A stretch of 64,000 nucleotides of DNA from a virus. Shown here one piece after another: positions 1 through 64,000 of this stretch. The notes beneath the pieces were generated by a model. It had not been told where the DNA came from, did not search any database, and saw nothing but the letters and a program-made list of their open reading frames with translations. The number at the start of each line of letters is the position of its first letter. Within the stretch, counting starts at the first letter, position 1. The stretch is from IMG/VR virus record IMGVR_UViG_3300032308_002775, positions 32,001 through 96,000 of that record; one strand, written 5' to 3'. Both the position numbers and the translations under genes were made by a program.

Positions 1-156
1 CCGGACGTCCCCACGGGCGACCTGCTCGTTGACGACCTGCTCGACGTCGCTGCGATGCGCGACCGCTTCGAGGCCGAGGGTTGCGCCGAGGGTGTCGAGG
101 CCTGTTCGCTCCTGCTCAAGATCCTGATCGACCACAAGCATCCGCACGCGGGGTGA
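1..156 (+). CDS. 3' end of hypothetical protein (partial, runs off the window start)
   Basis: Frame 1 is open (PDVPTGDLLVDDLLDVAAMRDRF...KHPHAG) to TGA at 154-156, with codon usage like the neighbours; the next gene starts 5 nt later. Confidence 0.6.
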   Translation, partial: PDVPTGDLLVDDLLDVAAMRDRFEAEGCAEGVEACSLLLKILIDHKHPHAG

Positions 157-161
157 ATATC

Positions 162-665
162 ATGAAGAAGCTCATTTGGCCTGCCGGGATCCTGCTCGCC
201 GTTGCCATGCTGTTTCCCAACGGCATCTCTATCAAGCTGCCCAGCGGCCCCGTGACGCCCGTGGCGCCGGTGAACCCGGTCACGCCCGTGGTGCCGGAGC
301 CGGTGGTCAAGGACGCCAAGACCGCGGAGCTGCTCGCCAGCGCGTCGCCCGCGGACAAGGGGCGCATCCGAGGCATTTACTCGGCCATGGCGACGGTCTT
401 GCAGCGCGACAGCAAGACGGGGCTCATCAAGACGACGGAGCAGGCGGCGCTGTGGCAGGCGAACACGCTCAAGGCCGCCGTGGACGACTCGATGCGGGGC
501 AAGTACCCCGGACTCGACGTCGCCATCGAGGCGGTCTTTGACAAGAAGATGCGCGAGCTGGATCCCGAAGGAAAGCGCGACCCCAAGGACGTGCAGTCGG
601 TCGACGACGCGGTGCGCGCCAAGTTGATCGAGGCCTGTACGCTGATCGCGGATTCGGCCCGTTAA
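162..665 (+). CDS. secreted/membrane-anchored hypothetical protein (167 aa)
   Basis: ATG at 162 gives MKKLIWPAGILLAVAMLFP (signal-peptide-like), then a PVTP-rich linker and a helical domain. Confidence 0.7.
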   Translation: MKKLIWPAGILLAVAMLFPNGISIKLPSGPVTPVAPVNPVTPVVPEPVVKDAKTAELLASASPADKGRIRGIYSAMATVLQRDSKTGLIKTTEQAALWQANTLKAAVDDSMRGKYPGLDVAIEAVFDKKMRELDPEGKRDPKDVQSVDDAVRAKLIEACTLIADSAR

Positions 666-674
666 GGGGCCCCG

Positions 675-1169
675 ATGAACACAGCGTTTGTCACCATACT
701 TGTTGTTTACGCGTTGGCGTTAATCATCGCGTGGTGGTTAACAGACGTTAAAACTGTTCCAACGCCGGTAGAGTTGAAAACCAGTCAAATCGGGAGAGAT
801 GTTATGGCAGATGTGCTTGTGTACAAGGTTTCCGTCGGCCCGGTGGTCGACAAGGACGTGGTGGAGCGCCAGCTGGTCGTCGCCGTGAATGGCGTCGGCT
901 CGCCGGACGAATTCGTGGTCTTCTCGGCTGATTCCACGGATCTCGGTGAAATCCGGGCGAAGCAGAACGACAAGGTCCTTCTCACGCTCGTCGACGTCGA
1001 CGACGCGGGCAACCGCTCGGAGCCCGCGGTGCTTGAGTTCGTGGCCAGCGACACGCTGCCCCCGGCGCAGCCCGGCGCGTTCGGTGTGACGCTCGTGGCC
1101 GAGGAGGAAGAGGTTGAGGTCGAGGAGGACGAGGGCGAAGAACCTGAGACTCCGTCGGACAACGCCTGA
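675..1169 (+). CDS. membrane-anchored protein with Ig/FN3-like beta domain and acidic tail
   Basis: N-terminal hydrophobic helix; VDDAGNRSEP strand-turn motif typical of FN3/Ig-like domains; Glu-rich C-terminus. Alternative start ATG 804. Confidence 0.6.
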   Translation: MNTAFVTILVVYALALIIAWWLTDVKTVPTPVELKTSQIGRDVMADVLVYKVSVGPVVDKDVVERQLVVAVNGVGSPDEFVVFSADSTDLGEIRAKQNDKVLLTLVDVDDAGNRSEPAVLEFVASDTLPPAQPGAFGVTLVAEEEEVEVEEDEGEEPETPSDNA

Positions 1170-1190
1170 ACGAAGTAACCGGAGGTTGCC

Positions 1191-2216
1191 ATGGACGGCG
1201 AAGTTTTCTTTGAATCGGTTTTCGACGTACAGAAGGCCTACGAAGAGGGTTTCGTCGGCGCGATGTGCGACCCTGAGCATACGGACATGCTCAAGGCCGC
1301 CATTGCGGAGGCAGGCGGCCTTCCTGAAGGCGCGATGGCCTGCGCGGCCTACGGTCTTCAGGAAACCGGCAAGGGAAAGCTCAGCGCCCCGTTCCTGGAC
1401 GTTCTGTCGCTCTACCCGGACTGCCTCCCGGGTGGCGCCCAGGGACGCGGCGACTGCGTTTCGTGGTCGACCCGCAACGCCGGGCTGGTCACGATGTGCA
1501 CCGACATTACCAGCGGACTGGCCGACGAGGAGACTGGTAACGTCGAAGGCGCGCCGGAGATCTCCGACAAGGCCCGACTGAACGGCGTGCTCAGCACCGA
1601 GGCGATTTACAACTGGCGCCGTCATGGCGGGGACGGCTGGTTCTGCTCGGACGCCGCTCGGGTCGTCATGAAGGAATCGGGTCTCTGGATTCGCAGGGCG
1701 TATCCCGAGATTAACGTCGACTTCGAAACGTACTCTTCGCGCAACGCCGGGCTTTACGGTTCGCGCACGCCGCCGGAGTCCTGGCTCAAGATCGGTCAGC
1801 AGCACCTGATCCGCTCGACCACGGTGCTCGAGAGTTACGAAGAGGTTCGCGACATGCTCGCGAACGGTTACGGAATTAGCTCCTGCGGCGGCGAGTCGTT
1901 CTCGTCGGAGCGTGACGCAAATGGCGTGTCGCGACGCACGGCAAAGGGCTGGGCGCACGCGATGGCCTACATTGCGGTTGATGAGCGCCCCGAGATTATC
2001 GAGGTTTACAAAGAGCCCCTGATTTGCGTCCAAAACAGTTGGGGAAATTGGAATGACGGAAGTCGCAAGATCATGGATACGAACCTCCTGATCCCCATCG
2101 GCGCCTTCTGGGCGCGCTGGAGCGACCTGAAGAACCGCGACGCGATCGCCTTCTCGAGCTTTAACGGCTGGAAGCGCAAACCGCTGCGCAACTGGGGCGC
2201 GCTGGGCAACATTTAA
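1191..2216 (+). CDS. papain-like (C1A/clan CA) cysteine peptidase
   Basis: Catalytic motifs QGRGDCVSW (Gln/Cys), WAHAMAYIAV (His) and QNSWG (Asn) in the correct order; GGAGG RBS. Confidence 0.85.
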   Translation: MDGEVFFESVFDVQKAYEEGFVGAMCDPEHTDMLKAAIAEAGGLPEGAMACAAYGLQETGKGKLSAPFLDVLSLYPDCLPGGAQGRGDCVSWSTRNAGLVTMCTDITSGLADEETGNVEGAPEISDKARLNGVLSTEAIYNWRRHGGDGWFCSDAARVVMKESGLWIRRAYPEINVDFETYSSRNAGLYGSRTPPESWLKIGQQHLIRSTTVLESYEEVRDMLANGYGISSCGGESFSSERDANGVSRRTAKGWAHAMAYIAVDERPEIIEVYKEPLICVQNSWGNWNDGSRKIMDTNLLIPIGAFWARWSDLKNRDAIAFSSFNGWKRKPLRNWGALGNI

Positions 2217-2239
2217 CTCCTCGCACGGGAGACGGTAAC

Positions 2240-2740
2240 ATGATCGAGTGGCTTTACATCATGCTGTTCGCGCCGGTGGTGTCCTATGCCGACCCCGCAC
2301 CAACCCCCGACTATATCGGCATGGTCGCTGCAGAGGCTGCTTATGCTGCTCTGCTTCCTGCGGCGCCCCAGCCCGACAAGCCCGAACCGCAGCCCATTGA
2401 TCCGAATTGTCCGACCTGCAAAGGCACCGGCCGAGTCCGCTCCGGCGACGGCCACGAGTGGACGAAGTGCCCGACCTGTCAGCCGCTAGCGGCGCCTGCC
2501 GCGCTGCCCCGCGCGAAGTCGACGTTGCCGCCGGGCCCGTTTGCTAAGCCGCAACAAACGTCGGTTGTTCCGCCTGCGCCAGCGCCTAAGACTGCTGCAG
2601 CCGCGCCAGTTATTGTGCCGCACGCGCCTTGCGCGACTGGAGCCTGTCCCGTAGAAAAAGCGGCGCCTGCGGCGCCGCTCATGGGAGTTCCGTTCGTCAC
2701 GGCGCCAGTGCCGTCTAGGCGCGTCTTTCGGAGAAGGTAA
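2240..2740 (+). CDS. exported Pro/Ala-rich protein with CxxCxGxG zinc-finger-like motif
   Basis: Hydrophobic N-terminus; CPTCKGTG...KCPTC; basic C-terminus RRVFRRR. Confidence 0.65.
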   Translation: MIEWLYIMLFAPVVSYADPAPTPDYIGMVAAEAAYAALLPAAPQPDKPEPQPIDPNCPTCKGTGRVRSGDGHEWTKCPTCQPLAAPAALPRAKSTLPPGPFAKPQQTSVVPPAPAPKTAAAAPVIVPHAPCATGACPVEKAAPAAPLMGVPFVTAPVPSRRVFRRR

Positions 2741-2743
2741 GTA

Positions 2744-3235
2744 ATGCCTGTCGAGAACACAGTCGGTAAGTGCTACTCCTGGCGCGACCTGAAGTTTTAC
2801 GCCAAAAACGGCTTTATCTGCCTTCACGACGAGGAAGACGGCTCGTTCATCGTCCTCACCCGCAAGGAGTTTCTCCAGCGCGCCCAGGCGCTCTCGGACG
2901 AAACCAAGCGGCTTCGCGAGCAAGCCGTAAAAAACCCTGGAAAGGCCTGGATCCTGGCCGATCGTTTGGAGTTACAGCAGGCAATTGAGAACATGGTGGA
3001 GTGTTGCAAGGATGCGAAGGAGCAGGGCGACCGGAACGATCCGGAGGTCGCCGCCTGGTTTTCGCGTCACCGGCCGCACAAGCGAGGTCGGGTGTCGATG
3101 GCAACCGCGGCGAATTTCACCACGGCGCTGCCGGGCGCTTTGCCGCTGGGCAAAGACACCGGAAAGTACGTCACACCAGACTTCTCGGCCGGGCAGACCA
3201 ACCCCAAGAAACTGATCTTGCCAGGAGATTTCTGA
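2744..3235 (+). CDS. hypothetical protein (163 aa)
   Basis: Tightly packed ORF; stop overlaps the next start (TGATG). Confidence 0.7.
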   Translation: MPVENTVGKCYSWRDLKFYAKNGFICLHDEEDGSFIVLTRKEFLQRAQALSDETKRLREQAVKNPGKAWILADRLELQQAIENMVECCKDAKEQGDRNDPEVAAWFSRHRPHKRGRVSMATAANFTTALPGALPLGKDTGKYVTPDFSAGQTNPKKLILPGDF

Positions 3236-3567
3236 TGTCCGACGAAAACAAGGACGCGTTCAAACTCGGCTTTTTGACCCGTTGCGCCGAAGAGGGCCTG
3301 ACGGGCGAAAAGCTCGCCTCGCGGCTCGACCTGGCTGAAAAAGCCGCTGAGGGCAAACTTACGGGCGCACTGACTGCGCTGTACGGCGTGCCGATCGGCC
3401 TTGGACTTCTTGGCGGCGGCGCGCTCGGTTACGGCACGGCCAAGCTGATGGAGCCGAAACTCTCCGATGACGAAATCAAGGCGCAGGAACTCGCCCACAC
3501 CTATCGCGTGATGGGCGATCGGTTAAAGGCGCGTCGACGGATGAAGCAATATCGCCCCGGCATGTGA
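3235..3567 (+). CDS. small putative head-core/ejected protein (110 aa)
   Basis: ATG overlaps the upstream TGA; MSDENKDAFKLGFL...EKAA followed by a Gly-rich hydrophobic helix. Confidence 0.65.
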   Translation: MSDENKDAFKLGFLTRCAEEGLTGEKLASRLDLAEKAAEGKLTGALTALYGVPIGLGLLGGGALGYGTAKLMEPKLSDDEIKAQELAHTYRVMGDRLKARRRMKQYRPGM

Positions 3568-3577
3568 GGATTGTTGC

Positions 3578-3928
3578 GTGAGCATGCGCAAGTATCACGG
3601 CGAAATGGCTGGGCCGCAGCACGGAGATTCCGTGCTTAACTGGCCGGGCACGATGGACGGCTTTCCGGTGCTTGGGCCGCGCGGCCAGGTCAACGATCTC
3701 AAGAAAGAAGAGCTCGACAACCTCGATCTCCGATTCGACTTCAAATCGCGGATGTTTGAGCTGTGGGAGCCGGATCAGAAGGCCGATTTTGACGACGTAA
3801 ATGATAAGATAGTGAACGGTTGGTACCGGCTCGTGAAACGGTCCGACAACTGGGACGACGAGAAAAAACACTTTCGCGTGTGGATGGAATGGTTCCAGGT
3901 TTACGGAATGATTCCACCGAGGCAGTAA
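3578..3928 (+). CDS. hypothetical protein (116 aa, Cys-free)
   Basis: GAGGA RBS before GTG; compact alpha/beta-like sequence. Confidence 0.7.
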   Translation: MSMRKYHGEMAGPQHGDSVLNWPGTMDGFPVLGPRGQVNDLKKEELDNLDLRFDFKSRMFELWEPDQKADFDDVNDKIVNGWYRLVKRSDNWDDEKKHFRVWMEWFQVYGMIPPRQ

Positions 3929-3931
3929 ACC

Positions 3932-4849
3932 ATGGCAGAAACCAAACAAAGCGCTTCGAACTGGACCAGCTATTTTCTCGGCGAGTCCACCAGCCCGGCC
4001 ACGCAGATGTTTAACAAGGCGCGGGAGGCTGTAACCGCTGCGGATACAGCCAAGTGGAATCAGCAGCACGGCCAGACCCTGCTCAACACGATGGCGCTCA
4101 CGGGCGGCGTCGGCATGGGCGGCCTGGCGCTCTACCACCTGCTCCGCGGCCTGAAGCCGACCGGCAAGAAGGAGCGGAAGTACCAAAACATTGCCGCGGG
4201 TTCGCCGGTCATGGCCAAGTCGCCGCTTGAGGCGCCGCAGGAGAAGGCGGCTGTTCTCGACCAAATCGTCAGCGGTGTCGGATCCGTGCCGGGCGCGATT
4301 GTTGACTCTTTCCCCAGGCTGTTCAAGTCGCTGGGTGAAGCTGGCGCCGCGCCCAAAGATCCCAACATGCTGCGCGGTGCGGTCGCCACGACGCTCGGCA
4401 CCGGCCTGGGCCTGGGCGCCCTGTACGGCGGCGGCAAGCTGATCAACTCGATCATGGCAAAGAAGCAGAAGGACGACGCGACCGACGAAGTCGAAGAGGC
4501 CCGCGCCCGGTATCACGCCATTCTCGCGGGCAAGGAAGCCGCCGCGCTCGACAAGCTGTATGCCCGTTATCAGGAAAAGCGCGCCGAGGGCTGGCTGGAC
4601 GGTTTGTTGGAAATTGGCACGGATTCGGCGCCCCGCGTGGCTTTGACGTCCATGCTGCTGGCCGGACTCGGCGCGGGCGGCATTGGCGCGAAGTACATGT
4701 ACGACCAGACGGCAGCGAAGACCCGCGGCGAAAACCTGGCCAAGGCCCAGGCATCGCGCGCGCGCATGAAGGGCCTGCCGACGATGTGGGTTGACCCGGA
4801 AGAACTTGTGAAGGTTAAGCAGCTGGCAGAACAAAGCAGCGATGAGTGA
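3932..4849 (+). CDS. putative internal head/ejection protein with repeated Gly-rich hydrophobic helices
   Basis: Three GxGxGG-type hydrophobic segments separated by EKAA/KEAA/EKRA motifs; no Cys. Confidence 0.6.
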   Translation: MAETKQSASNWTSYFLGESTSPATQMFNKAREAVTAADTAKWNQQHGQTLLNTMALTGGVGMGGLALYHLLRGLKPTGKKERKYQNIAAGSPVMAKSPLEAPQEKAAVLDQIVSGVGSVPGAIVDSFPRLFKSLGEAGAAPKDPNMLRGAVATTLGTGLGLGALYGGGKLINSIMAKKQKDDATDEVEEARARYHAILAGKEAAALDKLYARYQEKRAEGWLDGLLEIGTDSAPRVALTSMLLAGLGAGGIGAKYMYDQTAAKTRGENLAKAQASRARMKGLPTMWVDPEELVKVKQLAEQSSDE

Positions 4850-7800
4850 GCGCAATGCCAGACTCGATCCTCTCCGGTCCGCCTGCGCCCATCACGCCGA
4901 CGCCGCAACCACAAGCGCCGCTGCAGACGCGCTCGTTCGGTGACATCGGCGCGCTGCGCACCAACATCTTTGATCGGGCGCTGCAGAGCGCTTCTTCTCT
5001 CGAGCCGATCAAGAACGACCTCTACACGCTGCAGCTTGCGAACGTCGCATACACCGGGCCGGAAAGGTTCACCAAGGCCGATCAAAAGAAGGCCGTGCTC
5101 ACGGGCAACTCGCTCCATCGGCGGCTCACGGGCACCTGGAACCTGATCGACAACACCACCGGTGCGCCGATCGCCACCCGGCAGCAGACGATCGCCCACG
5201 TGCCGTATCTCACCGACTCTGGCACGTTCGTGAACCGGGGTGTCGAGTACACCCTGGCCCACCAGATGCGGCTCAAGGCGGGCGTCTACACCCGCGAGAA
5301 GGACAACGGCGAGCTGGAGGCCCACGTCAACGTGCTGCCCGGCAAGGGGCGCATGCACCGGTACTTCCTCGACCCGAAGACCGGCGTGATGAACATCAAC
5401 ATCGGCCAGGCGAAGATTCCGCTGATGCCGCTGCTCAAGGCGATGGGCGCCAAGGACTCCGACATCCGCGCCGCTTGGGGCAACGAGATCACCGCCGTCA
5501 ACATGGAGAAGGGCGATGCGGGAACGCTCGACAAGCTCTACCAGCGTTTGGTCTACCGGCAGACTCCCGGCATCGACGCAGCTGCCAAGCAAAAGGCAAT
5601 TGCGGACGAGTTTGCCCGCATGGAACTCGACCCCGACGTTACGCGGCGCACTCTTGGCAAGGAATACAAGAACCTTACCCCCGAAGCAATTCTCGACATT
5701 ACGAAAAAGCTCATCGCCCTCAATCGCAAAGAGGCCGACCCCGATGACCGTGACGCAATGGCGTATCAAAGCATCGTTGGGCCCGAGGATCTGATCTCCG
5801 AACGGTTCACCAAAGACAAGCAGGCGCTGCGCAAGTTGCTCTGGAAGGCGACGGCTAAGAAGAACCTTGACCACGTCCCGACCGGCGTGTTCAACAAGGC
5901 CATCCAGGCCGCGCTGATTGGCTCTGGGTTGGGCAGTTCGCTCGAGGAAATCAACCCGGCCGAGATTTTCGACCACCAGGGCCGCGTGACTCGCATGGGC
6001 GAGGGCGGCATCGGCTCGCTTGACGCCGTGCCCCAAGAGTCGCGCTCTGTGCAGCCCAGCCACCTGGGCTTTGTGGACTTCCTGCGCACGCCAGAGTCTG
6101 GCAAGGTGGGCGTCGACATGCGTTTTGCCCGCGGCGCCATGAAGGGCACCGACGGCAAGATCTACACGCCGGTCGTGAACATACAGACCGGCGAGACAGA
6201 GATGAAGACGCCAGGCGAGCTGGCCGAGACGCCGCTCGCTTTTCCGGGCGAGGAAAAGACCGACATGCCGATGGTCGCGGCACTCGTTGGCGGCAAGATG
6301 CAGTACGTGCCGCGTGAGGAAGTCCAGTTCTCGCTGCCCAACATGGACAGCACGTTCTCCGCGCTTTCGAACATGGTTCCGCTGAAGAGCATGATGAAGG
6401 GCCAGCGCGCGGTGATGGCCAGCCGCATGTTTACCCAGGCGCTGCCGCTCTCGGGAGCCGAGGCGCCGCTCGTGCAGTCGGCCGTCGTCGACAAGGACGG
6501 CGTGTCCCACGAGGACGAGATGGGCGAGAAGCTCGGCGCCGTGAAGGCCCAGTTTCACGGCCAGGTCGTTTCGGCCGAGCCGGGCATGATCGTGCTGCGC
6601 GATCGTGAGGGCAAGAAGCACGAGATCGACCTGTACAACGACATGCCCTTTAACCGGAAGACATTCTGGCACCAGACGCCGGTCGTGAAGCCAGGCGACG
6701 TGATTAAGCCGGGGCAGCTTCTGGCCCACTCGAACTTCACGGACCCTAGCGGCACAGCGGCGATGGGCAAGAACTTACGTGTCGCCTATTTGCCGTACCA
6801 GGGGAAAAACTACGAAGACGCCGTGGTGATCTCGGAATCGGCGGCCAAGAAGCTCACCAGCGAGCACATGTACCAGCACGAGGCTGAGTGGACCGAGAAC
6901 AGCCACGTCGGGAAGAAGGCGTTCGTTGCGCTGTTTCCGGGCGAGTACGACAAGAAGCAGCTCGAGAACTTCGACGACAAGGGCGCGATCAAGAAGGGCA
7001 CGGTCGTGAACTACGGCGACCCGCTGATCCTCCAGGCCAAGGCCAAGGAGACAACCTACGGCAAGGTGCATCGCGGCCGGGCGGGAAACTTCATGAACGA
7101 GACGCTGACTTGGGAGCACCACTCGCCGGGCGTGGTTACCGACGTTGAGCACACCGACAAGGGCGTCTCGGTCGTTGTGAAGAGCCAGGCCGAAATGCAG
7201 GTGGGCGACAAACTTACGGGGCGCTACGGCGACAAGGGCGTGGTAGCCGACATTGTTCCAGACCACCGCATGCCACAAGACAAGGACGGCAGTCCGTACG
7301 AGGTGCTTGTTTCGCCGCTGGGTCTGATCTCCCGCGTGAACCCGGCGCAGGTCGTCGAAGCGGCGCTCGGCAAGATTGCGGCGAAGACCGGGCAGCCGTT
7401 CAAACTCAAAGACTTCGACAGCGCGCAGGACCTCGTAGAGTTTGCCCAGAACGAGCTTGGGAAGCACGGCCTCTCCGATACTGAGGACGTCACGGATCCG
7501 GAAACCGGTCGTAAGATCAAAAGCGTGCTGACCGGCAACCGGTTCTTCATGAAGCTCCATCACACCGCGGAGTCCAAGGGCCAAGGCCGCGCGATGAGCA
7601 GCTACACGGCGGAGGGCACTCCGGCCAAGGGCGGCAGCGAGGGCGCCAAGCGCGTCGGCATGCTGGACCTGGGCGCGCTGCTCTCCCACGGCGCGGGCAA
7701 AGTCATTCGTGACGCCAAGATGGTCCGCGGGCAGGCGAACCCCGAGTACTGGTCGCAGTTCATGGCGGGCTACACTCCGCCGCTGCCCAAGGTGCCGCAC

Positions 7801-9261
7801 GTCTACGAGAAGTTTGTTAACCAGCTCAAGGGCGCTGGAATTAACACCGTGCGCGAAGGGACAAAGACGCACATCATGGCGGTGACCGACCGCGACATCG
7901 ATGAGCTGGCCGGGGCCCGCGAGGTCACCAACTCCGAGACAGTCGACTGGAAGGGGCGGCTCAAGCCGATCAAGGGCGGCCTGTTCGATGAAACGCTCAC
8001 CGGCGGCCACGGCGGCAACCGCTGGAGCAAGATCACGCTTCACGAACCGATGCCCAACCCGGTCATGGAGGAGCCAATCCGCCGGGTGCTCGGGCTTACC
8101 GAGAAAGAGTTCCGCGGAGTGCTCGCCGGGCAGGTGCAGCTGTTCGACAAGACCGGCCCGGAGGCCATCCAGGGCGCCCTGGGGCGGATCAACCTGCCCA
8201 AGGCGATCGAGCAGGCCAGGTTAGATATCAAATCGGGACGCAAGACTTTGCGCGACGCCGCCGTGCGGAAGCTGGGATACCTCAAGAACGCTGAATCGAC
8301 CGGCGTCCATCCCAAGGACTGGATGATGAGCAAGGTCGGCGTGCTCCCGCCGATTTTTCGGCCCGTCTCCACGATGGGCGCCAAAAAGTTACCGCTCGTG
8401 GCCGACGCGAATTACCTCTACAAGGAACTGCTCGACGCGAACGACACGCTCAAGGAAGCCTCCGGCGCCCTGAGCGAATACAGCGACGAACGGCTGGGCC
8501 TGTACGACGCCATGAAGGCCGTCTCCGGGTTGGGCGATCCGACGCAGCCCAAGAATCAGGAACGCCGTGTGAAGGGCTTTTTGCAGCACGTCTTCGGCAG
8601 TTCGCCCAAGTACGGCACCGTGCAGCGCAAGCTTCTCTCGACCACGGTCGACTTGGTGGGGCGGGCAGTTATTACGCCGAACCCGGACCTCGACATGGAC
8701 CAGGTCGCGCTTCCCGAGGACAAGGCCTGGGAGGTCTACAAGCCGTTCGTGGTGCGGGGCCTGGTGCGCCGCGGAATGCCCCGGATGAATGCGCTGGACG
8801 CCGTCGAAAACCGCAACAAGGCGGCGTACGACGAGCTGAACACGCAGATGTCGTCCCGGCCGATCGTCATTAACCGTGCGCCGGTGCTCCATCGATACGG
8901 TATGATGGCGTTTTATCCGAAGCTCACCAAGAACAAGGTTATGGAGGTTAACCCGGTCATTACCAAGGGTTTTGGCGCCGACTTTGACGGGGACGCGATG
9001 CAGTATCACGTTCCCAGCACCGAGGACGCCGCCAAGGAAGCCGTCGAAAAAATGCTTCCAAGCAAAAATCTCTTTTCGACGGCAAGCTTCAAGGCCCACT
9101 TTGTTCCGAACAGGGACTATCAGACCGGGGTTTACCTGGCTTCGAGCCGGGTCGACAAGAAACAGAAGCCGAGGGTATACAAGTCACGGCAGGACGCCAT
9201 GAACGCCTATCGCCGCGGGGAGATTGACGTCGACACCCCGGTGCATATCGTCGAGAGTTAA
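4846..9261 (+). CDS. phage multisubunit RNA polymerase, fused beta + N-terminal beta' (catalytic DFDGD)
   Basis: Beta motifs: PYLTDSGTFVNRGVE, TPESGKVG, RAVMASRMFTQALP, GKNYEDAVVISE, GDKLTGRYGDKGVV, PLGLISRVN, FMKLHH, GAKRVGMLD. Beta' motifs: ETVDWKGRLKPIKGGLF, VLPPIFRP, VDLVGRAVI, NRAPVLHR, GADFDGDAM. Alternative start ATG 4855. Confidence 0.95.
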   Translation: MSAMPDSILSGPPAPITPTPQPQAPLQTRSFGDIGALRTNIFDRALQSASSLEPIKNDLYTLQLANVAYTGPERFTKADQKKAVLTGNSLHRRLTGTWNLIDNTTGAPIATRQQTIAHVPYLTDSGTFVNRGVEYTLAHQMRLKAGVYTREKDNGELEAHVNVLPGKGRMHRYFLDPKTGVMNINIGQAKIPLMPLLKAMGAKDSDIRAAWGNEITAVNMEKGDAGTLDKLYQRLVYRQTPGIDAAAKQKAIADEFARMELDPDVTRRTLGKEYKNLTPEAILDITKKLIALNRKEADPDDRDAMAYQSIVGPEDLISERFTKDKQALRKLLWKATAKKNLDHVPTGVFNKAIQAALIGSGLGSSLEEINPAEIFDHQGRVTRMGEGGIGSLDAVPQESRSVQPSHLGFVDFLRTPESGKVGVDMRFARGAMKGTDGKIYTPVVNIQTGETEMKTPGELAETPLAFPGEEKTDMPMVAALVGGKMQYVPREEVQFSLPNMDSTFSALSNMVPLKSMMKGQRAVMASRMFTQALPLSGAEAPLVQSAVVDKDGVSHEDEMGEKLGAVKAQFHGQVVSAEPGMIVLRDREGKKHEIDLYNDMPFNRKTFWHQTPVVKPGDVIKPGQLLAHSNFTDPSGTAAMGKNLRVAYLPYQGKNYEDAVVISESAAKKLTSEHMYQHEAEWTENSHVGKKAFVALFPGEYDKKQLENFDDKGAIKKGTVVNYGDPLILQAKAKETTYGKVHRGRAGNFMNETLTWEHHSPGVVTDVEHTDKGVSVVVKSQAEMQVGDKLTGRYGDKGVVADIVPDHRMPQDKDGSPYEVLVSPLGLISRVNPAQVVEAALGKIAAKTGQPFKLKDFDSAQDLVEFAQNELGKHGLSDTEDVTDPETGRKIKSVLTGNRFFMKLHHTAESKGQGRAMSSYTAEGTPAKGGSEGAKRVGMLDLGALLSHGAGKVIRDAKMVRGQANPEYWSQFMAGYTPPLPKVPHVYEKFVNQLKGAGINTVREGTKTHIMAVTDRDIDELAGAREVTNSETVDWKGRLKPIKGGLFDETLTGGHGGNRWSKITLHEPMPNPVMEEPIRRVLGLTEKEFRGVLAGQVQLFDKTGPEAIQGALGRINLPKAIEQARLDIKSGRKTLRDAAVRKLGYLKNAESTGVHPKDWMMSKVGVLPPIFRPVSTMGAKKLPLVADANYLYKELLDANDTLKEASGALSEYSDERLGLYDAMKAVSGLGDPTQPKNQERRVKGFLQHVFGSSPKYGTVQRKLLSTTVDLVGRAVITPNPDLDMDQVALPEDKAWEVYKPFVVRGLVRRGMPRMNALDAVENRNKAAYDELNTQMSSRPIVINRAPVLHRYGMMAFYPKLTKNKVMEVNPVITKGFGADFDGDAMQYHVPSTEDAAKEAVEKMLPSKNLFSTASFKAHFVPNRDYQTGVYLASSRVDKKQKPRVYKSRQDAMNAYRRGEIDVDTPVHIVES

Positions 9262-9274
9262 CACGGAGGTTTCC

Positions 9275-10009
9275 ATGAGTTTCACGGTCAATCCCGAACT
9301 GCTGAAGATGGCGCGCCATGCCCTCGAAAAGTCGGCGGTGGTGCCATCCGACGCGGCGATGATGGCGGCAGGCGGCGCGCCCCCAATGGGCGGCGAACCG
9401 CCCGATCCTTCCATGCTTGGCGTTCAGGGCGCCGCCCAACCGGTTGACCCAGCGACTGCTGCCATGGGCGCCGCGCCGCCTCCGGGCGCTGACCCGACTG
9501 GCGCGGCCACCGCTGCGGCGCCCCCTGCCGCGGCGGCCCCGGCTCCGATGCCACCGGCCACGCCGACTGGCGGCGCACCTGGCCAGCAGAAGCTCAAGCC
9601 CGAGCAGATGATGCAGATGCTCGACTACCGGCTTTACAACATGCAGCAGCAGCTCACGGCGATCATGAACGCCATGGGCGTTCAGGTTCCCCCCGAGTCG
9701 CTCGTCCTGCCGCCCGGCACGACCGGCGCGCCTCCAGCCGAGACCGCGCTGCCCGGCGGACCGATGGCTCCGCCGCCCCAGGACCCTAACGCCGCTGGTG
9801 GTCCGATGCCTCCAGGCGGCCCGGTGCCCCCGGGCGGCCCGATGGATCCCAGCCAGCCTCCGATGGACCCCGCCGCTGCCAAGCAGGCGAACTGGTGGGA
9901 TAAGCCGTTGGCGAAGTTTGCTGAAGAACAACCTGACGAGCCGACGTCGATCCAGAATCTGGCGGCGGCGGCGGGCATCCTGCTGAGGAACATGGGGCGT
10001 GCGCGTTAG
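9275..10009 (+). CDS. Pro/Gly/Met/Ala-rich low-complexity protein (244 aa) between the RNAP genes
   Basis: GGAGGT RBS before ATG 9275; EKSA and KQA motifs; central helix QMMQMLDYRLYNMQQQL. Confidence 0.75.
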   Translation: MSFTVNPELLKMARHALEKSAVVPSDAAMMAAGGAPPMGGEPPDPSMLGVQGAAQPVDPATAAMGAAPPPGADPTGAATAAAPPAAAAPAPMPPATPTGGAPGQQKLKPEQMMQMLDYRLYNMQQQLTAIMNAMGVQVPPESLVLPPGTTGAPPAETALPGGPMAPPPQDPNAAGGPMPPGGPVPPGGPMDPSQPPMDPAAAKQANWWDKPLAKFAEEQPDEPTSIQNLAAAAGILLRNMGRAR

Positions 10010-10241
10010 ATTTCAGAGCAAGTTGCAGCCGACCGTCGCACCCGCGGACAGCGTGGTGATCGAGGACGACCTGGGAAACCCGCTCTTCGTGGCGTCTCAG
10101 CTCACCGACTCGATCATTTTTGCTGATGCGCGGGATGCAGATTTTCACGCGCTTATACGCCAGCTCGGCATCGACAAAGTGGTTTCCGTTAACGAGGTCG
10201 CGCCTAAACCGCTGAACAAGAACGTGATCTGGACGCCGTAA
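9999..10241 (+). CDS. small hypothetical protein (80 aa)
   Basis: GAGGA RBS; fills the gap and stops 1 nt before the beta'-C gene. Confidence 0.65.
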   Translation: MRVRFQSKLQPTVAPADSVVIEDDLGNPLFVASQLTDSIIFADARDADFHALIRQLGIDKVVSVNEVAPKPLNKNVIWTP

Positions 10242-10242
10242 C

Positions 10243-12123
10243 ATGCTCAAGACGACGCTCGGTCAAATTCTCGTAAACGAGGCGCTGCCCGAGGACATGC
10301 GCAACTACGAGCGCGTCCTGACCAAAAAGGAAATGGGCAAGCTGGCCACGGAGCTGGCGCAGAAGTACCCGGACAAATACCGGGACGTCATGAAGCGCCT
10401 GCACGACGTGGGCCGCGACGCTGCGTACACCACGAACGGCCTGTCGTTTGGGCTGAAAGATATCAAACCGACGGTGGCCGCCCGCGACGTACAACTGCGG
10501 GTGCAGCGGCAGCTCCGCGGCATTCTGGCAAACCGCGACCTGGACGATAAGACCCGCTCGCTGGCCATTCTCAAGCTGGCCGCTGGCGCGCAGAAAGAGC
10601 TTGTCGAGCGCGTTTACGATGAGGCGCGCGGCAACGACAACCCGCTCGCGCATCAGGTAACCGGGTCTGCCGTCGGCAACAAGTTCAGCCTGAATTCGCT
10701 GATCGGCGCCGACATGCAGTATGTCGACCACAAGAACGACCCAATTCCGATTCCGGTGATGCGGAGTTACGGCCAGGGGCTTCGACCCGTGGAATATTTT
10801 GCGGGCGCCTTCGGCACCCGCAAGGGGTTGATGGACCTAAAAACGGCGACGGCCGACGCGGGCTTTTTCGGCAAACAGCTCGCCCAGATGACGCACCGGC
10901 TGCTCGTCACGGCCGACGATGACGACGATCAAGAGCGCAATGCCACTGCGCAAGACCGCGGCTTTCCGACCGACGTGGACGACGTCGACAACGAGGGCGC
11001 GCTTCTGGCGCGACCGGTGGGGCCGTACAAGCGCAACACCGTCCTGACGCCAAAGATTCTTAAAGACATCAAGGAGATGGGCATTCAGGACATCCTGGTG
11101 CGCAGCCCGCTCACCGGCGGCCCGGACGACGGCGGCGTCTACGCCAAAGACGTCGGCTACCGCGAGAAGGGCAAGCTGCCTCCAATCGGCGACTATGTCG
11201 GTATCGCCGCCGCCCAGGCCCTCTCCGAGCCGGTGACTCAGGCGCAGATCAGCTCGAAGCACTCCGGCGGCGTGGGCGGCGCGGCCTCAATCTCGGGCTT
11301 CAAGGCGATTAACGCGCTAGTCCAGGTCCCGAAAAAGTATCCCGGCGGCGCCGCGCATTCTCAGCTTGACGGATTCGTGCAGGAAATCCGCGAAGCGCCC
11401 CAGGGCGGCCATTACGTTCAAATCGGCGGCGAAGATCATTACGTGCCGGTCGACCAGGAGCTGACGGTCAAGAAGGGGCAAGAGGTCGAGGCGGGCGACT
11501 CGATCACCAATGGCATGCCCAATCCGGCCGAAGTCGTCCGGCACAAGGGCATCGGCGAGGGGCGCAGGTACTTTGTGCAGGCCATGCGCCAGGTTCTCCA
11601 GAACTCCGGCGTGTCGCCTCACCGCCGTAACATTGAACTGCTCTCGCGCGGGCTGGTCAACCACGTTCGCATGACCGACGAATACGGTGATTACAACCCC
11701 GACGACGTGGTGCCGTACTCGATGCTCGAGCGTGCTTGGCAGCCGCGTCAAGGAAGCGTGACGGGCGTGCCCAAAAGCCTGCAGGGGCATTACCTGGAGC
11801 GGCCCGTGCTCCACTACTCGGTCGGCACGAAGATCGGCAAGAATGTCGCCAGCACGCTTCAAAAGTACGGCATTAACAATGTCGAAGCGCACCGGGAACC
11901 GCCGCCCTTCCAGCCTGAAATGGTGCGCGGCATGTCGAACATCTCGAACGACCCAGACTGGATGACCCGAATGCTCGGTTCTTACCAGCAAAAGGGCCTG
12001 CTCAGCAGCGTGCACCGCGGTTCGACCAGCGACGCGGCTGGAAGCAGCTTCGTTCCCGCGCTGGCCCGCGGCGAAACGTTCGGCGTGACCGGCGCGACGA
12101 GCGGATGGCGCCCGCAAACGTGA
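10243..12123 (+). CDS. phage multisubunit RNA polymerase, C-terminal part of beta' (bridge helix, trigger loop)
   Basis: TTLGQILVN; GLSFGLKDI; bridge helix GLRPVEYFAGAFGTRKGLMDLKTATADAGFFGKQL; trigger loop GDYVGIAAAQALSEPVTQAQISSKHSGG; HRRNIELLSR. Confidence 0.93.
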   Translation: MLKTTLGQILVNEALPEDMRNYERVLTKKEMGKLATELAQKYPDKYRDVMKRLHDVGRDAAYTTNGLSFGLKDIKPTVAARDVQLRVQRQLRGILANRDLDDKTRSLAILKLAAGAQKELVERVYDEARGNDNPLAHQVTGSAVGNKFSLNSLIGADMQYVDHKNDPIPIPVMRSYGQGLRPVEYFAGAFGTRKGLMDLKTATADAGFFGKQLAQMTHRLLVTADDDDDQERNATAQDRGFPTDVDDVDNEGALLARPVGPYKRNTVLTPKILKDIKEMGIQDILVRSPLTGGPDDGGVYAKDVGYREKGKLPPIGDYVGIAAAQALSEPVTQAQISSKHSGGVGGAASISGFKAINALVQVPKKYPGGAAHSQLDGFVQEIREAPQGGHYVQIGGEDHYVPVDQELTVKKGQEVEAGDSITNGMPNPAEVVRHKGIGEGRRYFVQAMRQVLQNSGVSPHRRNIELLSRGLVNHVRMTDEYGDYNPDDVVPYSMLERAWQPRQGSVTGVPKSLQGHYLERPVLHYSVGTKIGKNVASTLQKYGINNVEAHREPPPFQPEMVRGMSNISNDPDWMTRMLGSYQQKGLLSSVHRGSTSDAAGSSFVPALARGETFGVTGATSGWRPQT

Positions 12124-12204
12124 TTCTGTAGGATGTAAGAGCTGCGACACGGTAAATTGTTGCTTACACGTGTCTTAAGATTGTGCCGCACGGAGGTGGC
12201 TACT

Positions 12205-14580
12205 GTGTACAACCGGAAGAAGACTGCGTCGTCGACGGCGCACTGGCTGAATGTGGTCCGTTCGCATAGTCGGACCCAGACCAAGCAGGCCAATTTCGGC
12301 GGGAAGGGCGACTCGGCCTCGTTCGAGCAGGCCTTTAGCAATCTGGCGCACGCCTACCTCCGCGACTCGGCGCCGAAGCTGCTTGATCACGAGATCGGCT
12401 TTCAGCTGCTCGACCGGGACCGCGAAAACACCAAGGCGATTGGCGTTTTTGCTTTCAAAGTCGGCTCTAACTGGCTGTACGCCCCGGTTTTTTTCCTGAA
12501 CGGCGACCTCAAGGGCCACGAACTCCTGTACATCAAGAACCAGGACATGTTCGTGCCGCTCAAGGAAAACTGGATTAACTACCTTGTCAACCGCAAGCCC
12601 AACATCCTGGGCAATTCGGTGGACCGCAACATGTCCCAGCTGGGCATGCGGCAGCCCGACTTCACGCAGCTCTCGCGCAGCCCGGCCAAGTTCGGCTCCG
12701 CGCGGCCGACGCTCAAGGAGATGATGACGGCCGTTATGCCGACCCTGGCCAAGACGGCCACGATGAACACGGCGCTGGCGTTCCAAGAAATTGGCCGCGT
12801 GCTCGATCTGCCGAAGTTTCTCAAGGAAGCTCGCGTCACGACGATCGACATGCTCGTCAAGACGTTTCAGGACGCCCCGGCGCTCGCCAAGGCGTTTAAC
12901 GACTTTCACGGCCTGGACGTGATCAAGGAGGCCATCGCGGTCGCAAAGGACCGCGAAAGCCGCCCGAAGATCGCCAGCGTGCTGTCGGAAGCCCCGGAAA
13001 AGAGCCCGGCTGTCGCCGGGCTCAAGATCATTTCCTACTCGAAGACCGTGCAGACGATGCTGCCGCCGGAAACGACTGAGGAAGACCAGGAGAAGCTGCT
13101 GCGCGACGGCGTGCTTATCCTCGACCAGCGCGACCGTGACAACGTCTCGATTCCCTACCACATCCAGGTTGAAAAGAAGCTTTGGAACCCGACAAAGAGC
13201 GGGCTGTACGACATCCTCGTTAAGCCGGGCAACATCGAACGGGTTTACATCGCCATGTTCCCGATGGGCGCCGCAAAGCGTTCAAACTTCTGCACGATTG
13301 TTCGGACCGAGGGCAAGCCCGAGTGGATCAACACTCGTAGCGACCAGGTCTTCTGCATCGCGTGCCCTTCTCAGAAAGAGGAGGAAGCGTGGTTTGACGG
13401 CTTGCCCGACGCCGATAGCCTGCCTTCTGGGGGCCGGTACATGCTCATCAGCAAGCGCGGTGACGCCACCGTCCCGGTCCGCGTGATCCGCGAGTACGGC
13501 GAGAGCGCGTACGGCACGACGAGCTACGAGGTCCACATGGAGGACCACTCGAAGTTCCCGCCCAAGGGATCAATCGGCCCGTGCGGCTACATCGACCCGC
13601 TGAATTACGACAAGTACCGCGACGGCGTGCGGCTGCACCTCAACGGCAAGAAGGGCAGCCAGCTCCGCGCGAGCATGGGCGACATCTTCGTGCCCGAGGG
13701 CTTCAAGCTTCTCAAGTGCGCCCCTGGCGAGGACGACGCCGAGACAGCCGAGGACCAGGGCGCCTGCGGCTGCGGTCAAAGCGAGATGCCGCCGCTGATG
13801 CCGGGCAACCTGGCGGATGCCCAGCTCGAACTGATGGGCAAAACGGCCAGCCTTGAGGTCTACCACAACGGCACCGAGGTCACGATCAACAAGGAGGCGG
13901 CCCGCAGCCCGATCGCCGCGCTGGTGACGCTCGTCGAGCATCACGGCCTGCGCGAGGACGCCGCGCGCGAGATTCTCAAGCAGGCGGCCGCCAAGCGGAA
14001 GTTCTCCTGCCATGTGAAGTACGCCAACCCTTATGGCGCGCCGATGATGGTCAACCAAGGCCCGACCGCCCCGAGCGATCCGGGCCCGGTGATGGGCGGC
14101 GAGACGATCATGGGCGCCGACGTGCCGACCCAGATGGGCATCGACATCGGCATGCCGGTGGCGGACATGTCGGCCAGTCTCACGGACCGGCAGATCTACA
14201 ACCCGAACACGCGGCTCGACAAGAAGGACGTCCGCAGCGTGCTGCAGGCGGCCCAGTCCGGCCAGAAGGAAGTGTTCGACACGGCGATGATCGGCAGCAT
14301 GCTCCGCGCCGTCCGCGACGACTCGATGGTTGATCGCTACATGGGCGACCTGACCAACGGGCTCGACAAGCTCGGCCGCATCCTGTTCATGTTCTACTGG
14401 CACGGCGACCGGTTTGCTGATCGGTACGGCAAGTCTGACATGCCGGAGCTGGAGGACTCGCTGCGCAACGCCTTCGAGATGCTCGGCGACGTGATTCTCT
14501 TCCTCAAGCAGAAGACTATCGAGCCGTATCCGGAAGAGGTTGGCTCAGACGCCGATCTCTCTAATGTCGCAAGCGCTTAA
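12205..14580 (+). CDS. large putative head-core/inner-body protein (about 791 aa)
   Basis: GGAGGT RBS before GTG 12205; repeated KTA/KQA/KEA/KYA motifs; lies between the RNAP and protease genes. Function is inferred. Confidence 0.6.
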   Translation: MYNRKKTASSTAHWLNVVRSHSRTQTKQANFGGKGDSASFEQAFSNLAHAYLRDSAPKLLDHEIGFQLLDRDRENTKAIGVFAFKVGSNWLYAPVFFLNGDLKGHELLYIKNQDMFVPLKENWINYLVNRKPNILGNSVDRNMSQLGMRQPDFTQLSRSPAKFGSARPTLKEMMTAVMPTLAKTATMNTALAFQEIGRVLDLPKFLKEARVTTIDMLVKTFQDAPALAKAFNDFHGLDVIKEAIAVAKDRESRPKIASVLSEAPEKSPAVAGLKIISYSKTVQTMLPPETTEEDQEKLLRDGVLILDQRDRDNVSIPYHIQVEKKLWNPTKSGLYDILVKPGNIERVYIAMFPMGAAKRSNFCTIVRTEGKPEWINTRSDQVFCIACPSQKEEEAWFDGLPDADSLPSGGRYMLISKRGDATVPVRVIREYGESAYGTTSYEVHMEDHSKFPPKGSIGPCGYIDPLNYDKYRDGVRLHLNGKKGSQLRASMGDIFVPEGFKLLKCAPGEDDAETAEDQGACGCGQSEMPPLMPGNLADAQLELMGKTASLEVYHNGTEVTINKEAARSPIAALVTLVEHHGLREDAAREILKQAAAKRKFSCHVKYANPYGAPMMVNQGPTAPSDPGPVMGGETIMGADVPTQMGIDIGMPVADMSASLTDRQIYNPNTRLDKKDVRSVLQAAQSGQKEVFDTAMIGSMLRAVRDDSMVDRYMGDLTNGLDKLGRILFMFYWHGDRFADRYGKSDMPELEDSLRNAFEMLGDVILFLKQKTIEPYPEEVGSDADLSNVASA

Positions 14581-14589
14581 AGGTGAAAC

Positions 14590-14985
14590 ATGGCAAGTAC
14601 GATTTGGTCCGGCGAGACGACGTTTGAAGCAACCAGCGGTTCACAGACTGTAGTCCCGATTCGGGTGCCGCACCGCGGTATTCTCCGCGGCTACAGCCTC
14701 ACGCAGACCAGCGGCGCCAACGCCGGTGCCGCCGCGGCTTTGTACACCAGCAAGCAGGACACCGCGCCAAACAACACGCTTCCCGCCGAGGCGTTTCACA
14801 TTCTCGACATCACGCTACCCACGGCGGCCAAGGTCGACGACCACAGCGCCGAAGTTGCGTACATCAACCGAGATGGCACGCCCACGAACCCGCAAAGATA
14901 TCTTTACTTGAAGATCACTCCGGCGGGGTCGGGCGCCAAGAACTTTGTGTTCTCGGTGACGATTGAAGTCCCGAAGATGGGCTAA
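14590..14985 (+). CDS. beta-rich hypothetical virion protein (131 aa)
   Basis: AAGGTG RBS; Thr/Ser/Ala-rich beta-strand pattern. Confidence 0.65.
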   Translation: MASTIWSGETTFEATSGSQTVVPIRVPHRGILRGYSLTQTSGANAGAAAALYTSKQDTAPNNTLPAEAFHILDITLPTAAKVDDHSAEVAYINRDGTPTNPQRYLYLKITPAGSGAKNFVFSVTIEVPKMG

Positions 14986-15914
14986 TGCTTCAAGCACTCC
15001 GCGATAACCCGCGCCGCGCACCGAACTGGCGCTGGCTGCGGGCTGTTCAGATCGACGGCGGCGGCCCCAAGGCGACTCGCGCCATGGACGGCGAAGAGGG
15101 TTTTGCCTGGATCCGCCGAGCGTCGCGAATGAAGCGGCGTTACGAAAAAGCAGGCAACCGCCCCGACGCGCTGTACCGGCTGATCCAGTATGACCGGGAC
15201 ATGTTCTGGGCGCACTCGATGTGGCTCGACGAAAAGCAACCCACGCGGTGGGCCGTCGAAGCCTGCATTCTGGCGGGTGAGGAAACCACGAAGATCGCTG
15301 AGCGCCTGGGAACCAATCCGGCGATCATCGAGGCATACGAGAAGGTGTTTTTCGACGTTCGAGACCGTCTTGCCGAGAAGCTTTACATCGTGAACGTGGT
15401 CATGGCCGACGCCGTGGTTCGCGGCGTTTCCGAACGCCAGTACGACCTGCTTTGGAAGCTTTTCGGTTATCACGGCGGGCCCCACGTCCTGGACGCTGTG
15501 ATTTCCAAGGTTTCTCCGATCGCCAAGCCGGAGCGGGCGGACGACGTTGGCCAGTTCTTCCAGGACTTTGCCGTGAATACCGTGAAGCACAAGGCGGCCA
15601 TCGCCACCTTGACCGTGCCCATTAACACCCACACCCAGCTGGCGATCATCGACAGCTTCGTGCAGTACTCGCAGATCGAGAAAACCAGCGAGAACGCCGG
15701 AAAGGCTCACGCCACGATCGTCGAAAATATCGGTGCCATGCTCGGCGCGTTGCCCTTCAAAATCGGCACAAAACTGGATTCGGCAGCCGACAAAATGTTA
15801 CCGTATGACAATGGCGCGGCGGAGCTGCGCAACGACGAACTCATGATCGTGGCTGCGGGTGGTAAACTATCTACCCAGCAAACCATCGAAAACCTGCGGT
15901 TCCCGGGAGAATAA
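14985..15914 (+). CDS. hypothetical protein with possible HTH segment (309 aa)
   Basis: TAATG coupling to the upstream gene; ETTKIAERLGTNPAIIEAYEKVFFDV resembles a helix-turn-helix. Confidence 0.6.
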   Translation: MLQALRDNPRRAPNWRWLRAVQIDGGGPKATRAMDGEEGFAWIRRASRMKRRYEKAGNRPDALYRLIQYDRDMFWAHSMWLDEKQPTRWAVEACILAGEETTKIAERLGTNPAIIEAYEKVFFDVRDRLAEKLYIVNVVMADAVVRGVSERQYDLLWKLFGYHGGPHVLDAVISKVSPIAKPERADDVGQFFQDFAVNTVKHKAAIATLTVPINTHTQLAIIDSFVQYSQIEKTSENAGKAHATIVENIGAMLGALPFKIGTKLDSAADKMLPYDNGAAELRNDELMIVAAGGKLSTQQTIENLRFPGE

Positions 15915-15916
15915 CC

Positions 15917-17860
15917 ATGCAGCCACTTTCCAAGGCCGCGGAAACCAAGCTAATCGGCGCCATCGAGCGCGCCGCGGCTTATGTGAACGGCGGACTGGCG
16001 CCCAACGACGCCATCGTGAAGAGCGCCGCCGAGTCCGATATTCCGGCGGGGCATATCAACCTCATGGTCCACGCCTACAACACGGGCCGGACCACCAAGC
16101 AGCGCGAACAGGGCAGCGACACCCTGGAAAAGGCGGCCGACTTTCCGCTCGCTGACGCGCAGACTGTGCTCGACGCGCTTTATCCCAAGGCCGTGAAGAC
16201 CTCCGCTGAGATTTCACGCGCTCATGTGGTTTCTGCTGAATACGCTGTGAGCCCCGCCGGAATGCTGGCGCGCCGCAAGGCGACTCAGTCCAAGGAGGCG
16301 GCCGCAAAGATATCTTTGCCCGAGAAGACGTGGACCCCTCCGCCCCGTGACGAAGAGGCTGCTGCCCGCCGGGCTGCCTCGGAGAAGCGCGCCGCAGAGT
16401 TGGCCCAGCAGGAGCTGCGACGCCAGGCCACGGTTGCCTACACAAAGGCTGCTGCGGCGATGGAAGAGCTTCACGAGTATTTCCGTCATCCGGGCAATAT
16501 GAGTTTCCAGGACGCCGTGCGCGAGACCGAGCTGCGCTACGGCGAAGACGGCGTTAACGTGCTGAACAAGCTCGCCGCCGTCTATCCGCATTTGACGAAG
16601 CAGGCCGCCACCGGTGACGTGTTCATGGGCGAGTGCCAGCCCTGCAAGCTGGCCGAGACCGTGCTCAGCGCGATCGAGGCTTACAACGAGGCGCAGGCGC
16701 GGGTGCCTGTGGCGAAGCAGGCCTCGTCAAAAAAAGCTGAACCAGCGGTCGTCACCGGGAGCATTCTGTACGACCCGGTCGCCGAACCGCTGGAGTTGAA
16801 GAACGCCATGGCCGCGGGCGATCGCTACGGCCTGGTCGATCCGCCGCGTAAAGGACAAGAGGGCGCGCCGCGACTCGGTAATAAAGGTGTCGAGGTCGAC
16901 CCAGCGGCGCACGCGTCTTTTGTACAGCGCCGCCCGCCGCCGGGTGATCCGGCAGAATTTCGCCTGGTTATGCCGGACAGAAAGCGCGGCAACCCAATTT
17001 GGGTGCATCTGAACGAAATAATGGCTGAGGACGCATTCGACCGGATGAAGGCAGAGCAACTTGCGCACGAGGCTGCTAATCGCGCTGCGCGCCAGCAGCA
17101 ACAGGCGGGCGGAGGTTCTGGCAACGGCGGATCTGGTGGTGGTGGTCCCGGCGGCCCGGGTGGTGGCGGGAGCGGCTCGCTTGTTGACATGCTGAATGCT
17201 TGGGTGGCGGGTGGTGCCGGTGGCGGTGGCGCTGGAGGTGGCGGTGGCGCTGGAGGTGGCGGTGGCGCTGGAGGTGGAGGCGGCGCTGGAGGTGGAGGCG
17301 GGGCAGGCGGCAATCCACCGGCCGGGCCGATTCAACTTCTCACGCGAAACGTAGCCGCGCGAAATCAAAACAACCAGCGCAACAACCAGCGTAACGACGG
17401 CGGCCAACGGCGCGGCGGTAACAACAAGACGCCAGAAAAGCCTGGTTTGATGTCAGCGCCCGGTCGAATTGCTGGCGGCATGGTGCGCGGAATGCTCGCC
17501 AATCAGACGACGCCTGCGGATTTGCGGCGCGGCGCTTTTGAAAGCTTGACCGATCCGGAGCACGAGACTGAACTGCGCAACATTCGCGCGCAAAGCATTC
17601 TCCACGACCTGGTCATGAACGACCCGGTTATTTCCGGTTATGATCCGGCCGAGGTGGCCAACGCGTTTAACGAATTGGCCGACGTTGCCCCGAACTTTGT
17701 GAACTCGCCTGCTACAATGCAAGCTCTCCTGCGCAAGCGCCTCGAAGCCGGACAGATGGCCGACTTCGACGTGAAGCAGCTCATTGACATGGAAAAGTCG
17801 AGAGCTGAAACGGACAAGGCGCGCATCGAGGCGTTGCAGAAAGAACGCGAACTGATCTGA
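15917..17860 (+). CDS. putative head-core protein with Gly-rich insert (647 aa)
   Basis: Many K-x-A motifs (SKAA, VKSA, EKAA, KEAA, KQAA); GAGGGG repeats. Confidence 0.65.
   Translation: MQPLSKAAETKLIGAIERAAAYVNGGLAPNDAIVKSAAESDIPAGHINLMVHAYNTGRTTKQREQGSDTLEKAADFPLADAQTVLDALYPKAVKTSAEISRAHVVSAEYAVSPAGMLARRKATQSKEAAAKISLPEKTWTPPPRDEEAAARRAASEKRAAELAQQELRRQATVAYTKAAAAMEELHEYFRHPGNMSFQDAVRETELRYGEDGVNVLNKLAAVYPHLTKQAATGDVFMGECQPCKLAETVLSAIEAYNEAQARVPVAKQASSKKAEPAVVTGSILYDPVAEPLELKNAMAAGDRYGLVDPPRKGQEGAPRLGNKGVEVDPAAHASFVQRRPPPGDPAEFRLVMPDRKRGNPIWVHLNEIMAEDAFDRMKAEQLAHEAANRAARQQQQAGGGSGNGGSGGGGPGGPGGGGSGSLVDMLNAWVAGGAGGGGAGGGGGAGGGGGAGGGGGAGGGGGAGGNPPAGPIQLLTRNVAARNQNNQRNNQRNDGGQRRGGNNKTPEKPGLMSAPGRIAGGMVRGMLANQTTPADLRRGAFESLTDPEHETELRNIRAQSILHDLVMNDPVISGYDPAEVANAFNELADVAPNFVNSPATMQALLRKRLEAGQMADFDVKQLIDMEKSRAETDKARIEALQKERELI
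17213..17311 (+). repeat. 18-bp tandem coding repeat (GGTGGCGGTGGCGCTGGA-like, about 5 copies; GAGGGG)
   Basis: Directly visible in the sequence. Confidence 0.9.
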
Positions 17861-17871
17861 GAGGACACGGC

Positions 17872-18981
17872 ATGGACGCCGAAAAGCTAGACGACATTTC
17901 GCGTTCCCTTGCGCTTTGCGCCGTGACGGGTAACCGCTCGGAGCTTGTCAAGGTCGCTGCGGAATACACCAAGCAAGCGGCCGGGCCCATGGATTACCTG
18001 GCCAATCCCTATGTGCGCAATGCGCTGCTGGGTCTTGGTGCCGGTGGCCTGGTTGGAATGCTGCAGCCCAAGCGCAAGCTGCGTAACGCGCTGACGTATG
18101 GTCTCGTCGGCGGCCTGGGCGGCGTGGGTTTGACTCCGCTGCTCAATCAACTTGGCGCGGCTGAAGCAGCTGAACCAAAACCCGATCAAACGGCCGGGCG
18201 CGAAGTTAAAGATCTTGGCGCCGCGGCAGAGATGGTGGCAAACGCCGACCCCGAGGCGCGCCGCGCTGTCGGCGCTGGAATCGGCGCCCTTACCGGCGCC
18301 TCAGCAGGTTATCGCGGCACCGTCGGTTTGCTGAAAAACCGTAACGCGCTGCAAAACCTGCTGGACGTGGAGACGAACGCCGCCAATGCTCGCAACTGGC
18401 GAGGGGCGCCGCGGCCCGCGCAGGTCAGTAACGACACTCTCGCTGCGCGCCAGGCGTTGCTGCCCGTGCGAAATGCGCTACAGCCGGGTGCGCCCAGGCC
18501 GCAGCAGCAGGCGTTTGTTGATGAAGTCATCCGCACCGCGCCTGGAGCAAGCCCGTCGGCGTCCCCCGACACGCGGCGGCTTCAGGCATTGGCGACACTC
18601 GGCGACGCCAGCGAAGCGGTGCGCCCTGGCGGCGTTCCGTTTTTACGTCGCGAGTCTCTTCCCGCTTTTATCCGCAACAGGCTCCCTGGGACCGACGGCA
18701 CGCGCGCGCTGGCGGCGCTTTCCGAAGCGGCCCAGGCCGCTGAAACTAGCGGCGCAGCGGCTGCTGGCGCCCCGGTCCGCGCAACACCGTCGGCAAACCA
18801 GCTTCACAGAGCGCTTGCCGAAGCAAACCGGCTTGCGCCCACGACCTGGCGGCAGCGCGCCGCCGGTGGGTTGGGCGCAATGGGCTTGGGCTATCTCGGC
18901 AGCCTTCTTGGTGGCTCGCTTGGCGAAGGTCAGGCAAACTTTGCAAACAGAGCCTTCCAGCAGAAAGCGTTCGGGCAATAA
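17872..18981 (+). CDS. putative internal head/ejection protein (369 aa)
   Basis: KVAA/KQAA near the N-terminus, then several GLGAGG-type hydrophobic helices. Confidence 0.6.
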   Translation: MDAEKLDDISRSLALCAVTGNRSELVKVAAEYTKQAAGPMDYLANPYVRNALLGLGAGGLVGMLQPKRKLRNALTYGLVGGLGGVGLTPLLNQLGAAEAAEPKPDQTAGREVKDLGAAAEMVANADPEARRAVGAGIGALTGASAGYRGTVGLLKNRNALQNLLDVETNAANARNWRGAPRPAQVSNDTLAARQALLPVRNALQPGAPRPQQQAFVDEVIRTAPGASPSASPDTRRLQALATLGDASEAVRPGGVPFLRRESLPAFIRNRLPGTDGTRALAALSEAAQAAETSGAAAAGAPVRATPSANQLHRALAEANRLAPTTWRQRAAGGLGAMGLGYLGSLLGGSLGEGQANFANRAFQQKAFGQ

Positions 18982-18982
18982 C

Positions 18983-20440
18983 ATGAGCATGATCAAAGTT
19001 ATCCAGCCGAACTCGCAGGACTTCAGCGAGCCGGTGGCGTCGCTGATCAAAATCTCCAGCCACGGCTTGCTGGGCGCCGACCGCGACGCGTTTGTGAAGC
19101 GCGCTGGGCACGAGTTCGCCGAAAAGCTTGAGCAGGTCAAGTTTGCTGCGGACGAGATTCCCGTCCACCTGATCGCCATTGGCGCCACCGAGGACTACGG
19201 CCCGAACCGTAATGCCGACGGGTTCACGCGTGATTGCTGCCGCAAGTATCACCACACGTTTGAGAAGTACGCGAAGTTTTATCGCGACCACCTCAACAAG
19301 AACCCGGCCAAGAGTTACGGCGTTATCAAGGTCGCTGCCTACAACGAGCCGATGAAACGGATTGAGCTGGTCTGCGCGCTGAACGGCTCCAAAGAGGCGG
19401 CCGAGCGCAACGGCGGTCTACTCGCTGACAAGGAAATGGAGAAGCTGGCGCGGGGCGATGATATCGGCGTCTCGATGGCCTGCAAGATCCCATTCGACGT
19501 CTGCTCCGGCTGCGGCAACAAGGCGCGCACCCGGGCCGAGTACTGCGATTCCGTTGAAAACGGCGGCATGTGCAAGGCAGGCGGCCTGAGACACAACCTG
19601 GGGCGGGTCCTCGACGACGGGCACATCCTGCACGCCGACAACCCTAATCCCAGCTTCTTTGATATCTCGCACGTGTTTCGCCCCGCGGACCGAATTGCCT
19701 ACATTTCTGGGCAACTCAAGGCGGCCAGTGCTGGAGTTCTCTCTGGCGCCGCGCTGGCCGAGGAACTGGGCGTTACGGCGCCGAGCGGTTTTGATCGCGA
19801 GCCCGGCGCATCGCTTCGTTTGGCAACGCAGCTCGACGCGCTCGACAAGCTCGCCGCCGCGGAGGCCGCTGCGGCAAGCAACCTCGCTGGTTGGGGCCAG
19901 GTTGCGTTGGCTGCCAACTCCGCGGTTCAGCCGCGCGTCGACTTTGTCCCCTGCGAGCACGTCAAGCTGGCCGAGGCTCTCCGGGCGCTGGCCGACGCGG
20001 GCGTAATCCTTCCGGTCCGCGAGTTCCTGGCGCTCACCGTAAAGTCGGCGGGCGACGAATTAGTTCATGCTGTTACTAGCGCGCTGGACGGCGTCTTCAC
20101 TAAACTAGCGAGTGACCCCGATGTTGTCGTGGCGCTCGAAACTAACGCGTATTTCCCGGCTGCTGTTGCTTCTGGCAAGGTTCGCGCGTGGGCGGAGAAA
20201 GTCGCGTTAACGCACAGTATTCTTCCGCAAGCGGTGGAGAAGCGCGCCTATCAGGCCGCGCTACGAAACGCGCAGGTGGGTGAGTTAGTTAGGGAGAAGG
20301 GCGCCAGTTCGACCTCGGCGGTGGGCCTTGCGCGGCAGTACGCTTTCTATAAGATTGCTGCCTACGCGTCCCTTAGCGAGAAATATGGAAACTGCTGGTT
20401 GACAGCAAACCATTGTGTTCTGCAAAATTATGTCACGTGA
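18983..20440 (+). CDS. prohead (capsid maturation) protease, HK97/herpesvirus-type fold with Cys-rich insert
   Basis: PNRNADGF...YRDHLNK...SYG...VSMACKIPFDVCSGCGN...FFDISHVFRPADRIA; located upstream of the scaffold and capsid genes. ATG 18983 follows the stop at 18981. Confidence 0.75.
   Translation: MSMIKVIQPNSQDFSEPVASLIKISSHGLLGADRDAFVKRAGHEFAEKLEQVKFAADEIPVHLIAIGATEDYGPNRNADGFTRDCCRKYHHTFEKYAKFYRDHLNKNPAKSYGVIKVAAYNEPMKRIELVCALNGSKEAAERNGGLLADKEMEKLARGDDIGVSMACKIPFDVCSGCGNKARTRAEYCDSVENGGMCKAGGLRHNLGRVLDDGHILHADNPNPSFFDISHVFRPADRIAYISGQLKAASAGVLSGAALAEELGVTAPSGFDREPGASLRLATQLDALDKLAAAEAAAASNLAGWGQVALAANSAVQPRVDFVPCEHVKLAEALRALADAGVILPVREFLALTVKSAGDELVHAVTSALDGVFTKLASDPDVVVALETNAYFPAAVASGKVRAWAEKVALTHSILPQAVEKRAYQAALRNAQVGELVREKGASSTSAVGLARQYAFYKIAAYASLSEKYGNCWLTANHCVLQNYVT
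20399..20428 (+). promoter_or_regulatory. candidate sigma70-like promoter for the scaffold/capsid operon
   Basis: TTGACA-N18-CAAAAT in an AT-richer patch at the 3' end of the protease gene. Confidence 0.35.
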
Positions 20441-20485
20441 ACGGAATCCGCGCGCTAAAGCGTGTGGGGCCTAAAGGAGAGAATC

Positions 20486-21796
20486 ATGGCACGGATGCAA
20501 CGATCGCTTTTCGCGCAGCTTAACGCACTGGCTGAAGAGATTTCACAGAACTCTGTGAAGTCCGCCGCTGAGAAGAAGGCGGAAGGCGGCCCCACCCCCG
20601 CGGACCCGGGCGGATACATGGGTGCTTCTTCGCACCCCAGCGCTCACGTCGACAACGACGTGCAGAAAGCCGACACCGGCGCCCGCGCGGCCGAGTACGA
20701 AGCCGACATCAAGAAGCAGCAAGGCGCGCTCGCGGTGGACAACACCCCCGAGCTTCCCTACGAGGGTCGCCAGGACGAGGTGCAGCAGAACATTGGCACC
20801 AACGTCGCGGCCACCGGAGAAGACCCGGCTGCCGAGCACGACTACAAGGGCACGAAGGACGATCCGGGCACCGCGCATCCGGCCAAGACCAACGACGGCG
20901 AGAAGTACAGCTCGGTGACGTTCAAGGAAGCGCGCGACCGCGCGGCCGCCCTGGGCAACGACATTCTTGCCGCGCTGGTTAACGCCAGCACCGAGAAGGC
21001 GGCCGAGATGCCCGCCTTTCTCAAGGACAAGAAAGAAGAGTCCAAGAGCGAGTCCAAGAGCGAGTCCAAGGGCGAGCTGAAGGGCGACCAGCACAAGCTG
21101 GACGTCGATAACGACGGCAAGATCGAGGGCTCGGACCTCAAGGCGCTCCGCGAAGGCAAGGAAGCCGCTTTCAAGGCAGGTTACGACCTGGCCAAGGAGC
21201 TGGGGCTTTCGAAGGAAGCGGCTGAAGCTTCCGTGCGCGAGATCTGCGCCAACACGCTCCGCGAGGCCGACGAAATGGCCGACCTGTTCATCGGTTTTGT
21301 CAGCCAGAAGGCTGCCGCGGCCGACCCGAGCGAAGAGGCCGCTGAGGGCGAGGATCACTCGGCTCCCGGCGACGACGAGTCGGGCGCGAGTCCGATGGGC
21401 GAAGCGGGCGGTGCTCCGGCGGGTCTCGAGGGCATGATGGGCGGCGAGGCCCCGATGCCCGAAGGCGATCCGATGGCCGGTGGCGCTGGCGCTCCGTCTG
21501 AGGACGAAGCGGTCCAGGAGTTGGCCATGGCGCTGGAAGAGCTGGGCATCCCGCCCGAGGCTCTGCTCCAGGCTGTCCAGGGCGGCGCTGGCGCTGCTCC
21601 GATGGGCGCTGGCCCTGAAATGGCACCCGAGATGGCTCCCAAGATGGCTGCTGCGAATGACCTGAAGTCGATCGGCACCGCCGTGCTCAACTTCAAGCGG
21701 AGCGGCAAGTTCCAGGTCAAGGAAGCCCGCACCAAGCGGTCGCGTCAGCTGCGCGACATCATGAAGCAGCACGTCCTGGAACTCGTCAACCGGTAA
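20486..21796 (+). CDS. putative capsid scaffolding/prohead core protein (436 aa)
   Basis: AAGGAG RBS; acidic, low-complexity sequence with many K-x-A motifs; lies between the protease and capsid genes. Confidence 0.65.
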   Translation: MARMQRSLFAQLNALAEEISQNSVKSAAEKKAEGGPTPADPGGYMGASSHPSAHVDNDVQKADTGARAAEYEADIKKQQGALAVDNTPELPYEGRQDEVQQNIGTNVAATGEDPAAEHDYKGTKDDPGTAHPAKTNDGEKYSSVTFKEARDRAAALGNDILAALVNASTEKAAEMPAFLKDKKEESKSESKSESKGELKGDQHKLDVDNDGKIEGSDLKALREGKEAAFKAGYDLAKELGLSKEAAEASVREICANTLREADEMADLFIGFVSQKAAAADPSEEAAEGEDHSAPGDDESGASPMGEAGGAPAGLEGMMGGEAPMPEGDPMAGGAGAPSEDEAVQELAMALEELGIPPEALLQAVQGGAGAAPMGAGPEMAPEMAPKMAAANDLKSIGTAVLNFKRSGKFQVKEARTKRSRQLRDIMKQHVLELVNR

Positions 21797-21817
21797 ATCA
21801 CACGGAGGTTTGAAATC

Positions 21818-22246
21818 ATGTCCAACTGCACCAACCCGCTTGTCCAAAACATCGTCGACTACATCGGTTACTCCGATGCGGCGATGACCAAGGCCGCGGC
21901 GGTTCTCAAGGAGCGCGAGGAGCAGGTCGAAAAGCTTGCCAACCTCATCCCCGAGGCCGTCAAGGTCTGTCTCGAGAACGAGCGGATCGAGCCGCACCAG
22001 AAAGAGGCGCTTGCAAAGGCCCTCGAGAATCCGGTGCGCGCCGTGGAACTCGTGATCAAGCTCGCGGCGCATAAGAACGCTGCCGAGATGGCACGCCTGG
22101 GCACCCCGGTGGCTTCGACGAAGGCCGCCGGTTATGACCCGTCGAACAGCCTGACGAGCGGGTATGTGGGCGCTCGTGATGGCAAGCTCAAGGCCTCGGA
22201 TATCAAACTGTTCCAGGGTCTTGGTCTGAACCCGCCCACTGCCTGA
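21818..22246 (+). CDS. helical head-assembly protein (142 aa)
   Basis: GGAGGT RBS; TKAA/EKLA/KLAA motifs; position in the head module. Confidence 0.6.
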   Translation: MSNCTNPLVQNIVDYIGYSDAAMTKAAAVLKEREEQVEKLANLIPEAVKVCLENERIEPHQKEALAKALENPVRAVELVIKLAAHKNAAEMARLGTPVASTKAAGYDPSNSLTSGYVGARDGKLKASDIKLFQGLGLNPPTA

Positions 22247-22294
22247 TTTCACATGGATCTGTGATTACCACGAAAAAGACATGGAGGTCTTAAC

Positions 22295-22840
22295 ATGGCA
22301 ACTGCTCCCAATCTGATCACTGAGAAGGGGCTCGACGTCAAAAAGGGCTGGTTCCAAATGGCCGCCCTCGACTACGACGCCAAGCTCGCTTCGGCTGTCT
22401 CCTTCGACGTTCCGCGCGGTCGCGTGGTCCACGTCGACTCGGACGGCAACTTCCGCCCTGGTGCGCACAACACCGGCGTTGCGATCTTCCTGCTCAACGG
22501 CTCGGCCGAGGCGGACGTCAGCAACCCCGGCACCACGGCTTCTGGCAACTTCATGCACCGGGCCATCGCCCCGACCGGCAAGATGTCCGGCCTCGTGGCG
22601 ACGGGTGGTTACGAGATTGCGTCGACTGAGTTCGACTCGTCCCGCACCTACACCCCGGGCGATCTGCTCACCGCGACGGCTTCGGATTCGAACGCCACGA
22701 CCGGTGGTCGGATCACGAACCAGTCGGTCACGCAGTTTGTGACGCCGGTGGTCGGCGTTGTGTCGTCCGGTAAGGCCAAGAACCACAACGGGGTCTACGC
22801 GCTGTCCTTCTGGTCGGCGTGGCTCCCGGGCGAAGCCTGA
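22295..22840 (+). CDS. putative capsid decoration/cement protein (181 aa)
   Basis: Small Gly/Thr-rich beta protein (YTPGDLLTA...G...VVGVVS) immediately upstream of the major capsid gene. Confidence 0.55.
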   Translation: MATAPNLITEKGLDVKKGWFQMAALDYDAKLASAVSFDVPRGRVVHVDSDGNFRPGAHNTGVAIFLLNGSAEADVSNPGTTASGNFMHRAIAPTGKMSGLVATGGYEIASTEFDSSRTYTPGDLLTATASDSNATTGGRITNQSVTQFVTPVVGVVSSGKAKNHNGVYALSFWSAWLPGEA

Positions 22841-22880
22841 ATCCATCCTTAGTCACACCCGGAACATGGAGGTTCCTTAA

Positions 22881-23807
22881 ATGCCTACTCAGCAAGAAAT
22901 CCAGCTGCTCAACGAGACCCTCTTCGAGCAGCTCGACACCCCCGGCATGCAGAAGCAGGCCGTTGACGCTGTTAACGACTTCACGCGCACCAAGATGCGT
23001 GAAGACGGGTTCTATCGGCGGATTATGCCGCCGCTCACCATCACCAATGACGAGCTCGACCGCCAGGTCGATACCGACAAGCCGGTGAAGGTGGTCGACA
23101 AGGAACCCGATTCCCCCGCGGCTGTGTCGCTTCCGTTCGCGACGCTCCCGATCAACTTCTACATCCGTGGCCCGCGCTACCGCGTCATGTTTGACCGGAT
23201 CGTGTCGCCCCGCGCTGTGAAGGACGTCGACGAGCTGCGCACCTACGTGATCGACATCCGGCAGGTTCTTTCCGACAACATGATCAAGGACATGTTGGCG
23301 GAAGAGGACTCGAAGTTCATCGCGGCCCTCGACGCCGTCCTCCCGACCCCGGGTGTGGCGAACGTCGCTTCGGGTGCGGTGCAGTACGAGGAAATCCACG
23401 GCGGCATCACGCGTGAGACGATTGTCGACGCGCTGAAGGTCATGCCGCGGACGCCCTCGCACTTCGAGGTCGAGACCTGCCTGGTGAACAACATCACCAT
23501 CAAGGAGCTGCTGAAGTTTGGCCGCGACGAGATGGGTGGTGACTTCTCGCAGGACATCATCAAGAACGGTTGGGCGGAGACCAACTTCCTCAACTGCCGC
23601 TGGATCGTCACGATCAAGCGCGACCTTGTTGACGACGACACGATGTACATGTTCGCGTCGCCCAAGTTCATTGGCAAGAATTACGAGCTCGAGCCGACCA
23701 CGATGTACATCCGTCGTGAGGCTTACATGCTCGAGTACTTCGCCTACAACACGCAGGGCGGCTCGTTCGGTCACACGAACGGCCTGGCCCGCGTGGACTT
23801 CAAGTGA
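22881..23807 (+). CDS. major capsid protein (putative HK97 fold, 308 aa)
   Basis: Size, strongly optimised codons and strong RBS; position after protease/scaffold; REDGFYRRIMPP and IKDMLAEEDSKFI (backbone-helix-like); followed by a strong hairpin. Confidence 0.7.
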   Translation: MPTQQEIQLLNETLFEQLDTPGMQKQAVDAVNDFTRTKMREDGFYRRIMPPLTITNDELDRQVDTDKPVKVVDKEPDSPAAVSLPFATLPINFYIRGPRYRVMFDRIVSPRAVKDVDELRTYVIDIRQVLSDNMIKDMLAEEDSKFIAALDAVLPTPGVANVASGAVQYEEIHGGITRETIVDALKVMPRTPSHFEVETCLVNNITIKELLKFGRDEMGGDFSQDIIKNGWAETNFLNCRWIVTIKRDLVDDDTMYMFASPKFIGKNYELEPTTMYIRREAYMLEYFAYNTQGGSFGHTNGLARVDFK

Positions 23808-23825
23808 TGCCGTGAGACTCGGAAC

Positions 23826-23860
23826 GGGAGGGCGGGCGCCTCGTAAACGCCCGCCCTCCC
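23826..23860 (+). terminator. 13-bp GC hairpin after the capsid gene (no U-tract; terminator or mRNA-stabilising stem)
   Basis: GGGAGGGCGGGCG-N9-CGCCCGCCCTCCC. Confidence 0.55.
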
Positions 23861-23884
23861 CGACCACCCCCAAGGAGAGCACAG

Positions 23885-24280
23885 ATGGATAACGTTAAGG
23901 TTGCGGCTGAGCAGGCTTACAGCACGATCGTGTCGGAACTTGCCGCGCCGTATTTTTTCGAGAAGCTCGCCGCGCACGGCCTGTCGCCGCGTTCGGAGAA
24001 GGAGGCTGCGGACATGTGGACCGCCGCCACCAAGCTTCATGTGCTCTTCACGGCTGAGCGGGAAAAGGCGGCCGCGGCGAGCGCGACGAATCTGGACGCC
24101 GTGAACGAGCGGCTGGACCAGATGCTCGACGCTGCGGGTCTCGGCTCCTCGAACACTGTCGCTGAAAAGTCGGCTGCGTTCTATGGGGCTGCGGACGTTG
24201 CGGCCGAGCAGCCCGAGATTGCAAAGGCGGTTCTGACGCTGCAAGCCGCCGCCTTCGCGGCCTCGCAGCACGCCGAGTGA
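23885..24280 (+). CDS. small K-x-A-rich head protein (131 aa)
   Basis: AAGGAG RBS; VKVA, EKLA, EKEA, EKAA, EKSA. Confidence 0.7.
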   Translation: MDNVKVAAEQAYSTIVSELAAPYFFEKLAAHGLSPRSEKEAADMWTAATKLHVLFTAEREKAAAASATNLDAVNERLDQMLDAAGLGSSNTVAEKSAAFYGAADVAAEQPEIAKAVLTLQAAAFAASQHAE

Positions 24281-24298
24281 AGAGAAACGGAGTAAATC

Positions 24299-24664
24299 AT
24301 GCCCTACGCCCCCATTGCTACTGGTTTGTATACGACGGTTGAGAACACCTCCGGCTCTACCAAGGTGTTCGGCTTCCTCGGCACGCACGGCAAGCGACTT
24401 GACGCCAACGAGACCTACACGGTCCCCGGCGATCTGGTCAGCAAGCTCGGCGCGCTGCGAAGCCAGCGGAAGTTCAAGGCGCTCGAGACCGCGCTGACCG
24501 AGGGCAATCTCAAGATTGTCAGCTCGCCAGCCGTCTACCTCTACGACGCCGACAACGAAGAGACCCGCGAGCTGTCGCTTGCGGCCGGTGTGCTCGGTAC
24601 GGTCGACCCCCAGTGGGATCCGGCTGGTACTGGCACCTCGGATTTCGTTGACAACGACGGTTGA
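24299..24664 (+). CDS. hypothetical virion protein (121 aa)
   Basis: GGAG RBS; optimised codons. Confidence 0.7.
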   Translation: MPYAPIATGLYTTVENTSGSTKVFGFLGTHGKRLDANETYTVPGDLVSKLGALRSQRKFKALETALTEGNLKIVSSPAVYLYDADNEETRELSLAAGVLGTVDPQWDPAGTGTSDFVDNDG

Positions 24665-24690
24665 TCGCGCTCAATCGACGAGCTGTTCAA

Positions 24691-24726
24691 GAGGAAGGCT
24701 GGCTGCATACGCGGCCAGCCTTCTTC
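24691..24726 (+). terminator. 16-bp stem-loop ending the head operon
   Basis: GAGGAAGGCTGGCTGC-ATAC-GCGGCCAGCCTTCTTC (two G.U pairs). Confidence 0.55.
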
Positions 24727-24743
24727 GCTATCGGGAGCGCGCC

Positions 24744-24848
24744 ATGCGCAACTTCTTTGTGCTGATAACCGCCGCGACCCTGGTCTTCTGGCCTGAGATT
24801 GCTGTCGGTGCGGCGGTCGCCTTGATTATTCGTTCATTCATGGAGTGA
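24744..24848 (+). CDS. possible 34-aa membrane peptide
   Basis: GGGAG RBS; MRNFFVLITAATLVFWPEIAVGAAVALIIRSFME. Confidence 0.35.
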   Translation: MRNFFVLITAATLVFWPEIAVGAAVALIIRSFME

Positions 24849-24851
24849 ATC

Positions 24852-25868
24852 ATGGTCGTCATCGCCACGCCGAATCCGTACCCCCAGGTGCCGTATCCCG
24901 AGCCCCAACTCTCCAACGGGCAGCTCAATCCGGTTCCCTGCGCCGGGCAGAACATTGTCAGCGCCCCGATCTCCACGGTGAACGGTGCCCCGGTTTACGG
25001 CCGCATGCGGGCCGTCAACTTCACCCAAGGGCAATGCGGCTTTCTGGACTGGCAGATGCACGACAAGGACGGGCACCCAGTCAATTTGGAGCCCTGCGGC
25101 CTTACGGACGGCTCCCAGAGCGTTGCTGACGCCGATTTCAAGGTCGTCCTGCGGCTCAAGGAGCAGCTCGCGCTGGGCAACGCCAAGCGCCCCCTGGAAG
25201 TCGAGGCGGCCATCGTGGACGCGTCCGAGGGGCGCGTACGGGCCGAGCTGACCAAAGGCATGACCGACCTGCCCGGCGTTTACTACGGCGAGATGGCCCT
25301 GGTGAGCACGCAGGCCGAGGCTGCCGGGCAGCCCTGCGTCATCTTCTCGAACATCTTCTCGGTAATCATCAACCGCGGCACCTTCGCGCCCCAGGGCCAG
25401 GAGGGCGGCCCGCCGTCGATTGCTGAGATTCGCCTGCACCTCCGGGACAGTGCGCCCGGGGAAAGCTACCTGCTCGACAACCTGATGTTCGACGACGCCG
25501 AGATCGCTCTGGCCATCGCCCGGCCAATCATGTACTGGAACGAGACGCCGCCACCCCTGGACGACAACTACAACACCCAGAACTTCCCCTTCCGCTACCA
25601 CTGGCTCGAGGGAATCTGCGCCAACCTGTTCATGATGGTCGCCGAGCAGTTCCGCCGTAACGACTTCCAGTACGCCGCCGCGGGTTTGCAGATCAACGAC
25701 CAGAACAAGTCCCAGGCTTATGAGCAGGCCGGGCAGATGCGCTGGCAGGCCTACCGGGAGTGGGTTCGGGCCACCAAGGCCACGATCAACCTCGAGAGCT
25801 GCTACGGCGAGGTCACGAGCACCTACAAGTACTCGGCCTACACCAGCGGCGCCAGGATGCGCTACTAA
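24852..25868 (+). CDS. putative head-tail adaptor/neck protein with N-terminal BppU/Ig-like domain
   Basis: N-terminal DKDGHPVNL...IVDASEGRV...PGVYYGEM; C-terminal helical IRLHLRD...FDDAEIALAI...WNETPP; position after the capsid gene. Confidence 0.55.
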   Translation: MVVIATPNPYPQVPYPEPQLSNGQLNPVPCAGQNIVSAPISTVNGAPVYGRMRAVNFTQGQCGFLDWQMHDKDGHPVNLEPCGLTDGSQSVADADFKVVLRLKEQLALGNAKRPLEVEAAIVDASEGRVRAELTKGMTDLPGVYYGEMALVSTQAEAAGQPCVIFSNIFSVIINRGTFAPQGQEGGPPSIAEIRLHLRDSAPGESYLLDNLMFDDAEIALAIARPIMYWNETPPPLDDNYNTQNFPFRYHWLEGICANLFMMVAEQFRRNDFQYAAAGLQINDQNKSQAYEQAGQMRWQAYREWVRATKATINLESCYGEVTSTYKYSAYTSGARMRY

Positions 25869-26053
25869 AACGGGCGGGAAACGCGGGCATATTACATGCT
25901 CCCTGGTTTTGCGGTCAGGGGGGCTTCCGAGGCACATTTTGGCGCGGTAGATTCACGCCAATCTGTGAAACGGGGTTAGATATCTTTGGCGGCCCTATTT
26001 TGGGGCGCCGGGGAGCTGGGCACTTTCCCAGTCACCTGCGGAGGAGACCGACC

Positions 26054-26344
26054 ATGCCAGTGGTGATGGTCAACAAAGAAACCCAGATTGCTCTGCGCGC
26101 CATTCGCGACATCAACAAGCGGACGAACGGTCAGCTTGTCGAGAAAGCCGTGGAGAAGGCGCGGGGAGAGACCGTGGAGAGCCTGGGTTTGGGCGAGGCG
26201 CTGGCTCAAGCGATTCGTATCGCCTACGCGCCGTTCGTCATGCTGGCGCCGCCGCCCACGGTGGCGCTGCTCAACGCCTTCATGGCCAAGGTCGATTGGA
26301 ACTATATCGTCGACAACCTTCTGATCCGGCCGGAGCTGAACTAA
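26054..26344 (+). CDS. small helical protein, paralog A (96 aa)
   Basis: GGAGGAG RBS; ends IRIAY...MAKVDWNYI. Confidence 0.7.
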   Translation: MPVVMVNKETQIALRAIRDINKRTNGQLVEKAVEKARGETVESLGLGEALAQAIRIAYAPFVMLAPPPTVALLNAFMAKVDWNYIVDNLLIRPELN

Positions 26345-26631
26345 TGAGCCAAACGGCGCAACTGAATCAGATGAGCACGCTGATCCTAGATTGGATCCGC
26401 AGCATGGACGCCGAGGAAGGCCCCACGCTCCGAGAGGTCACGGAACAGTTCGGCTACGAGGGCGACATCGAGAAGATCGGCGAGTCGATTCGTCTGGCTT
26501 ACATGAGCCTGAACGCCGTGTTCTTGCCCGTGGCGCCGCAGTTCCTGCGCGCCGTCTTCGACGACTGCGTCGCCCAAATCGACTGGGTCGGCATCGCTCG
26601 GCAGCGGATGGCCGAGACCAAAAACGAATGA
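26344..26631 (+). CDS. small helical protein, paralog B (95 aa)
   Basis: TAATG coupling; ends IRLAY...VAQIDWVGI. Confidence 0.7.
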   Translation: MSQTAQLNQMSTLILDWIRSMDAEEGPTLREVTEQFGYEGDIEKIGESIRLAYMSLNAVFLPVAPQFLRAVFDDCVAQIDWVGIARQRMAETKNE

Positions 26632-26636
26632 ACTTC

Positions 26637-26685
26637 AGAAAAGCGTTCGCGCACCGCCCTTCGGGGCGGGCGCGGCGTTTTTCTT
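26637..26685 (+). terminator. intrinsic terminator
   Basis: CCGCCC-TTCG-GGGCGG core with an extended stem and a TTTTTCTT tail. Confidence 0.75.
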
Positions 26686-26716
26686 AGCTATCAGCGCGCC
26701 CAGCTACAATAAGCCT

Positions 26717-28024
26717 ATGTCCAGCTTCAAGCGCTTATTTCCGTTCCGCCAGGTGGCCGTGGATCACATGGTCCGCGGCGTCACCCGGGTCTGGTGGCAG
26801 CTGGAGCGCAACTTTAACGACCCCGGCCCGTACGTCTTCCAGCTCCAGTACGGCAACACGCCGCTCAACGACGCCACGGACTGGCGCAACGTCGGCAGCC
26901 CAGTCACCGACGGCTACGTGGCCTACGACGACGCTTGGCGCGCTGCCGGGACGGACATCGTCACCCATTACCGGGTAACACTGACGACCGAGAAAGATAT
27001 CTATGTCAGCGCCCCGGTGAACTGCTTCGGGGAGCTGGCCGAGCGCGACTGGAACATCGCCCGGGAGATCATCCGCAAGGAGCAGCTGCGCCACAAGTAT
27101 GTCTCGGTCTCGGGCTACCTGATCAAGCCGTTCCGTTTCGGGCGGCCCTGCACCCGCTGCCGCGACCAGCTCACCGGCGAAGTGCTCGATTCCAACTGCC
27201 CGGTCTGCTCGGGAACCGGCTTCGAAGTCGGCTACCACCCGGCTCTGCCGCTGCAATGCTGGGACGTGGCGCCCTATACGATTACTGAGGATCAGGAGAT
27301 TAACTCCCTGGGCACGACCCGCAAAGACCACATGACGCGGGCCCGGGTAATTGGCTTTCCGACGCTCAACACCAACGATATCTGGGTTAACGGCACCTCC
27401 GACGAGCGTTGGATCATCCACAGCATTAAGGTCGCCGCGGCCATTCGGGGCGTGCCGCTGATCTACGAGGTTGAAATGGGTTTGGTGCCCCTAACCAACG
27501 CGATCTACGCGCTGGAAGTGGGCGGCGAGCCTCCGGAGCGCCCAGGCCCGACCCTGCCGATCATTGGTTGCGGCTCCGTGGTGGTCGACCACAATTACGG
27601 CGGCGTCGATAACCTGACTTACCGGGATGCCACCGGCTACAGCATCGTCGGCGCTAACGTCTATGTGTTTCCCAAAGATATCTTTGACGCCGCCTACCCG
27701 GACTTGCCCAACCGAAACCTGGCCGTCGCCGGAACCACGACGCGCGTTAACGGCCGCTGGACTGAGTCGCTACTCCTGAATCCGGGCGACTACGCCGTCC
27801 TGTATGAAAAGCCCGGCGAGTGGGGACCGGACACCGATCTGATTACTGTGGTTCCCGCTGACGCGGAAAGCTCCTTTACCTGGGTGCCGAACATCGCCCT
27901 GGCCGCCGAGGAGGGCAGCTCGATTCCTGACGCCACGCTGGCCACAGAGTCGAGCGAGGCGGTCACCACCGAGACCGAGGAAAAGGTTCGGGCGCCGCTG
28001 GACGACGATTTCTGGGCCTTCTAA
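26717..28024 (+). CDS. putative neck/head-closure protein with CxxC...CxxC motif and C-terminal Ig-like domain
   Basis: PCTRCRD...NCPVCSGTGFEVGY; position between the adaptor and sheath genes. Confidence 0.5.
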   Translation: MSSFKRLFPFRQVAVDHMVRGVTRVWWQLERNFNDPGPYVFQLQYGNTPLNDATDWRNVGSPVTDGYVAYDDAWRAAGTDIVTHYRVTLTTEKDIYVSAPVNCFGELAERDWNIAREIIRKEQLRHKYVSVSGYLIKPFRFGRPCTRCRDQLTGEVLDSNCPVCSGTGFEVGYHPALPLQCWDVAPYTITEDQEINSLGTTRKDHMTRARVIGFPTLNTNDIWVNGTSDERWIIHSIKVAAAIRGVPLIYEVEMGLVPLTNAIYALEVGGEPPERPGPTLPIIGCGSVVVDHNYGGVDNLTYRDATGYSIVGANVYVFPKDIFDAAYPDLPNRNLAVAGTTTRVNGRWTESLLLNPGDYAVLYEKPGEWGPDTDLITVVPADAESSFTWVPNIALAAEEGSSIPDATLATESSEAVTTETEEKVRAPLDDDFWAF

Positions 28025-28171
28025 TAGCGCGCAACTGTTAAACCGTGTATCGTATGGATAACGACAAGAAACCAAGCCCGATGCTCCCCAAGATCAAGCT
28101 CCGGGGCGCGAAAATCCGGATGCTGCCCCAAATAAAGCTGCGCGGTGAAAGCGCGGCAAAGGACGGCTCGC

Positions 28172-28885
28172 GTGACCGACTGCAACGACCTGCCGAATCC
28201 GCCGGAAGTTGAGGCGCTGTTCCCCGAGGGGAGCGTGCCGGAACCGCGCCTGAACAAGGTCAGTGCGCTGTGTTCCTACGGTATGCGGCCGCACGTTATG
28301 ACCGGCCTGATCCGGCAGCTGCTGCTCGGGCACTTTTCGGACCCAGACAATATTGAAGAACCCCGCGTCCGGCGGCAGCTGGCTGAGATCGGCATGTGGC
28401 GGCCGAGTGATAACGGTTTGAACGCGGGCGGCATTCTGATAGAAAGTATTACGCGTTGGCAACCCGCAACCGCTGACAAGCGCCCGGCTGTGTTAATTCG
28501 CAGAAATTCCTGGCGTTGGCAGCGGCAAGGAGTTGGCGACCAAATCGGCGGCAATGTATACGAGGGTTCGCTGAGCTACGCCGGAATGTGGGAGGGCAGC
28601 CACACGTTGTTCTGCCTCTGTCCGAGCGGTGCCGAAACCGAGTTCCTTGCCACGGAAGTCGTTAAGTTTTTACACCAATTCTCCCCCTGGATTCGCGAGC
28701 AGATGAATCTTCACCGGTTCATGGTGAGCGAAGTTGGCGGGATCGGAGAAGTTCAAGAAGCGTTACAGGGTTACGCCGTTCCTGTAACGGTTGCATATGT
28801 TGCCGAGGAAGCCTGGACGCTCCAGCCGTATGCGCCGCGCCTTAAGCGGATTGTTCTGAAGGCGACTGACCTCTTGTCGTACTAA
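28172..28885 (+). CDS. putative tail terminator/completion protein
   Basis: AAGGA before GTG 28172; KRPAVLIRR and alpha/beta pattern; directly upstream of the sheath gene. Confidence 0.5.
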   Translation: MTDCNDLPNPPEVEALFPEGSVPEPRLNKVSALCSYGMRPHVMTGLIRQLLLGHFSDPDNIEEPRVRRQLAEIGMWRPSDNGLNAGGILIESITRWQPATADKRPAVLIRRNSWRWQRQGVGDQIGGNVYEGSLSYAGMWEGSHTLFCLCPSGAETEFLATEVVKFLHQFSPWIREQMNLHRFMVSEVGGIGEVQEALQGYAVPVTVAYVAEEAWTLQPYAPRLKRIVLKATDLLSY

Positions 28886-28991
28886 GGAAAACCAATCACC
28901 CGCGTGAACAGGTATTTTTTTTCATGACAACGGGTTGGATATACTAACCCAGTCACTACCGTTCACGACACTAGGCATGGAGGCCTGACGC

Positions 28992-31811
28992 ATGTCGAGC
29001 TACGTCAAACCACAAGTTCTTGTTTTTCAAGAATTCCGGATCGTCCCGACCGAGATCACTGAGCCGCTTCGCGCTCACGTCTCCGGCCCGCACGGCGTCC
29101 TGCATCGTTACAGCGACGTCGACGAAAAGCCGCTCTGCAGGCTGGGTCTCTATGACTACCTGAGCGACGTTTGCTACGCCTGGCCGGACCGGCTTCCCGG
29201 TTCGCGCGTCGACACGGGTTACACCAAGCTCTACATCGACGATGCGCTGCTCCTTTATTACGAGCACACGCTCGGCGAAACCGACACCGCGATCACCGCC
29301 GTCTCGGGCCGGACGAACTGGATCGAGGCCAGCGATCTGGCGTTCAAGAGCAACGGCGCGGCGTACCCGCGTAGCTCTGTTTTCGCTGATCGCGATGTGC
29401 AGCTCGGCGACGTTGTTCAGCTTCGCGCTGTCAGCCCCGACTCGGATTGCGAAGAGACGGTCCTTAACACCATTGTGACCGGCTTCGCGAGCGAGACCGT
29501 GGCGGCGGATGTCGGCGCAGCGTCGAACGACGACGACAACCAGGGAACCATCTCGGCCGACACCGACTGGGAAAAGATCGGCGGGCCGGACAACTGCGTC
29601 GACATCGATTCGGTTGACGGCACAGCCTACGACGGCCGCGTCCCGGGCGACGTGACCGAAGAGTACACCATCACCGTGGTCAAGAGCTCTGTCCCGGGCT
29701 GCGCTGCCGCCCGGCTGCGCGTCCGCTCGGCCAGCGGCAACGACGATCAGGACGAGGTGGTGCCGGAGGATTTCGGCACCCCGACGCCGATCGGCACCCG
29801 CGGGCTGACGGTGACGTTCGACTACGACCCCGATTCGGGTTGCTCGCTCTCGGCCGATGAAGCCGAAGTGGCTCCTGATGCGTTTGTCGTGGGTCAGCGG
29901 TGGCAGGTCACCGTGCAGCAGGCGTTCACCGAGGTTAACGCGACTTCGGGTGGCGACTACGTGGGCGACAAGAACGACATCTACGTCGTTGAGTGCACCA
30001 AGGGCGGCACGTGGGCCGAGCTTCCCGAGATCACCGTCCGTACGGTGAAGGGACTCGACTTCTCTGGCCCGACCGAGGTCACCGGCGCGACCACGTTCGT
30101 GAGCATTGGCTCTAAGGGCGTGGAGATCAAGTTCCACGGCGCCACGGAGTCCACGAGCGTCCCTGCGCTTCGCAAGGGCGACAAGTGGTACATCACGGTG
30201 CTTTCCAGCCAGGCTGGCTCGGTGCGCCGATTGATCCTCCGGGATGATATCCCGGTGGACATGGTCGACGCCGCCGACATGGATCTGCGCCTGTTCATTA
30301 AGGACAACATCCAGGTCTCGGAGAATCGGATCGGGTTTGCGCCCCAGACGAACTACGAGCAGGAGCCCACGCAGATCTGCGTGCATGAAGGCGTCATCGC
30401 TTACCACCCCGAGTGGACGAGCGGCGGCGTCGAGCAGCCGCTTGAAGTGCGCGCGGGCACGCTGTACGTCGAGTACCGCGAGTGGCTCACCGACCTCGCC
30501 GACGAGGTAAACGCGATTGGCGACGTGGCCGACCTTGACCAGATCAAGGGCCAGCTCCACCCCGATAACCCGCTGAAGTGGGGCGTTTACAAGGCGCTCT
30601 CCAACAGCAACGGGACCGTGGTGAAGTACACGGCAGTTGCCGAGCCGGAAGACCTCGACAGCTGGGTCCAGGTGCTCGAGCGGGTCAAGGGCCGGGACGA
30701 TCTTTACAACCTCGTCCCGCTGACCTTCGACCGTCGGGTGCAGAACCTGTACGCGGCCCAGATCGACGCCGAGTCCAGCGAAATCAACAACAACTGGAAG
30801 AGCGGCTTCTTCGCTCTGAAGGCTGTGACGAGCAAGATGATCGTCGGCGAAGGCGCCACGATCGCCGGTGTCTCGGGCAACACGATTGCCGACCCGGTCC
30901 TCGCGACCCTTTCGGACGATCCCAACGCCACCAACACGCAGTACACGCTGCTCCGGGTGCTTGAGGGGTCGGGCTACTTCATCACCAACAACGTCCAGCC
31001 GGGCGACCTCGTCCGGTATCTGTACACGACGGACGCGTTCGGTGAGGAGCAGTACGAGGAGTTCGTGGTGGATCGCGTGGTCTCCGAGAACTCGCTCGTG
31101 CTGTTCTCCGGCGCCGACGCTGCGGTCACCGTGGCGGCTCGCGTCGAGATTTACCACAACCTCAACCGCAACGAGATCGCCGACGATCTGGCCGAGCAGG
31201 CCGGATCGCTGTCGAATCGCCGGGTCTGCGCCGTGTGGCCTGATCAGGTGGGCGAGGCGGGCACGCTGATGCCGGGTTACTACCTGGCCGCGGCGCTGGC
31301 CGGTCTTGCTTCGGGCGTTGTCCCGCAGCAGGGTCTCACGAACGTCGAGGTCGCCGGTTTCGACGACTTCACGCGCAGCTACAAGTACTTCAACGAGACG
31401 CAGCTGAATCGGATGGCCGAGGCGGGAGTGTGGATTGTGACTGAAGATCGCGACGGTACGCCGCACTCGCGGCATGCGCTGACGACGGACAACCTCGACC
31501 TGAACCGTCGGGAAGAGATGATCCGCCGCAACGTGGACTCGATGTCGTACCTGTTCCTGCGTCGGTTGCGTCCGTACATCGGCCGCACCAATGCCACGCC
31601 GGGAATGGTCGACCTGCTCGCGAACGAAGTCACCGAGCTGATCGACTTCTTCAAGTCGAATGGCGTGACCGCGGAACTCGGCTCGCAGCTCATCGACGGC
31701 ACGATTCGGATCCTCCGCATTCACCCGCTGTTGCGCGATCGGATCGAGATTGTCCTCGATCTGGTGGTCCCGGCACCGCTCAACAACATCGAACTCCACC
31801 TTGTTGTCTGA
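28992..31811 (+). CDS. contractile tail sheath protein (939 aa)
   Basis: N-terminal YVKPQVLVFQE; C-terminal YLAAALAGLASG...QQGLTN...FNETQLNRMAEAGVWIV...HALTTD...REEMIRRNVD...YIGRTN...VPAPLNNIELHL. Confidence 0.88.
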   Translation: MSSYVKPQVLVFQEFRIVPTEITEPLRAHVSGPHGVLHRYSDVDEKPLCRLGLYDYLSDVCYAWPDRLPGSRVDTGYTKLYIDDALLLYYEHTLGETDTAITAVSGRTNWIEASDLAFKSNGAAYPRSSVFADRDVQLGDVVQLRAVSPDSDCEETVLNTIVTGFASETVAADVGAASNDDDNQGTISADTDWEKIGGPDNCVDIDSVDGTAYDGRVPGDVTEEYTITVVKSSVPGCAAARLRVRSASGNDDQDEVVPEDFGTPTPIGTRGLTVTFDYDPDSGCSLSADEAEVAPDAFVVGQRWQVTVQQAFTEVNATSGGDYVGDKNDIYVVECTKGGTWAELPEITVRTVKGLDFSGPTEVTGATTFVSIGSKGVEIKFHGATESTSVPALRKGDKWYITVLSSQAGSVRRLILRDDIPVDMVDAADMDLRLFIKDNIQVSENRIGFAPQTNYEQEPTQICVHEGVIAYHPEWTSGGVEQPLEVRAGTLYVEYREWLTDLADEVNAIGDVADLDQIKGQLHPDNPLKWGVYKALSNSNGTVVKYTAVAEPEDLDSWVQVLERVKGRDDLYNLVPLTFDRRVQNLYAAQIDAESSEINNNWKSGFFALKAVTSKMIVGEGATIAGVSGNTIADPVLATLSDDPNATNTQYTLLRVLEGSGYFITNNVQPGDLVRYLYTTDAFGEEQYEEFVVDRVVSENSLVLFSGADAAVTVAARVEIYHNLNRNEIADDLAEQAGSLSNRRVCAVWPDQVGEAGTLMPGYYLAAALAGLASGVVPQQGLTNVEVAGFDDFTRSYKYFNETQLNRMAEAGVWIVTEDRDGTPHSRHALTTDNLDLNRREEMIRRNVDSMSYLFLRRLRPYIGRTNATPGMVDLLANEVTELIDFFKSNGVTAELGSQLIDGTIRILRIHPLLRDRIEIVLDLVVPAPLNNIELHLVV

Positions 31812-31833
31812 GATCACTTAGGAGAAAGAATCT

Positions 31834-32343
31834 ATGGCTAATAGCGCATTTGCAGCTGGCGGCGGTAAGGACCAGTTTTTCAACGGTGCCTTTCGCGCTG
31901 ACGATGTGAAGTTGACGTGGACCGGCGGTGGCGCGGGAGAGGGCGCGCTCGTGCAGAGCGCCCAGTGGACCTGCCAGCGGACGGTAAACATGCTGTACGA
32001 GATCGGCTCGACGGCGGTGTACTACGTGGGCAATCGTCGTCAGGGCACGGCGCAGTTCACTCGCGTCGTTGGCGGCAAGGCGACCTTCAAGAACATGGTC
32101 ACGGCTTTCGGCGACCTCTGCAAGCCGAAAGATTTGATCATCAACGCGAAGCAAGCTGCCTGCGGTGGCGGCGGTGGTGGCATCGCCGGGTTCATCGGTG
32201 GCCTGTTCGGCGGTGGCGGTGGTGGCGTCTTGTACACGCTGAAGAGCGCTACGCTGAACTCGGTGGGCGCCAGTGTGACGGCTCAAGAGATCGTCATCAA
32301 CGAGCAGCTCGGCTTCATGTTCGTCGACCTCTACTACCAGTAA
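31834..32343 (+). CDS. tail tube protein (169 aa)
   Basis: Immediately after the sheath gene; LVQSAQW...RTVNMLYEIGS tube-like beta pattern. Confidence 0.7.
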   Translation: MANSAFAAGGGKDQFFNGAFRADDVKLTWTGGGAGEGALVQSAQWTCQRTVNMLYEIGSTAVYYVGNRRQGTAQFTRVVGGKATFKNMVTAFGDLCKPKDLIINAKQAACGGGGGGIAGFIGGLFGGGGGGVLYTLKSATLNSVGASVTAQEIVINEQLGFMFVDLYYQ

Positions 32344-32374
32344 TGGCGTAGGGTAGATGAAGAAAGACACCAAG

Positions 32375-32405
32375 AGCGGCGGTTGCGCAAAGCGCAGCCG
32401 CCGCT
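32375..32405 (+). terminator. 14-bp stem-loop after the tube gene (a second UUCG hairpin lies at 32434-32447)
   Basis: AGCGGCGGTTGCGC-AAA-GCGCAGCCGCCGCT. Confidence 0.5.
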
Positions 32406-32474
32406 TACGGTATTAGGCGTCGTCAGGCGCCTGGGGCCTTCGGGCCCGCAACCACACCAGAATTGGTGGACAAC

Positions 32475-35375
32475 ATGGCAGGAAAACAATCAACGCCCCC
32501 GATGGGGGTGCCGGGCCTCGCACAGACACCGGCTTATGACCCGGGCGCGGCTGTTCGGCACCTTAAGACGCGCAGCGTCGACGCCTCCCGAGACGCCACC
32601 TCTGCTCGCGGCGCGGGAACCGCCGCGGTCGCCGACCCTAACTGCAAGCACGTCGGCTTCAAACTCGGCTTTCAGGATACCGGGCGGCTCTGCCTGGGCT
32701 GGATTGTCGACGGAACCGCGATTGCCAACTGTTATCGGGTACAGATTGAAAAAATGCGGGCGCCCCTGGCAGCGGCGGCGTGCACGCATAACAGTCACGG
32801 CGTGGTCGGAGCTAAATCACTCACGTCGTACGCCCCGGGGACACCGGTCATTCTGATGGTCCACGACAAGATGGACCTGGCCTACATTCTGGGCGCGGTT
32901 CCCAGCGTTCTGGACGTTGCATACCGCGGGTTTCACGACTACATCTCGCAGACGACGCGAAAGCGCGTCGACGACTGCCAGAAAAAGTATCTCAAGCTGC
33001 CCAACAGCGGCTCGATGAGCGACTGCAGCGCCTGGCGACCGATCGACCAGACGCTCGCCAGCGAGTGGGGCGCCATCTCGACGACTGGGTTAAGCGTCTC
33101 GCTCGACGATTTCCTGGTAAAGCTTTCGGTGAACGAGTTTACCGGCGTTTTTGGCTTTTACCATGACTCGATGTTGCGGGTCGCAGGCTACAACATGCAG
33201 ACGTGGACTGGCGGCCACGAGCGCGACGCCTATGTCGACCAGGGCGAGTACAACGATTACCAGGGCTATTCTCCGTATCCCTGGGAAGCGGCCGGGTTGT
33301 TGGATACCGGCGTTCCAAACGTTATCGTTTACGACCCGCTTACCTACCTTCAGAGCAAGGGCAAGCCGTACTATGCGCACTTCGAAAACAAGCACGAGTA
33401 CGCGCAGCCCTATCACCGCACCCAGCAGTTCTTCGGTTACTTGGGCCAAGGCTCCCGCAGCGTTGTTCAGGCGCCGCCGGAGTCCGTTGAGCGCTGGATG
33501 TACAAGCCTGGAGAGGCCACTCCGCCGGGCACGGTGTTTGACTCCCAGATTCAGGCGGAAAACACAAACCCGCCGCAGGCCACATCCGGCGAAGACAAGC
33601 TCAAAGACTACCCCATCGAGGGCAAACCGCCGATCGGCTTGCACGAAGATAACGTCGGCCTCGACGGTCGTCGTTTTATTGCCAGCGCCAAAGGCATCAT
33701 TCTCGCAAAACGAATGTTGCTGCCGATGCCCGTGCGCCTCAAGCGACCCGAGGCGGGCGATGGCGACGACGCGCTTTCCACGGGCGATAACAAATACCGC
33801 GCCGCCGGAAAAGAAGGCATGGGTGACGGGCCGGAACACAAAATTACCGGCGACGTCGAGGCCAACGACACGCACAAGAACATGCAGCGGGCCAGCGGCG
33901 TGCTGGATTTACACGCATACCTGTTTAACTACGCCGGGCTGCACCCGTTTTACTGGCACACCAAGGACTGGAAAACCTACGAGCAGAAAGATCTGAAATA
34001 TGCTGAGTGCAACCACCGCGTGCCGGATTTTTCAGAGCTGACGGGCTCGATGTACCTGAAGGAGCCAACCCCGGTTCCAATCAAGATTGACCACCGCTAC
34101 GGCACTCAGAATTTCTACGAGACGACTGCGGGCATCTCGATTCTCGAGGACGGCAGCATCGTGCTGAGCGACGGATACGGCGCAGAGATCAAGATGAGCG
34201 GCGGCTGCTTGATCCTCTCCGCACCGGGCGACGTGTGGATGAAATCCGGACGCCACACGCAGAGCTGGGCCGGAGGCGACATCATCGAGCGCGCCAACGG
34301 TTCGGTGGATATTTCCACCACGCGCAAAAACATTCGCATTAAGAGCGAAAAGAACGTCCTGATTCTTGCTGGAAACAACGCAAACTCGTCTGAAAAAGAC
34401 GGCGGCGTGCTCATCGAGAGCCGCGCCGACGCAATCTACTACGATTTCGAAAAGGCGGGCGATCAGGCGCGCTTTGGCGGCGTGGCGTTGCGGGCGCCCA
34501 ATTCAAATGTCGTGGGCTTGGCGCACCAAATCTACCTGCGCTCCGGCGGCGGTAATAACGACTTCAAGCCAGGCAACATTACCATCGATGCGGGCAAGGG
34601 CGAGAAGGATCTTGTTACCAAGAGCAACCGCATCTTTAACTACGTCGGTGAAAGCGGCGAGATATGCAACTTCTTTTCAATCGCTGACGCAGGCAAGCCC
34701 CAGGTGGCGCAATACTTCTCGAAAGATTACGTGCTGCTCTGTGGCGATTTTGCTGTAGAGAAAAACATCATTGCGGGCGGCGGCACGCTCTGTCGAGACT
34801 TTCTTCTCTGCGACGGCCCGATTGTCGGCGACTCCGTGGCGTACCCCTGCGAAAGCGACTGTTCCAAAAGCATTCAAAAAGCCATCGACAAGGTCGTCGA
34901 GTACATCAAGAAGAAGCTGCCGAAGATGGCCAGAGATTTCCACAACGACTATCTGTCCAAGTTGTGGTACGACGCGCAGCGCGCCGGTAACGACCGGGTC
35001 ATGAACATCATGGAGTTCTCCTGGCGCACCGACGACGACTACAACATCCCGAACTTCATGCTGTACGAGGACCGCTGGCAGCAGATGGCGCGGCTGACCA
35101 ATAAAATCCCCAGCCGTTGGACAGAAACATCCGTCAAGAGCAAGGTCGCCGAGGGCGGCGAAACGTACCCATTTCCGGGACGAAAGTGGCTGATTGATCG
35201 CCCCGCCTACCGCACTCAAGACTTCAACTTGGTCGAGGTAAAGGGCGGCAACCTCGTCGACAAGGAGCGCGGCGAGAACGGAAACCTGGCTGACGAATAC
35301 AAACAGCCCAAGTTTGCGCAGGCATCGGCGCCAGAAATCATTAACGGGCAGTACCCGATTGTTTCGAATCCTTGA
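32475..35375 (+). CDS. putative baseplate central spike (gp5/gpV-like OB fold + beta-helix)
   Basis: N-terminal GWIVD...YRVQI...PGTPVILM...YILGAVP; repeated short strands ISILEDGSIVLSDGYGAEIKMSGG...VDISTTRKNIRIKSEKNV. Confidence 0.5.
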   Translation: MAGKQSTPPMGVPGLAQTPAYDPGAAVRHLKTRSVDASRDATSARGAGTAAVADPNCKHVGFKLGFQDTGRLCLGWIVDGTAIANCYRVQIEKMRAPLAAAACTHNSHGVVGAKSLTSYAPGTPVILMVHDKMDLAYILGAVPSVLDVAYRGFHDYISQTTRKRVDDCQKKYLKLPNSGSMSDCSAWRPIDQTLASEWGAISTTGLSVSLDDFLVKLSVNEFTGVFGFYHDSMLRVAGYNMQTWTGGHERDAYVDQGEYNDYQGYSPYPWEAAGLLDTGVPNVIVYDPLTYLQSKGKPYYAHFENKHEYAQPYHRTQQFFGYLGQGSRSVVQAPPESVERWMYKPGEATPPGTVFDSQIQAENTNPPQATSGEDKLKDYPIEGKPPIGLHEDNVGLDGRRFIASAKGIILAKRMLLPMPVRLKRPEAGDGDDALSTGDNKYRAAGKEGMGDGPEHKITGDVEANDTHKNMQRASGVLDLHAYLFNYAGLHPFYWHTKDWKTYEQKDLKYAECNHRVPDFSELTGSMYLKEPTPVPIKIDHRYGTQNFYETTAGISILEDGSIVLSDGYGAEIKMSGGCLILSAPGDVWMKSGRHTQSWAGGDIIERANGSVDISTTRKNIRIKSEKNVLILAGNNANSSEKDGGVLIESRADAIYYDFEKAGDQARFGGVALRAPNSNVVGLAHQIYLRSGGGNNDFKPGNITIDAGKGEKDLVTKSNRIFNYVGESGEICNFFSIADAGKPQVAQYFSKDYVLLCGDFAVEKNIIAGGGTLCRDFLLCDGPIVGDSVAYPCESDCSKSIQKAIDKVVEYIKKKLPKMARDFHNDYLSKLWYDAQRAGNDRVMNIMEFSWRTDDDYNIPNFMLYEDRWQQMARLTNKIPSRWTETSVKSKVAEGGETYPFPGRKWLIDRPAYRTQDFNLVEVKGGNLVDKERGENGNLADEYKQPKFAQASAPEIINGQYPIVSNP

Positions 35376-35388
35376 TACGGAGGAGCAG

Positions 35389-36378
35389 ATGGAGCTCGCT
35401 GATAATAGTCACGTTTCGGACTTCGTGAAAAAGACGCTCGCGCAGTTCGGATGGAAAGACGGCGACCCAATTCCAGCAGACCTGGGACCGCGGTTGTTGC
35501 AGTTAAAGGAAAGCCTGCCTCCCTCGTCGCGCATCGACGTGCTGATTGACGCCGGGGCGCTTTCGCCGGAGCACGTGATTGAAGTGCAGCAAATGCTTGC
35601 CGCTGCAAAAAAGGTGGCAGCGGCGCAGCAACGCAGTGCCGAGATTGAAGCGGCGACGAGCACCATGACGCCTGAAGTCGCGGCGCTGTACAAGCAGCTG
35701 GAGACGACCGACCCGGAGATTGTGGACGACCGCCAGGAAGAAGCAGCAGCGGGGCAAGCGACTACCGCGCCTGAAGCGCCCCTCGAGCCGCCTCCGGCCG
35801 CGCAAGAGCCGGAGCCGGTGCTCCAGGCGCCGATGGTGATCCTGCCGTTCTGCCCGCGGTGCGGCTGGGACATGCGGCAGAAGTTCGATACCGAGGTTAC
35901 GGACCTGGATAAAGAGGACTTTTTGGCCTCGGTTCTAGGTGGAACGAGGTTCTACCGCCGGTTTGATATCTTTGGCGGCCGGATGACGCTCGTCTTTCGG
36001 TCTCTGCTGGCGGAGGAGAGCAAGTTGATCTTCCGGCAGCTCGTCGTCGACCAGGACGCCAAGGCAGCCTTGACCCAAGAAGAGTGGTTTCTGCGGCTCA
36101 TGGAGTACCGGCTGGCCGCATCACTGGATCGAGTTCTCGACAAGAGCGGCAAGGAGCTTCACGTCGTCGTGCCGCTTGACGAGTTTCCCCATGCGCCGCC
36201 GGAGGACAAGCCGCTGGAAACGGCCTGCGTCGCTCAGCTGGCGTACGTGAATCACAAAGTTCTGGCTCAAGAAGTTCTGCGACGCCTTGCCGTAACGCAC
36301 CTGCGGCAGTTTCAGCGCGTCGTGGAAGCCCTTGAAGCCATGGCCCTCGAACCAAGTTTTTGGAACGGGATCGCATAG
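35389..36378 (+). CDS. putative tail assembly chaperone (G-like)
   Basis: GGAGGAG RBS; two genes upstream of the tape measure; ends in PSFW on a T5 run. Confidence 0.55.
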   Translation: MELADNSHVSDFVKKTLAQFGWKDGDPIPADLGPRLLQLKESLPPSSRIDVLIDAGALSPEHVIEVQQMLAAAKKVAAAQQRSAEIEAATSTMTPEVAALYKQLETTDPEIVDDRQEEAAAGQATTAPEAPLEPPPAAQEPEPVLQAPMVILPFCPRCGWDMRQKFDTEVTDLDKEDFLASVLGGTRFYRRFDIFGGRMTLVFRSLLAEESKLIFRQLVVDQDAKAALTQEEWFLRLMEYRLAASLDRVLDKSGKELHVVVPLDEFPHAPPEDKPLETACVAQLAYVNHKVLAQEVLRRLAVTHLRQFQRVVEALEAMALEPSFWNGIA

Positions 36379-36734
36379 CCGCCTACATGGTGCGGGCGGC
36401 TGCGTCCGGGGTGGTCGATTACACCCGGGCCGATCCCAACGACAAGACATGGAGAATTCGACACCGGCTGCTAATCGAGGAATTGCGCCGCCGGGAGAGC
36501 CTGCAGTTGATGGATTCCGTGCACCGGCACTGGCTCAGCCACGTTTCGCACGGCAGCTTGACGGAGGATAGCTATCGCAACGTTAAAGAGCACGCGAGCG
36601 CGACGCTCATCAAGCTGCAGGACTGCATTTACCCGTGGCTTTCAACGTCCAGCCAGGAGGGGGCAACAGATACAATAAGTGTAGCCGACGCGGAAATGAT
36701 CGAGCGATACAAGCGCAGCTTCAAAGCAGAATAG
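36360..36734 (+). CDS. putative tail assembly chaperone extension (T-like; -1 frame)
   Basis: Overlaps the previous ORF in the -1 frame; no clear RBS before ATG 36387. Confidence 0.5.
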   Translation: MERDRIAAYMVRAAASGVVDYTRADPNDKTWRIRHRLLIEELRRRESLQLMDSVHRHWLSHVSHGSLTEDSYRNVKEHASATLIKLQDCIYPWLSTSSQEGATDTISVADAEMIERYKRSFKAE

Positions 36735-36743
36735 TAAGAAATC

Positions 36744-39700
36744 ATGCCCGGTTTTTCTTCCGACAATCCGTTTCAGTCAGGGCCTTTCCGCACGCCCTAC
36801 TACGGCCCCGGCCAGGGCCCGGCGCTGATGCAGGACCCTGCAGCGGCGATGATCATGATGTTCGGAATGCCGTTGCTCCAGGGCACCATGGGGTCGGACA
36901 AGTTTCTGCCGCATTTCACGCCAAACCAGGCCCTGATGGACCAGTTCATGGCGTCTCAGTATCAGCGGTCGAACTTGGCGGCCAGCCTAGCCGCGTCCCG
37001 GATGGGCGAGGAGGCTGTCAGCGACCGCGTGCTGGGAATCGCCTCCATGCTGACCGGCACGCCAGCCAGCCAGCTAAACCGGGAGCAGGCGAACAATTTA
37101 GCGTCGATGATCAATCATCCGATCGCAAAAATGATGCTCGGGCAGCTCATGGGACCCGAGAACATGGAGGCGCTCATGTTCGGCCGACGGGGCGACCCGG
37201 CGGCACTGGCCTCAGCCGTCGGCCGCGTCGGTTTCTTCCGCCGCGACGCGCTTGGCAGCGAACGGATGAACGCGCAGTCCTTGGAAGACTTCTCCAAGGC
37301 TATTCACGCCAATCTCTATGGCGAAGGCGCCAACGTCGACGACATGCGCGGCTTCATGGCCGGGCAGGCCGGGCAAATTTTCGAGAACTTGTTCCAGCGG
37401 GGCATGTTGCCGCAGAGCATCGGCGCGCTATCGGCCGCCGAGCGCGTGCGCCTCTTGGGCGACGAGGCAAATCGCGACCCCGTTACCATGGACCGTTTGG
37501 CCGACGAGTTCGGGCGCCGCGAATTGATGAAGTCCGATCGGACATTCGACGTTGAGGTCGACGGTAAAAAGCTGAGCCGTCGGTTTAACGAGGTTACCGA
37601 AGAGGAGCAAAAGCTCATTCTCGAGCGCGAACGCCCTGGTTTCCGGTCGCGACTGGACGACACGTTTGAGCGCATCGACGAGTTCCGCAAGGAAGATTTC
37701 GCCCGGGGCAAATCGCCCGCCGAAATGGAGACGGCGGCCCGCGACATTGAAAAACTGGCGGGCTACGACGTTACGGCGCGCAATGTAGACGCGTCGAAAA
37801 CCTCGGGCAAGATCAAAGAGTTCGCCGGTGCCGTCGCCGCCGTCCGTGAGATTTTCGGCGACAACGGCAACCCCAACGCCCCCATGCCCGCCCTTTTGGC
37901 CGCGCTGGAGCAACTCACCCAGGGCGCGCTGCCCCAAATGAGCGCCAAGGGCGTCGAGGGCACAATGCGCCAGATGCGGCTGGCGGCCCGGGAGGCGGGC
38001 ATCGGCATGGAACAGCTCATGGGGATGTCGGCCCAAATCGGGGCTTACGGCGACACGCTGGGGATTGCCAGGCCGGTCTCCATGCAGAACACGCTGAATA
38101 CCGCGCTGCTCACCAAGGCCATGCGCGAAGCCGGTTCGTTCTCGAATCCCCGTTTTGGGCAGACAGACCAGGCCACGGCGGCGCAGGACGCGGGGATGGC
38201 GATGCAGCGCGGCGACGCGTCCGGCGTGGGCATGACGCTTGCGGCAATGCGCCGAGCAGTTGAAACAAACCCAGAGCTGTACGCCGGTACTGAGGCGGAA
38301 GCGCTCGTCAACGCTTACAAGAACAACCAAACGACCTACACGTTCGACGGCCGCACGGTCAACCTGGCGAACACGGCGGGCAAGGGCGGAGCGCCAGCTC
38401 TGGCCGAGATCTTCACGCGATCGAACGGTTCGATGGCGACGCTGAACATGTACTCGCTCGATCAAATGACGCAGAAGTACATGAACGCCGGTTACACGTA
38501 CGAACTCCAGTCTGCCGAGCTGCAGCGCGACGTCACGAACGGCGTGCTCGGCGGAATGGTGATGGATCGGCTCGACCTGAACAGCGTGCGCGATACGGCG
38601 CGCGCGTTGGGCGTATCCGAAAAAGACGCCGAAGACGCCCGGTTCGCGTTTGGAAAAACCGTTTCGGATCAGCTTGCCGGAGTGATCATCAAAGAAACAG
38701 GCGGGATGGAACCGGAAGAGCGGCAAAAGTACCTGCGCGACAAGCTGCCCGAGCTGATGAAGAACGTCTTCATGGAAGGCGGCGTCGCCGATCCGGCCGA
38801 GGCAGAGCGGCGGGCCGAGGCATTCATGCCGCTGCTTTTCGGCGCCAACGAAAAAGAACAACTCGACGTGCTGGGCCGGATGATTTCGGCCGTCGATTTA
38901 ACAGTGCAGAATGCAACGGGAAAAACACTGACCGCGCTCGATCAGCGGTCTTCTCCCGAGGTCATCGCCAACTACCGGCGCGAACAGGTTGTCAACAAGA
39001 ACCGCGCGGAGCGGATGGGCCAAATGCAGCGCGGTCGCGAGTCGAGCCTGCTGCAGCGCATTGGCGAAGAGGCAGAGCGAGTTGGCCAGGGCGGTACGTT
39101 TACCATTCAGGACAGCATTGAACGCATCACGAACATCCTAGACGTCGCCGGGCTGCGGGACGCATACGCGCCAGAACTCGCGCAAGGATTCGGCCGCGCG
39201 CTGGAGATAGAGCGCGGCCTCGTGCTGCAAGACGCCGACGTGCTCGCGCTAGCGGATGCCGCTGAAAAGGGCGGCGCCGGTGGCGCGGACGCGCTTAAAA
39301 AGCTCAAGTTTCTGGCGGGCGTCGATGAAAAAATGCAGGTTGTCGCCGACGACGCGAAGGACATTGATCCCAACAAACAGATTACCCGCACAGAACTGCG
39401 CGAGCGCGCGCGTTCGCAGGTCGGCACCGCGGCTGGTTTTACCGAAGAGGCGCGGCGCGAGAACAAAAAGAAACTCGAGCGCCTGAACGACTATTACCAG
39501 GCGATGGTGAGCGGCGATAAGGCAGACCTGGTTACCGCTGCCTCGGACAACCTCGCGGAAGACGCCGCGCTGAAACGACGACTCTCGGAAGAGGATGCAG
39601 AAAAACTGCGCGGACGTTTTGAGAAGGCCGCGCTCGGCGACAAGGACGAACTCAACGCGCTCAGGGAAACGCTTAGCGAAGACGAGTTCAAAATGCTCGA

Positions 39701-40250
39701 GGGCCTGCAGAGCGCGAGCACGCTGGCCAAGCACGGCATCGTGCTAAGCAGCGACTTCATGAACCAGACGATTAACGTCAAATCCGAAGAAGTCGCGCGC
39801 AAGCAAATGGAAGCCGCCGCCGAGGCCGCGCGCAAGGAACGCGAAAACCTCGAGACGGGCATCGACGCAGCAGCCGAGGAGCGCGGCACGCCCCGTCCCG
39901 CTGGTGCCGGTGCAGCAGCCGCGGCAGGCGACAAACCGGCACGCCCACGCGGTGTCGGCGCAGAAACGACGCGGACCGAATCGATGTCGGTAGAGGCGTC
40001 CAAAGTCACCGTGAACATGGCCCGCGAGGCGGCCAGCGGTCAAACAGCCGCGGCCGAGAGTCGCGGCGTCAAAGCGGCGCCAGCAACCGGCGGCGCGGAA
40101 GCTCAAAGCAACGAATTGACCATCAACGGGACAATTGCACTGCGCAACCTGTACGAGGGAATCGTCAGCGTCACCGGCGAGCGGCCAATCGATACCCCTG
40201 ACGGTCCGTCCGTCTTCCCGAGCCGCGGCTCGGGAATGGTTATGGGCTAA
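36744..40250 (+). CDS. tape measure protein (1168 aa)
   Basis: Long, helical, Ala/Gly/Met/Glu-rich; no Cys or Trp; canonical position. Confidence 0.75.
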   Translation: MPGFSSDNPFQSGPFRTPYYGPGQGPALMQDPAAAMIMMFGMPLLQGTMGSDKFLPHFTPNQALMDQFMASQYQRSNLAASLAASRMGEEAVSDRVLGIASMLTGTPASQLNREQANNLASMINHPIAKMMLGQLMGPENMEALMFGRRGDPAALASAVGRVGFFRRDALGSERMNAQSLEDFSKAIHANLYGEGANVDDMRGFMAGQAGQIFENLFQRGMLPQSIGALSAAERVRLLGDEANRDPVTMDRLADEFGRRELMKSDRTFDVEVDGKKLSRRFNEVTEEEQKLILERERPGFRSRLDDTFERIDEFRKEDFARGKSPAEMETAARDIEKLAGYDVTARNVDASKTSGKIKEFAGAVAAVREIFGDNGNPNAPMPALLAALEQLTQGALPQMSAKGVEGTMRQMRLAAREAGIGMEQLMGMSAQIGAYGDTLGIARPVSMQNTLNTALLTKAMREAGSFSNPRFGQTDQATAAQDAGMAMQRGDASGVGMTLAAMRRAVETNPELYAGTEAEALVNAYKNNQTTYTFDGRTVNLANTAGKGGAPALAEIFTRSNGSMATLNMYSLDQMTQKYMNAGYTYELQSAELQRDVTNGVLGGMVMDRLDLNSVRDTARALGVSEKDAEDARFAFGKTVSDQLAGVIIKETGGMEPEERQKYLRDKLPELMKNVFMEGGVADPAEAERRAEAFMPLLFGANEKEQLDVLGRMISAVDLTVQNATGKTLTALDQRSSPEVIANYRREQVVNKNRAERMGQMQRGRESSLLQRIGEEAERVGQGGTFTIQDSIERITNILDVAGLRDAYAPELAQGFGRALEIERGLVLQDADVLALADAAEKGGAGGADALKKLKFLAGVDEKMQVVADDAKDIDPNKQITRTELRERARSQVGTAAGFTEEARRENKKKLERLNDYYQAMVSGDKADLVTAASDNLAEDAALKRRLSEEDAEKLRGRFEKAALGDKDELNALRETLSEDEFKMLEGLQSASTLAKHGIVLSSDFMNQTINVKSEEVARKQMEAAAEAARKERENLETGIDAAAEERGTPRPAGAGAAAAAGDKPARPRGVGAETTRTESMSVEASKVTVNMAREAASGQTAAAESRGVKAAPATGGAEAQSNELTINGTIALRNLYEGIVSVTGERPIDTPDGPSVFPSRGSGMVMG

Positions 40251-40264
40251 GGACGACCAACACC

Positions 40265-40774
40265 ATGTCTACAAGCGTCTTTCCAGTCTGCGACGGCGTC
40301 GTCTCAATGGTGACGATCAACTGCGCGCAGCCAAACGGCGGTGCCATTTTCAAGATTTCGAGCCCGGGGCTTTCCTTGCCCGTCACAGGCTTTTCACTGG
40401 ATCTGTCGTCAAACTACCAGTTCCAACATTCGCTGAACGAGTTCATTTACGTTTACGCGTTTGGCGAACGCGTCGGCGAGTTGATTCTCTCCGGTATGGG
40501 GTTTCTTGGCGCGTGTGGTAACGCCGCAGGCAAGAACGCCTGCGGCGCGCTAAAGCTCTACAAAGACAAAAGCCTGGGAACGAGCAAAAAGGGCACGACA
40601 ATCACGCTTGGCAACTGCGGAACGTTTTGGGCTTTTTTGACGGGGCTGCGCATAGAGGTGCCGAAGCCAGACGTTTTAGTGGCGTACTGGTCGATGCGTT
40701 TTCACGTGATTCTCAAACCCGGATCCGCGTTCGGAAACGAATTTCGCGGCGGCGGTATCGATAGGTTGCCTTAA
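40265..40774 (+). CDS. putative baseplate tube-initiator/tube-like protein
   Basis: YQFQHSLNEFIYVYAFGERVGELILSG; follows the tape measure gene. Confidence 0.5.
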   Translation: MSTSVFPVCDGVVSMVTINCAQPNGGAIFKISSPGLSLPVTGFSLDLSSNYQFQHSLNEFIYVYAFGERVGELILSGMGFLGACGNAAGKNACGALKLYKDKSLGTSKKGTTITLGNCGTFWAFLTGLRIEVPKPDVLVAYWSMRFHVILKPGSAFGNEFRGGGIDRLP

Positions 40775-40775
40775 C

Positions 40776-41582
40776 ATGATTAACCACGCCCGCACTCTTC
40801 TGTTGAACGTCGCCAGCGACAACGGCGCACCGGCGGACTTTGGCGAAGAGTACATTCCGACGAGCTTCGTTCCGGTCACGCTGCCGTCGTACATCGTTAC
40901 GCCGCGCCGCATTCTGTTCGGCGCCGCGCCGGATCGGTACTTCCTGAACTTTCGCGGTCGCGAATTGATGCACAACCTGCACCAGACCGAGTTGCAGGAG
41001 TATGTGACTGCGCTCGATCCGCGCGTCACCTACTGGCCCGAGCTTACCGCTCCGTTCTTCACCCCGGCCTCAAAGATATCTAATGCGCACATTGGCGGTC
41101 CGAAGCTGGGGCGTCTTTTCTTTTCCGGCGCGCCTGCTGCGGACAGCGGCCGCGGCCGGAGTCTGCGGGAGTATCTCGTAGAAACGGCCGCGGACACCAT
41201 CACCGTCACTCTCCGCGCCGCTCCTGGCCAGGCCGCCGAAAGCGTCACGAGCCCGTTTGACACTGAAAGCGGCGTGACGCAGGCGGTGCTCATGCCCAGA
41301 AGCCAGCTTCGCGTCCAAATCGGCAATCCGGTCAACGGAGAGCGCTGGCTGGTGACCACGCTGGCCCGCCCGACTCCAGCAATCACCACGCTGTTGCCGG
41401 TGCTGGAGCTGATGGGCGAGCCGGTGGCACTTGAGCTGTTCGGCCCCGGCAACCCGCCCGAGCCCTACAGCACGTTCAAGAACTTGTGGTTTGACCATCC
41501 TAACGCCGTTTATCGGCTGGGCGGCCTGACGCTTGCCATGATCTACCGGACAAACGAAGTCAGGAGCACGCCCAATGGCTGA
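40776..41582 (+). CDS. hypothetical baseplate protein (268 aa)
   Basis: Tightly packed ORF in the baseplate module. Confidence 0.6.
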   Translation: MINHARTLLLNVASDNGAPADFGEEYIPTSFVPVTLPSYIVTPRRILFGAAPDRYFLNFRGRELMHNLHQTELQEYVTALDPRVTYWPELTAPFFTPASKISNAHIGGPKLGRLFFSGAPAADSGRGRSLREYLVETAADTITVTLRAAPGQAAESVTSPFDTESGVTQAVLMPRSQLRVQIGNPVNGERWLVTTLARPTPAITTLLPVLELMGEPVALELFGPGNPPEPYSTFKNLWFDHPNAVYRLGGLTLAMIYRTNEVRSTPNG

Positions 41583-43230
41583 TGCCGCTCCCTATGTCGT
41601 TACGAGCTTCGCGCTCGAGGCAGAATTCAAACCAGAGTCCGGCGGCGTGATCATTTTCAAGGACGTGATCTCGATCGCGGCGACTTTCGGGTTGAACTCG
41701 ATCCCCGTCGCGCAGCTCGTCGTGGCGACCGGCAAAAACGCGCAGACGGACGAGCTGGCGTCCATCCACAAGAACAAGGGTCGGTTGAAGCACGGCACTG
41801 AAGTAACTGTTCGGCTTACGGTCACAAACCACGACGGCCAGCTCGACAAGATCGAACAAGGCACGTTTGTCATCTTTCACGGCAGGTTTGCAGGCATCGG
41901 CTATCAGCGCAGCTACGACGCGGCCAGCTATACGATTCACTTGGTTCACTGGCTCGACTACCTGAACCACGGCTCAATGGTCAACGGGAACTGGTTTCCA
42001 GGCGCGCCGTACGACCTTGCGCAGAACGCGCTCTACACGGCGCTCGGCCCAGCGCAGGAAGGAAACGCCGGGCTGCGGGGCGATCCAACGCCGCAAATCG
42101 ACGCTAACCGCAAGATCGTGAACTGGGCGAACATCAGGAAAGACCTGTGGGGCGAGGTCATCAAACCGATCTTCAAAAAGATCGCAGCCTGGCCGCTTCC
42201 TCACTATCAGGACATGGCGCAGGGCGGAGAAGAAAACAACAAGCTGGTCCTGGAAGCTCTCGAAAAGATGCCCGGCGACGGCGCCAAGTACTACTCCAAT
42301 CTGCGGCTTGATATGGAGGGGCTGCAATCGGAAAACGTGGCGGAATCCATTCGCCTGGCGCTTGGCAAAGACGCCATGGATTCATTCGCTTACACCACGT
42401 TCTGGAACAAGCTGGTCGGCGAGTACGCGCCGCAGTTCTATTTCGCGATTTCGCCCTGCACCGAGTACGCCCTGCCAATTCCTTTCTTTGCCGGATTGAG
42501 CACGCCCTGGAAAACAATCAAGTCAGACGAATACAACTACGCCAATTTCAACGCCAGCATGATGCTGAACCTGGAGTCGGTTGACATCTTTTATCCGGTG
42601 CAAAGCTCCACGGGCTACCAGATTGGCCCCAGCGCATCGAACGCTCCGGTCGTATCTTTTCGGACGCCGATGGGCTGGTATCCGCCCCAGGACCAACAGA
42701 ACCGGCGCGGGTACAAGCTGCTCAAAGAACCGCCGACCTGGATGACGAACCTCTTTCCTGGCCCGGCGTTCGCTGCCCGATCAACCGGCATTGGCGCCGA
42801 AGGCAAAGACGTCTGCGTTCCCGATCGCGGCGACAAAAACCCGCCGAACAAGTTCTTCAACGGCTCAGGCGCGAACTACGAAGCGAAAAAAAGCGGGGCG
42901 CTAACCCGATTCGCTGAGCACTGGTACAAGACCGAGGTGCTGTACCAACGGCACGGCGAGCTGTCCGGCAAGCTGCGTTTCGATATTGCCCCGGGCTCGA
43001 TCATTGCCATCGAAACTCCTGAATACGATCTCGACAAGAAAGACAAGCTACACGCTACGGTGACGCAGGTCTCTTACGCGATTAACGCAGAGACGGCGCA
43101 GGCAGGAACAAGTTTCACGCTGGCGCACATTCGCACTGAAGATGAAAACGAGGACCAATTTTTGACAGCTAATAAGCCGCCGCTTTACCGCGTAGCGTGG
43201 CGCGGCGCGCCCTTGGCGGAGAAGAAGTGA
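41575..43230 (+). CDS. putative baseplate hub protein (gp27/gpD-like)
   Basis: SIAATFGLNSIPVAQL...IFHGRFAGIGY...GELSGKLRFDIAPGSII...VTQVSYAI pattern of hub proteins. Confidence 0.55.
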   Translation: MADAAPYVVTSFALEAEFKPESGGVIIFKDVISIAATFGLNSIPVAQLVVATGKNAQTDELASIHKNKGRLKHGTEVTVRLTVTNHDGQLDKIEQGTFVIFHGRFAGIGYQRSYDAASYTIHLVHWLDYLNHGSMVNGNWFPGAPYDLAQNALYTALGPAQEGNAGLRGDPTPQIDANRKIVNWANIRKDLWGEVIKPIFKKIAAWPLPHYQDMAQGGEENNKLVLEALEKMPGDGAKYYSNLRLDMEGLQSENVAESIRLALGKDAMDSFAYTTFWNKLVGEYAPQFYFAISPCTEYALPIPFFAGLSTPWKTIKSDEYNYANFNASMMLNLESVDIFYPVQSSTGYQIGPSASNAPVVSFRTPMGWYPPQDQQNRRGYKLLKEPPTWMTNLFPGPAFAARSTGIGAEGKDVCVPDRGDKNPPNKFFNGSGANYEAKKSGALTRFAEHWYKTEVLYQRHGELSGKLRFDIAPGSIIAIETPEYDLDKKDKLHATVTQVSYAINAETAQAGTSFTLAHIRTEDENEDQFLTANKPPLYRVAWRGAPLAEKK

Positions 43231-43231
43231 C

Positions 43232-44044
43232 ATGCCTGACATGAAGAAGCCCGGTATGCCGTCCATTCTTGACGACGTTCCTATGCCGTTCTCCGGCCCA
43301 AAAAAGCCGCAGGGCGTGGGCGACGATTTCGAATCGACGTTCTCGCAGTGGCAGCAGCGACGCACGCCGGAAACAAATACGCAGATTCTCCGGACGGTGC
43401 AGCCAGTAATCGATACGGCGCTGACCAGTTATGCGGGCGGCAACAATAGTCCCACGATTCGGTCCCGGGCGAAGTTGATGGCGCTGAAAGCCTTGGAAAC
43501 GTACGACCCGCAAAAGGGAAACGTCCGGACGCACCTCCTCAGCCAGCTTCAGAGTTTGCGCCGGACCGCGGCGCAGGCGCAAAACATCATCTCGATCCCC
43601 GAGCAGGTCGGACTAGACTACCAGCGGCTCGCCGAGAGCGAGAACGAATTGCGCGACCGACTTGGCCGCGACCCCACGGACGACGAACTGGCCGACCACA
43701 CTTTGCTCTCGCCCCGGCGGATCCGAAAGATTCGCTCGTTTGCGCAGCCTGTCGCCGAGGGCTCCACAGTAGTCGAAAGCGGCGACGAGATGAATGATGG
43801 CGGCGTGGCTAGCACGATTCCCGGCAGCATCCGCGCGGCCGAGGCGTGGATGAATTTCGTGTACGACGACCTCAGCTCGACCGACAAGTTAATCATGGAT
43901 TTGACGCTAGGGCGCAACGGGCGGCGGCGCACCAGTACGCAGGAAATTGCGCGCCGGTTGAATGTCACACCCGGCGCCGTGAGTCAGCGCGCCGCCAAAA
44001 TTCAGGCCATGATCGACAAGCGTTACACGCAGGGAGGTTTCTGA
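43232..44044 (+). CDS. sigma70-family RNA polymerase sigma factor (270 aa)
   Basis: Region 2 ALKALETYDPQKGNVRTHL; region 3 IISIPEQV...ELRDRLGRDPTDDELAD; region 4 LSSTDKLIMDLTLG...STQEIARRLNVTPGAVSQRAAKI. Confidence 0.85.
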   Translation: MPDMKKPGMPSILDDVPMPFSGPKKPQGVGDDFESTFSQWQQRRTPETNTQILRTVQPVIDTALTSYAGGNNSPTIRSRAKLMALKALETYDPQKGNVRTHLLSQLQSLRRTAAQAQNIISIPEQVGLDYQRLAESENELRDRLGRDPTDDELADHTLLSPRRIRKIRSFAQPVAEGSTVVESGDEMNDGGVASTIPGSIRAAEAWMNFVYDDLSSTDKLIMDLTLGRNGRRRTSTQEIARRLNVTPGAVSQRAAKIQAMIDKRYTQGGF

Positions 44045-44562
44045 TGGCGCACGGAAAATCGCTCGGCAAAGTAGACGACAAGTTCAAGGACCGCGTCGCC
44101 GACCTGGAAGAGTACGCCCGAGACGCGGCAGAGCAGTTCAAAGACTGGTCCCGCCCGCGGCCGTGGGCGGTGCCCAAAGTCATGGCGCAGCGCGACCTGC
44201 TCGACGTTCCCGGTCTTCATGAACCTGCCTGGGATCGCAACAAGCTCAACGAGCAGTACTCGGAGGAGGCGCTCAAGGGCCCTGGAGTATTGGGCGGCAC
44301 CGTGGGAGATCTGATCGCCATCAAGTGGCAGGTGGATTTTATGGCCACCGAGGAGCGCGCATTTCGACTGCGGCATGCGAGCCATGCCCGCTGCGCCGCG
44401 TTGCTCCACGGGCGGCTGGACGGTCACGGCAAGCAGGCTTCTGGCATTTTTTCGTTCTTAAAGGACGGCGTGCAGGAATACATTGATTTGGGCAAGGCGC
44501 ATGGCGCAAATGACGGTTTCCAGGGCGACGTGAATCCGGGCGGCGCGGCGGGCCTCGCGTAA
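44044..44562 (+). CDS. hypothetical protein (172 aa)
   Basis: GGAGG RBS; TGATG coupling to the sigma gene. Confidence 0.65.
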   Translation: MAHGKSLGKVDDKFKDRVADLEEYARDAAEQFKDWSRPRPWAVPKVMAQRDLLDVPGLHEPAWDRNKLNEQYSEEALKGPGVLGGTVGDLIAIKWQVDFMATEERAFRLRHASHARCAALLHGRLDGHGKQASGIFSFLKDGVQEYIDLGKAHGANDGFQGDVNPGGAAGLA

Positions 44563-44572
44563 GGAACAACTC

Positions 44573-45040
44573 ATGAGTCTCGCAGAATACGCAAATCGCA
44601 AGTACGACTACCTTGCCTTTCAGGGCGTCAAGGCGCTCGGAGAAGCGCGGCTGGGGCTGGCGCTTTATGCCGAAGACACCAGCGGCCAGATCTGTGTGGG
44701 CATTCAAAAGCTCGCCCAGCGGTGGGCGCTGGAGTTCCTGACCGAGCTCGGCTCAATGCCCGGTCTGCCCACTCGCGGCAGCGACTTCATGACGCAGGTT
44801 CGACAGGGTTCGCTGCGCAACGAGGTTGACGTGGTGGCGGCTTTCGGCGCCGCGAGCCTTTACGTCGAGCGCAATCTTCGCAACGAAGAATACGAGAACA
44901 TGCCCAGCGATGAGCAGTTCGATGAGGCCGAGTTAACCAGTGTCCAGTTCTTGCCGGGCTACATGAACTTGCGTGTTATGATTTACAGCCGCGCCGGTGA
45001 GTCGCGTGCGGCCATTCTCCCGATTGAAACTCTTGTTTAG
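44573..45040 (+). CDS. gp25/gpW-like baseplate wedge (sheath initiator) protein
   Basis: GIQKLAQRWALEFLTELGSMPGLPTRGSDF; directly before the baseplate J-like gene. Confidence 0.7.
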   Translation: MSLAEYANRKYDYLAFQGVKALGEARLGLALYAEDTSGQICVGIQKLAQRWALEFLTELGSMPGLPTRGSDFMTQVRQGSLRNEVDVVAAFGAASLYVERNLRNEEYENMPSDEQFDEAELTSVQFLPGYMNLRVMIYSRAGESRAAILPIETLV

Positions 45041-45048
45041 GTGTATTC

Positions 45049-46692
45049 ATGGCCCTTGAAATCGGCAGCCTGACGGAACTTGATCGCGCCCAGATTGACG
45101 CGATGTTTGCGACGTTCACGCAGCTCATGCAGGAACGGCACCCCGAGGTAGAGCTAACCCGCGGCGTGTTTCACGACCTGGTCATCTACTTTAACGCCGT
45201 GCTTAACGGGGCTGTTCGGGAGAACGTCGAGCGCGTGCTGGCGAGTAATAGCCTGCTGGGCATTTCGACCAATCCGGCGCTGGCCGACGAAGCGCTGGTC
45301 GACAAGGTCTTGTCGAACTACAACATGGCCCGCGACTTGGGTTCCCGCGCTGTCGGGGAGGGCACGTTGATTCTGAACTTGCCGAATCAAACGACGATCT
45401 CCGACGCTGTTGTCTTTATTGGCGGCGGCGTTGAATTTCAGCCGACGGCCACTTTTACGCTCCTACCGCCGGACAGTGTGCCTCTCACCGAGACCGAGCG
45501 CGTAATGATCGAGGTCGGCGACGGCACCTATGCCGCGAACATCTCGCTCCGGGCGGTAAACGTCGGCCTGGCCGGAAACATCCGCCGCGGCACCAAGCTT
45601 ATTCCAGATAACATCGTGAACAACACGGCTGACGCGTTTGCGGCTGCCGACTTCGTTAACGGCGCCGACGCTCCGACAAACGCCGAGTACCTTTCGAAAC
45701 TGTCGGCCGGTCTTGCGTCCAAAGCCATCGGCGGGCGACAGAACTACATCGCGCAGATCAAGAATCAGGCGGCGTTCGCCAACATCCCCCACCTGTCGAT
45801 TCTGGGGTGCGGCGATCCCGAACAGCAGCGCGATCAGCACAGCCTGTTCCCGATCAGCGGCGGCGGCAAGGTCGACATCTACTGCCAGACGCACGCGGAC
45901 GCGCAGGAACGAGAACATCTGCTCGAGGCGGTGTACGTTGGTCCGGGCGCCGCAGGCACCATCTGGCAGGTCGCACTCAATCGCGACCTGGCGCCGGGGT
46001 TCTACGAGGTTAGCCGGATTGCTAAGCCGCGCGACACGACCAGCGTGGGTTATTCCGTCGTGCAGGACCTGCGCTTCTGGGACACCTCAGAGGTAGATTT
46101 CGCGCCCGATATCGTCAGTGCCGAAGAGGCCGCGTACACGCGCTACCAGACGGCGATTATCCGGTTCGAGGACACGGACACCAACCCGGGAACGCTTGTT
46201 CCGCAATCCAGCACAGCGCTGTATTCGGTGACAACCGTGGGCCTGCCACTGATCGCAGCCATCCAGGATTACCTGGCGGCTCGTGACGTCCGCAGCCGCC
46301 TGGCCGACGTGCTCGCCCGGGCGGCGGTCCCCTGCTTCACAAAGATATCTTTCGAGATTCGCCAGGCCGCGAACGCCGCCGATCTTGACCCGGCGCCCAT
46401 CAAAGCAGCGATCGCCGCGGCCATTCGCAAAATTGGCTTCACCGGGCAGCTGCACTCCTCGGTGATCAGCGCGGCGGTGCATCCGTTCCTGCCCGGCAAC
46501 GCCGCCGTGAGCGCAATTGACATGTTCGGCCGCATTCGCCGTCCGGACGGAACGACGCAGTACCTGCGAGACAACATCCTGCTGCAAGTTCCGGACGACC
46601 CGAACCGGCAGGTAACGGGGCGCACAACGGTGTTTCTGGTGGGAGAGGACGACATCTCGATCTCCTTTGTAGCCGCGGGTTTTACGAACTGA
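45049..46692 (+). CDS. baseplate J/gp6-like wedge protein
   Basis: AVGEGTL...GVEFQPT...RAVNVGLAGNI...FVNGADAPTNAEY...GGKVDIY. Confidence 0.75.
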   Translation: MALEIGSLTELDRAQIDAMFATFTQLMQERHPEVELTRGVFHDLVIYFNAVLNGAVRENVERVLASNSLLGISTNPALADEALVDKVLSNYNMARDLGSRAVGEGTLILNLPNQTTISDAVVFIGGGVEFQPTATFTLLPPDSVPLTETERVMIEVGDGTYAANISLRAVNVGLAGNIRRGTKLIPDNIVNNTADAFAAADFVNGADAPTNAEYLSKLSAGLASKAIGGRQNYIAQIKNQAAFANIPHLSILGCGDPEQQRDQHSLFPISGGGKVDIYCQTHADAQEREHLLEAVYVGPGAAGTIWQVALNRDLAPGFYEVSRIAKPRDTTSVGYSVVQDLRFWDTSEVDFAPDIVSAEEAAYTRYQTAIIRFEDTDTNPGTLVPQSSTALYSVTTVGLPLIAAIQDYLAARDVRSRLADVLARAAVPCFTKISFEIRQAANAADLDPAPIKAAIAAAIRKIGFTGQLHSSVISAAVHPFLPGNAAVSAIDMFGRIRRPDGTTQYLRDNILLQVPDDPNRQVTGRTTVFLVGEDDISISFVAAGFTN

Positions 46693-46703
46693 GCAGGTGA
46701 CCA

Positions 46704-48287
46704 ATGGCGTACGAGTTTGTCTATCCCGGCAGTGATCTCGACCGAAGCCGTGTGCTGCTGTCGATTCTCGGCAGCTTCTGGGCGCGAACGTACACCGCTG
46801 TCGACCAGGTTCGGTCCTACGTCGACGCTACGGCGCAGTCTGTTGCCCAGTCGCATCGCAACCTGCTCGAGGCCGTCGCCGCGCTGAGCCGCGTGACTGT
46901 ACCGCTTTACCACACTGAAAACTGGACGCCGATAACGCTGCGCCGAAGCGACGCCAACACGGGCCTGGTTGGTGTTGGCCGCTTTGACACCGACCAGCTC
47001 GCGTTTGGCGACGGGCGAGCCAGTTTCGACACGCCGATCCAGCGGCCCTACTTCGCGTTTCCAAAACCCGACAAGCTGGTCGGCGTCGCGCAGATCTTCA
47101 ACAAACTGATTTTCCCCACGGTCGCCCTGACAGATAAGGTCGATTACATCCTGGACGAGACGCGCGGCGCTCTCGTGTTCTCGGCAAACCCGTTTGATTC
47201 CCCCGGGTTTCTGAAGCGCGGTATTTACAAGGGCAAGGATCTCGTCGATGAGGAAATTACCGTCTGGGGTTTTCACGGGCAGTTCGACTATGACTACGTT
47301 TTCAACCAGTTCGCCTACGCCCTGGGAATGCGACTGAAGACGAGTCAGGGCGCCAAGGACTTGATGAACGCCGTATACAGCGGGCTGGTTAACGGCGGCG
47401 CAACCGTGCGCGACCTAGACGCCGCCGTGGCAGCAATTTGCGGCGTGCCCCTGACCGTGGAGCCCGAAGAAACAGTGGAAGTCGTGCAGGTCGACGCGCG
47501 CGGGCTGTTCATCGCCACAGACAAAAATGTGTACCGGTTTCAGGAGAACGCCGCCCCAGTGGTTGCTGTGGGCGACAAACTGCTCGTCGGCTCGCGGCTT
47601 ACCGACGCCCTGGAAATCGTCACGCTCACAAGCGGACAGGTTCCGGCGAGCATCTCCGCGCTGACGCTCGACCAGGGTTTCTTGGCGGCCTGCTTTTACG
47701 GAGACCTTGTGTTCGAGAACAAGGACTTGCCGCTCGCCGTCGACGCGGCCCACCCCAGCGGTTACACGTTCGTCAAGTTTCCGCTGGGCGGTTTCCCGGC
47801 CGACGTGGCCCGCTTTTTCGACGACCTCCACGCGCGGGGCGTCGCGGCGGCGCAAATCGTGCCGGATCCGTGCGACCGCCAGCGCCGCAAGTTGGGGACG
47901 CTGGCGCACATGCTGGACCGCCGCGCCCAGCCGGAAAGCGAGCCGACCGCAAATAATCTGCCAAGCACGATAAATCCGCTGAAATTTATCGTCGCCAATA
48001 TCCTGCGAAACAACGTCATTATTGTGCGCATCAAGGGCGGCGCATTGGGGCAAAATCGGCTGGGCCTGTACAATATCAGGCACCTGCGCCAGCTCTTGCC
48101 GCCCCAGGCCGCCATGATCGTGATTTACGACATGGCGCCGGTCCGGGACGCCCTGAACGGCGCAGAAAACCTGGCCGAAAGCGTCGCGACGTTCACCGGC
48201 GCGGAGCCGCTATCCGACACTGTGACTGACGACCTGGTGCGCGACAACACGGTATACGCACGGACGATCTCCGGGACGTGCCAATAA
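46704..48287 (+). CDS. putative baseplate wedge protein (gpI/gp7-like position)
   Basis: Follows the J-like gene; NQFAYALG...NGGATVRDLDAAVAAICGVP. Confidence 0.5.
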   Translation: MAYEFVYPGSDLDRSRVLLSILGSFWARTYTAVDQVRSYVDATAQSVAQSHRNLLEAVAALSRVTVPLYHTENWTPITLRRSDANTGLVGVGRFDTDQLAFGDGRASFDTPIQRPYFAFPKPDKLVGVAQIFNKLIFPTVALTDKVDYILDETRGALVFSANPFDSPGFLKRGIYKGKDLVDEEITVWGFHGQFDYDYVFNQFAYALGMRLKTSQGAKDLMNAVYSGLVNGGATVRDLDAAVAAICGVPLTVEPEETVEVVQVDARGLFIATDKNVYRFQENAAPVVAVGDKLLVGSRLTDALEIVTLTSGQVPASISALTLDQGFLAACFYGDLVFENKDLPLAVDAAHPSGYTFVKFPLGGFPADVARFFDDLHARGVAAAQIVPDPCDRQRRKLGTLAHMLDRRAQPESEPTANNLPSTINPLKFIVANILRNNVIIVRIKGGALGQNRLGLYNIRHLRQLLPPQAAMIVIYDMAPVRDALNGAENLAESVATFTGAEPLSDTVTDDLVRDNTVYARTISGTCQ

Positions 48288-48296
48288 GGGAGTAAC

Positions 48297-48941
48297 ATGG
48301 CCACGGACACGATTGGAAAGAACGGGTCAGGTGTGCGCGGGCGAGTCACGCTCTGGCGGGTCGACGAGTCCAGCGGCCTGATGGTGCCGCTCCACAGCCA
48401 AAAGAACCAGATCCTCCTGTCCTGGGGCCACGTCGCCGCCCGGCAGCTCGGCTACCGACCGCAGGCCGGTCGGCCCAGCTACCACATCTCCGCGATGTAC
48501 ATCGAGTACGAAAACGTCGGGAGCCCTTCCACAGAGGTGACCGTCGAGGCCTTCGAGCGAGACCTCGATCCGGACTACTACAACAACCTGATGGCCAGCG
48601 CCTCCCGCGACTATCTCCGCGTCGCCCTGCGGCTGGAACCGACGCTGGGTATTTCGACCGACACGGCAGATCTTTACCCGGGTTACTTCACCGACGGCGC
48701 CAACGGTAACGCGCTCACGTTTTTCGCCCAGACCTCCGGCGTCGAGGGCGTGCACGGAAAGGCCTTCGGCGGCAGCGGCAACAACAGCAAGATTTACGCC
48801 GCGTCGCTCGTGGCGACACCCGGCGGCGACGACCCGACGCAGGATGTCTTGTTTGCGCGGACGACCTTCGCGGCAGCTGATCAGGTGACCAAGGAAGCGT
48901 CCTCGCAAATCGGGATCACCTGGGAAGCGGCGTTTGAATAA
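48297..48941 (+). CDS. baseplate/tail-fibre attachment protein (putative)
   Basis: C-terminal LFARTTF...KEASSQIGITW resembles tail-collar/fibre N-terminal domains. Confidence 0.45.
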   Translation: MATDTIGKNGSGVRGRVTLWRVDESSGLMVPLHSQKNQILLSWGHVAARQLGYRPQAGRPSYHISAMYIEYENVGSPSTEVTVEAFERDLDPDYYNNLMASASRDYLRVALRLEPTLGISTDTADLYPGYFTDGANGNALTFFAQTSGVEGVHGKAFGGSGNNSKIYAASLVATPGGDDPTQDVLFARTTFAAADQVTKEASSQIGITWEAAFE

Positions 48942-48980
48942 CAGTTTCACATGGATTTGTGAAACCATTGGAGGACACGG

Positions 48981-50882
48981 ATGTCCAACAGTAACTGGCT
49001 GAACAACATCAAGCACGTTGCGCCCGGCGAGCCGGTGCAGGCTGGCGTCGTAAGTCGCCCCGATCGCGCGCTAGTTGACCGCACGAACTACCTCAAGGAC
49101 CGCCTTGACGCCGCGGCCCTCGGCCAGGCGATTTTCGACGTGGATGCCACGGTTGCACCGGACGTGCTGCCCGGCCAGCCCGTGTTTTGGAACCACGAAA
49201 CTCAGCGCTACGAAAAGGCGCTGGCCGCCGTGGAAACGAACCCGGCGACCCAGGCCTTGGTGACGCAACCTTCCTGCGACGTCCTGGGCGTCTGCTACAC
49301 GAAGAAGAACGCCACACAGGCGGACATCGTGCTGCGCGGCCTGGTCAAGCTCCCGGAAATCACCAACGCCGTCAGCGGTACTGTGGCCGCCGGTCGTTAC
49401 TACCTGTCGAGCACCGAGAGCGGCAAGCTCGTTCAAGAGCGGCCGCCCGTCACCGTAAGCGTCTGCTACGTGCAGGGCGCCAAGGACAACTGCGCCGACG
49501 AGCCGTGGGTCGTCGTGATGCCGCAGATGCGCGACTTTCTCGAAGACCACATCCATTACCGCTTTGAGCTGGCGACGCTGCCTGCGGGCGATCACGATCC
49601 GACCGCGGCCGCCACGAATGGCGTGCACACGATCGAAAACGCCGACGAGGAACGCGAGGGCTGGCTTCCGGCTGATCACGCAATCTTCAACGGCACAGCC
49701 CCGGCGGGCGCAAAGTTTGGCTACAACTTTTCTCAGCACGCCGCCATCGAGCGCGTCTGGCCGCCGCAACCGATCCAGGCCGTGGCCATCCTCTGGGACA
49801 AAGGAATCAACAACGTCGGCGCTACGGAGATTCCGCTGGGCGCCGACGGGCTGTGCGTCGTAAACACCCACGGCATCTGGTGGATGAGCGACTGCTATGG
49901 CGAGGTGCCCTGGCCAGCGGACCTTGACACGGCCAGCGTCGAATCCGTGAGCTCGCTGGCCGATTGCCCGCGCGAAGAGCGAATGCGGGTAATCGTCGTT
50001 TATCTTCGGATGCTTTTCGGTAACGACCGCTCCGTGGTGACGAGCCTCAAGCCTGCTGAAGGCAGCCCGATTACCGTCGTCAACTGCGACGGTATTCCGG
50101 CGAATCAAGATAATGCGCTGACGGGCGATCTCGAGCTGGGGCTGAACCTGGCGCTCCTAGACGATCCGACCGAGGTGGCTGGCGGCCGGGTCTACAAGCA
50201 GATCACAACAGATTTTAAGTTCCGGAAGGGGTGGGTTGCTGAAGGCGTCCGCTCCGGCGCCGGGCCGCTGACGATCACCGGCACGCGCAGCCGTGTGCTC
50301 ACAACTGCTGAGAAGACGGCGCTGCAGCTTCCGGCTGACGATGAGTCGCTTCTGCATCAAGGACTGGTCACCATTTCCTACGATGACCAACTGGTTGAAC
50401 GCGAAATCGCGCCGCAGATCATCCGGTTGTCCGACACGGTCGAGCGACTCTATCTCGACATTCCGTACCTCGGGTTTCCACAGAGCCAGGATTCACTGGT
50501 GCGGGTGCGGCTCAACGTTCCCAGCGCGAACCTTGGCGCGCCTCTGGCGCTGCGCATTCGCGCGCAGCTCTTTGGCAGAACCAGCGCCGTGCTGCCCGCG
50601 ATGGCCGTGTCGTATCGGCGCATTCCGCGGCCAGCGTCTGCGGTGACCGCTGCAATGCCGACGCTTCCCGGCGTGAGCGACGAGGTCAACATCGTTTTTG
50701 AAGTGCCCGCCGCGTCGCTTCCCGTCGATACGCCTGTTGAGGTCGAGAGCGAGACGTTCGAGATCGTCGAGGGCGACACTGTCCTGGTGACGCTCGCGCG
50801 ATACGGCACCGCGGACAGCTACGCGGGCGAGGTCGGTCTGTTACGGTTGTCGGGTGTGATCACCGTCCCTGCCGCTGAATAA
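48981..50882 (+). CDS. putative tail fibre/baseplate protein (633 aa)
   Basis: GEPVQAGVVSRPDRALVDRTNYLKDRL resembles tail-fibre N-termini; GRYYLSSTESGKL. Confidence 0.55.
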   Translation: MSNSNWLNNIKHVAPGEPVQAGVVSRPDRALVDRTNYLKDRLDAAALGQAIFDVDATVAPDVLPGQPVFWNHETQRYEKALAAVETNPATQALVTQPSCDVLGVCYTKKNATQADIVLRGLVKLPEITNAVSGTVAAGRYYLSSTESGKLVQERPPVTVSVCYVQGAKDNCADEPWVVVMPQMRDFLEDHIHYRFELATLPAGDHDPTAAATNGVHTIENADEEREGWLPADHAIFNGTAPAGAKFGYNFSQHAAIERVWPPQPIQAVAILWDKGINNVGATEIPLGADGLCVVNTHGIWWMSDCYGEVPWPADLDTASVESVSSLADCPREERMRVIVVYLRMLFGNDRSVVTSLKPAEGSPITVVNCDGIPANQDNALTGDLELGLNLALLDDPTEVAGGRVYKQITTDFKFRKGWVAEGVRSGAGPLTITGTRSRVLTTAEKTALQLPADDESLLHQGLVTISYDDQLVEREIAPQIIRLSDTVERLYLDIPYLGFPQSQDSLVRVRLNVPSANLGAPLALRIRAQLFGRTSAVLPAMAVSYRRIPRPASAVTAAMPTLPGVSDEVNIVFEVPAASLPVDTPVEVESETFEIVEGDTVLVTLARYGTADSYAGEVGLLRLSGVITVPAAE

Positions 50883-50885
50883 GCC

Positions 50886-51848
50886 ATGCCAGTCGGAAAT
50901 TGGAATCTCCAGTGGCTCAACCACAACTCGCAGCGTTCTTATCCGCTGGCTGAGCGCGCTACCAAAACAGACATAACTAGTACGATCCGCCTGCCCGACA
51001 GCTTTATCGTCGCGCTCTATCTGCCAGTACCCGTTGATCCGAACATCGAGCCGGTCAAGTTCTACGTTAAAAGCGTGCTCATTTCGGCAACGGGTTACAA
51101 CATCACGATCGGTTACGACAGCGGCGAGACAGATACGCGCGACAATCCCGACGTTGCCGCAGCGAACATCGCCCGAAGCGCTTACCAGCCGAACCGGGCG
51201 TTTGCGATGGCGGGCGTCGACAGTTTTTCTGACTGCATCGGCGAGGTTGTTCTCGGAAAGCTTGACGAGGTCGATTCGTTACCGCCGGGACTGTACTACT
51301 TCGCTCCCAGCGGCGGACAGCTCGAGGCCGACCCGATTCGGCCGATGATTCGCGGCGTGACGCGCTTGCGCGTTTCAAACAATGGCGACGAGCTGAGCGA
51401 CTTCATTTACGGCGACGTCACGTTGATCGCTGGCTCAAACATGCGAATCATCGTGGAGAACAACGCAGGCACTGATCCCAAGATCATCTTCAGCGCGATT
51501 TCTGGCTTGAACCTGAACACGGATTGCGTCTGCGAAACGCCGGACCCGGGTGAATGTATCCGGTGCATTAACGGCGTGTGTTCTGATGACGGCGACTACG
51601 TCTTCAGCGGCGGCGAGTGCATCGAAATCCGACCCACAACCAGCGGGCTGCTGTTCAACGACTTCTGCGCCCAACCGTGCTGCGGCTGTGAAGAGCTAGA
51701 CGCCCTGTCCCGGCAGGTCGACCGTTTCAGCGACGGTGTTAATACGCTGCAGAACTTTGTAACGCGGCTTGGATCTGAAGTGACGCAAATGTCTCTTGTC
51801 GTCCTGGGAAGCCGTCTCGGCGATTCCGGCTGCAACACCTGTAGCTAG
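50886..51848 (+). CDS. Cys-rich tail-tip protein, paralog 1
   Basis: WLNHNSQRSYPL N-terminal motif; IRCINGV; PCCGC. Confidence 0.6.
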   Translation: MPVGNWNLQWLNHNSQRSYPLAERATKTDITSTIRLPDSFIVALYLPVPVDPNIEPVKFYVKSVLISATGYNITIGYDSGETDTRDNPDVAAANIARSAYQPNRAFAMAGVDSFSDCIGEVVLGKLDEVDSLPPGLYYFAPSGGQLEADPIRPMIRGVTRLRVSNNGDELSDFIYGDVTLIAGSNMRIIVENNAGTDPKIIFSAISGLNLNTDCVCETPDPGECIRCINGVCSDDGDYVFSGGECIEIRPTTSGLLFNDFCAQPCCGCEELDALSRQVDRFSDGVNTLQNFVTRLGSEVTQMSLVVLGSRLGDSGCNTCS

Positions 51849-51856
51849 GAGCTGCC

Positions 51857-53383
51857 ATGAGCTGCGAAGACTTCTTTATCGCGCCCGGCGGCCGGGGAGG
51901 CATTGGCGTTATTCAGCCGCAGAGCGGACTGGACTACCCGATCGTCGACCCGTCGGACGACATTAGATATCTAATCGCCGATTTCTATCTGGCCTACGAC
52001 GATCCCGGATACTACCGCGCGAGCGAGGTCATCCGGCAGCACCCGCTCCGCATCAAATGGCTCTACGGCGTCGGGTGCGAGGAGGCAGAAGCGCCGACCT
52101 GGGCACCTGAACCGGTTCACGAGGCCGACATTCTGATCGTCGACGACAACGGCACGACGGTTTTCGACTCGACGCAGCTGATCCCTGATGGCGGCGACCC
52201 CGAGTACCAAAGCTTTCGAAAACTCAGCTGGGGCGACGATTACGACGTCTACGAGTGGAGCGGCCTCGACGCCGTCTGCCGAATGGTCGTGCACAAGACC
52301 TGGCCGCCCTCGTTCGAAATCGACCCGAAGAACTGGCCGGTCCACCTCGTCCCTGGAAACGCCACGTTGGACGAGCGCGCGATTTACAAAATGCCCCGCC
52401 GCCTCCGCTCGCTCAAGGTGATGGAAGCCGACTTTGAACTCGGCGGCGCTCGGCGCACGGGCGTAATTTTTGCGCCCGGGAACAACATGCTTATCGAGAA
52501 CACGGGTACGGAAGTCGTTGGCCTACGGCAGAACACGAATATCGAGTTTGGCGCAGTCCCCGGCGCGGGGCTGGGAAAATACGACGACTGCCCAGACGAA
52601 CCTGACCGGCCGATTTTTCGGCTTGGTGGCGCTACGGCAAACGCCTACGGCGACCTTGTGATTGCCGGGCCTGACTGCATTTGGGTCCGGCAGCCCACGA
52701 CGCTCAACGTCAATGGCCGGGCCGTGCCGGTCAGGCCGAACAACACGGCGGCGCTCATGGTCGGCAGCAACTGCCCGCCTTGCTGCGACTGCCCCGATTA
52801 CGCAAACACGGCGCTGTACATGAACCGCGTCTCGCGCCGTTATTCGACGATCGGAAAACGGGCGCACGACATCAAACTGCTTCACGAAAACAACATTGAC
52901 CGCTGGGTGGAGCAACGCGAATGCCGCCTGCAAAAACCGTTGCGGGTCATTTTAGCGCCGCAACGCTGCCCAGTCCTCGACGTGGTCATCATGTTCTGCA
53001 ACCAGTGTCAGCAGTGCGCGCAAGACGCGACGCTGTTCGTTGAGTTCGACAGTTTTCCGCTCGGCGCCACGGCCGATGTCGAGTGCGGCTACACAATTTT
53101 GCAGGCGCCCGGATACCCCGGCGCCGAATACGTACTTCAAGGCTCGTATCCGTCGTTCAACGCGCCGCTCCCGCCAGTGGACGTGGGCAACTCTGCATAC
53201 GTGAAGTTTCGCCTGCGCTTCTCGACCAAAACGTACCCCTACCTGATTACGGCCACGCTCACAGGAGCCGTGGGCGACTCTTCCGTTCTCGCCGGGTGCG
53301 TAGACACTGCGCCGGTCGCAATGGCCTCTGCCTCGGCGGCGCTCAACTGCGACCTCGCGGGCAACACGATCCGGAAATGCTAG
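51857..53383 (+). CDS. Cys-rich tail-tip protein, paralog 2
   Basis: QSGLDYPI; IFRLGGATANAYGDL; CPPCCDC. Confidence 0.6.
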   Translation: MSCEDFFIAPGGRGGIGVIQPQSGLDYPIVDPSDDIRYLIADFYLAYDDPGYYRASEVIRQHPLRIKWLYGVGCEEAEAPTWAPEPVHEADILIVDDNGTTVFDSTQLIPDGGDPEYQSFRKLSWGDDYDVYEWSGLDAVCRMVVHKTWPPSFEIDPKNWPVHLVPGNATLDERAIYKMPRRLRSLKVMEADFELGGARRTGVIFAPGNNMLIENTGTEVVGLRQNTNIEFGAVPGAGLGKYDDCPDEPDRPIFRLGGATANAYGDLVIAGPDCIWVRQPTTLNVNGRAVPVRPNNTAALMVGSNCPPCCDCPDYANTALYMNRVSRRYSTIGKRAHDIKLLHENNIDRWVEQRECRLQKPLRVILAPQRCPVLDVVIMFCNQCQQCAQDATLFVEFDSFPLGATADVECGYTILQAPGYPGAEYVLQGSYPSFNAPLPPVDVGNSAYVKFRLRFSTKTYPYLITATLTGAVGDSSVLAGCVDTAPVAMASASAALNCDLAGNTIRKC

Positions 53384-53386
53384 ACC

Positions 53387-55024
53387 ATGCCCATACGCAA
53401 CCAGAACTGGTACGACCTGCAGGCGACACGGCGCTACCCGCTGGACGAACGCAGCACGGGCGTTGACGACGCAGGCAAGAGCATCCACGACGACATTCTC
53501 GTGGACTGCCATATACGCTTTCCGGTCACGCTTGGGCAGTACTTGTTCGTTCAGGGCATCACTGTGTCTCCGGGTCTGGTGACGTTGGTGTTCGGCGCCG
53601 CGGCCAGCTTGACCGACGCAGCTCCGGTTACCATCGCCGCCGTCTCGCTGCCCAGGTCCACGCCGCAAAACGTCAACCACCCGATTACGCCGCTTGCGGA
53701 CGGCGTGGCGGGCTGGGTTGCGCTGGGGCACGGCCTTGATGAGGAGTTTGTCGGCCGGTACAGCTCGCCGATCCAGACGCTCATTTCACAGCGGTGCGCG
53801 CGACCGTACCGCCCGCTACCAATTCCGTCGCTTGGCAAGCTTGATTTGTCGACGAGTCTTCAGGGCATCGTTACGTTTCTAAGCCAGCCGCCGGTGACGA
53901 CCACGTACATTCCCAAAACATCGGAACAAGCGCTACGAGTTAACAGCACGCCAGTTAATGCGATCGTCTTCAAACTGGAGGACGAGGTGCAGGGAGCAAA
54001 TCCACTCAGAACCTTACTCGGTCCTTGTAACCAGCGCCCCGAGAGCGGAACGTGCCCCAAGCCGCCCATCGAAACCATCAACGGGCTCACGCCAGATTGC
54101 GCCGGAAATATCAACATAACGTTTGACGGCTTCACTCCTGCGGTCTTTGAGAACTGCGGCGGCGTCGATGTCCTCGCCGACACCGGGCTTTCGGAAGCGT
54201 GTGCGGGCGGCGACGGCAACGACGAACGGCGCGCACCGCAGGACAACTGCGTGCCGGGCACTGAAAGCATTGATGACGCGACTTGGTACGACCCGACTAC
54301 GCAGCTGCCCGGGCCGGATTTGCCGCCTGACGTAGTGTCTTCGGAAAGCCTGCCCGACGATAGCGTCATCGGGACGTGCGCTACGCTGCCCGTCTGCGTC
54401 AATTTCGCCGACGGCGCAGCAACCGAATTCGTGGTTCGAGACGGCTTGTTTGTCTTTGATTCTGTGGTTGGTGCGCCGTCGCTCTGTGCAGACGCCTCCT
54501 CGTTGTCGGTGGGCGAGGACGATGCGCACTACGTCTACACTGCCGCAAACATCGTCGGTCGCAACCTAGCGCTGTTCAAGAACTGCGCCAGCGATTGGGC
54601 GCTGTCCAAGACAGTTGGAGTTGAGCTGCAGATCACAGTCTCAGGTTTGCGCCGAAACGGCGGACTGGTTTTGAACTATCTGCGCGGCAATAGCGGCCTG
54701 GGTTCACCAACGCGGTACCTGGTTGCCACGATCGACGCAGACACCGCGCAGCTCAAGCTGTTGCGGTTCAACGGCTCCGCTTTTGTTAACGAATACAGTG
54801 CGCCGTTTCAGGCGATCGTTGACACCTGGTATCGGTTGACCGCTACGCCAGTGCTGGTTGGAAGCGCTGTGGCAATAACGCTAACAGCAGAGGCTGTCGA
54901 CGGAAGCGTGGTGCCGCTTTCTGTATCGCTCACGGTTGCAAACTACGGCGACCCCGTTGGTCAGGCGGGTGTGTTTAGTTCGTCGTCTTACACTCGCTTC
55001 AACAAGTTTACGATCGAGGATTAG
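53387..55024 (+). CDS. tail-tip protein, paralog 3, with C-terminal beta-sandwich/lectin-like domain
   Basis: WYDLQATRRYPL; IETINGLTPDCAGNINI; C-terminal DTWYRLT...GQAGVFS...TRFNKFTI. Confidence 0.6.
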   Translation: MPIRNQNWYDLQATRRYPLDERSTGVDDAGKSIHDDILVDCHIRFPVTLGQYLFVQGITVSPGLVTLVFGAAASLTDAAPVTIAAVSLPRSTPQNVNHPITPLADGVAGWVALGHGLDEEFVGRYSSPIQTLISQRCARPYRPLPIPSLGKLDLSTSLQGIVTFLSQPPVTTTYIPKTSEQALRVNSTPVNAIVFKLEDEVQGANPLRTLLGPCNQRPESGTCPKPPIETINGLTPDCAGNINITFDGFTPAVFENCGGVDVLADTGLSEACAGGDGNDERRAPQDNCVPGTESIDDATWYDPTTQLPGPDLPPDVVSSESLPDDSVIGTCATLPVCVNFADGAATEFVVRDGLFVFDSVVGAPSLCADASSLSVGEDDAHYVYTAANIVGRNLALFKNCASDWALSKTVGVELQITVSGLRRNGGLVLNYLRGNSGLGSPTRYLVATIDADTAQLKLLRFNGSAFVNEYSAPFQAIVDTWYRLTATPVLVGSAVAITLTAEAVDGSVVPLSVSLTVANYGDPVGQAGVFSSSSYTRFNKFTIED

Positions 55025-55025
55025 C

Positions 55026-55808
55026 ATGGCGGCTGCTCGTATCCTGTATCCGCAGTTTCGCGACGAGCAAGCTGACTCGCGCTATCCGTTTGCGGACCGC
55101 GCCACCCTTATTTCCAGTGAGCGCCGATTAGAAATCGGTCGCGATACGTTTTTGGATGCGACCATTTACGCCATCGACGGGGAGCAGCAGGCGTATCTCT
55201 CCGCTGTCGTCGTGACGCCGCAACAGGTTACGATTCGCGTTGGCGACAACGCTAATCGCGCGCGGGCAGCAGCGACCTTCGACTCTGCGGCGCCGCCAGC
55301 GGACGGCGTGCTCGCGCTGTACGACGAGTACGGACGGCCTGCGGGGCAGCTACTGTCAGCGCCGCTGGCCCTCGCGCGCTTCTCCGGCTGGCCCACAGAG
55401 ACGCATACATTTTCTACAGAGTCTGCCGAATTTGTTTCGAGCGTTGTAATCCCGGCGCGAGAACCAGGCGTGCGCGCGCTGACTACGCCGGGCGGTCCCA
55501 TCGTTACCGGAGACGTGTGGCTTGTGGGCGGCCGCGGCATAGTCGTTCGCAAAGAGGGCGAGACTACGATCCGCATAGATATCATTGGGCAGCCGCTCTT
55601 CAGCCGCGAAATCTGTGACGAGTTTGATCGATTTGAGTCGCGCAACTTTCTGCAAACGTTGACAATCAACGGCATATCGTGCGGGCCAGATGAGTACGGC
55701 AATTTCATTATCACCGCGAACGGCCACGAGGCTACCGATACGGTTTTGCGGGTCTATCCGCAAGACGGAAACATTAAAATAGACACTGTTGGCCGAAAGG
55801 TAGTGTGA
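55026..55808 (+). CDS. tail-tip protein, paralog 4
   Basis: FRDEQADSRYPF; LTINGISCGPDEYGNFII. Confidence 0.6.
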   Translation: MAAARILYPQFRDEQADSRYPFADRATLISSERRLEIGRDTFLDATIYAIDGEQQAYLSAVVVTPQQVTIRVGDNANRARAAATFDSAAPPADGVLALYDEYGRPAGQLLSAPLALARFSGWPTETHTFSTESAEFVSSVVIPAREPGVRALTTPGGPIVTGDVWLVGGRGIVVRKEGETTIRIDIIGQPLFSREICDEFDRFESRNFLQTLTINGISCGPDEYGNFIITANGHEATDTVLRVYPQDGNIKIDTVGRKVV

Positions 55809-55809
55809 A

Positions 55810-56745
55810 ATGCCCCGTCCCGGTTTTTATAACGACAACGAATACCGTGCGTATCCGTTCGTCTACAAAAGCGACTTCTCTGGCCCGCTGCTTCCAGACT
55901 CTGCGGTTGTCGATTGCGGGATCATCATGGGGCTAGACAGCGCGTTTGAACACGAGGCTCACGCGGTGTGGCTGGCGGGAATTACCCGCGCCGCTGGCGT
56001 GATTCGTTTTGAACTGGCGACTGACGCGCCCGGTGCCGCCGCGCTTCCGCTCGTGTTTGAGTGCGCAGACACGGCAGAGGACTGGACAAGCATTTTCGCG
56101 CTATCAGACCCCGCGGCAACTTCGCCCTGCGCGATCGAGCCCACGTGGGAGGGTTTTCTGGTGGTCGGACCGTTGGAGGCGCTGCGGGCGCTGTTGAGCG
56201 AAAACGGCGACGAGCTAACGTTCCCAGCCCGCGAACGGTCGCTCGAGCCCGGGCGCATTCAAAGTCTGGTTAAGAGCTACGTTCGGTCCATCAGTTTAGG
56301 CAATTTACCACGCGTGCGCGCTTTGCCGCCGAGCATCTGTCACGACGAAACCGCGCCCGACCCGCGAGAGCTTGTCGTAAACGCTTTCTGCATGCAAGGC
56401 AACCTGCGCATCAAAGAAGGGTACAATTGTCGCGTTAAACAAACAGACGAGCTTAATGAAATCCGTGTTACCGCCGAAGTCGGTGGCGGCGACACGGACG
56501 TTGATGAACTGTGCGCGCACGGCGGTGAGTTACCCCTCTACCCGGGCGAACCATTTGACCCAGAGACTGGTTTCTTCAGCGGCGGGCCTGCCTGCAATCA
56601 AGTGATCTCAACGATTAACGGTATCGGCGGCGGTAGCGTCAACATTGTTGGCGGCACGGGCGTCAACGTCACCGCAGACGCTGAAACAAACACCGTGATC
56701 GTCGCGCTTGCGCAAAACAACCTTGTCGGTAACTGCAACTCGTAA
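55810..56745 (+). CDS. tail-tip protein, paralog 5
   Basis: FYNDNEYRAYPF; CNQVISTINGI. Confidence 0.6.
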   Translation: MPRPGFYNDNEYRAYPFVYKSDFSGPLLPDSAVVDCGIIMGLDSAFEHEAHAVWLAGITRAAGVIRFELATDAPGAAALPLVFECADTAEDWTSIFALSDPAATSPCAIEPTWEGFLVVGPLEALRALLSENGDELTFPARERSLEPGRIQSLVKSYVRSISLGNLPRVRALPPSICHDETAPDPRELVVNAFCMQGNLRIKEGYNCRVKQTDELNEIRVTAEVGGGDTDVDELCAHGGELPLYPGEPFDPETGFFSGGPACNQVISTINGIGGGSVNIVGGTGVNVTADAETNTVIVALAQNNLVGNCNS

Positions 56746-56752
56746 ATAACGT

Positions 56753-58807
<2,055 letters not shown>

Positions 58808-58811
58808 TGAA

Positions 58812-59387
58812 ATGCCCGAATTCACTACGCGAATTGTAGACTTTGGTCCATGCGAATGCTGCGCAACAAGCTCCAGCTCTAGCGACTCCCCGAGCTCCAG
58901 CTCTAGCGGGCCCCCTGGTACTGGTTGGGTATGCCCGCCGCTTACTGGCTGGGTATGCCCCCCAACCAACGACGGTTACATTTGTACTGGCTATGTTTGC
59001 GTAAAAGAATGTCAATGCCCAACGTGCGATGACCCGTTTGCAATTACAGGCACATTTGACGGTATTGTTGCAATAGGCGTTTGTTATGGCGGCGTGTATA
59101 TTGGCCAAAACACCCGCGACGATCTTTTCGGTAGCGGTGGATACGCGGCGTGGAACTACACAGCAACCTGTTTAAACGGCGATTGGTTGTTTGCCGCATC
59201 AATGTGTTTTTTTGATGGGGCAGGCTGCGTAACTGGCGCCAGCTATCGTGCCGTTGTTTTGTGTAAAGACACCGACGAAGATGGATTACCGCGCGCAGGC
59301 ACTATTAACCTTGAACGTGTAGACGACGGCGGGCCGCCCGCAGATGACTGCGAACCTGCCGCGCCGACAATCACAATAACCAAATGA
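58812..59387 (+). CDS. Cys-rich hypothetical fibre-associated protein
   Basis: PCECC, Ser linker, GWVCPP twice; lower GC. Confidence 0.55.
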   Translation: MPEFTTRIVDFGPCECCATSSSSSDSPSSSSSGPPGTGWVCPPLTGWVCPPTNDGYICTGYVCVKECQCPTCDDPFAITGTFDGIVAIGVCYGGVYIGQNTRDDLFGSGGYAAWNYTATCLNGDWLFAASMCFFDGAGCVTGASYRAVVLCKDTDEDGLPRAGTINLERVDDGGPPADDCEPAAPTITITK

Positions 59388-60091
59388 ATATTGCTGTAGT
59401 CGCGCACTTGCCCATATTTTTGCCAGGCCAGCGCGCTGCGTTTGCGCGCTATGCGCCGCACGCTGATTACACAGTTGTAGTTCCGCGCGGTTTAAGTCGC
59501 CTTATGCGTCCATACTGCGAAAGCGCTGAACTTGCGTACGAAGAAGCACCGCACGGAAGTTACCTTGCAATCGTTGACTGGCTGGCGCAAAAAGCACAAG
59601 TGCCTACTCTCATTGTCGAGTGGGATGTTGTGCCAATTCGCCCCGTGGTGTTTTCTGCTGCGTGTTCGTATCGCGGAAAACAGCACGCAAATATGCCTAC
59701 ACCCCCGCGGCGTTTTTATTACCCGAATATTTTGGCGTTTAACCCTGCCGTCGATCAGTACACGCCAAGGTATTTGTCAGCTAGCGCAGAACCGTTTTCA
59801 ACACCATTTCGCGCGCTAGAGCACCGAATAATCGAAGCGGCCCATCCCGGCCTGCCGGACTGCTGTGCAGCCGCCGGGTTCTCGCTTATCGGCGATGAGT
59901 ACGCGCACCATCTGCACGGCGCAATGCAAACACCGGAACGGGCTGCCTGCTGGGCAGCTGTTTTATACGAGATCGGCGCCGGGCGGCATCAAATCTTGCC
60001 GCCAAATAAATTTGACGTCGAGACTACACCGGCACCGGCGCAACAGGTAAAATTTACAGATATTCGCACCGTTTACATTTGCGACAACTAG
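59384..60091 (+). CDS. hypothetical protein, weak glycosyltransferase-like pattern
   Basis: ATGA overlap; LIVEWDVVPIRP resembles a GT-A DxD-type strand; weak evidence. Confidence 0.45.
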   Translation: MNIAVVAHLPIFLPGQRAAFARYAPHADYTVVVPRGLSRLMRPYCESAELAYEEAPHGSYLAIVDWLAQKAQVPTLIVEWDVVPIRPVVFSAACSYRGKQHANMPTPPRRFYYPNILAFNPAVDQYTPRYLSASAEPFSTPFRALEHRIIEAAHPGLPDCCAAAGFSLIGDEYAHHLHGAMQTPERAACWAAVLYEIGAGRHQILPPNKFDVETTPAPAQQVKFTDIRTVYICDN

Positions 60092-60094
60092 ACC

Positions 60095-62503
60095 ATGCCG
60101 TGCAGAGAAGTCAATTGCGAGCAGTACGCTAGCCTAACGTGCTATCCGACGCCAGAAGCTTGCGCCGAAAACTGCAACGGAGGCGAACCGCCAGAGCCGC
60201 CGCAATGCGATCCGCCGCTGAATTGTCAGGCGCCTTTTAGCATTCCAGATGAAGAAAATTGCGAATGTCTTTGCAATGAAGCTGACGTTCCGTGCGCGGG
60301 CGGAGAAGTAAACGACGATTGTGCGTGTGTTTGCCCAAACGGTAAAACATTAAACGCGGCTGGGCAATGCGTAGATGTAGTTTTTGAGTGCGGCGCGGGC
60401 GGCGTAGTGCCTGTAGAGGGCAACGTAGGTTTTCAAGGAATGCTCGCGGCGCTCGATGCGTGCGGCCCGGACGTCGGCGGCGACGATCCACCGCCGCCGC
60501 CCATACCGTGTGCTCCAATACCGCTGCCGCCAAATAATGTGCCCATTTTTTGCGCTAACGGCCAGCAAATTGGATTTGACACATACCCGTCGTTTAATGC
60601 TGCATTTTGCCGATGGGAGCCGCCAACTCGCGTCCTATTTGGTGTATGCCCTGAAGATAACGGCGGCGGCGGCGGGGGCGGATCATCAGGATCAGCAGGA
60701 GCATCAGGATCATCGGGATCATCAAGCAGCTCGTGCAATATTTGCGACGCTGGATTCCCAGACGGCATAGACTCTCTAGATGTATATGAGCGCGTAGTGT
60801 GCAATGGGAAAAGCACACTTGTGCGCAAACACATGTACACGTTTCGCCTAATCGATGACGAAAAATGCCCAACAAGTTTTGCTATTTATGATTGGTGCTG
60901 CGTAGATTGCGCCGACATACCGGCCGGACTTTTTGAATGCGACGGGTGCTCGCCATTCCCTGGAAACGCGGGTACCGCTTCTATTGTTTGGGTACTCAAC
61001 AAAGATACGTGTGCGTGGGAAAAACGCACTGACGTGATTGTGTCTGGCGATTGCAACACATGCGGCAATCCATTAAACCGCAGCAGCAGTAGTAGTAGCA
61101 CAAGCGCAACAAGTGAAAGCAGCGGCAGTTCTACGTCTAGCTGTTCTGCTGCTGGCGCAACAGCAATCAACTTTAGTTTTCAAAGCGCGGGCGGCACACC
61201 GTTAAACCAACTCACGCCAACAAGCGCGTTTAGTGTGGCGTTTGCTGTGTCTGACGCTGTCAAAGCCGCCAACGAACAAACACAATGGCGACTTTATTCA
61301 ACAGTTAGCCCAAACATAGACATATTGGGTGGAACTGTTCGCGCAAACGAAGCGGGTTGGTCGCGCGCTGTGTCTGCAAGCCTTTTATTAAATACAATGG
61401 GGCTATCAGGAGAGACAGCCCAACCGGGTCGATACTCTTTTCCAATTTGTGCGGCCGCAACTAATTGCGCAGGCGCCACAAATACACGGTGTGGCGGCAC
61501 AGTTACAGTCGTCGTGCCCCCGCGCTCGAGTATTAGCAGCGTATCTACCAGCAGCGTATCTAGCAGCAGCAGATCTACCAGCAGCGTATCTAGCAGCAGC
61601 AGATCTAGCAGCAGCGTATCTAGCAGCAGCGTATCTAGCAGCAGCAGATCTAGCAGCAGCGTATCTAGCAGCAGCAGATCTAGCAGCAGCGCGCCCAGTG
61701 GCAGCGAAAATCCTTGTTCGTTTGTTACTTATCGCCGACACGAACAAACGCTAGCAAGCATTATGTACGGTTCACTAGAAAACCCAAGAACAAAAACAGA
61801 AACAGATGGTGTCGAGCGTGGGTTGGATCCCGGAGAGTTGGTAAGTATTGCCGTATCTTTTAACAACACGTTGTTACTTGAAACGGCTGTAGCAAATAAC
61901 CCGGGTACAATTGGTTGGCGCCTTACTTTAGCATGCGGTGTCGGGGGTCAGCCGTTACAGCAGCCCACCAATAGCGTAACGCTTGGATCGTATCATTTGT
62001 ATGGTGCGACAGCTGGGCTCGGTGCCGTGCCTACTTCCGTGTTGTCACGTCAACTTGTTTGGACCGTTAGTCAAGCGAGAGATAGTCGCGGCCTTGCGCT
62101 AAGCAACTATGCTAATCTTGCTGGTAAACCAATAATCGAACAAACCGATAACGGCAATTTTGTTAGTTATCCAGGCGACGAATATGCGTGGCGGTCGCGA
62201 TTAAATCATACAACTATTAGCACGCTTATTACTTATGATGACGTGTTAACAGCGATGGGTTTAAGCGCGGCGCAGGCTCGACAAGCGTGCCAAAATTCCC
62301 TTAATGAAGACCGTTGTCGCTATTTTTTAAGGCTACATGCGTACGTTGAATTTTATTGCGGTGGAAGTAGGCTCTGGGGAATCTGTAATAGCGATTTGGT
62401 TAATTCATATAGTCAGGGCTGCTCAATTCGGATGCAGTACGTTCGTGAAGACGGTGTTTTGCAAACCGACAGCAACCTTATCGTAAAAGTGCCCGCGCTG
62501 TAG
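60095..62503 (+). CDS. large Cys-rich, Ser-linker surface/fibre protein (802 aa)
   Basis: CxCxC repeats (CECLC, CACVC); modules separated by Gly/Ser linkers; lower GC. Confidence 0.65.
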   Translation: MPCREVNCEQYASLTCYPTPEACAENCNGGEPPEPPQCDPPLNCQAPFSIPDEENCECLCNEADVPCAGGEVNDDCACVCPNGKTLNAAGQCVDVVFECGAGGVVPVEGNVGFQGMLAALDACGPDVGGDDPPPPPIPCAPIPLPPNNVPIFCANGQQIGFDTYPSFNAAFCRWEPPTRVLFGVCPEDNGGGGGGGSSGSAGASGSSGSSSSSCNICDAGFPDGIDSLDVYERVVCNGKSTLVRKHMYTFRLIDDEKCPTSFAIYDWCCVDCADIPAGLFECDGCSPFPGNAGTASIVWVLNKDTCAWEKRTDVIVSGDCNTCGNPLNRSSSSSSTSATSESSGSSTSSCSAAGATAINFSFQSAGGTPLNQLTPTSAFSVAFAVSDAVKAANEQTQWRLYSTVSPNIDILGGTVRANEAGWSRAVSASLLLNTMGLSGETAQPGRYSFPICAAATNCAGATNTRCGGTVTVVVPPRSSISSVSTSSVSSSSRSTSSVSSSSRSSSSVSSSSVSSSSRSSSSVSSSSRSSSSAPSGSENPCSFVTYRRHEQTLASIMYGSLENPRTKTETDGVERGLDPGELVSIAVSFNNTLLLETAVANNPGTIGWRLTLACGVGGQPLQQPTNSVTLGSYHLYGATAGLGAVPTSVLSRQLVWTVSQARDSRGLALSNYANLAGKPIIEQTDNGNFVSYPGDEYAWRSRLNHTTISTLITYDDVLTAMGLSAAQARQACQNSLNEDRCRYFLRLHAYVEFYCGGSRLWGICNSDLVNSYSQGCSIRMQYVREDGVLQTDSNLIVKVPAL
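61535..61690 (+). repeat. 15-bp tandem repeats (TCTAGCAGCAGC-GTA/AGA) encoding SSSS(V/R)
   Basis: Directly visible in the sequence. Confidence 0.9.
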
Positions 62504-62525
62504 TGCCGGTAATGTGCCGCGCCGA

Positions 62526-62554
62526 TTGACGACAGTTGCGCAGTCTAGTATTGT
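62526..62554 (+). promoter_or_regulatory. candidate sigma70-like promoter
   Basis: TTGACG-N17-TATTGT in an intergenic gap. Confidence 0.4.
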
Positions 62555-62592
62555 TTGTTTGTGATTTGCTCCCCCAAAATACAGGCCTGCAC

Positions 62593-63096
62593 ATGAATTG
62601 CGCGTTTGTCGCGGTTACTTGCCCTAAAACGCTAGAAAAATACAAGTGCTACCGTTGCAAAAATTGCGGCAAAAACATCTCTATTGTCGACGACTCTCGC
62701 GTCAACATAGAGGGCGTGTTTGCACAGTTCACGAGCTGCAGCGGCGAGGCAACTGCAGAGTCGACAGTCGGTGGCGCAGCTTATGACTGGGATCCGGCAG
62801 GCGCAGGGACGCAGCTGAAGAAGCTGCTCTCCAAAATTGGAATCAAATCCACCGAAAACTGCAGCTGCAATACCCGCGCAAAGCTTATGAACGCCAACGG
62901 CATCGAGTGGTGCGAGCAAAACGTCAAAGAGATCGTCGGTTGGCTCAAAGAAGAAGCGGCGAAGCGCAGTATGCCGTTTCTGTCGCTGCCTGCGAAGATA
63001 GTCGTGCAGCACGCCATTAAAATGGCCAAGCGCGCCCGGGACAAAAGAGGGCCGACGCCCGAAGCTGCTGAGCCCGAATCCAGCATGACGGCGTGA
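62593..63096 (+). CDS. Cys-containing hypothetical protein (167 aa)
   Basis: YRCKNCG; GAGTQLKKLL...CSCNTRA...WCEQN...WLKEEA. Confidence 0.65.
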   Translation: MNCAFVAVTCPKTLEKYKCYRCKNCGKNISIVDDSRVNIEGVFAQFTSCSGEATAESTVGGAAYDWDPAGAGTQLKKLLSKIGIKSTENCSCNTRAKLMNANGIEWCEQNVKEIVGWLKEEAAKRSMPFLSLPAKIVVQHAIKMAKRARDKRGPTPEAAEPESSMTA

Positions 63097-63103
63097 GGGG
63101 CGT

Positions 63104-64000
63104 GTGCCAGGCCCGCGGCGGTTACTACTGATTCACAAGCGGGCGCCTGGAGACACGGCCGTCTTGACGGCCCTGGTCAGGGACATTGCCCTGACCCACC
63201 CCGGGCAGTTTCAGATCGGCGTCGATACGCACGCCGCGGCGCTTTGGGAGAACAACCCCTACATCGTCAGCGCCAAGGAACTCCGCGACCATAAAGGGGT
63301 CGAGCACCTCAAGCTGACCTACGGAAAGGGGCTGCGGGACCAGAATCACGAGACCGTCCACTTTCTTGCCTATTTTCACAGGGACTTTGAGGTCCAGGCT
63401 CGGGTTCGTGTCCCGCTGACCCTGCCCTACCCAGACCTGCACCTGTCGGCCGAGGAGCGCTCCCAGAGGCTCGTAGAGGGCCGCTACTGGGTGTTTCTGT
63501 CCGGGGGCAAGTCGGACTTCACCGCTAAGGTGTGGGGCCAGGCAGCGTGGCAGGAGACGGTCCGGCAGCTGAGCGCCCTGGGTATCCCCTGCGTTCAGAT
63601 CGGCGGTACCGAGAAGGGCCACTGGCACCCCGAGATCCAGGGCGCCCTGAACCTGGTCGGGCGCACCGGGCTGCGGGACTGGCTCCGCCTGATCTACCAC
63701 GCCGACGGGGTCATCTGCGGTGTCACCGGGGCCATGCACCTCGCCGCCGCGCTGCAGCGCCCCTGCGTCGTCCTGGCAGGCGGCCGGGAGGCCTGGTGGT
63801 GGGAGGCCTACGTTCGGGAGAACGCCGGGCTGGGCGGCCTGGAGACGGCGCAGAAGCTTACTGTGCCGCACCGCTACCTTCACACGATCGGGCTTCTGGA
63901 TTGCTGCCAGGCCCACGGCTGCTGGAAGAACAAGGTGCTGCCCCTGAACGGCGACCAGTCAATCTGTAAATACCCCGTCGTCCAGCCTGGCCAAGCAGTT
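63104..64000 (+). CDS. GT9 (ADP-heptose:LPS heptosyltransferase-like) glycosyltransferase, partial (runs off the window end)
   Basis: Not in the ORF track because there is no stop. My translation: RAPGDTAVLTALVRD...LWENNPYI...GGKSDFTAKVW...VQIG...LNLVGRTGLRDWLRLIYHADGVICGVTGAMHLAAALQRPCVVLAGGRE. Confidence 0.8.
   Translation, partial: MPGPRRLLLIHKRAPGDTAVLTALVRDIALTHPGQFQIGVDTHAAALWENNPYIVSAKELRDHKGVEHLKLTYGKGLRDQNHETVHFLAYFHRDFEVQARVRVPLTLPYPDLHLSAEERSQRLVEGRYWVFLSGGKSDFTAKVWGQAAWQETVRQLSALGIPCVQIGGTEKGHWHPEIQGALNLVGRTGLRDWLRLIYHADGVICGVTGAMHLAAALQRPCVVLAGGREAWWWEAYVRENAGLGGLETAQKLTVPHRYLHTIGLLDCCQAHGCWKNKVLPLNGDQSICKYPVVQPGQAV

Follow-up and report, generated by a model that had tools for sequence, protein, structure and literature searches.

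Do the GGA-loop hairpins that recur over ribosome-binding sites and start codons in this phage DNA mark a set of translational operators, and if so, which protein would read them? The window, that is, the whole 64,000-nucleotide stretch that was analyzed, carried a first-pass annotation in which 13 such hairpins were listed as a single ANGGAN class and read as a CsrA-type regulon of virion genes. All 13 sequences were found at their coordinates. As one class, however, the list stood only in part: seven of the sites make up a real class, and the other six (1175, 1188, 20489, 21800, 24836, and 44029) are at chance level or unconserved (Table 1).

Table 1. Hairpins and hairpin candidates near gene starts in the window
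Position	Strand	Stem-LOOP-stem	Gene	Remarks
1175..1199	+	guaac-CGGAG-guugc / gcc-AUGGAC-ggc	1191	Overlapping, mutually exclusive weak candidates
9260..9271	+	aac-ACGGAG-guu	244 aa, ATG 9275	Short SD hairpin, 3 bp; outside predicted fold
12185..12200	+	gccgc-ACGGAG-guggc	791 aa, GTG 12205	SD hairpin; minimum-energy fold
17868..17881	+	cggc-AUGGAC-gccg	369-aa ORF, start 17872	Start-codon hairpin, start within hexaloop; minimum-energy fold
20489..20498	+	gc-ACGGAU-gc	20486	2 bp, within codons 2-4; chance level
21800..21809	+	CACGGAGGU	21818	Motif before gene, 2-bp stem; outside predicted fold
22249..22264	+	ucaca-UGGAUC-uguga	22295	Palindromic hairpin, 27 nt before SD hairpin
22276..22291	+	aagac-AUGGAG-gucuu	Capsid neighbor, 181 aa, ATG 22295, immediately upstream of capsid gene	SD hairpin; minimum-energy fold
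22861..22876	+	ggaac-AUGGAG-guucc	Major capsid, ATG 22881	SD hairpin; minimum-energy fold, -6.2 kcal/mol
24836..24850	+	auuca-UGGAG-ugaau	24852	Before gene; outside ANGGAN class (loop without 5' A)
28972..28987	+	(u)aggc-AUGGAG-gccu(g)	Tail sheath, ATG 28992	SD hairpin; minimum-energy fold
44029..44038	+	gc-AGGGAG-gu	ORF 44044	Before ORF, 2 bp including a G-U pair; chance level
48944..48965	+	loop UGGAUU	48981	Second palindrome copy before gene, 8 bp; from motif search
48973..48986	+	ggac-ACGGAU-gucc	633 aa, AUG 48981	Start-codon hairpin

A hexaloop class at gene starts

In hairpins of the class, an A-N-G-G-A-N hexaloop sits straight on a Watson-Crick stem, over the Shine-Dalgarno (SD) site or the start codon. 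The stem measures 3 to 7 bp and is usually closed by a C-G pair, and the loop contains either the SD's GGAG or, for two genes, the AUG start codon itself. Exact ANGGAN hexaloops on Watson-Crick stems of at least 3 bp occur 12 times at gene starts in the contig, against 1.0 expected when the flanks were permuted, with the SD context thereby retained (P < 0.001). Flank complementarity exceeds what an SD-keeping control yields. With GGA anywhere at positions -25 to -4 of starts and stems of at least 4 bp, the same control gave an expectation of 6.8 to 7.6 against 14 observed, and three false pairing rules tried on the GGA flanks at starts produced no excess.

A chance or compositional artefact of GGAGG-rich ribosome-binding sites would be in keeping with the 2-bp stems of several listed sites and with the folding energies of single hairpins, which are ordinary (z of -0.7 to +0.3). 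Since the single hairpins are thermodynamically unexceptional, the case for the class is built on geometry, enrichment, and covariation. Flank permutation at P < 0.001 in five genomes, flat false-rule controls, and covariation in three alignments leave this explanation next to no probability; chance is ruled out for the class as a whole and holds for 20489, 21800, and 44029. The bases at 20489 are conserved in all relatives as coding sequence (Met-Ala-Arg), CANGGANG is found in 47% of the orthologues of gene 21818 with the stem unconserved, and the hairpin at 44029 is unconserved in relatives G002, G026, and G030. As for the remaining excluded sites, the candidate at 1175 has a CGGAG loop without the A and is absent from the nearest relative (G002); that at 1188, with 3 bp and overlapping the former, is kept in G002 only, and a GGA triloop is predicted for 1175..1199 instead. 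At 24836, the stem is kept in the nearest relatives only, a hairpin of at least 4 bp exists in 3% of orthologues, and a different fold is predicted.

Conservation of the supported sites

At six sites (9260, 12185, 22276, 22861, 28973, and 48973), the hairpin is conserved among relatives and its stem shows compensatory changes. Three of the hairpins, those of the capsid gene, its neighbor, and the sheath gene (the latter identified from PHROG matches), covary in alignments of about 30 to 40 distinct relative sequences each, as a check proposed at the outset had called for. Among 40 distinct sequences of the capsid hairpin, pairing holds at 88.5% of pair positions, compared with 70.4% in shuffled alignments (0/500), and both bases are changed in 31 versus 8 cases; the loop A is invariant, and the closing C-G is present in 39 of the 40. 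Similarly, the neighbor hairpin (39 distinct sequences) is paired at 85.6% versus 68.5% (0/500), with 29 versus 10 double changes and the closing C-G in 36. The sheath hairpin (29 distinct sequences) has a covariation score of 0.352 versus 0.175 (0/500), and distant csrA-bearing relatives have 6- to 7-bp stems of different sequence at this gene. The CANGGANG motif is found in 72 to 95% of capsid, neighbor, and sheath orthologues (93% for the neighbor), versus 0 to 8% for ten adjacent genes; the hairpin is conserved and gene specific.

Of the other sites, that at 12185 is kept in G002 and reads ugccgc-AUGGAG-guggcg in G026, where the start orthologous to that of site 9260 has a 7-bp stem of other sequence around AUGGAG. 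In gene 48981, the final two bases of the loop and the G that closes the stem make up the AUG; orthologues of the gene retain C-ANGGAU-G on ggac/gucc or gcc/ggc stems (AGGAU in G040), and the hairpin is absent at the orthologue of the csrA-less G044. At 17868, ggc-AUGGAY-gcc or gyc is retained by three close relatives, and support for this member of the class is moderate.

Most leaders have only one clear GGA site, whereas many bacterial targets have two. A second GGA-loop hairpin, 27 to 30 nt upstream, is found only at genes 22295 and 48981, and its GGA is not always kept in relatives. The hairpin at 22249, one of three UUUCACAUGRAUNNGUGA copies recovered from the contig by motif search, is possibly a second GGA site or a terminator; in relatives, a different sequence forms a hairpin at this position, and its loop does not always contain GGA. 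Together with the copy before gene 48981, the region from 48940 to 48992 folds at -18.3 kcal/mol (z of -2.97).

A csrA gene in the same contig and its co-occurrence with the hairpins

A search beyond the window uncovered a csrA homologue of 67 amino acids at contig positions 101016 to 101219, roughly 5 kb beyond the window end, which is why the first-pass annotation missed it. The protein matches PF02599 at 74.5 to 75.2 bits (cut-off, 27) over profile positions 1 to 50 of 53, and full-length solved CsrA/RsmE chains at 1.5e-8 to 8e-8 (phmmer). RNA-contact residues are present (MLVLSRK at 1 to 7 and V-R-A-E-L at 43 to 47), and MLVLSRK and the equivalent of Arg-44 occur in all 25 phage homologues read; relative to RsmE, the phage protein has Ser for Thr5 and Arg for Gln29 (residue roles as in PMC4005645). 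Among 20 relatives at least 90% complete, 17 were found to have csrA. In relative G035, two CsrA domains share a reading frame, which fits the need for two subunits, and in three relatives (G035, G041, and G042), the ribosome-binding site of csrA itself bears a hairpin, as expected for autoregulation. The sponge RNAs (CsrB, RsmY/Z) for which a search had been suggested did not turn up: Rfam gave no match in the window, and no intergenic stretch of the contig stood out in A(N)GGA density.

In six csrA-bearing genomes, ANGGAN hexaloops number 12, 13, 19, 4, 39, and 27, against 1.0, 1.3, 1.0, 1.2, 2.2, and 2.2 expected (G030 has csrA yet is weakly enriched); in three basal csrA-less genomes, the counts of 1, 0, and 0 against 1.8, 0.9, and 0.7 show no excess. 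When csrA-bearing genomes are compared with one another, the hairpin is often retained at orthologous starts, even where the proteins are about 50% identical (e.g., 4/5 and 4/4), versus none in all comparisons of csrA-bearing with csrA-less genomes. In G035, nearly all hairpins end 0 to 8 nt before the start codon. Membership turns over fast (3 of 14 hairpins kept from G035 to G038), and the hairpin-bearing genes include, besides capsid and sheath, many small nonstructural ones, to a greater extent in relatives like G035 than in this contig. All csrA-bearing genomes fall into one clade, with csrA-less lineages as a basal grade, so the co-occurrence amounts to roughly one evolutionary event. 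Nested within this clade, G040 and G043 have no csrA at the syntenic site, and none was found elsewhere in the 84% of the G040 genome covered; G040 still has 6 hexaloop hairpins, versus 0.9 expected.

Pooling the six csrA-bearing genomes (stems of at least 4 bp, NNGGAN straight on the stem) gave 68 hairpins versus 5.6 expected, with A as the first loop base in 65 and a closing C-G in 46; A(N)GGA penta- and tetraloops are in lesser excess, and every other register is at expectation. These figures bear on a reading in which the stem merely holds the SD hexamer open and insulated, for strong, context-independent translation of highly expressed genes, with the phage CsrA directed at host mRNAs instead. 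The best-conserved cases are genes in need of high output (capsid and sheath), 36 of the 68 loops are the canonical AAGGAG, where the SD alone accounts for the loop A, G040 retains some hairpins in a csrA-less genome, and the unrelated csrA-bearing temperate phages F116 and Vibrio phage 219E41.1 have no hexaloop-hairpin excess at gene starts. However, such display predicts neither one exact register, with GGA at loop positions 3 to 5, nor the invariant A followed by a variable, in this clade mostly non-SD, second base, nor start-codon forms such as C-ACGGAU-G, nor absence from three csrA-less relatives that have even more GGAGG SDs; we regard it as unlikely.

Alternatively, the sites might be aimed at host CsrA, which abundant phage mRNAs with high-affinity sites would either sequester, jointly serving as a sponge, or borrow as a regulator, with the phage csrA being an unrelated host-manipulation gene. 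The motif is the universal CsrA consensus, and host manipulation by phage CsrA has been proposed (PMC11879866). The G040 hairpins would also be accommodated, but the excess tracks, throughout the family, the csrA that the phage itself carries, csrA is itself among the hairpin-bearing genes of three relatives, and G038 hairpins are kept at 2/10 in the csrA-less sister G040 versus 4/6 in the more distant, csrA-bearing G035 (small numbers); this alternative seems quite improbable. Even less credit, amounting to a slim chance, goes to another phage RNA-binding protein or RNase, inherited with csrA and recognizing the hairpins, with the CsrA likeness convergent. Most proteins of this phage family lack a recognizable family, which leaves room for other RNA-binding proteins; the consensus match is nevertheless detailed (the A, the looped-out N, GGA, a hexaloop on a stem, and the C-G closing pair), and a CsrA gene is present.

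Putative operators and comparison with known systems

It is probable, judging from sequence comparison, that the hairpins are CsrA/RsmE-type translational operators of a phage-run regulon that includes capsid and sheath. A phage CsrA dimer would most likely bind the hexaloops and block the 30S subunit, presumably repressing rather than activating about a dozen phage genes, major capsid and sheath among them; in some relatives, it probably represses its own synthesis too, and the host's CsrA may recognize these sites as well. Our best guess for the relief of repression is that abundant late mRNAs titrate CsrA, which would produce a sharp late switch. Points against such operators are that a phage has no obvious use for repressing its most abundant virion proteins, that the co-occurrence with csrA amounts to about one event, that csrA-less G040 has hairpins, G030 few, and the two temperate phages no excess, that membership turns over fast, that most leaders have a single clear site, and that no sponge RNA was found in the searches above. 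We lean, at slightly better than even chances, toward the wider scenario of a clade of roughly 200-kb uncultured phages that would have acquired csrA once and built a private regulon of 12 to 39 operators per genome (capsid, sheath, and csrA), with late messages as the sponge that lifts repression. The core idea of CsrA-type gating thus appears to hold as far as computation reaches and is partly supported: site shape, the phage csrA, and co-occurrence favor it, but the predicted regulon reaches beyond head and tail genes, to nonstructural ones and, in three relatives, csrA. Any part in timing or stoichiometry, as first proposed, would be conjectural.

Phage-borne csrA genes are common, and we know of no established targets; if correct, this scenario would for the first time define which targets a phage-encoded CsrA has and how it acts on them. 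The phage family offers a concrete target list (16-nt RNAs and a 67-aa protein), and its csrA-less relatives offer a natural contrast for regulon gain and loss.

In shape, the predicted sites match the published high-affinity RsmE/CsrA consensus, an ANGGAX hexaloop straight on a stem whose closing pair is C-G or U-A (Duss et al. 2014, PMC4005645; PDB 2JPP). As in RsmE-hcnA and CsrA-glgC (Pseudomonas and E. coli), a hexaloop on a stem with a C-G closing pair overlaps the SD or start, and a CsrA-family protein is encoded by the genome that carries the candidate sites; the loop of gene 48981, ACGGAU, is identical to the RsmE-bound hcnA loop. Unlike in those systems, a virulent-looking giant phage supplies the regulator as well as its predicted targets, the targets include capsid and sheath genes, and the leaders mostly have one site rather than at least two, with no sponge RNA found in the searches above. 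A conserved G-(L/V)-E-R-P tail is also frequent at the C terminus of the phage CsrA proteins but not found in the matched E. coli, Bacillus, and Pseudomonas CsrA/RsmE chains.

The same family occurs in temperate phages and mobile elements (Pseudomonas F116 and phi297, Vibrio phages, and PTXU04 gp28), where the usual assumption is that csrA targets host functions; F116 and 219E41.1 differ from the giant phage in their lack of excess hexaloops. Knockdown of one phage csrA led to smaller plaques, in a study that called its life-cycle role previously untested (PMC11879866). The present hairpins, small and enclosing the start region as predicted targets of a phage dimer, also resemble another kind of operator. 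In the RNA phages MS2 and PP7, a small start-region hairpin is bound by a coat-protein dimer that turns translation off, with a single operator rather than 12 to 39 candidates per genome and with a different loop and protein fold. Finally, T4 RegA is a small phage repressor of the ribosome-binding sites of many of its own phage's mRNAs, its own message included. Here too, a small phage protein has candidate sites at the ribosome-binding sites of its own messages, including that of its own gene, but the folds are unrelated, and RegA recognizes unstructured, AU-rich sites on early mRNAs rather than structured GGA hexaloops that extend to late structural genes. If the predicted binding is true, a bacterial global regulator would have been reused for virus-internal translational control, in a role comparable to that of RegA.

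Hairpins over ribosome-binding sites and their conservation

The source contig (153,669 bp, 60% G+C; the window represents its bases 32001 to 96000) has almost all of its genes on the + strand and encodes split multisubunit RNA-polymerase-like proteins as well as a tail sheath. Comparison at the DNA level with cultured phages yielded no close relative, and among cultured phages the capsid protein was nearest to the Salmonella phage Arash major capsid protein (28% identity); in IMG/VR, capsid relatives were found at 65 loci (55 to 98% identity), mostly on contigs of about 200 kb. A host search in the genome collection matched only two metagenome bins, through three short contigs, and PHROG and Pfam gave no assignment for most hairpin-bearing genes. 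Two long ORFs share about 600 nt in different frames, which points either to a start for the second gene well past its first start codon or to a frameshift.

The first-pass annotation had read 13 GGA-loop hairpins as a CsrA/RsmA-type regulon of virion genes, and all 13 sequences are present where it placed them. Using a gene model based on codon statistics, with starts picked by anti-Shine-Dalgarno (anti-SD) pairing, we scored the complementarity of the bases flanking each GGA at positions -25 to -4 against a control in which 5' and 3' flanks were swapped between genes and the SD context was retained. In this contig, Watson-Crick stems of at least 4 bp (14 versus 7.6 expected; P = 0.016) and of at least 2 bp (98 versus 79.7 expected; P < 0.001) were in excess by flank permutation, and under three false pairing rules the excess was absent. 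For ANGGAN hexaloops placed directly on a stem of at least 3 bp, 12 were observed against 1.0 expected under the SD-preserving control. The hairpin class is real, and much stronger than could have been known at first pass. The proposed hairpin is the predicted fold of the single leader for the capsid gene, its upstream neighbor (gene 22295), the sheath gene, and genes 12205 and 17872; the folding energies of single leaders are ordinary for their composition, their z-scores being uninformative.

With orthologous starts mapped in the IMG/VR loci, stem covariation in relatives was evident for three of these genes. Among 40 distinct sequences of the capsid hairpin, pair positions were paired in 88.5% of cases versus 70.4% after shuffling (0/500), and both sides had changed at 31 pair positions versus 8 expected, the stem variants including ggaac/guucc, agaac/guucu, aagac/gucuu, gcac/gugc, and cgauc/gaucg. 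The corresponding values were 85.6% versus 68.5% for gene 22295 and 78.4% versus 69.8% for the sheath hairpin (covariation score, 0.352 versus 0.175). The capsid and gene 22295 alignments show no variation in loop A or GGAG; the sheath alignment shows none in GGAG and retains loop A in most rows. In all three, the second loop base is variable and the closing pair is almost always C-G. The frequency of CANGGANG was 93%, 95%, and 72% in orthologues of gene 22295, the capsid gene, and the sheath gene, respectively, 47% and 29% in those of genes 21818 and 24852, and 0 to 8% in those of ten further genes of their module; the hairpin is gene specific. Sites 12185, 9260, and 48973 are retained on different stems in whole-genome relatives (at gene 48981, with C-ANGGAU-G, the AUG is made up of the final two bases of the loop plus the closing G), and site 17868 is retained in three close relatives. 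Sites 20489, 21800, 44029, 1175, 1188, and 24836, also listed at first pass, are weak or unconserved.

Two other explanations of the sequence were rejected. AACA-N6-TW is a late-promoter word of giant phages; the capsid hairpin fits it by chance, the hairpins of the neighboring gene and the sheath gene do not, and a start site at the capsid hairpin would remove the SD. An extended SD was dismissed because the conserved 16S tail offers no pairing partner for the CAY ahead of GGAGG.

Further elements were seen near these genes. The conserved word CCYUAAC(U)AA, about 10 to 20 nt upstream of the capsid hairpin and at orthologous positions in L001 to L035, could be a promoter or processing signal or could supply stop codons in more than one frame. 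In most close relatives (L004 to L034), gene 20486 orthologues have a covarying terminator-like hairpin (gcuaaucg...cgauuagg) about 30 to 45 nt upstream, and in the distant subclade operator hairpins of the guca-AAGGAG-ugac type take its place. All three copies of the palindrome UUUCACAUGRAUNNGUGA, which folds into an 8-bp stem capped by a UGGAUU-type loop, directly follow a stop codon, 33 to 46 nt ahead of a gene start; ahead of gene 22295, relatives have a hairpin of different sequence at its position.

Coordinates of features discussed in the text
Feature	Location	Strand	Setting
Overlapping ORFs	window 17872-18981 and 18386-20440	+	
CCYUAAC(U)AA word	window 22835-22860		upstream of capsid hairpin
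Palindrome, copy 1	window 22249-22264		intergenic, before gene 22295
Palindrome, copy 2	window 48944-48965		intergenic
Palindrome, copy 3	contig 97654		intergenic, outside window
csrA	contig 101016-101219	+	about 5 kb past window
Two-domain CsrA frame	G035 contig 11292-11729	-	loci L072/L094
csrA-less syntenic site	G040 contig, about 94,900-95,050		
Second CsrA-like gene	phage F116 (L096) 33363-33569		head module
GCGCAGGAGUGCG, three copies	phage F116, near about 33520, 33960, 39450		one over SD

A phage csrA and hairpin counts across the family

No csrA had been recognized in the window at first pass; searching the entire contig with Pfam CsrA located one just outside the window (74.5 bits; cutoff, 27). 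The predicted protein has 67 amino acids, begins with MLVLSRK, and retains the Arg-44 equivalent; solved CsrA/RsmE chains match it at about 1e-8. Among relatives, the same search found csrA in 26 of 50 records; of the 20 records at or above 90% completeness, 17 carry it, and the three that do not, an absence upheld by a family-specific HMM, are the most distant relatives. In G035, one 184-amino-acid reading frame contains two CsrA domains and may encode a single-chain dimer; at 39, the hairpin set of this genome is also the largest.

Nine whole relatives were put through the same pipeline as this contig.

ANGGAN hexaloops on stems of at least 3 bp in this contig (G000) and whole-genome relatives
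Genome	csrA	Observed	Expected
G000	+	12	1.0
G002	+	13	1.3
G026	+	19	1.0
G030	+	4	1.2
G035	+	39	2.2
G038	+	27	2.2
G044	-	1	1.8
G045	-	0	0.9
G046	-	0	0.7

When registers were scanned in the pooled csrA+ genomes, NNGGAN on a stem was found 68 times versus 5.6 expected, with A as the first base in 65 of 68; a lesser excess was seen for its trivially derived register and for AGGA and AGGAN loops, and the remaining registers, like every register in csrA- genomes, were at expectation. In G035, 27 of 39 stems of at least 4 bp close an ANGGAN hexaloop, stem sequences are nearly all different, and the gap between hairpin end and start codon is nearly always 8 nt or less. GGAGG SDs are commoner in csrA- than in csrA+ genomes; in the csrA- genomes, the bases ahead of them are AAA, GAA, or TGA instead of CAC or CAT. 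Whole-genome counts of CAYGGAGG fail to separate the two groups (17 coding-strand copies in csrA- G045); only gene-start counts tested against permuted flanks do so.

We consider it fairly probable that a phage-encoded CsrA, most likely a repressor, acts on predicted operator hairpins in mRNAs of the phage itself. The proposed restriction to virion genes did not survive, the set extending, for example, to the RBS of csrA itself in G035, G041, and G042, which would fit autoregulation. The set of hairpin genes turns over, and only the capsid gene, its neighbor, the sheath gene, and gene 48981 are broadly shared.

One clade and an apparent loss of csrA

The main rival to regulation by CsrA is a cis-acting hairpin that displays the SD and is unrelated to CsrA. 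With Arash as the root of a capsid tree, all csrA+ genomes group in one clade (96/99 support) and the csrA- lineages make up a basal grade, so that the association of csrA with the hairpins represents about one event. G040 and G043, nested in the csrA+ clade, have no csrA at the syntenic site, about 120 nt standing there in place of about 1.1 kb, and none was found elsewhere in the 84% of the G040 genome searched. G040 has 6 hexaloop hairpins versus 0.9 expected. Of 10 orthologues of G038 hairpins, it retains 2; in csrA+ G035, which is more distant, 4 of 6 are retained. This difference, which is not significant, suggests that hairpins may have decayed after csrA loss. In G040 and G043, orthologous hairpins are mostly absent, and the sheath hairpin (7 bp) remains.

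Comparison with known CsrA systems

csrA is common in temperate phages of Pseudomonas and Vibrio. Since no hairpin excess was seen in F116 or Vibrio phage 219E41.1, csrA+ phages of independent lineages, the pattern is not general to csrA phages. Pseudomonas phage F116 has a second CsrA-like gene and three copies of GCGCAGGAGUGCG (AGGAGU loop, GC stem). A search for GGA-repeat sponge RNAs, suggested at first pass, found neither a sponge RNA in the contig nor an Rfam family in the window. Many phage CsrA homologues (L066 to L091) end in G-(L/V)-E-R-P-x-x after a Lys-rich linker, a possible partner-binding peptide that is absent from the bacterial CsrA/RsmE chains of solved structure matched in this analysis. 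In the RsmE/CsrA hexaloop site, N is looped out and variable, and affinity falls when N is dropped or when extra bases separate the loop from the stem (Duss et al., PMC4005645); judged from sequence, the phage hairpins reproduce all of the site features described there.

Follow-up and report, generated by a model that had tools for sequence, protein, structure and literature searches.

The window, a 64,000-nt stretch of phage DNA (IMG/VR record IMGVR_UViG_3300032308_002775, positions 32,001 to 96,000), carries two genes that, judging from their motifs, are best explained as encoding a working bacterial-type two-barrel RNA polymerase (RNAP), re-partitioned into one chain that fuses beta to the N-terminal part of beta' (beta::beta'-N) and a second that holds the C-terminal part (beta'-C). 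No cysteine occurs in either the 1471-aa or the 626-aa chain (0 in 2097 residues together), as an earlier sequence-only reading of this DNA had claimed. We favour, as the probable account, a polymerase that is delivered by the virion and was purged of Cys and zinc by selection outside the reducing cytoplasm.

Anatomy of the polymerase

Both RNAP reading frames were present as first described (Table 1). The larger chain matched the Pfam families RNA_pol_Rpb2_6 (PF00562, E 2e-50, residues 583–921) and then RNA_pol_Rpb1_2 (PF00623, E 1e-23), and the smaller matched RNA_pol_Rpb1_5 (PF04998, E 2e-23) and the rpoC model TIGR02386 (E 8e-58 over residues 2–480). From this domain order, the larger chain is beta joined to beta' as far as GADFDGD (beta'-N), and the smaller is beta'-C. 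The beta barrel has its catalytic-lysine motif GDKLTGRYGDKG, which aligns with Salmonella GDKMAGRHGNKG; the beta' barrel has its Mg-binding loop, with GADFDGD at the position of NADFDGD; and the beta' C-terminal module (bridge helix, trigger loop) is present, with the trigger-loop His retained in the Salmonella alignment. With these motifs and the clamp helices all intact, the RNAP looks functional.

Table 1 Positions of the features discussed, in nucleotides of the window
Feature	Position	Strand	Details
116-aa ORF, first gene of conserved Cys-free block	3578..3928	+	0 Cys
305-aa Cys-free protein	3932..4849	+	Stop codon overlaps RNAP start codon
RNAP beta::beta'-N	4846..9261	+	1471 aa, 0 Cys; Pfam and Salmonella alignment
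Beta/beta' joint, near the GINT to VREG junction	7837–7860	+	In 1471-aa chain
Zinc-ribbon deletion	7975–8034	+	In 1471-aa chain
Clamp helices	8404–8523	+	In 1471-aa chain
Catalytic GADFDGD	8974–8994	+	Residues 1377–1383 of 1471-aa chain
245-aa Pro/Gly/Met-rich ORF between both RNAP genes	9272..10009	+	0 Cys from ATG at 9272
80-aa ORF directly upstream of beta'-C	9999..10241	+	0 Cys in 92% of 48 orthologues
RNAP beta'-C	10243..12123	+	626 aa, 0 Cys
Lost ligands of second zinc site	10909–10932 and 11101–11157	+	In beta'-C
Trigger-loop region	11206–11271	+	In beta'-C
807-aa homologue of Arash virion protein gp218	12157..14580	+	Weak tblastn matches to Arash gp218 and D69 0266
131-aa Cys-free ORF	14590..14985	+	0 Cys in 96% of 52 orthologues
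Major capsid protein	22881..23807	+	30% identity, E 4e-40 to Arash gp226 (annotated major capsid protein)
1168-aa Cys-free protein, tape-measure position	36744..40250	+	Function by position only
Sigma-70-family factor	43232..44044	+	270 aa, 0 Cys; within tail/baseplate gene block

The alpha model (PF01000) had no match in the phage's own contig or in four complete relatives, where very divergent analogues are possible, and no omega homologue was detected. The 305-aa and 80-aa proteins encoded next to the RNAP genes were considered as alpha- and omega-like subunits and dropped: the AlphaFold2 model of the former has long helices at low confidence (pLDDT 49) and is unlike alpha, while that of the latter has four strands and one helix (pLDDT 75), is not omega-like and found no Foldseek match in the PDB at E <= 0.001.

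Cellular rpoB-rpoC fusions carry a whole beta', retain the two zinc sites and depend on alpha and omega, whereas the window's beta' is cut after the catalytic loop and has lost both zinc sites, and no alpha homologue was found. The Helicobacter and Wolbachia fusions (NCBIfam PRK09603 and PRK14844) also join beta head-to-tail with beta', and their models match the window chain weakly.

Megablast with the locus as query gave no match among 50,697 phage records. At the protein level the same partition, with a beta::beta'-N chain of about 1525 aa and a beta'-C of about 606 aa, is found in the Salmonella phage Arash (gp206 and gp216; OQ632216; PMC10585845) and in Vibrio phages D69, D148 and D181. 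The large chain is 32% identical over 96–97% to Arash gp206 and D69 0261, and beta'-C 25–28% identical. The 'moraphage' lineage (Arch Virol 2025) was considered as the same group and set aside as different, its authors having found no RNAP genes.

The phiKZ-type (Chimalliviridae) virion RNAP (gp80, gp149, gp178, gp180) shares the multisubunit two-barrel architecture and likewise divides beta' between an N and a C part; its genes lie among head genes, and it carries a head-protein annotation. Its divergence from bacterial RNAP is much greater and it is divided differently, as the sequence-only reading had noted: it has 4–5 chains and is paired with a second, non-virion RNAP, whereas the window phage has a single, Cys-free enzyme with beta and beta' fused, together with a sigma factor. 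None of the group 1 (phiKZ-type) phages has a sigma factor (Iyer et al.).

Loss of cysteine and zinc

A rough gene call of the 153.7-kb contig gave a genome-wide Cys content of 1.4%, a rate at which 2097 aa without Cys have a probability of 1e-13; taking the 0.80% of Salmonella RpoB+RpoC instead gives 5e-8. Many neighbouring structural proteins were said to be rich in Cys, and counts bear this out: 8 for 1191–2216, 15 for 18386–20440, 18 for 51857–53383, 9 for the sheath and 9 for the 807-aa gp218-like protein, which has no Cys-free version among 68 orthologues and marks the end of the Cys-free block. TGY triplets are absent in frame and frequent out of frame (67 + 23 and 29 + 12 in the two RNAP genes).

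The same absence extends to homologues. Zero Cys was counted in 110 of 120 RNAP homologues at 74–91% identity and in 99% of beta'-C orthologues (n = 67), and 150 representative relatives at 45–62% identity have 0.13% Cys in aligned parts and 1.97% in inserts. Homologues with an insert of roughly 345 aa have 11–15 Cys in total, all, or all but one, inside the insert. This insert is a probable intein, judged by junction features only, as Pfam, NCBIfam and PDB sequence searches did not recognise it as one. With its Cys-rich probable inteins, the Cys-free host protein provides its own clean, natural control for selection acting on the mature protein; together with the out-of-frame TGY triplets, this indicates selection, not drift or base composition. 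The Cys purge is an old one and operates on the protein. These counts, the intact catalytic motifs and reading frames that stay open in hundreds of relatives already refute chance, base composition and the decay of a gene without function as its cause; nothing was found in their favour.

Both beta' zinc sites are, to our knowledge, conserved throughout cellular RNAPs and regarded as structural necessities. The reported deletion of the N-terminal ribbon was recovered as a 32-residue gap in place of Salmonella beta' C70/C72/C85/C88, between GGLFDETLTGGHGG and NRWSKI (residues 1044–1063). The gap is common to the window phage, Arash and D69 in the alignment, and the ribbon is apparently missing across the whole RNAP family; it may have been deleted in the family ancestor by selection. 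The loss of ligands at the second site also held, C814/C888/C895/C898 aligning to D/G/Y/D within TADDDDDQ and RSPLTGGPDDGGVYAKDVG. Here relatives differ: the site is CCCC in Salmonella, Arash, D69 and the metagenomic lineage L075, and non-Cys in all 15 examined members of the window's clade, the window included. In a quick tree, the beta'-C sequences with 0 or 1 Cys (n = 53) form one clade (SH-aLRT 97), hence absence from one deep clade fits a single loss, in which the zinc cluster may have been swapped for a conserved metal-free patch, GG(V/L)(Y/F)x(K/R)D.

Close homologues with normal Cys content and zinc sites in the same genomic context had been named as evidence against an encapsidated enzyme, and the outcome is divided: Arash, D69 and L075 retain CCCC at the second site. 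Arash/D69-type RNAPs are themselves strongly Cys-depleted; their large chain has 1–2 Cys, and beta'-C has none besides the four zinc ligands. The zinc-free, Cys-free state appears as an extreme reached by one clade and, given CCCC in Arash, D69 and L075 and 16 Cys in the proven phiKZ virion RNAP, is not required for packaging. A large natural clade without both zinc sites that keeps every catalytic motif offers a ready-made zinc-free, thiol-free multisubunit RNAP for studies of folding, assembly and refolding.

Neighbouring genes, sigma factor and search for a second polymerase

The RNAP genes lie 13.6 kb upstream of the capsid gene in a same-strand structural block with gp218-like, gp222-like, capsid, sheath and baseplate genes, which confirms the placement among head genes made from the sequence alone. 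The order RNAP, gp218-like, gp222-like, capsid is common to the window phage, Arash and D69. The portal gene (annotated as such only in Arash) stands immediately before the RNAP gene in Arash and D69; upstream of the window RNAP, an Arash-like portal was not found. Arash also has a Cys-free helicase (gp217) after beta'-C, whereas no such partner was found on the window phage's incomplete contig, where one helicase, with 6 Cys, was detected. The source phage is uncultured, with a genome of about 200 kb.

PHROGs and Pfam left most neighbours without a useful name. The 305-aa protein has no Pfam or PHROG match and 0 Cys in 97% of 33 orthologues, despite a median identity of 32%. The 116-aa and 245-aa ORFs, also without Pfam match, have 0 Cys in 66% of 56 orthologues (mean 0.30% Cys) and 83% of 36, respectively. 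The 1168-aa protein, Cys-free here and in the relatives G002 and G006, follows the sheath gene (Pfam Phage_sheath_1 match weak, below cut-off) and an ORF in tail-tube position, so named by gene order alone. Persistently Cys-free across these three genomes are the RNAP, the sigma factor, this protein and a few small virion-block ORFs. The capsid gene is the most conserved gene (95% identical to G002, 71% to G006).

The sigma gene was found in one copy in all 10 genomes searched (own contig and nine relatives), and in all 9 lineages compared, with identity as low as 36%, its product has no Cys. It matches Pfam Sigma70_r3 (38.4 bits, cut-off 25.3) and NCBIfam RpoD_Cterm (E 3e-8 over residues 85–257), with a weak region-4 HTH match below cut-off; the Sigma70_r2 model matches nothing, yet a 2.2-like YDPxKG motif is present. 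It shows no pairwise similarity to the sigma genes of Arash and D69. This protein is the probable specificity subunit of the Cys-free RNAP. In a complex model its region 2 lies on the beta' clamp helices with a score of 0.63 (best of three controls 0.00). Among solved complexes 58 of 80 attain this mark, as do 2 of 110 mismatched pairs. Between runs, 69% or more of the contacts recur, and the partner pLDDT is 66 or higher. Because the sigma–beta' interface is already known from textbook structures, the model shows likeness only. An over-represented palindrome, AGATATCT, was considered as a promoter and is not claimed, lying mostly inside genes and not being common to relatives.

The check for a second, non-virion RNAP that had been proposed returned none by HMM search, an insensitive method that recovers one of the two phiKZ enzymes with PF00562. 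Only one RNAP was detectable in complete relatives: each of five genomes has one PF00562 match, and G002 and G006 have one D-x-DGD motif each; the power of this motif search is limited, as phiKZ gp180, which we take to be the virion beta'-N chain, is without any D-x-D-x-D motif. The T7-type model (PF00940) had no match in the relatives, but none in control genomes either. A phage with a sole RNAP needs that enzyme to be active after injection as well, or else relies on host RNAP.

Packaging and mode of action

The RNAP is most likely packed in the virus particle and delivered with the DNA. Packaging, as proposed by the sequence-only reading, stands as the best interpretation of Arash homologues in particles, head-block location and the precedent of Cys-free ejected proteins, the presence of RNAP in particles being known from the 32%-identical Arash homologues. 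The two RNAP chains dominate the Arash particle proteome: gp206 (128 unique peptides, 3516 spectra) and gp216 (40 and 1210) equal or exceed portal (32 and 877) and capsid (30 and 1333) in unique peptides, with 2 each for ligase, primase and two ATP-dependent DNA helicases (PMC10585845). A sucrose gradient was the sole purification step for those particles. Of about 270 proteins, 116 turned up in them, ribonucleotide reductases and a ligase included, and the study's own authors consider lysate carry-over possible (PMC10585845).

In the window, the genes sit within the late/structural module on the same strand, and Cys depletion, an empirical correlate rather than a definition of virion RNAPs, is complete (0% against 1.4% genome-wide). 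The analogy drawn earlier with the N4 virion RNAP holds: gp50, a proven injected polymerase, lacks Cys throughout its 3500 aa, against a normal 13 in 673 aa for the non-virion RNAPII. As gp50 is a single-subunit T7-like enzyme of unrelated fold, the likeness is a lifestyle signature, not ancestry. In T7, the ejected gp15 and gp16 have 0 Cys in 2065 aa, and the internal/ejected set 0.19% Cys against 1.19% in other T7 proteins. The Cys content of the phiKZ virion RNAP (16 Cys, 0.61%, no zinc ribbon) is about half that of the non-virion set (33 Cys, 1.16%, with a C58/60/73/76 ribbon; cf. Iyer et al.). T7 scaffold gp9 and Arash capsid gp226 are also Cys-free, though non-ejected virion proteins. 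The signature is suggestive, not diagnostic, since the phiKZ virion RNAP has 16 Cys and Arash and D69 keep four zinc ligands. A literature search with the terms used found no paper linking cysteine content to ejection proteins; a Cys-free rule may help predict ejected proteins of uncultured phages.

We propose that the enzyme would be made late along with the head proteins and enter the capsid, probably accompanied by the sigma-70-family factor of the phage, then leave the particle with the DNA and start phage transcription without host RNA polymerase. Capsid storage, followed by passage through tail and envelope, would put it at risk of oxidised thiols, mispaired disulfides and zinc loss, and through this exposure selection may have removed every free Cys. 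Unfolding, passage of the periplasm and refolding, as suggested earlier, may be part of such a route. Should packaging be borne out, the family would add to the injected multisubunit RNAPs a second, independent lineage, sigma-dependent and much closer to the bacterial enzyme than that of phiKZ, and would raise the question of how a roughly 230-kDa enzyme exits the capsid.

It is rather unlikely that the polymerase is instead a non-virion enzyme acting inside the cell, host RNAP serving the early genes and the phage RNAP and sigma the middle and late ones, with Cys lost through, for example, oxidative-stress tolerance or evasion of some host or phage factor that targets thiols or zinc. The head-block location, on the same strand as capsid and tail genes, would then be left unexplained, and the peptide counts of gp206 and gp216 are on a level with those of portal and capsid, far from the two of each replication enzyme, even if lysate carry-over may be in the Arash proteome. 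The usual role of a phage-encoded sigma factor is to redirect transcription at a late stage of infection, and one detectable RNAP per genome suggests that the enzyme probably also acts intracellularly. However, the Cys-free rule covers the tape-measure-position protein and not the one detected helicase, and the non-virion phage RNAPs that could be checked have normal Cys (T7 12, N4 RNAPII 13, phiKZ 33).

We give still less credence to a packaged enzyme whose purge serves long storage in an oxidising capsid in oxic water, maybe without unfolding or crossing the periplasm. The rule does include proteins with no need to unfold, such as the small ORFs of the block, and the zinc-cluster-keeping relatives Arash and D69 are still in particles, hence passage does not forbid a zinc site. 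Equally exposed virion proteins are nevertheless Cys-rich (sheath 9, baseplate/fibre proteins 12–18), and the most strongly purged are the proven ejected proteins N4 gp50 and T7 gp15/gp16. Storage and transit are compatible ideas that sequence alone cannot separate.

A stronger form of the virion-delivered polymerase that we favour is tentative and, on balance, doubtful: a metal-cluster-free, thiol-free holoenzyme of beta::beta'-N, beta'-C and the phage's own sigma would be packed, injected and serve as sole phage RNAP throughout infection. If true, it would be the first natural multisubunit RNAP to fold and work without structural zinc, and 'persistently Cys-free' would become a sequence-only marker of the ejected protein set in tailed phages.

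Architecture and cysteine content of the RNA polymerase

The source IMG/VR virus contig (G000; 153,669 bases, of which the window spans 32001–96000; without end repeats, estimated completeness 75%) has a G+C content of 60%, with a local dip to 52% at window 60001–62000 against ~60% elsewhere, and almost all genes are carried on the + strand. The RNA polymerase (RNAP) genes are positioned in the head gene block, as two chains which retain, in alignment, the beta lysine motif, the beta' aspartate loop, the clamp helices and the trigger-loop histidine. The large chain terminates a little past the Mg-binding loop GADFDGD. The alignments show a complete catalytic core split over two chains, and nothing in the genes suggests that they are dead.

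Features of the window, with coordinates in window positions
Feature	Position	Strand	Description
305-aa ORF upstream of RNAP			End coincides with RNAP start codon
RNAP beta joined to front of beta'	4846–9261	+	1471 aa; Pfam Rpb2 domains 2, 3, 6 then Rpb1 domains 1, 2
Two ORFs between the RNAP genes			245 aa (Pro/Gly/Met-rich) and 80 aa
Remainder of beta' (beta'-C)	10243–12123	+	626 aa; Pfam Rpb1 domain 5; TIGR02386 rpoC, E 8e-58
gp218-like	12157–14580	+	Gene order shared with Arash
gp222-like	18386–20440	+	Homologues Arash gp222, phrog_2774
Capsid	22881–23807	+	30% identity, E 4e-40 to Arash gp226
Further persistently Cys-free proteins	36744–40250, 40776–41582, 48297–48941, 23885–24280, 14590–14985		First is 1168 aa, tape-measure position
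Sigma-70 family	43232–44044	+	270 aa, 0 Cys; above Pfam Sigma70_r3 cut-off
Palindrome AAAGATATCT(T/A)T	14896, 16308, 25978, 26995, 27676, 41074, 46343, 51965

The sequence-only reading had reported both RNAP chains to be free of cysteine, and the counts were 0 and 0 over 2097 residues together. The probability of this is ~1e-13 at the contig-wide rate (1.4% Cys, from a rough gene call) and 5e-8 at that of Salmonella RpoB+RpoC (0.80% Cys). TGT/TGC codons are absent in frame yet frequent in the other two frames (90 in the large-chain gene, 41 in the beta'-C gene), hence the exclusion acts on the protein and not on the DNA. Several neighbouring virion-block proteins do have cysteine, as had also been noted (8, 9, 15, 9, 14, 13, 18 and 12 residues).

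Relatives share this composition. A word-indexed search returned >1100 relatives of the RNAP, and in the best 120 (74–91% identity), where Cys was counted, 110 had none and four had one. When representatives of 50%-identity clusters were searched exhaustively, 150 proteins emerged at 45–62% identity, many of 1800–3350 aa, with 0.13% Cys in the aligned parts vs 1.97% in inserts. In 72 IMG/VR loci reaching down to 49% identity, practically all lineages had a Cys-free beta'-C. The Cys-free block consists of six genes (3578–12123) plus 14590–14985, Cys-free in 66–99% of orthologues, and flanking genes have 1–4.7% Cys. These comparisons show cysteine exclusion from these proteins to be strict, ancient and at the protein level.

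Proteins that are Cys-free in the window genome and in two complete relatives, G002 and G006 (77% and 52% RNAP identity), include the RNAP, the sigma-like gene, the 1168-aa protein and a few small virion-block ORFs; apart from RNAP and sigma, these may also be ejected or tail-lumen proteins. Upstream of the window, a 1090-aa Cys-free ORF (contig 11890–15162, locus L086) matched nothing in Pfam and had no equivalent in either of the complete relatives compared. Elsewhere, the gp222-like gene overlaps by ~600 nt a long + strand ORF in a different frame (17872–18981). Homologues were detected for the gp222-like gene only, and the other ORF may be spurious or have a miscalled start.

Stepwise loss of zinc sites

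Both beta' zinc sites previously read as missing are indeed lost. The zinc ribbon (C70/C72/C85/C88 of Salmonella RpoC) is removed by a clean 32-residue deletion, and the second cluster (C814/C888/C895/C898) is replaced by D, G, Y and D. Close homologues with normal Cys content and zinc sites in the same genomic context had been named as evidence against this reading, and on this point the outcome is divided: the ribbon deletion is common to the window and the cultured relatives Arash (a Salmonella phage) and D69 (a Vibrio phage), but Arash gp216, D69 0264 and the metagenomic lineage L075 retain CCCC at the second site. Arash gp216 and D69 0264 have no Cys beyond these four, and the L075 chain has six. 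Within the window's clade the four positions were non-Cys in 15 of 15 members examined, window included, which have a conserved GG(V/L)(Y/F)x(K/R)D patch in common. In a quick maximum-likelihood beta'-C tree, with long outgroup branches and unsafe deeper branching order, 53 sequences with 0 or 1 Cys formed one clade (SH-aLRT 97), set apart from L075, Arash/D69, Salmonella and phiKZ; this fits a single loss of the second site, kept since. The alignments thereby show stepwise loss of the two sites.

Probable packaging of the polymerase, and a cognate-looking sigma factor

The closest known system is the RNAP of Arash and D69, with the same partition and gene context; the order RNAP, gp218-like, gp222-like, capsid, then sheath and baseplate is common with Arash. 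In the Arash particle proteome the RNAP chain gp206 was the most detected protein (128 unique peptides, 3516 spectra), gp216 had 40 unique peptides and 1210 spectra, and unique peptides numbered 38 for helicase gp217, encoded after gp216, 36 for gp218, 32 for portal and 30 for capsid, against two each for DNA ligase, primase and two ATP-dependent DNA helicases (PMC10585845). The preparation was by sucrose gradient, with 116 proteins listed and carry-over left open by the authors, who record RNAP in particles and are silent on cysteine and zinc (PMC10585845).

Proven ejected or internal proteins of other phages have no Cys or almost none (T7 gp15 and gp16, N4 gp50, gp51 and gp52, phiKZ gp181; loci L116, L082 and L081), and cytoplasmic enzymes of T7, N4 and phiKZ have 1.1–2.2% Cys. 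T7 gp15 and gp16 have 0 Cys in 2065 aa and T7 RNAP has 12; phiKZ gp181 has 1 in 2237 aa. The likeness to the N4 virion RNAP drawn from sequence alone holds for Cys absence, gp50 having 0 Cys in 3500 aa and N4 RNAPII 13 in 673 aa, and is limited to this lifestyle mark. The phiKZ virion RNAP has 0.61% Cys and no zinc ribbon; the non-virion enzyme has 1.16% and a C58/60/73/76 ribbon, and Iyer et al. place the ribbon on the non-virion beta'. Low Cys in ejected proteins looks like a general pattern. However, the packaged phiKZ RNAP has 16 Cys and Arash retains a zinc cluster, hence a Cys- and zinc-free state is not required for packaging, and the non-ejected T7 gp9 and the Arash capsid protein also lack Cys. 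The main rival, a purely intracellular middle or late polymerase, appears unlikely to us.

On sequence and analogy, we lean towards an RNAP that is packaged in the virion, injected and starts transcription, with a protective cysteine purge. It would be made late and packed, then released together with the DNA to begin transcription independently of the host enzyme. Outside the cytoplasm, the purge would guard it against oxidation, wrong disulfides and zinc loss, and the beta-beta' fusion may stand in for the missing alpha scaffold as the enzyme reassembles. The principle is the same for phiKZ-type virion RNAPs, but these are far more diverged, in more pieces, with a second enzyme alongside and no sigma factor. 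A limited literature search found no published description of a zinc-free or Cys-free multisubunit RNAP.

The sigma-70-family gene lies among tail and baseplate genes. In its product the region-4 HTH match is weak, a YDPxKG motif resembles region 2.2, and residues 85–257 align to RpoD_Cterm. The gene was single copy in 10 of 10 genomes searched (the contig and nine relatives), and its product lacked Cys in 9 of 9 lineages, at identities as low as 36%. A complex model with large-chain residues 1030–1400 scored 0.63 (best of three controls 0.00), a mark that 58 of 80 solved complexes attained, as did 2 of 110 mismatched pairs. Between runs, at least 69% of contacts agreed, and partner pLDDT was at least 66. 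The modelled interface sets sigma residues 45–85 against the clamp helices (large chain 1174–1237). Sigma contact with beta' is the textbook interface, hence this result marks the sigma factor as cognate-looking and falls short of proof.

The search for a second, non-virion RNAP suggested earlier found none, PF00562 giving one match in each of five complete relatives (~205 kb) and the D-x-DGD loop occurring once in each of the fully retrieved G002 and G006, in a low-powered test where PF00562 detects one of phiKZ's two enzymes. PF00940 (T7-type RNAP) gave no match but was uninformative, as control genomes also gave none. Profile searches of the contig and complete relatives found no alpha homologue, and no omega was detectable.

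Probable inteins, extensions and a palindrome

Eight of the best 120 relatives are ~345 aa longer, with 11–15 Cys, all or all but one of which fall within an in-frame insertion after the invariant LRTPE (between LRTPE and SGK). The insert starts with Cys and ends in GN, followed by Ser; these junction marks make it a probable intein, and it had no match in HMM libraries. Among the 150 representatives, 13 sites were occupied by a total of 196 in-frame inserts (≥120 aa each), with as many as five in one gene; many start with C(F/Y)D..TE. Homologues of the large-chain gene (P0010, P0124–P0273; L017, L044, L045, L049, L060, L067) mark it out as a hot spot of probable inteins, with one site adjoining the catalytic DFDGD loop and Cys-rich inserts in a Cys-free host protein.

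Some relatives (L048 2963–8335; L078 314–7158; Vibrio phages D181/D148, hits H3 and H4) have the large chain read as two ORFs, broken near residue 934 with a gap of 0.25–1.8 kb. D181 and D148 have a homing endonuclease gene within the RNAP match, and the split may reflect an intron or the insertion of a free-standing endonuclease. Some lineages have beta'-C extended at the C-terminus by 290–840 aa (L048 9983–14356, L054 9914–14104, L078 9794–14029, L071 9944–12754); the extensions are nearly Cys-free and unlike between lineages. That of L054 has acylphosphatase, P-loop kinase and DUF5661 domains and matches a stand-alone 541-aa 2H-SAK/DUF5661 gene directly upstream of the window (contig 27095–28720). 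Such extensions may be enzyme cargo carried by the polymerase.

A palindrome with core AGATATCT occurs in 30 copies on the contig (0.8 expected). G002 and G006 show no such enrichment and have other palindromes; the contig's copies are mostly intragenic and share no flanking consensus.

Follow-up and report, generated by a model that had tools for sequence, protein, structure and literature searches.

A cysteine-free sigma-70-family factor encoded among the baseplate genes of a phage with its own two-chain RNA polymerase, a candidate for packaging and injection

T4 gp55, SPO1 gp28 and gp34, and phiEco32 gp36, which belong or are related to the sigma-70 family, change promoter use while working with the host core RNA polymerase (RNAP). 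To our knowledge, these proteins belong to phages without an RNAP of their own, are encoded elsewhere than among baseplate genes, and are not known as virion proteins. The N4 and phiKZ virion RNAPs resemble the system proposed below in that the polymerase is made late, packaged, and injected for early transcription; they differ from it in that the N4 enzyme is a single-subunit T7-like domain within a giant protein and the phiKZ virion RNAP has no known sigma-like subunit. Phage factors that give promoter recognition to a phage multisubunit RNAP are exemplified by gp68 of the phiKZ nvRNAP and gp226 of the AR9 nvRNAP (PMC13282480). These two factors have no sequence similarity to sigma-70 and serve a nonvirion enzyme, and their phages possess two RNAP sets of 4 to 5 chains, whereas the phage described here combines a protein of the sigma-70 family that is recognized by Pfam with a single RNAP of two chains. 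According to reviews from 2021 and 2026, jumbo phages encoding RNAP lack a sigma homologue, and those encoding a sigma lack RNAP (PMC7824862, PMC13282480). A further precedent is T4 Alt, whose gene is kept beside baseplate genes and whose product is made late, packaged, injected with the DNA, and acts on transcription (PMC5512222); Alt, however, is packaged in the head and acts enzymatically by modifying host RNAP, and neither its sequence nor its fold is related to that of the protein described here.

The closest described system is that of Salmonella phage Arash, which encodes gp10 (annotated as "RNA polymerase sigma factor RpoS"; OQ632216) together with the RNAP gp206/gp216. LC-MS/MS of Arash particles from a sucrose gradient recovered gp10 with 100% coverage, 24 unique peptides, and 467 spectra, and RNAP gp206 gave the most spectra of any particle protein (PMC10585845). 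Portal and major capsid protein were represented by 32 and 30 unique peptides, respectively, and obvious nonstructural enzymes by 2 to 5, with ligase, primase, and helicases at 2 each (PMC10585845). The particle list comprises 116 proteins, including ribonucleotide reductases, ligase, and primase; its authors allow for carry-over, and gp10 is listed without discussion of a phage holoenzyme (PMC10585845). Purified particles of the Twort-like phage fRuSau02 also yielded a phage sigma, an anti-sigma, and host RNAP, all of which were regarded as contaminants carried along during isolation (PMC5618024). The protein described here shares with Arash gp10 detectable homology, a gene position ahead of gp25-like and J-like genes, co-occurrence with the same type of RNAP, and the absence of Cys. 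Arash gp10 differs in being 234 residues long, in lacking an N-terminal extension, and in being separated by a small gp9 from the large gp8, a "cell wall hydrolase." Unstudied sigma homologues also occur in the Vibrio phages D69, D181, and D148.

The DNA analyzed here, referred to as the window, is a stretch of 64,000 nucleotides (bases 32001 to 96000) of a 153.7-kb IMG/VR phage record that is rated 75% complete and has a G+C content of 60%. Nearly all genes of the window and of the genome lie on the + strand, and from position 32463 to the window end they are packed with gaps of less than 40 nt. The gene under study (43232..44044, + strand) has an ATG start and encodes a protein of 270 amino acids without Cys that was assigned to the sigma-70 family by Pfam, PHROG 351, PDB profile searches, an AF2 model, and Foldseek. 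A single base separates its ATG from the TGA stop codon (43228-43230) of the upstream hub open reading frame (ORF), and its own TGA (44042-44044) has the A in common with the ATG of the following ORF (44044-44562), forming a TGATG junction. The end of the RNAP genes (12123) lies 31.1 kb upstream. A preliminary description of this DNA had reported the ORF, both junctions, the distance of 31 kb from the RNAP genes, and the absence of Cys, all of which were borne out, the last by a count of 0 Cys in the protein sequence. It had also described a Pro/Met-rich N-terminal extension; indeed, residues 1 to 32, for which disorder is predicted, include 7 Pro and 4 Met.

The same description had recognized sigma70 regions 2, 3, and 4 in the protein. 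HMM searches confirmed this outright for region 3, whereas for the other two regions the assignment came from profile and model. Pfam Sigma70_r3 (PF04539) matched residues 132 to 181 with 38.4 bits (cut-off, 25.3), the sole match of this kind in the whole record, so that the sigma3 domain characteristic of the family is recognized by Pfam itself. Sigma70_r4 (PF04545) scored 17.3 bits for the window protein, below the cut-off of 24.1, which is passed by the relatives P0122 (24.7) and P0213 (25.4), and the search of the protein with Sigma70_r2 (PF04542) gave no match. A profile of 29 family members aligned residues 82 to 257 to residues 413 to 593 of sigma70, i.e., from late region 2.2/2.3 to region 4.2, with an E value of 4.5e-9 (PDB SigA/RpoD). 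The AF2 model (pLDDT, 71) features a five-helix bundle at residues 33 to 116, three helices at residues 130 to 169, a disordered acidic linker at residues 174 to 199, and four helices at residues 200 to 266, with pLDDT values below 50 for residues 1 to 19. This corresponds to a layout of N-terminal tail (residues 1 to 32), sigma2 (33 to 116), sigma3 (130 to 169), acidic linker (174 to 199), and sigma4 with its helix-turn-helix (200 to 266). Using the model, Foldseek matched whole sigma chains at a probability of 1.0 with 225 to 288 aligned columns. A sigma4 domain with the helix-turn-helix of region 4.2 is thus indicated by the Pfam scores of relatives, the profile, and the model, and a sigma2 domain (regions 2.1 to 2.4), without Pfam support, by the profile alignment starting at sigma70 residue 413, the modeled bundle, and Foldseek.

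The closest solved relatives of the protein are bacterial primary sigmas, from which it diverges strongly in the core-binding stretch of region 2.2 and in the recognition helix of region 4.2. Region 2.3 reads THLLSQLQ where sigma70 has TYATWWIRQ, and the aromatic Y/W residues of primary sigmas are missing. No curated cellular sigma subfamily of NCBIfam was matched, the best model being TIGR02393 (RpoD_Cterm) with about 33 bits (33.6) against a cut-off of 354. This score, the lost aromatic residues of region 2.3, and the absence of region 1.1 rule out a primary sigma of the RpoD/SigA type (group 1). The protein is a member of a divergent, phage-specific lineage of the sigma-70 family.

Its placement among baseplate genes, as previously noted, was upheld by Foldseek on the upstream side and by Pfam (Baseplate_J) on the downstream side, with weak leads for the gp25-like protein. 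The upstream gene (41575..43230, + strand) encodes a protein of 551 amino acids that AF2 and Foldseek identified as a baseplate central hub-spike of the VgrG/gp27/Mu gp44 type; the model, built from 18 orthologues, reached a pLDDT of 77 and a pTM of 0.79 and matched hub or spike chains of eCIS, PVC, phi812, Mu, and T6SS VgrG with E values of 3e-12 to 1e-9. The ORF whose start overlaps the sigma stop codon (44044..44562, + strand) encodes a conserved partner of 172 amino acids to which no family could be assigned: searches of Pfam, PHROGs, NCBIfam, PDB, and Atlas gave no usable family match, and no adaptor family was among the results. It is followed by a probable gp25/sheath-initiator-like baseplate protein of 155 amino acids (44573..45040, + strand), for which the leads are weak and concordant, namely, a weak PDB profile match to a phi812 wedge subunit (E value, 0.036), Atlas neighbors PF10934, PF04965, and PF07409 at 0.87 to 0.89, and matches to D69 gp13 and Arash gp12. 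Next comes a Baseplate J/gp6-like wedge protein of 547 amino acids (45049..46692, + strand), which was recognized by PF04865 (27.2 bits; cut-off, 21.1) and PHROG 6 (baseplate wedge) and which is matched by Arash gp13 and D69 gp14. The tail block containing the sigma gene starts with a tail sheath protein of 939 amino acids (28992..31811, + strand; PHROG 2839 and 279, weak Pfam Phage_sheath_1 match). It also includes a Cys-free protein of 1168 amino acids (36744..40250, + strand), a candidate tape-measure-like or ejection protein judging by inferred function, whose full-length relatives vary in length from 1136 to 1678 amino acids, and, just upstream of the hub, a protein of 268 amino acids (40776..41582, + strand) that a residue count showed to be free of Cys. 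Pfam, PHROGs, and NCBIfam returned nothing for the hub, the 172-, 155-, 268-, and 1168-residue proteins, and a 970-residue protein; PDB profile searches returned no match for the hub and weak ones at most for the other neighbors, and a comparison of the hub and J-like proteins with cultured phages at database scale yielded no match.

A scan for sigma70-type promoter consensus sequences on the + strand between 32 and 51 kb found none. Likewise, no promoter class for the sigma emerged from a sigma-70 consensus scan of the whole record, inspection of the intergenic gaps by eye, and k-mer enrichment in 45 gaps, where the palindrome AGATATCT alone stood out. Because the junctions are tight in all relatives and no sigma70-type promoter was found in the 32- to 51-kb region, the view that the sigma gene is locked into the baseplate transcription unit is supported at the level of sequence. 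A promoter internal to the hub gene may be present, which would count against the reading that we prefer.

The family of the sigma protein is widespread in metagenomes, with 404 close homologues and 498 clusters (50% identity) at E values below 1e-30. The proposal that its gene position should be checked in related phages received a clear answer: the order hub, sigma, partner of about 150 to 170 residues, gp25-like, and J-like was kept in all 44 loci fetched, including three distant ones with 38 to 47% identity. Junction gaps in these relatives range from -11 to +13 nt upstream of the sigma gene (+35 in one case) and from -1 to +15 nt downstream. Within the block, sigma is conserved best: its median identity is 69%, compared to 35 to 60% for its neighbors, and it ranks first in 39 of the 44 loci. 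Annotated full-length relatives in cultured phages are limited to Arash gp10 and the proteins of Vibrio phages D69, D181, and D148, with 25% identity; for Arash gp10 the match covers residues 29 to 170 (25% identity; E value, 7e-10). Even at about 25% identity, the stretch from sigma through a small gene to gp25-like and J-like genes is kept in Arash and D69. Arash gp11 has no detectable similarity to the 172-residue partner, for which no Arash counterpart was detected, and similarity of Arash gp8 to the hub was likewise not detectable. Judged by these comparisons, the position of the sigma gene is old and fixed. The "moraphage" lineage (PMC12619734), whose members are reported to lack RNAP, was ruled out as a description of the sigma's clade.

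Long fused forms of the sigma are absent from the close family. In the distant representative P0184, located on a 1.9-kb contig of low coverage, a single fused protein combines the sigma with DUF5661 and a 2H phosphoesterase ("Swiss Army Knife") domain, and the gene following this fused gene encodes a homologue of the 172-residue partner (hhalign E value, 8e-5). Domains of the 2H phosphoesterase type are among those of injected "polyvalent" phage proteins. A hub-derived origin of the long N-termini in P0184 and in P0150 was ruled out.

The RNAP of the phage consists of two chains, both without Cys. Chain 1 (4846..9261, + strand; 1471 amino acids) is a fusion of beta with the N-terminal part of beta', starts with MPDSIL, and was recognized by Pfam Rpb2_6 (172 bits) and Rpb1_2 (84 bits); chain 2 (10243..12123, + strand; 626 amino acids) represents the C-terminal part of beta' (Pfam Rpb1_5, 84 bits). 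The phage has one sigma gene and one RNAP beta gene, no other recognizable specificity factor was found in it, and five complete relatives of 204 to 205 kb carry one RNAP beta gene each. The best matches of the beta' C-terminal chain in cultured phages are in Arash and Vibrio phages D69, D181, and D148, the same four phages as for the sigma. Inheritance of the sigma together with this type of RNAP, down to 25% identity, is thus shown by the sequence comparisons. Chain 1 aligns to residues 142 to 539 of Bacillus subtilis beta', an alignment that takes in the clamp-helix region, the main docking site of sigma2, and the clamp-helix arginines are replaced. Taken together with the diverged regions 2.2 and 2.3 of the sigma, these replacements fit a private sigma-RNAP pairing. 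Sigma region 2.2 and the beta' clamp helices may have exchanged charges in a complementary way, with the qualification that Arash differs there and the alignment is short.

Avoidance of Cys extends over the whole family. Not one Cys is present in 120 close sigma homologues (32,417 residues), and 143 of 150 representatives of 50%-identity clusters lack it, as do Arash gp10 and the D69 homologue; in the Cys-bearing representatives, several of the few Cys residues fall outside the sigma part. Given a Cys content of about 1.4% in the phage proteome, the chance of a Cys-free protein of 270 residues is about 2%. The trait is common to the sigma, both RNAP chains, the 1168-residue tape-measure-like protein, and a few others. 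No orthologue of the 1168-residue protein contains Cys, and Arash gp4 and D69 0004, located at the equivalent place, are also Cys-free. A general avoidance of Cys by virion proteins was ruled out as the explanation: proteins of the tail-fiber region hold 28 to 44 Cys residues, and the hub and the J-like protein contain some, as does the 172-residue partner. The Cys-free set is plausibly the subset of proteins that must withstand the extracellular stage and travel through the tail; the avoidance could also have a different cause.

The N-terminal tail of the sigma carries the motif GMPSIL..P.PFS, which is conserved in the clade of about 200-kb phages. The extension of about 30 residues as a whole is missing from most cluster representatives of the wider family, from Arash, and from D69, so the suggestion that it might act as a signal did not find support at the family level. 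An MP(D)SIL motif is present at the N-termini of both the sigma and the RNAP beta-beta' chain. Forty of 120 RNAP beta-beta' homologues have an SIL-type motif (MPDSIL in this phage, MPSILPP or NSILGP elsewhere), and in 49 others LPPL takes its place, again within a proline-rich tail. In this phage, SIL occurs within the first 30 residues of 4 of 172 proteins, two of which are the sigma and the polymerase. The motif offers a lead toward a targeting or docking peptide common to sigma and RNAP; if it is real, its occurrence on both proteins would point to one common route rather than separate ones.

The reading that we prefer, with a probability of roughly 55%, is that the protein serves as cognate sigma to the two-chain RNAP of this phage and is made late, packaged, and injected. 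It is favored because the protein is a true sigma, a single sigma accompanies a single RNAP, the two are inherited together, the clamp-helix region of the RNAP can be aligned, the gene order is fixed, sigma is the best-conserved gene of its block, Cys is avoided, the Arash particles contain gp10 by mass spectrometry, one distant family member is fused to a domain type known from injected phage proteins, and the SIL motif is found on both partners. The sigma would act as the promoter-specificity subunit of the two-chain, bacterial-type RNAP and, being translated from the long tail-baseplate transcription unit, would be produced late and in amounts tied to those of the low-copy baseplate proteins. 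It would enter the virion together with the RNAP and then the next host along with the DNA, where the injected holoenzyme would initiate at phage-specific promoters; the same single sigma and RNAP would probably remain in use until the cycle ends. We infer that the protein is made late, is packaged in this phage, partners with the phage core, and is injected, and its presence in purified particles is transferred by analogy from the paper on the distant relative Arash (PMC10585845). The protein could instead remain in the producing cell, as an initiation factor of the phage RNAP for general or late transcription, maybe in positive feedback with its own operon; early genes or the first synthesis of RNAP and sigma would then need host RNAP or weak internal promoters, and the Arash signal would represent carry-over. 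We regard this as unlikely, although a real competitor: sigma factors adhere to polymerase and DNA and are found as contaminants of virion proteomes (PMC5618024), the Arash particle list includes many enzymes, and gene position says little about timing since nearly all genes point one way. Such a sigma would nevertheless leave a bootstrap problem, with sigma and RNAP both encoded inside virion-gene blocks, present in no second copy, and neither of them delivered. Moreover, the 24 unique peptides of Arash gp10 resemble the numbers for portal (32) and capsid (30) and not the 2 to 5 of contaminants, and the family-wide avoidance of Cys, common to the RNAP, would be left unexplained. A sigma that redirects the host core in the manner of T4 gp55 or SPO1 gp28/gp34, with the phage RNAP using another factor, would agree with the reviews, which pair phage sigmas with host RNAP and describe multisubunit phage RNAPs without sigma homologues (PMC7824862, PMC13282480), and also with the bacterial primary sigmas being the closest solved relatives. 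Co-inheritance with the RNAP type down to 25% identity, the lack of another recognizable specificity factor, the fit of the diverged regions 2.2/2.3 and the replaced clamp-helix arginines with a private pairing, and the failure to match any cellular sigma subfamily in NCBIfam (best, about 33 bits against 354) make this the least probable of the readings considered, and a highly improbable one.

The preliminary description had placed the sigma in the virion and suggested that it is delivered separately through the tail, with the core in the head and the sigma in the tail. Its first part is plausible in light of the Arash gp10 peptides and the family-wide avoidance of Cys, whereas separate delivery had been deduced from gene position. 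In this arrangement the sigma would travel, in the manner of a contractile-injection effector, on the hub or tube or inside it, apart from a head-packaged core; its N-terminal tail or the 172-residue partner would hold it there, and it would be fired ahead of the DNA, with the core polymerase joining it inside the cell. T6SS and eCIS cargo genes often adjoin vgrG, and here, too, a nonstructural gene directly follows that of a VgrG-like hub-spike (gap, 1 nt) and is itself followed everywhere by a small conserved, adaptor-like partner; the predicted architecture, in which flexible linkers join three small helical domains behind a disordered N-terminal tail, would also suit such a cargo. The resemblance is positional, however: neither a loading domain nor an adaptor family nor a physical link could be recognized, and no loading signal or adaptor that is conserved family-wide was found. 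The N-terminal tail is confined to its clade, with Arash, D69, and most cluster representatives lacking it, and the partner matched no adaptor family. Both the hub and the partner contain Cys, and the SIL motif, which is also on the RNAP chain, suggests one route for both proteins. The T4 Alt-family enzymes are a counter-precedent, since their association with baseplate genes is conserved and yet the head is where these late products are packaged for injection (PMC5512222). Gene position is therefore no guide to location in the particle, and by analogy with Alt, and because sigma and polymerase have an N-terminal motif in common, the compartment of the RNAP is more likely than the tail lumen to house the sigma. 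The split between a core in the head and a sigma in the tail was accordingly left without support, and we consider tail-borne delivery very unlikely.

The lineage described here falls outside the split drawn in the reviews, as it combines a bacterial-type core with a true sigma-70-family factor, both of them Cys-free and with genes that lie among those for particle proteins. Should the pair be packaged and injected, as in the preferred reading, it would be the first virion-carried bacterial-type holoenzyme; were the sigma instead tail-borne, this would represent split holoenzyme delivery by a phage tail working like an effector injector. Salmonella phage Arash, as a cultured relative, opens the question to direct test. 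If the preferred reading is true, these phages would possess a transcription system that is compact, two-chain, zinc-free, and self-contained. Such a system would be of interest both for studying how RNAP-sigma recognition evolved and as a tool for orthogonal expression.

The sigma-70-family protein (window positions 43232 to 44044, 270 residues) and the RNA polymerase beta-beta' chain of the same phage (4846 to 9261, 1,471 residues) have a short N-terminal motif in common, located at window positions 43256 to 43300 and 4846 to 4900, respectively, and set in both proteins in a proline-rich disordered tail. The sigma factor carries it as GMPSILGD, and polymerase chains as MPDSIL (in this phage), MPSILPP, or NSILGP. 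SIL occurs within the first 30 residues of 40 of 120 polymerase homologues (P0271 to P0390), with LPPL in its place in a further 49, and in the first 30 residues of only 4 of the 172 proteins of the phage. The SIL motif is a candidate common docking or packaging peptide of the two proteins.

The predicted contact surfaces of the pair were also compared with their bacterial counterparts. In the β′ clamp helices (8370 to 8520), the phage chain reads LYKELLDANDTLKEA at the place of the arginines found in bacterial chains, the aligned Bacillus subtilis chain having LYRRVINRNNRLKRL. In region 2.2 (43460 to 43500), where bacterial sigma factors read IQEGNIGLMKA, the phage sigma factor has IRSRAKLMALKA, and its alignment with B. 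subtilis SigA begins at GLMKAVEKF. These residues may represent a complementary charge swap that would make the pair private; Salmonella phage Arash, which has a homologous sigma factor and the same polymerase type, differs at these positions.

Directly 3′ of the sigma gene lies a partner gene (44044 to 44562); a protein of 150 to 170 residues is encoded downstream of sigma in every locus, its start usually overlapping the sigma gene or nearly so. Within an arginine-rich helix of this protein, His111 and Cys117 are nearly invariant. Its possible roles include those of an adaptor, an anti-sigma factor, and a spike-tip protein. A counterpart (L055:1624-1902) also follows the gene for a distant family member, P0184 (L055:58-1614, 518 residues), in which a 2H-SAK phosphoesterase domain (PF22547, 46 bits) and DUF5661 are joined to a sigma-family part (residues 262 to 512), a fusion that comes from one 1.9-kb contig of about 2× coverage and needs confirmation.

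Upstream of the hub gene, a 1,168-residue protein (36744 to 40250) may be a tape measure or ejection protein. It matched no family in Pfam, PHROGs, or NCBIfam; its full-length relatives span 1,136 to 1,678 residues at 30 to 49% identity. An N-terminal block is conserved among the orthologues in the related loci (L006 to L049), and all of them, like the phage protein itself, are free of cysteine.

The AT-rich palindrome WAGATATCTW occurs eight times in the window (14895, 16307, 25977, 26994, 27675, 41073, 46342, and 51964), against 0.02 copies expected. Two copies lie within the 268-residue and J-like genes, which flank the sigma region; none of the eight adjoins the sigma gene, and no connection to it was seen. 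Within the sigma coding sequence, a G+C-rich 9-bp hairpin precedes a T-rich run (43828 to 43852, plus strand); it is probably a chance occurrence, because a scan of 19 kb returned 34 terminator-like sites against 23 expected.

About 9 of the 120 polymerase homologues are longer by approximately 345 residues. In the five examined (P0274, P0279, P0296, P0333, and P0377), the insertion lies at a conserved RTPE|SGK site, after the position equivalent to residue 417 of the phage chain; it starts with cysteine, ends in GN, and is followed by serine. These chains contain 11 to 16 cysteines, nearly all within the insert. The insert had no match in Pfam and, by these sequence features, resembles an intein, in which case the polymerase would, after splicing, again be nearly free of cysteine.
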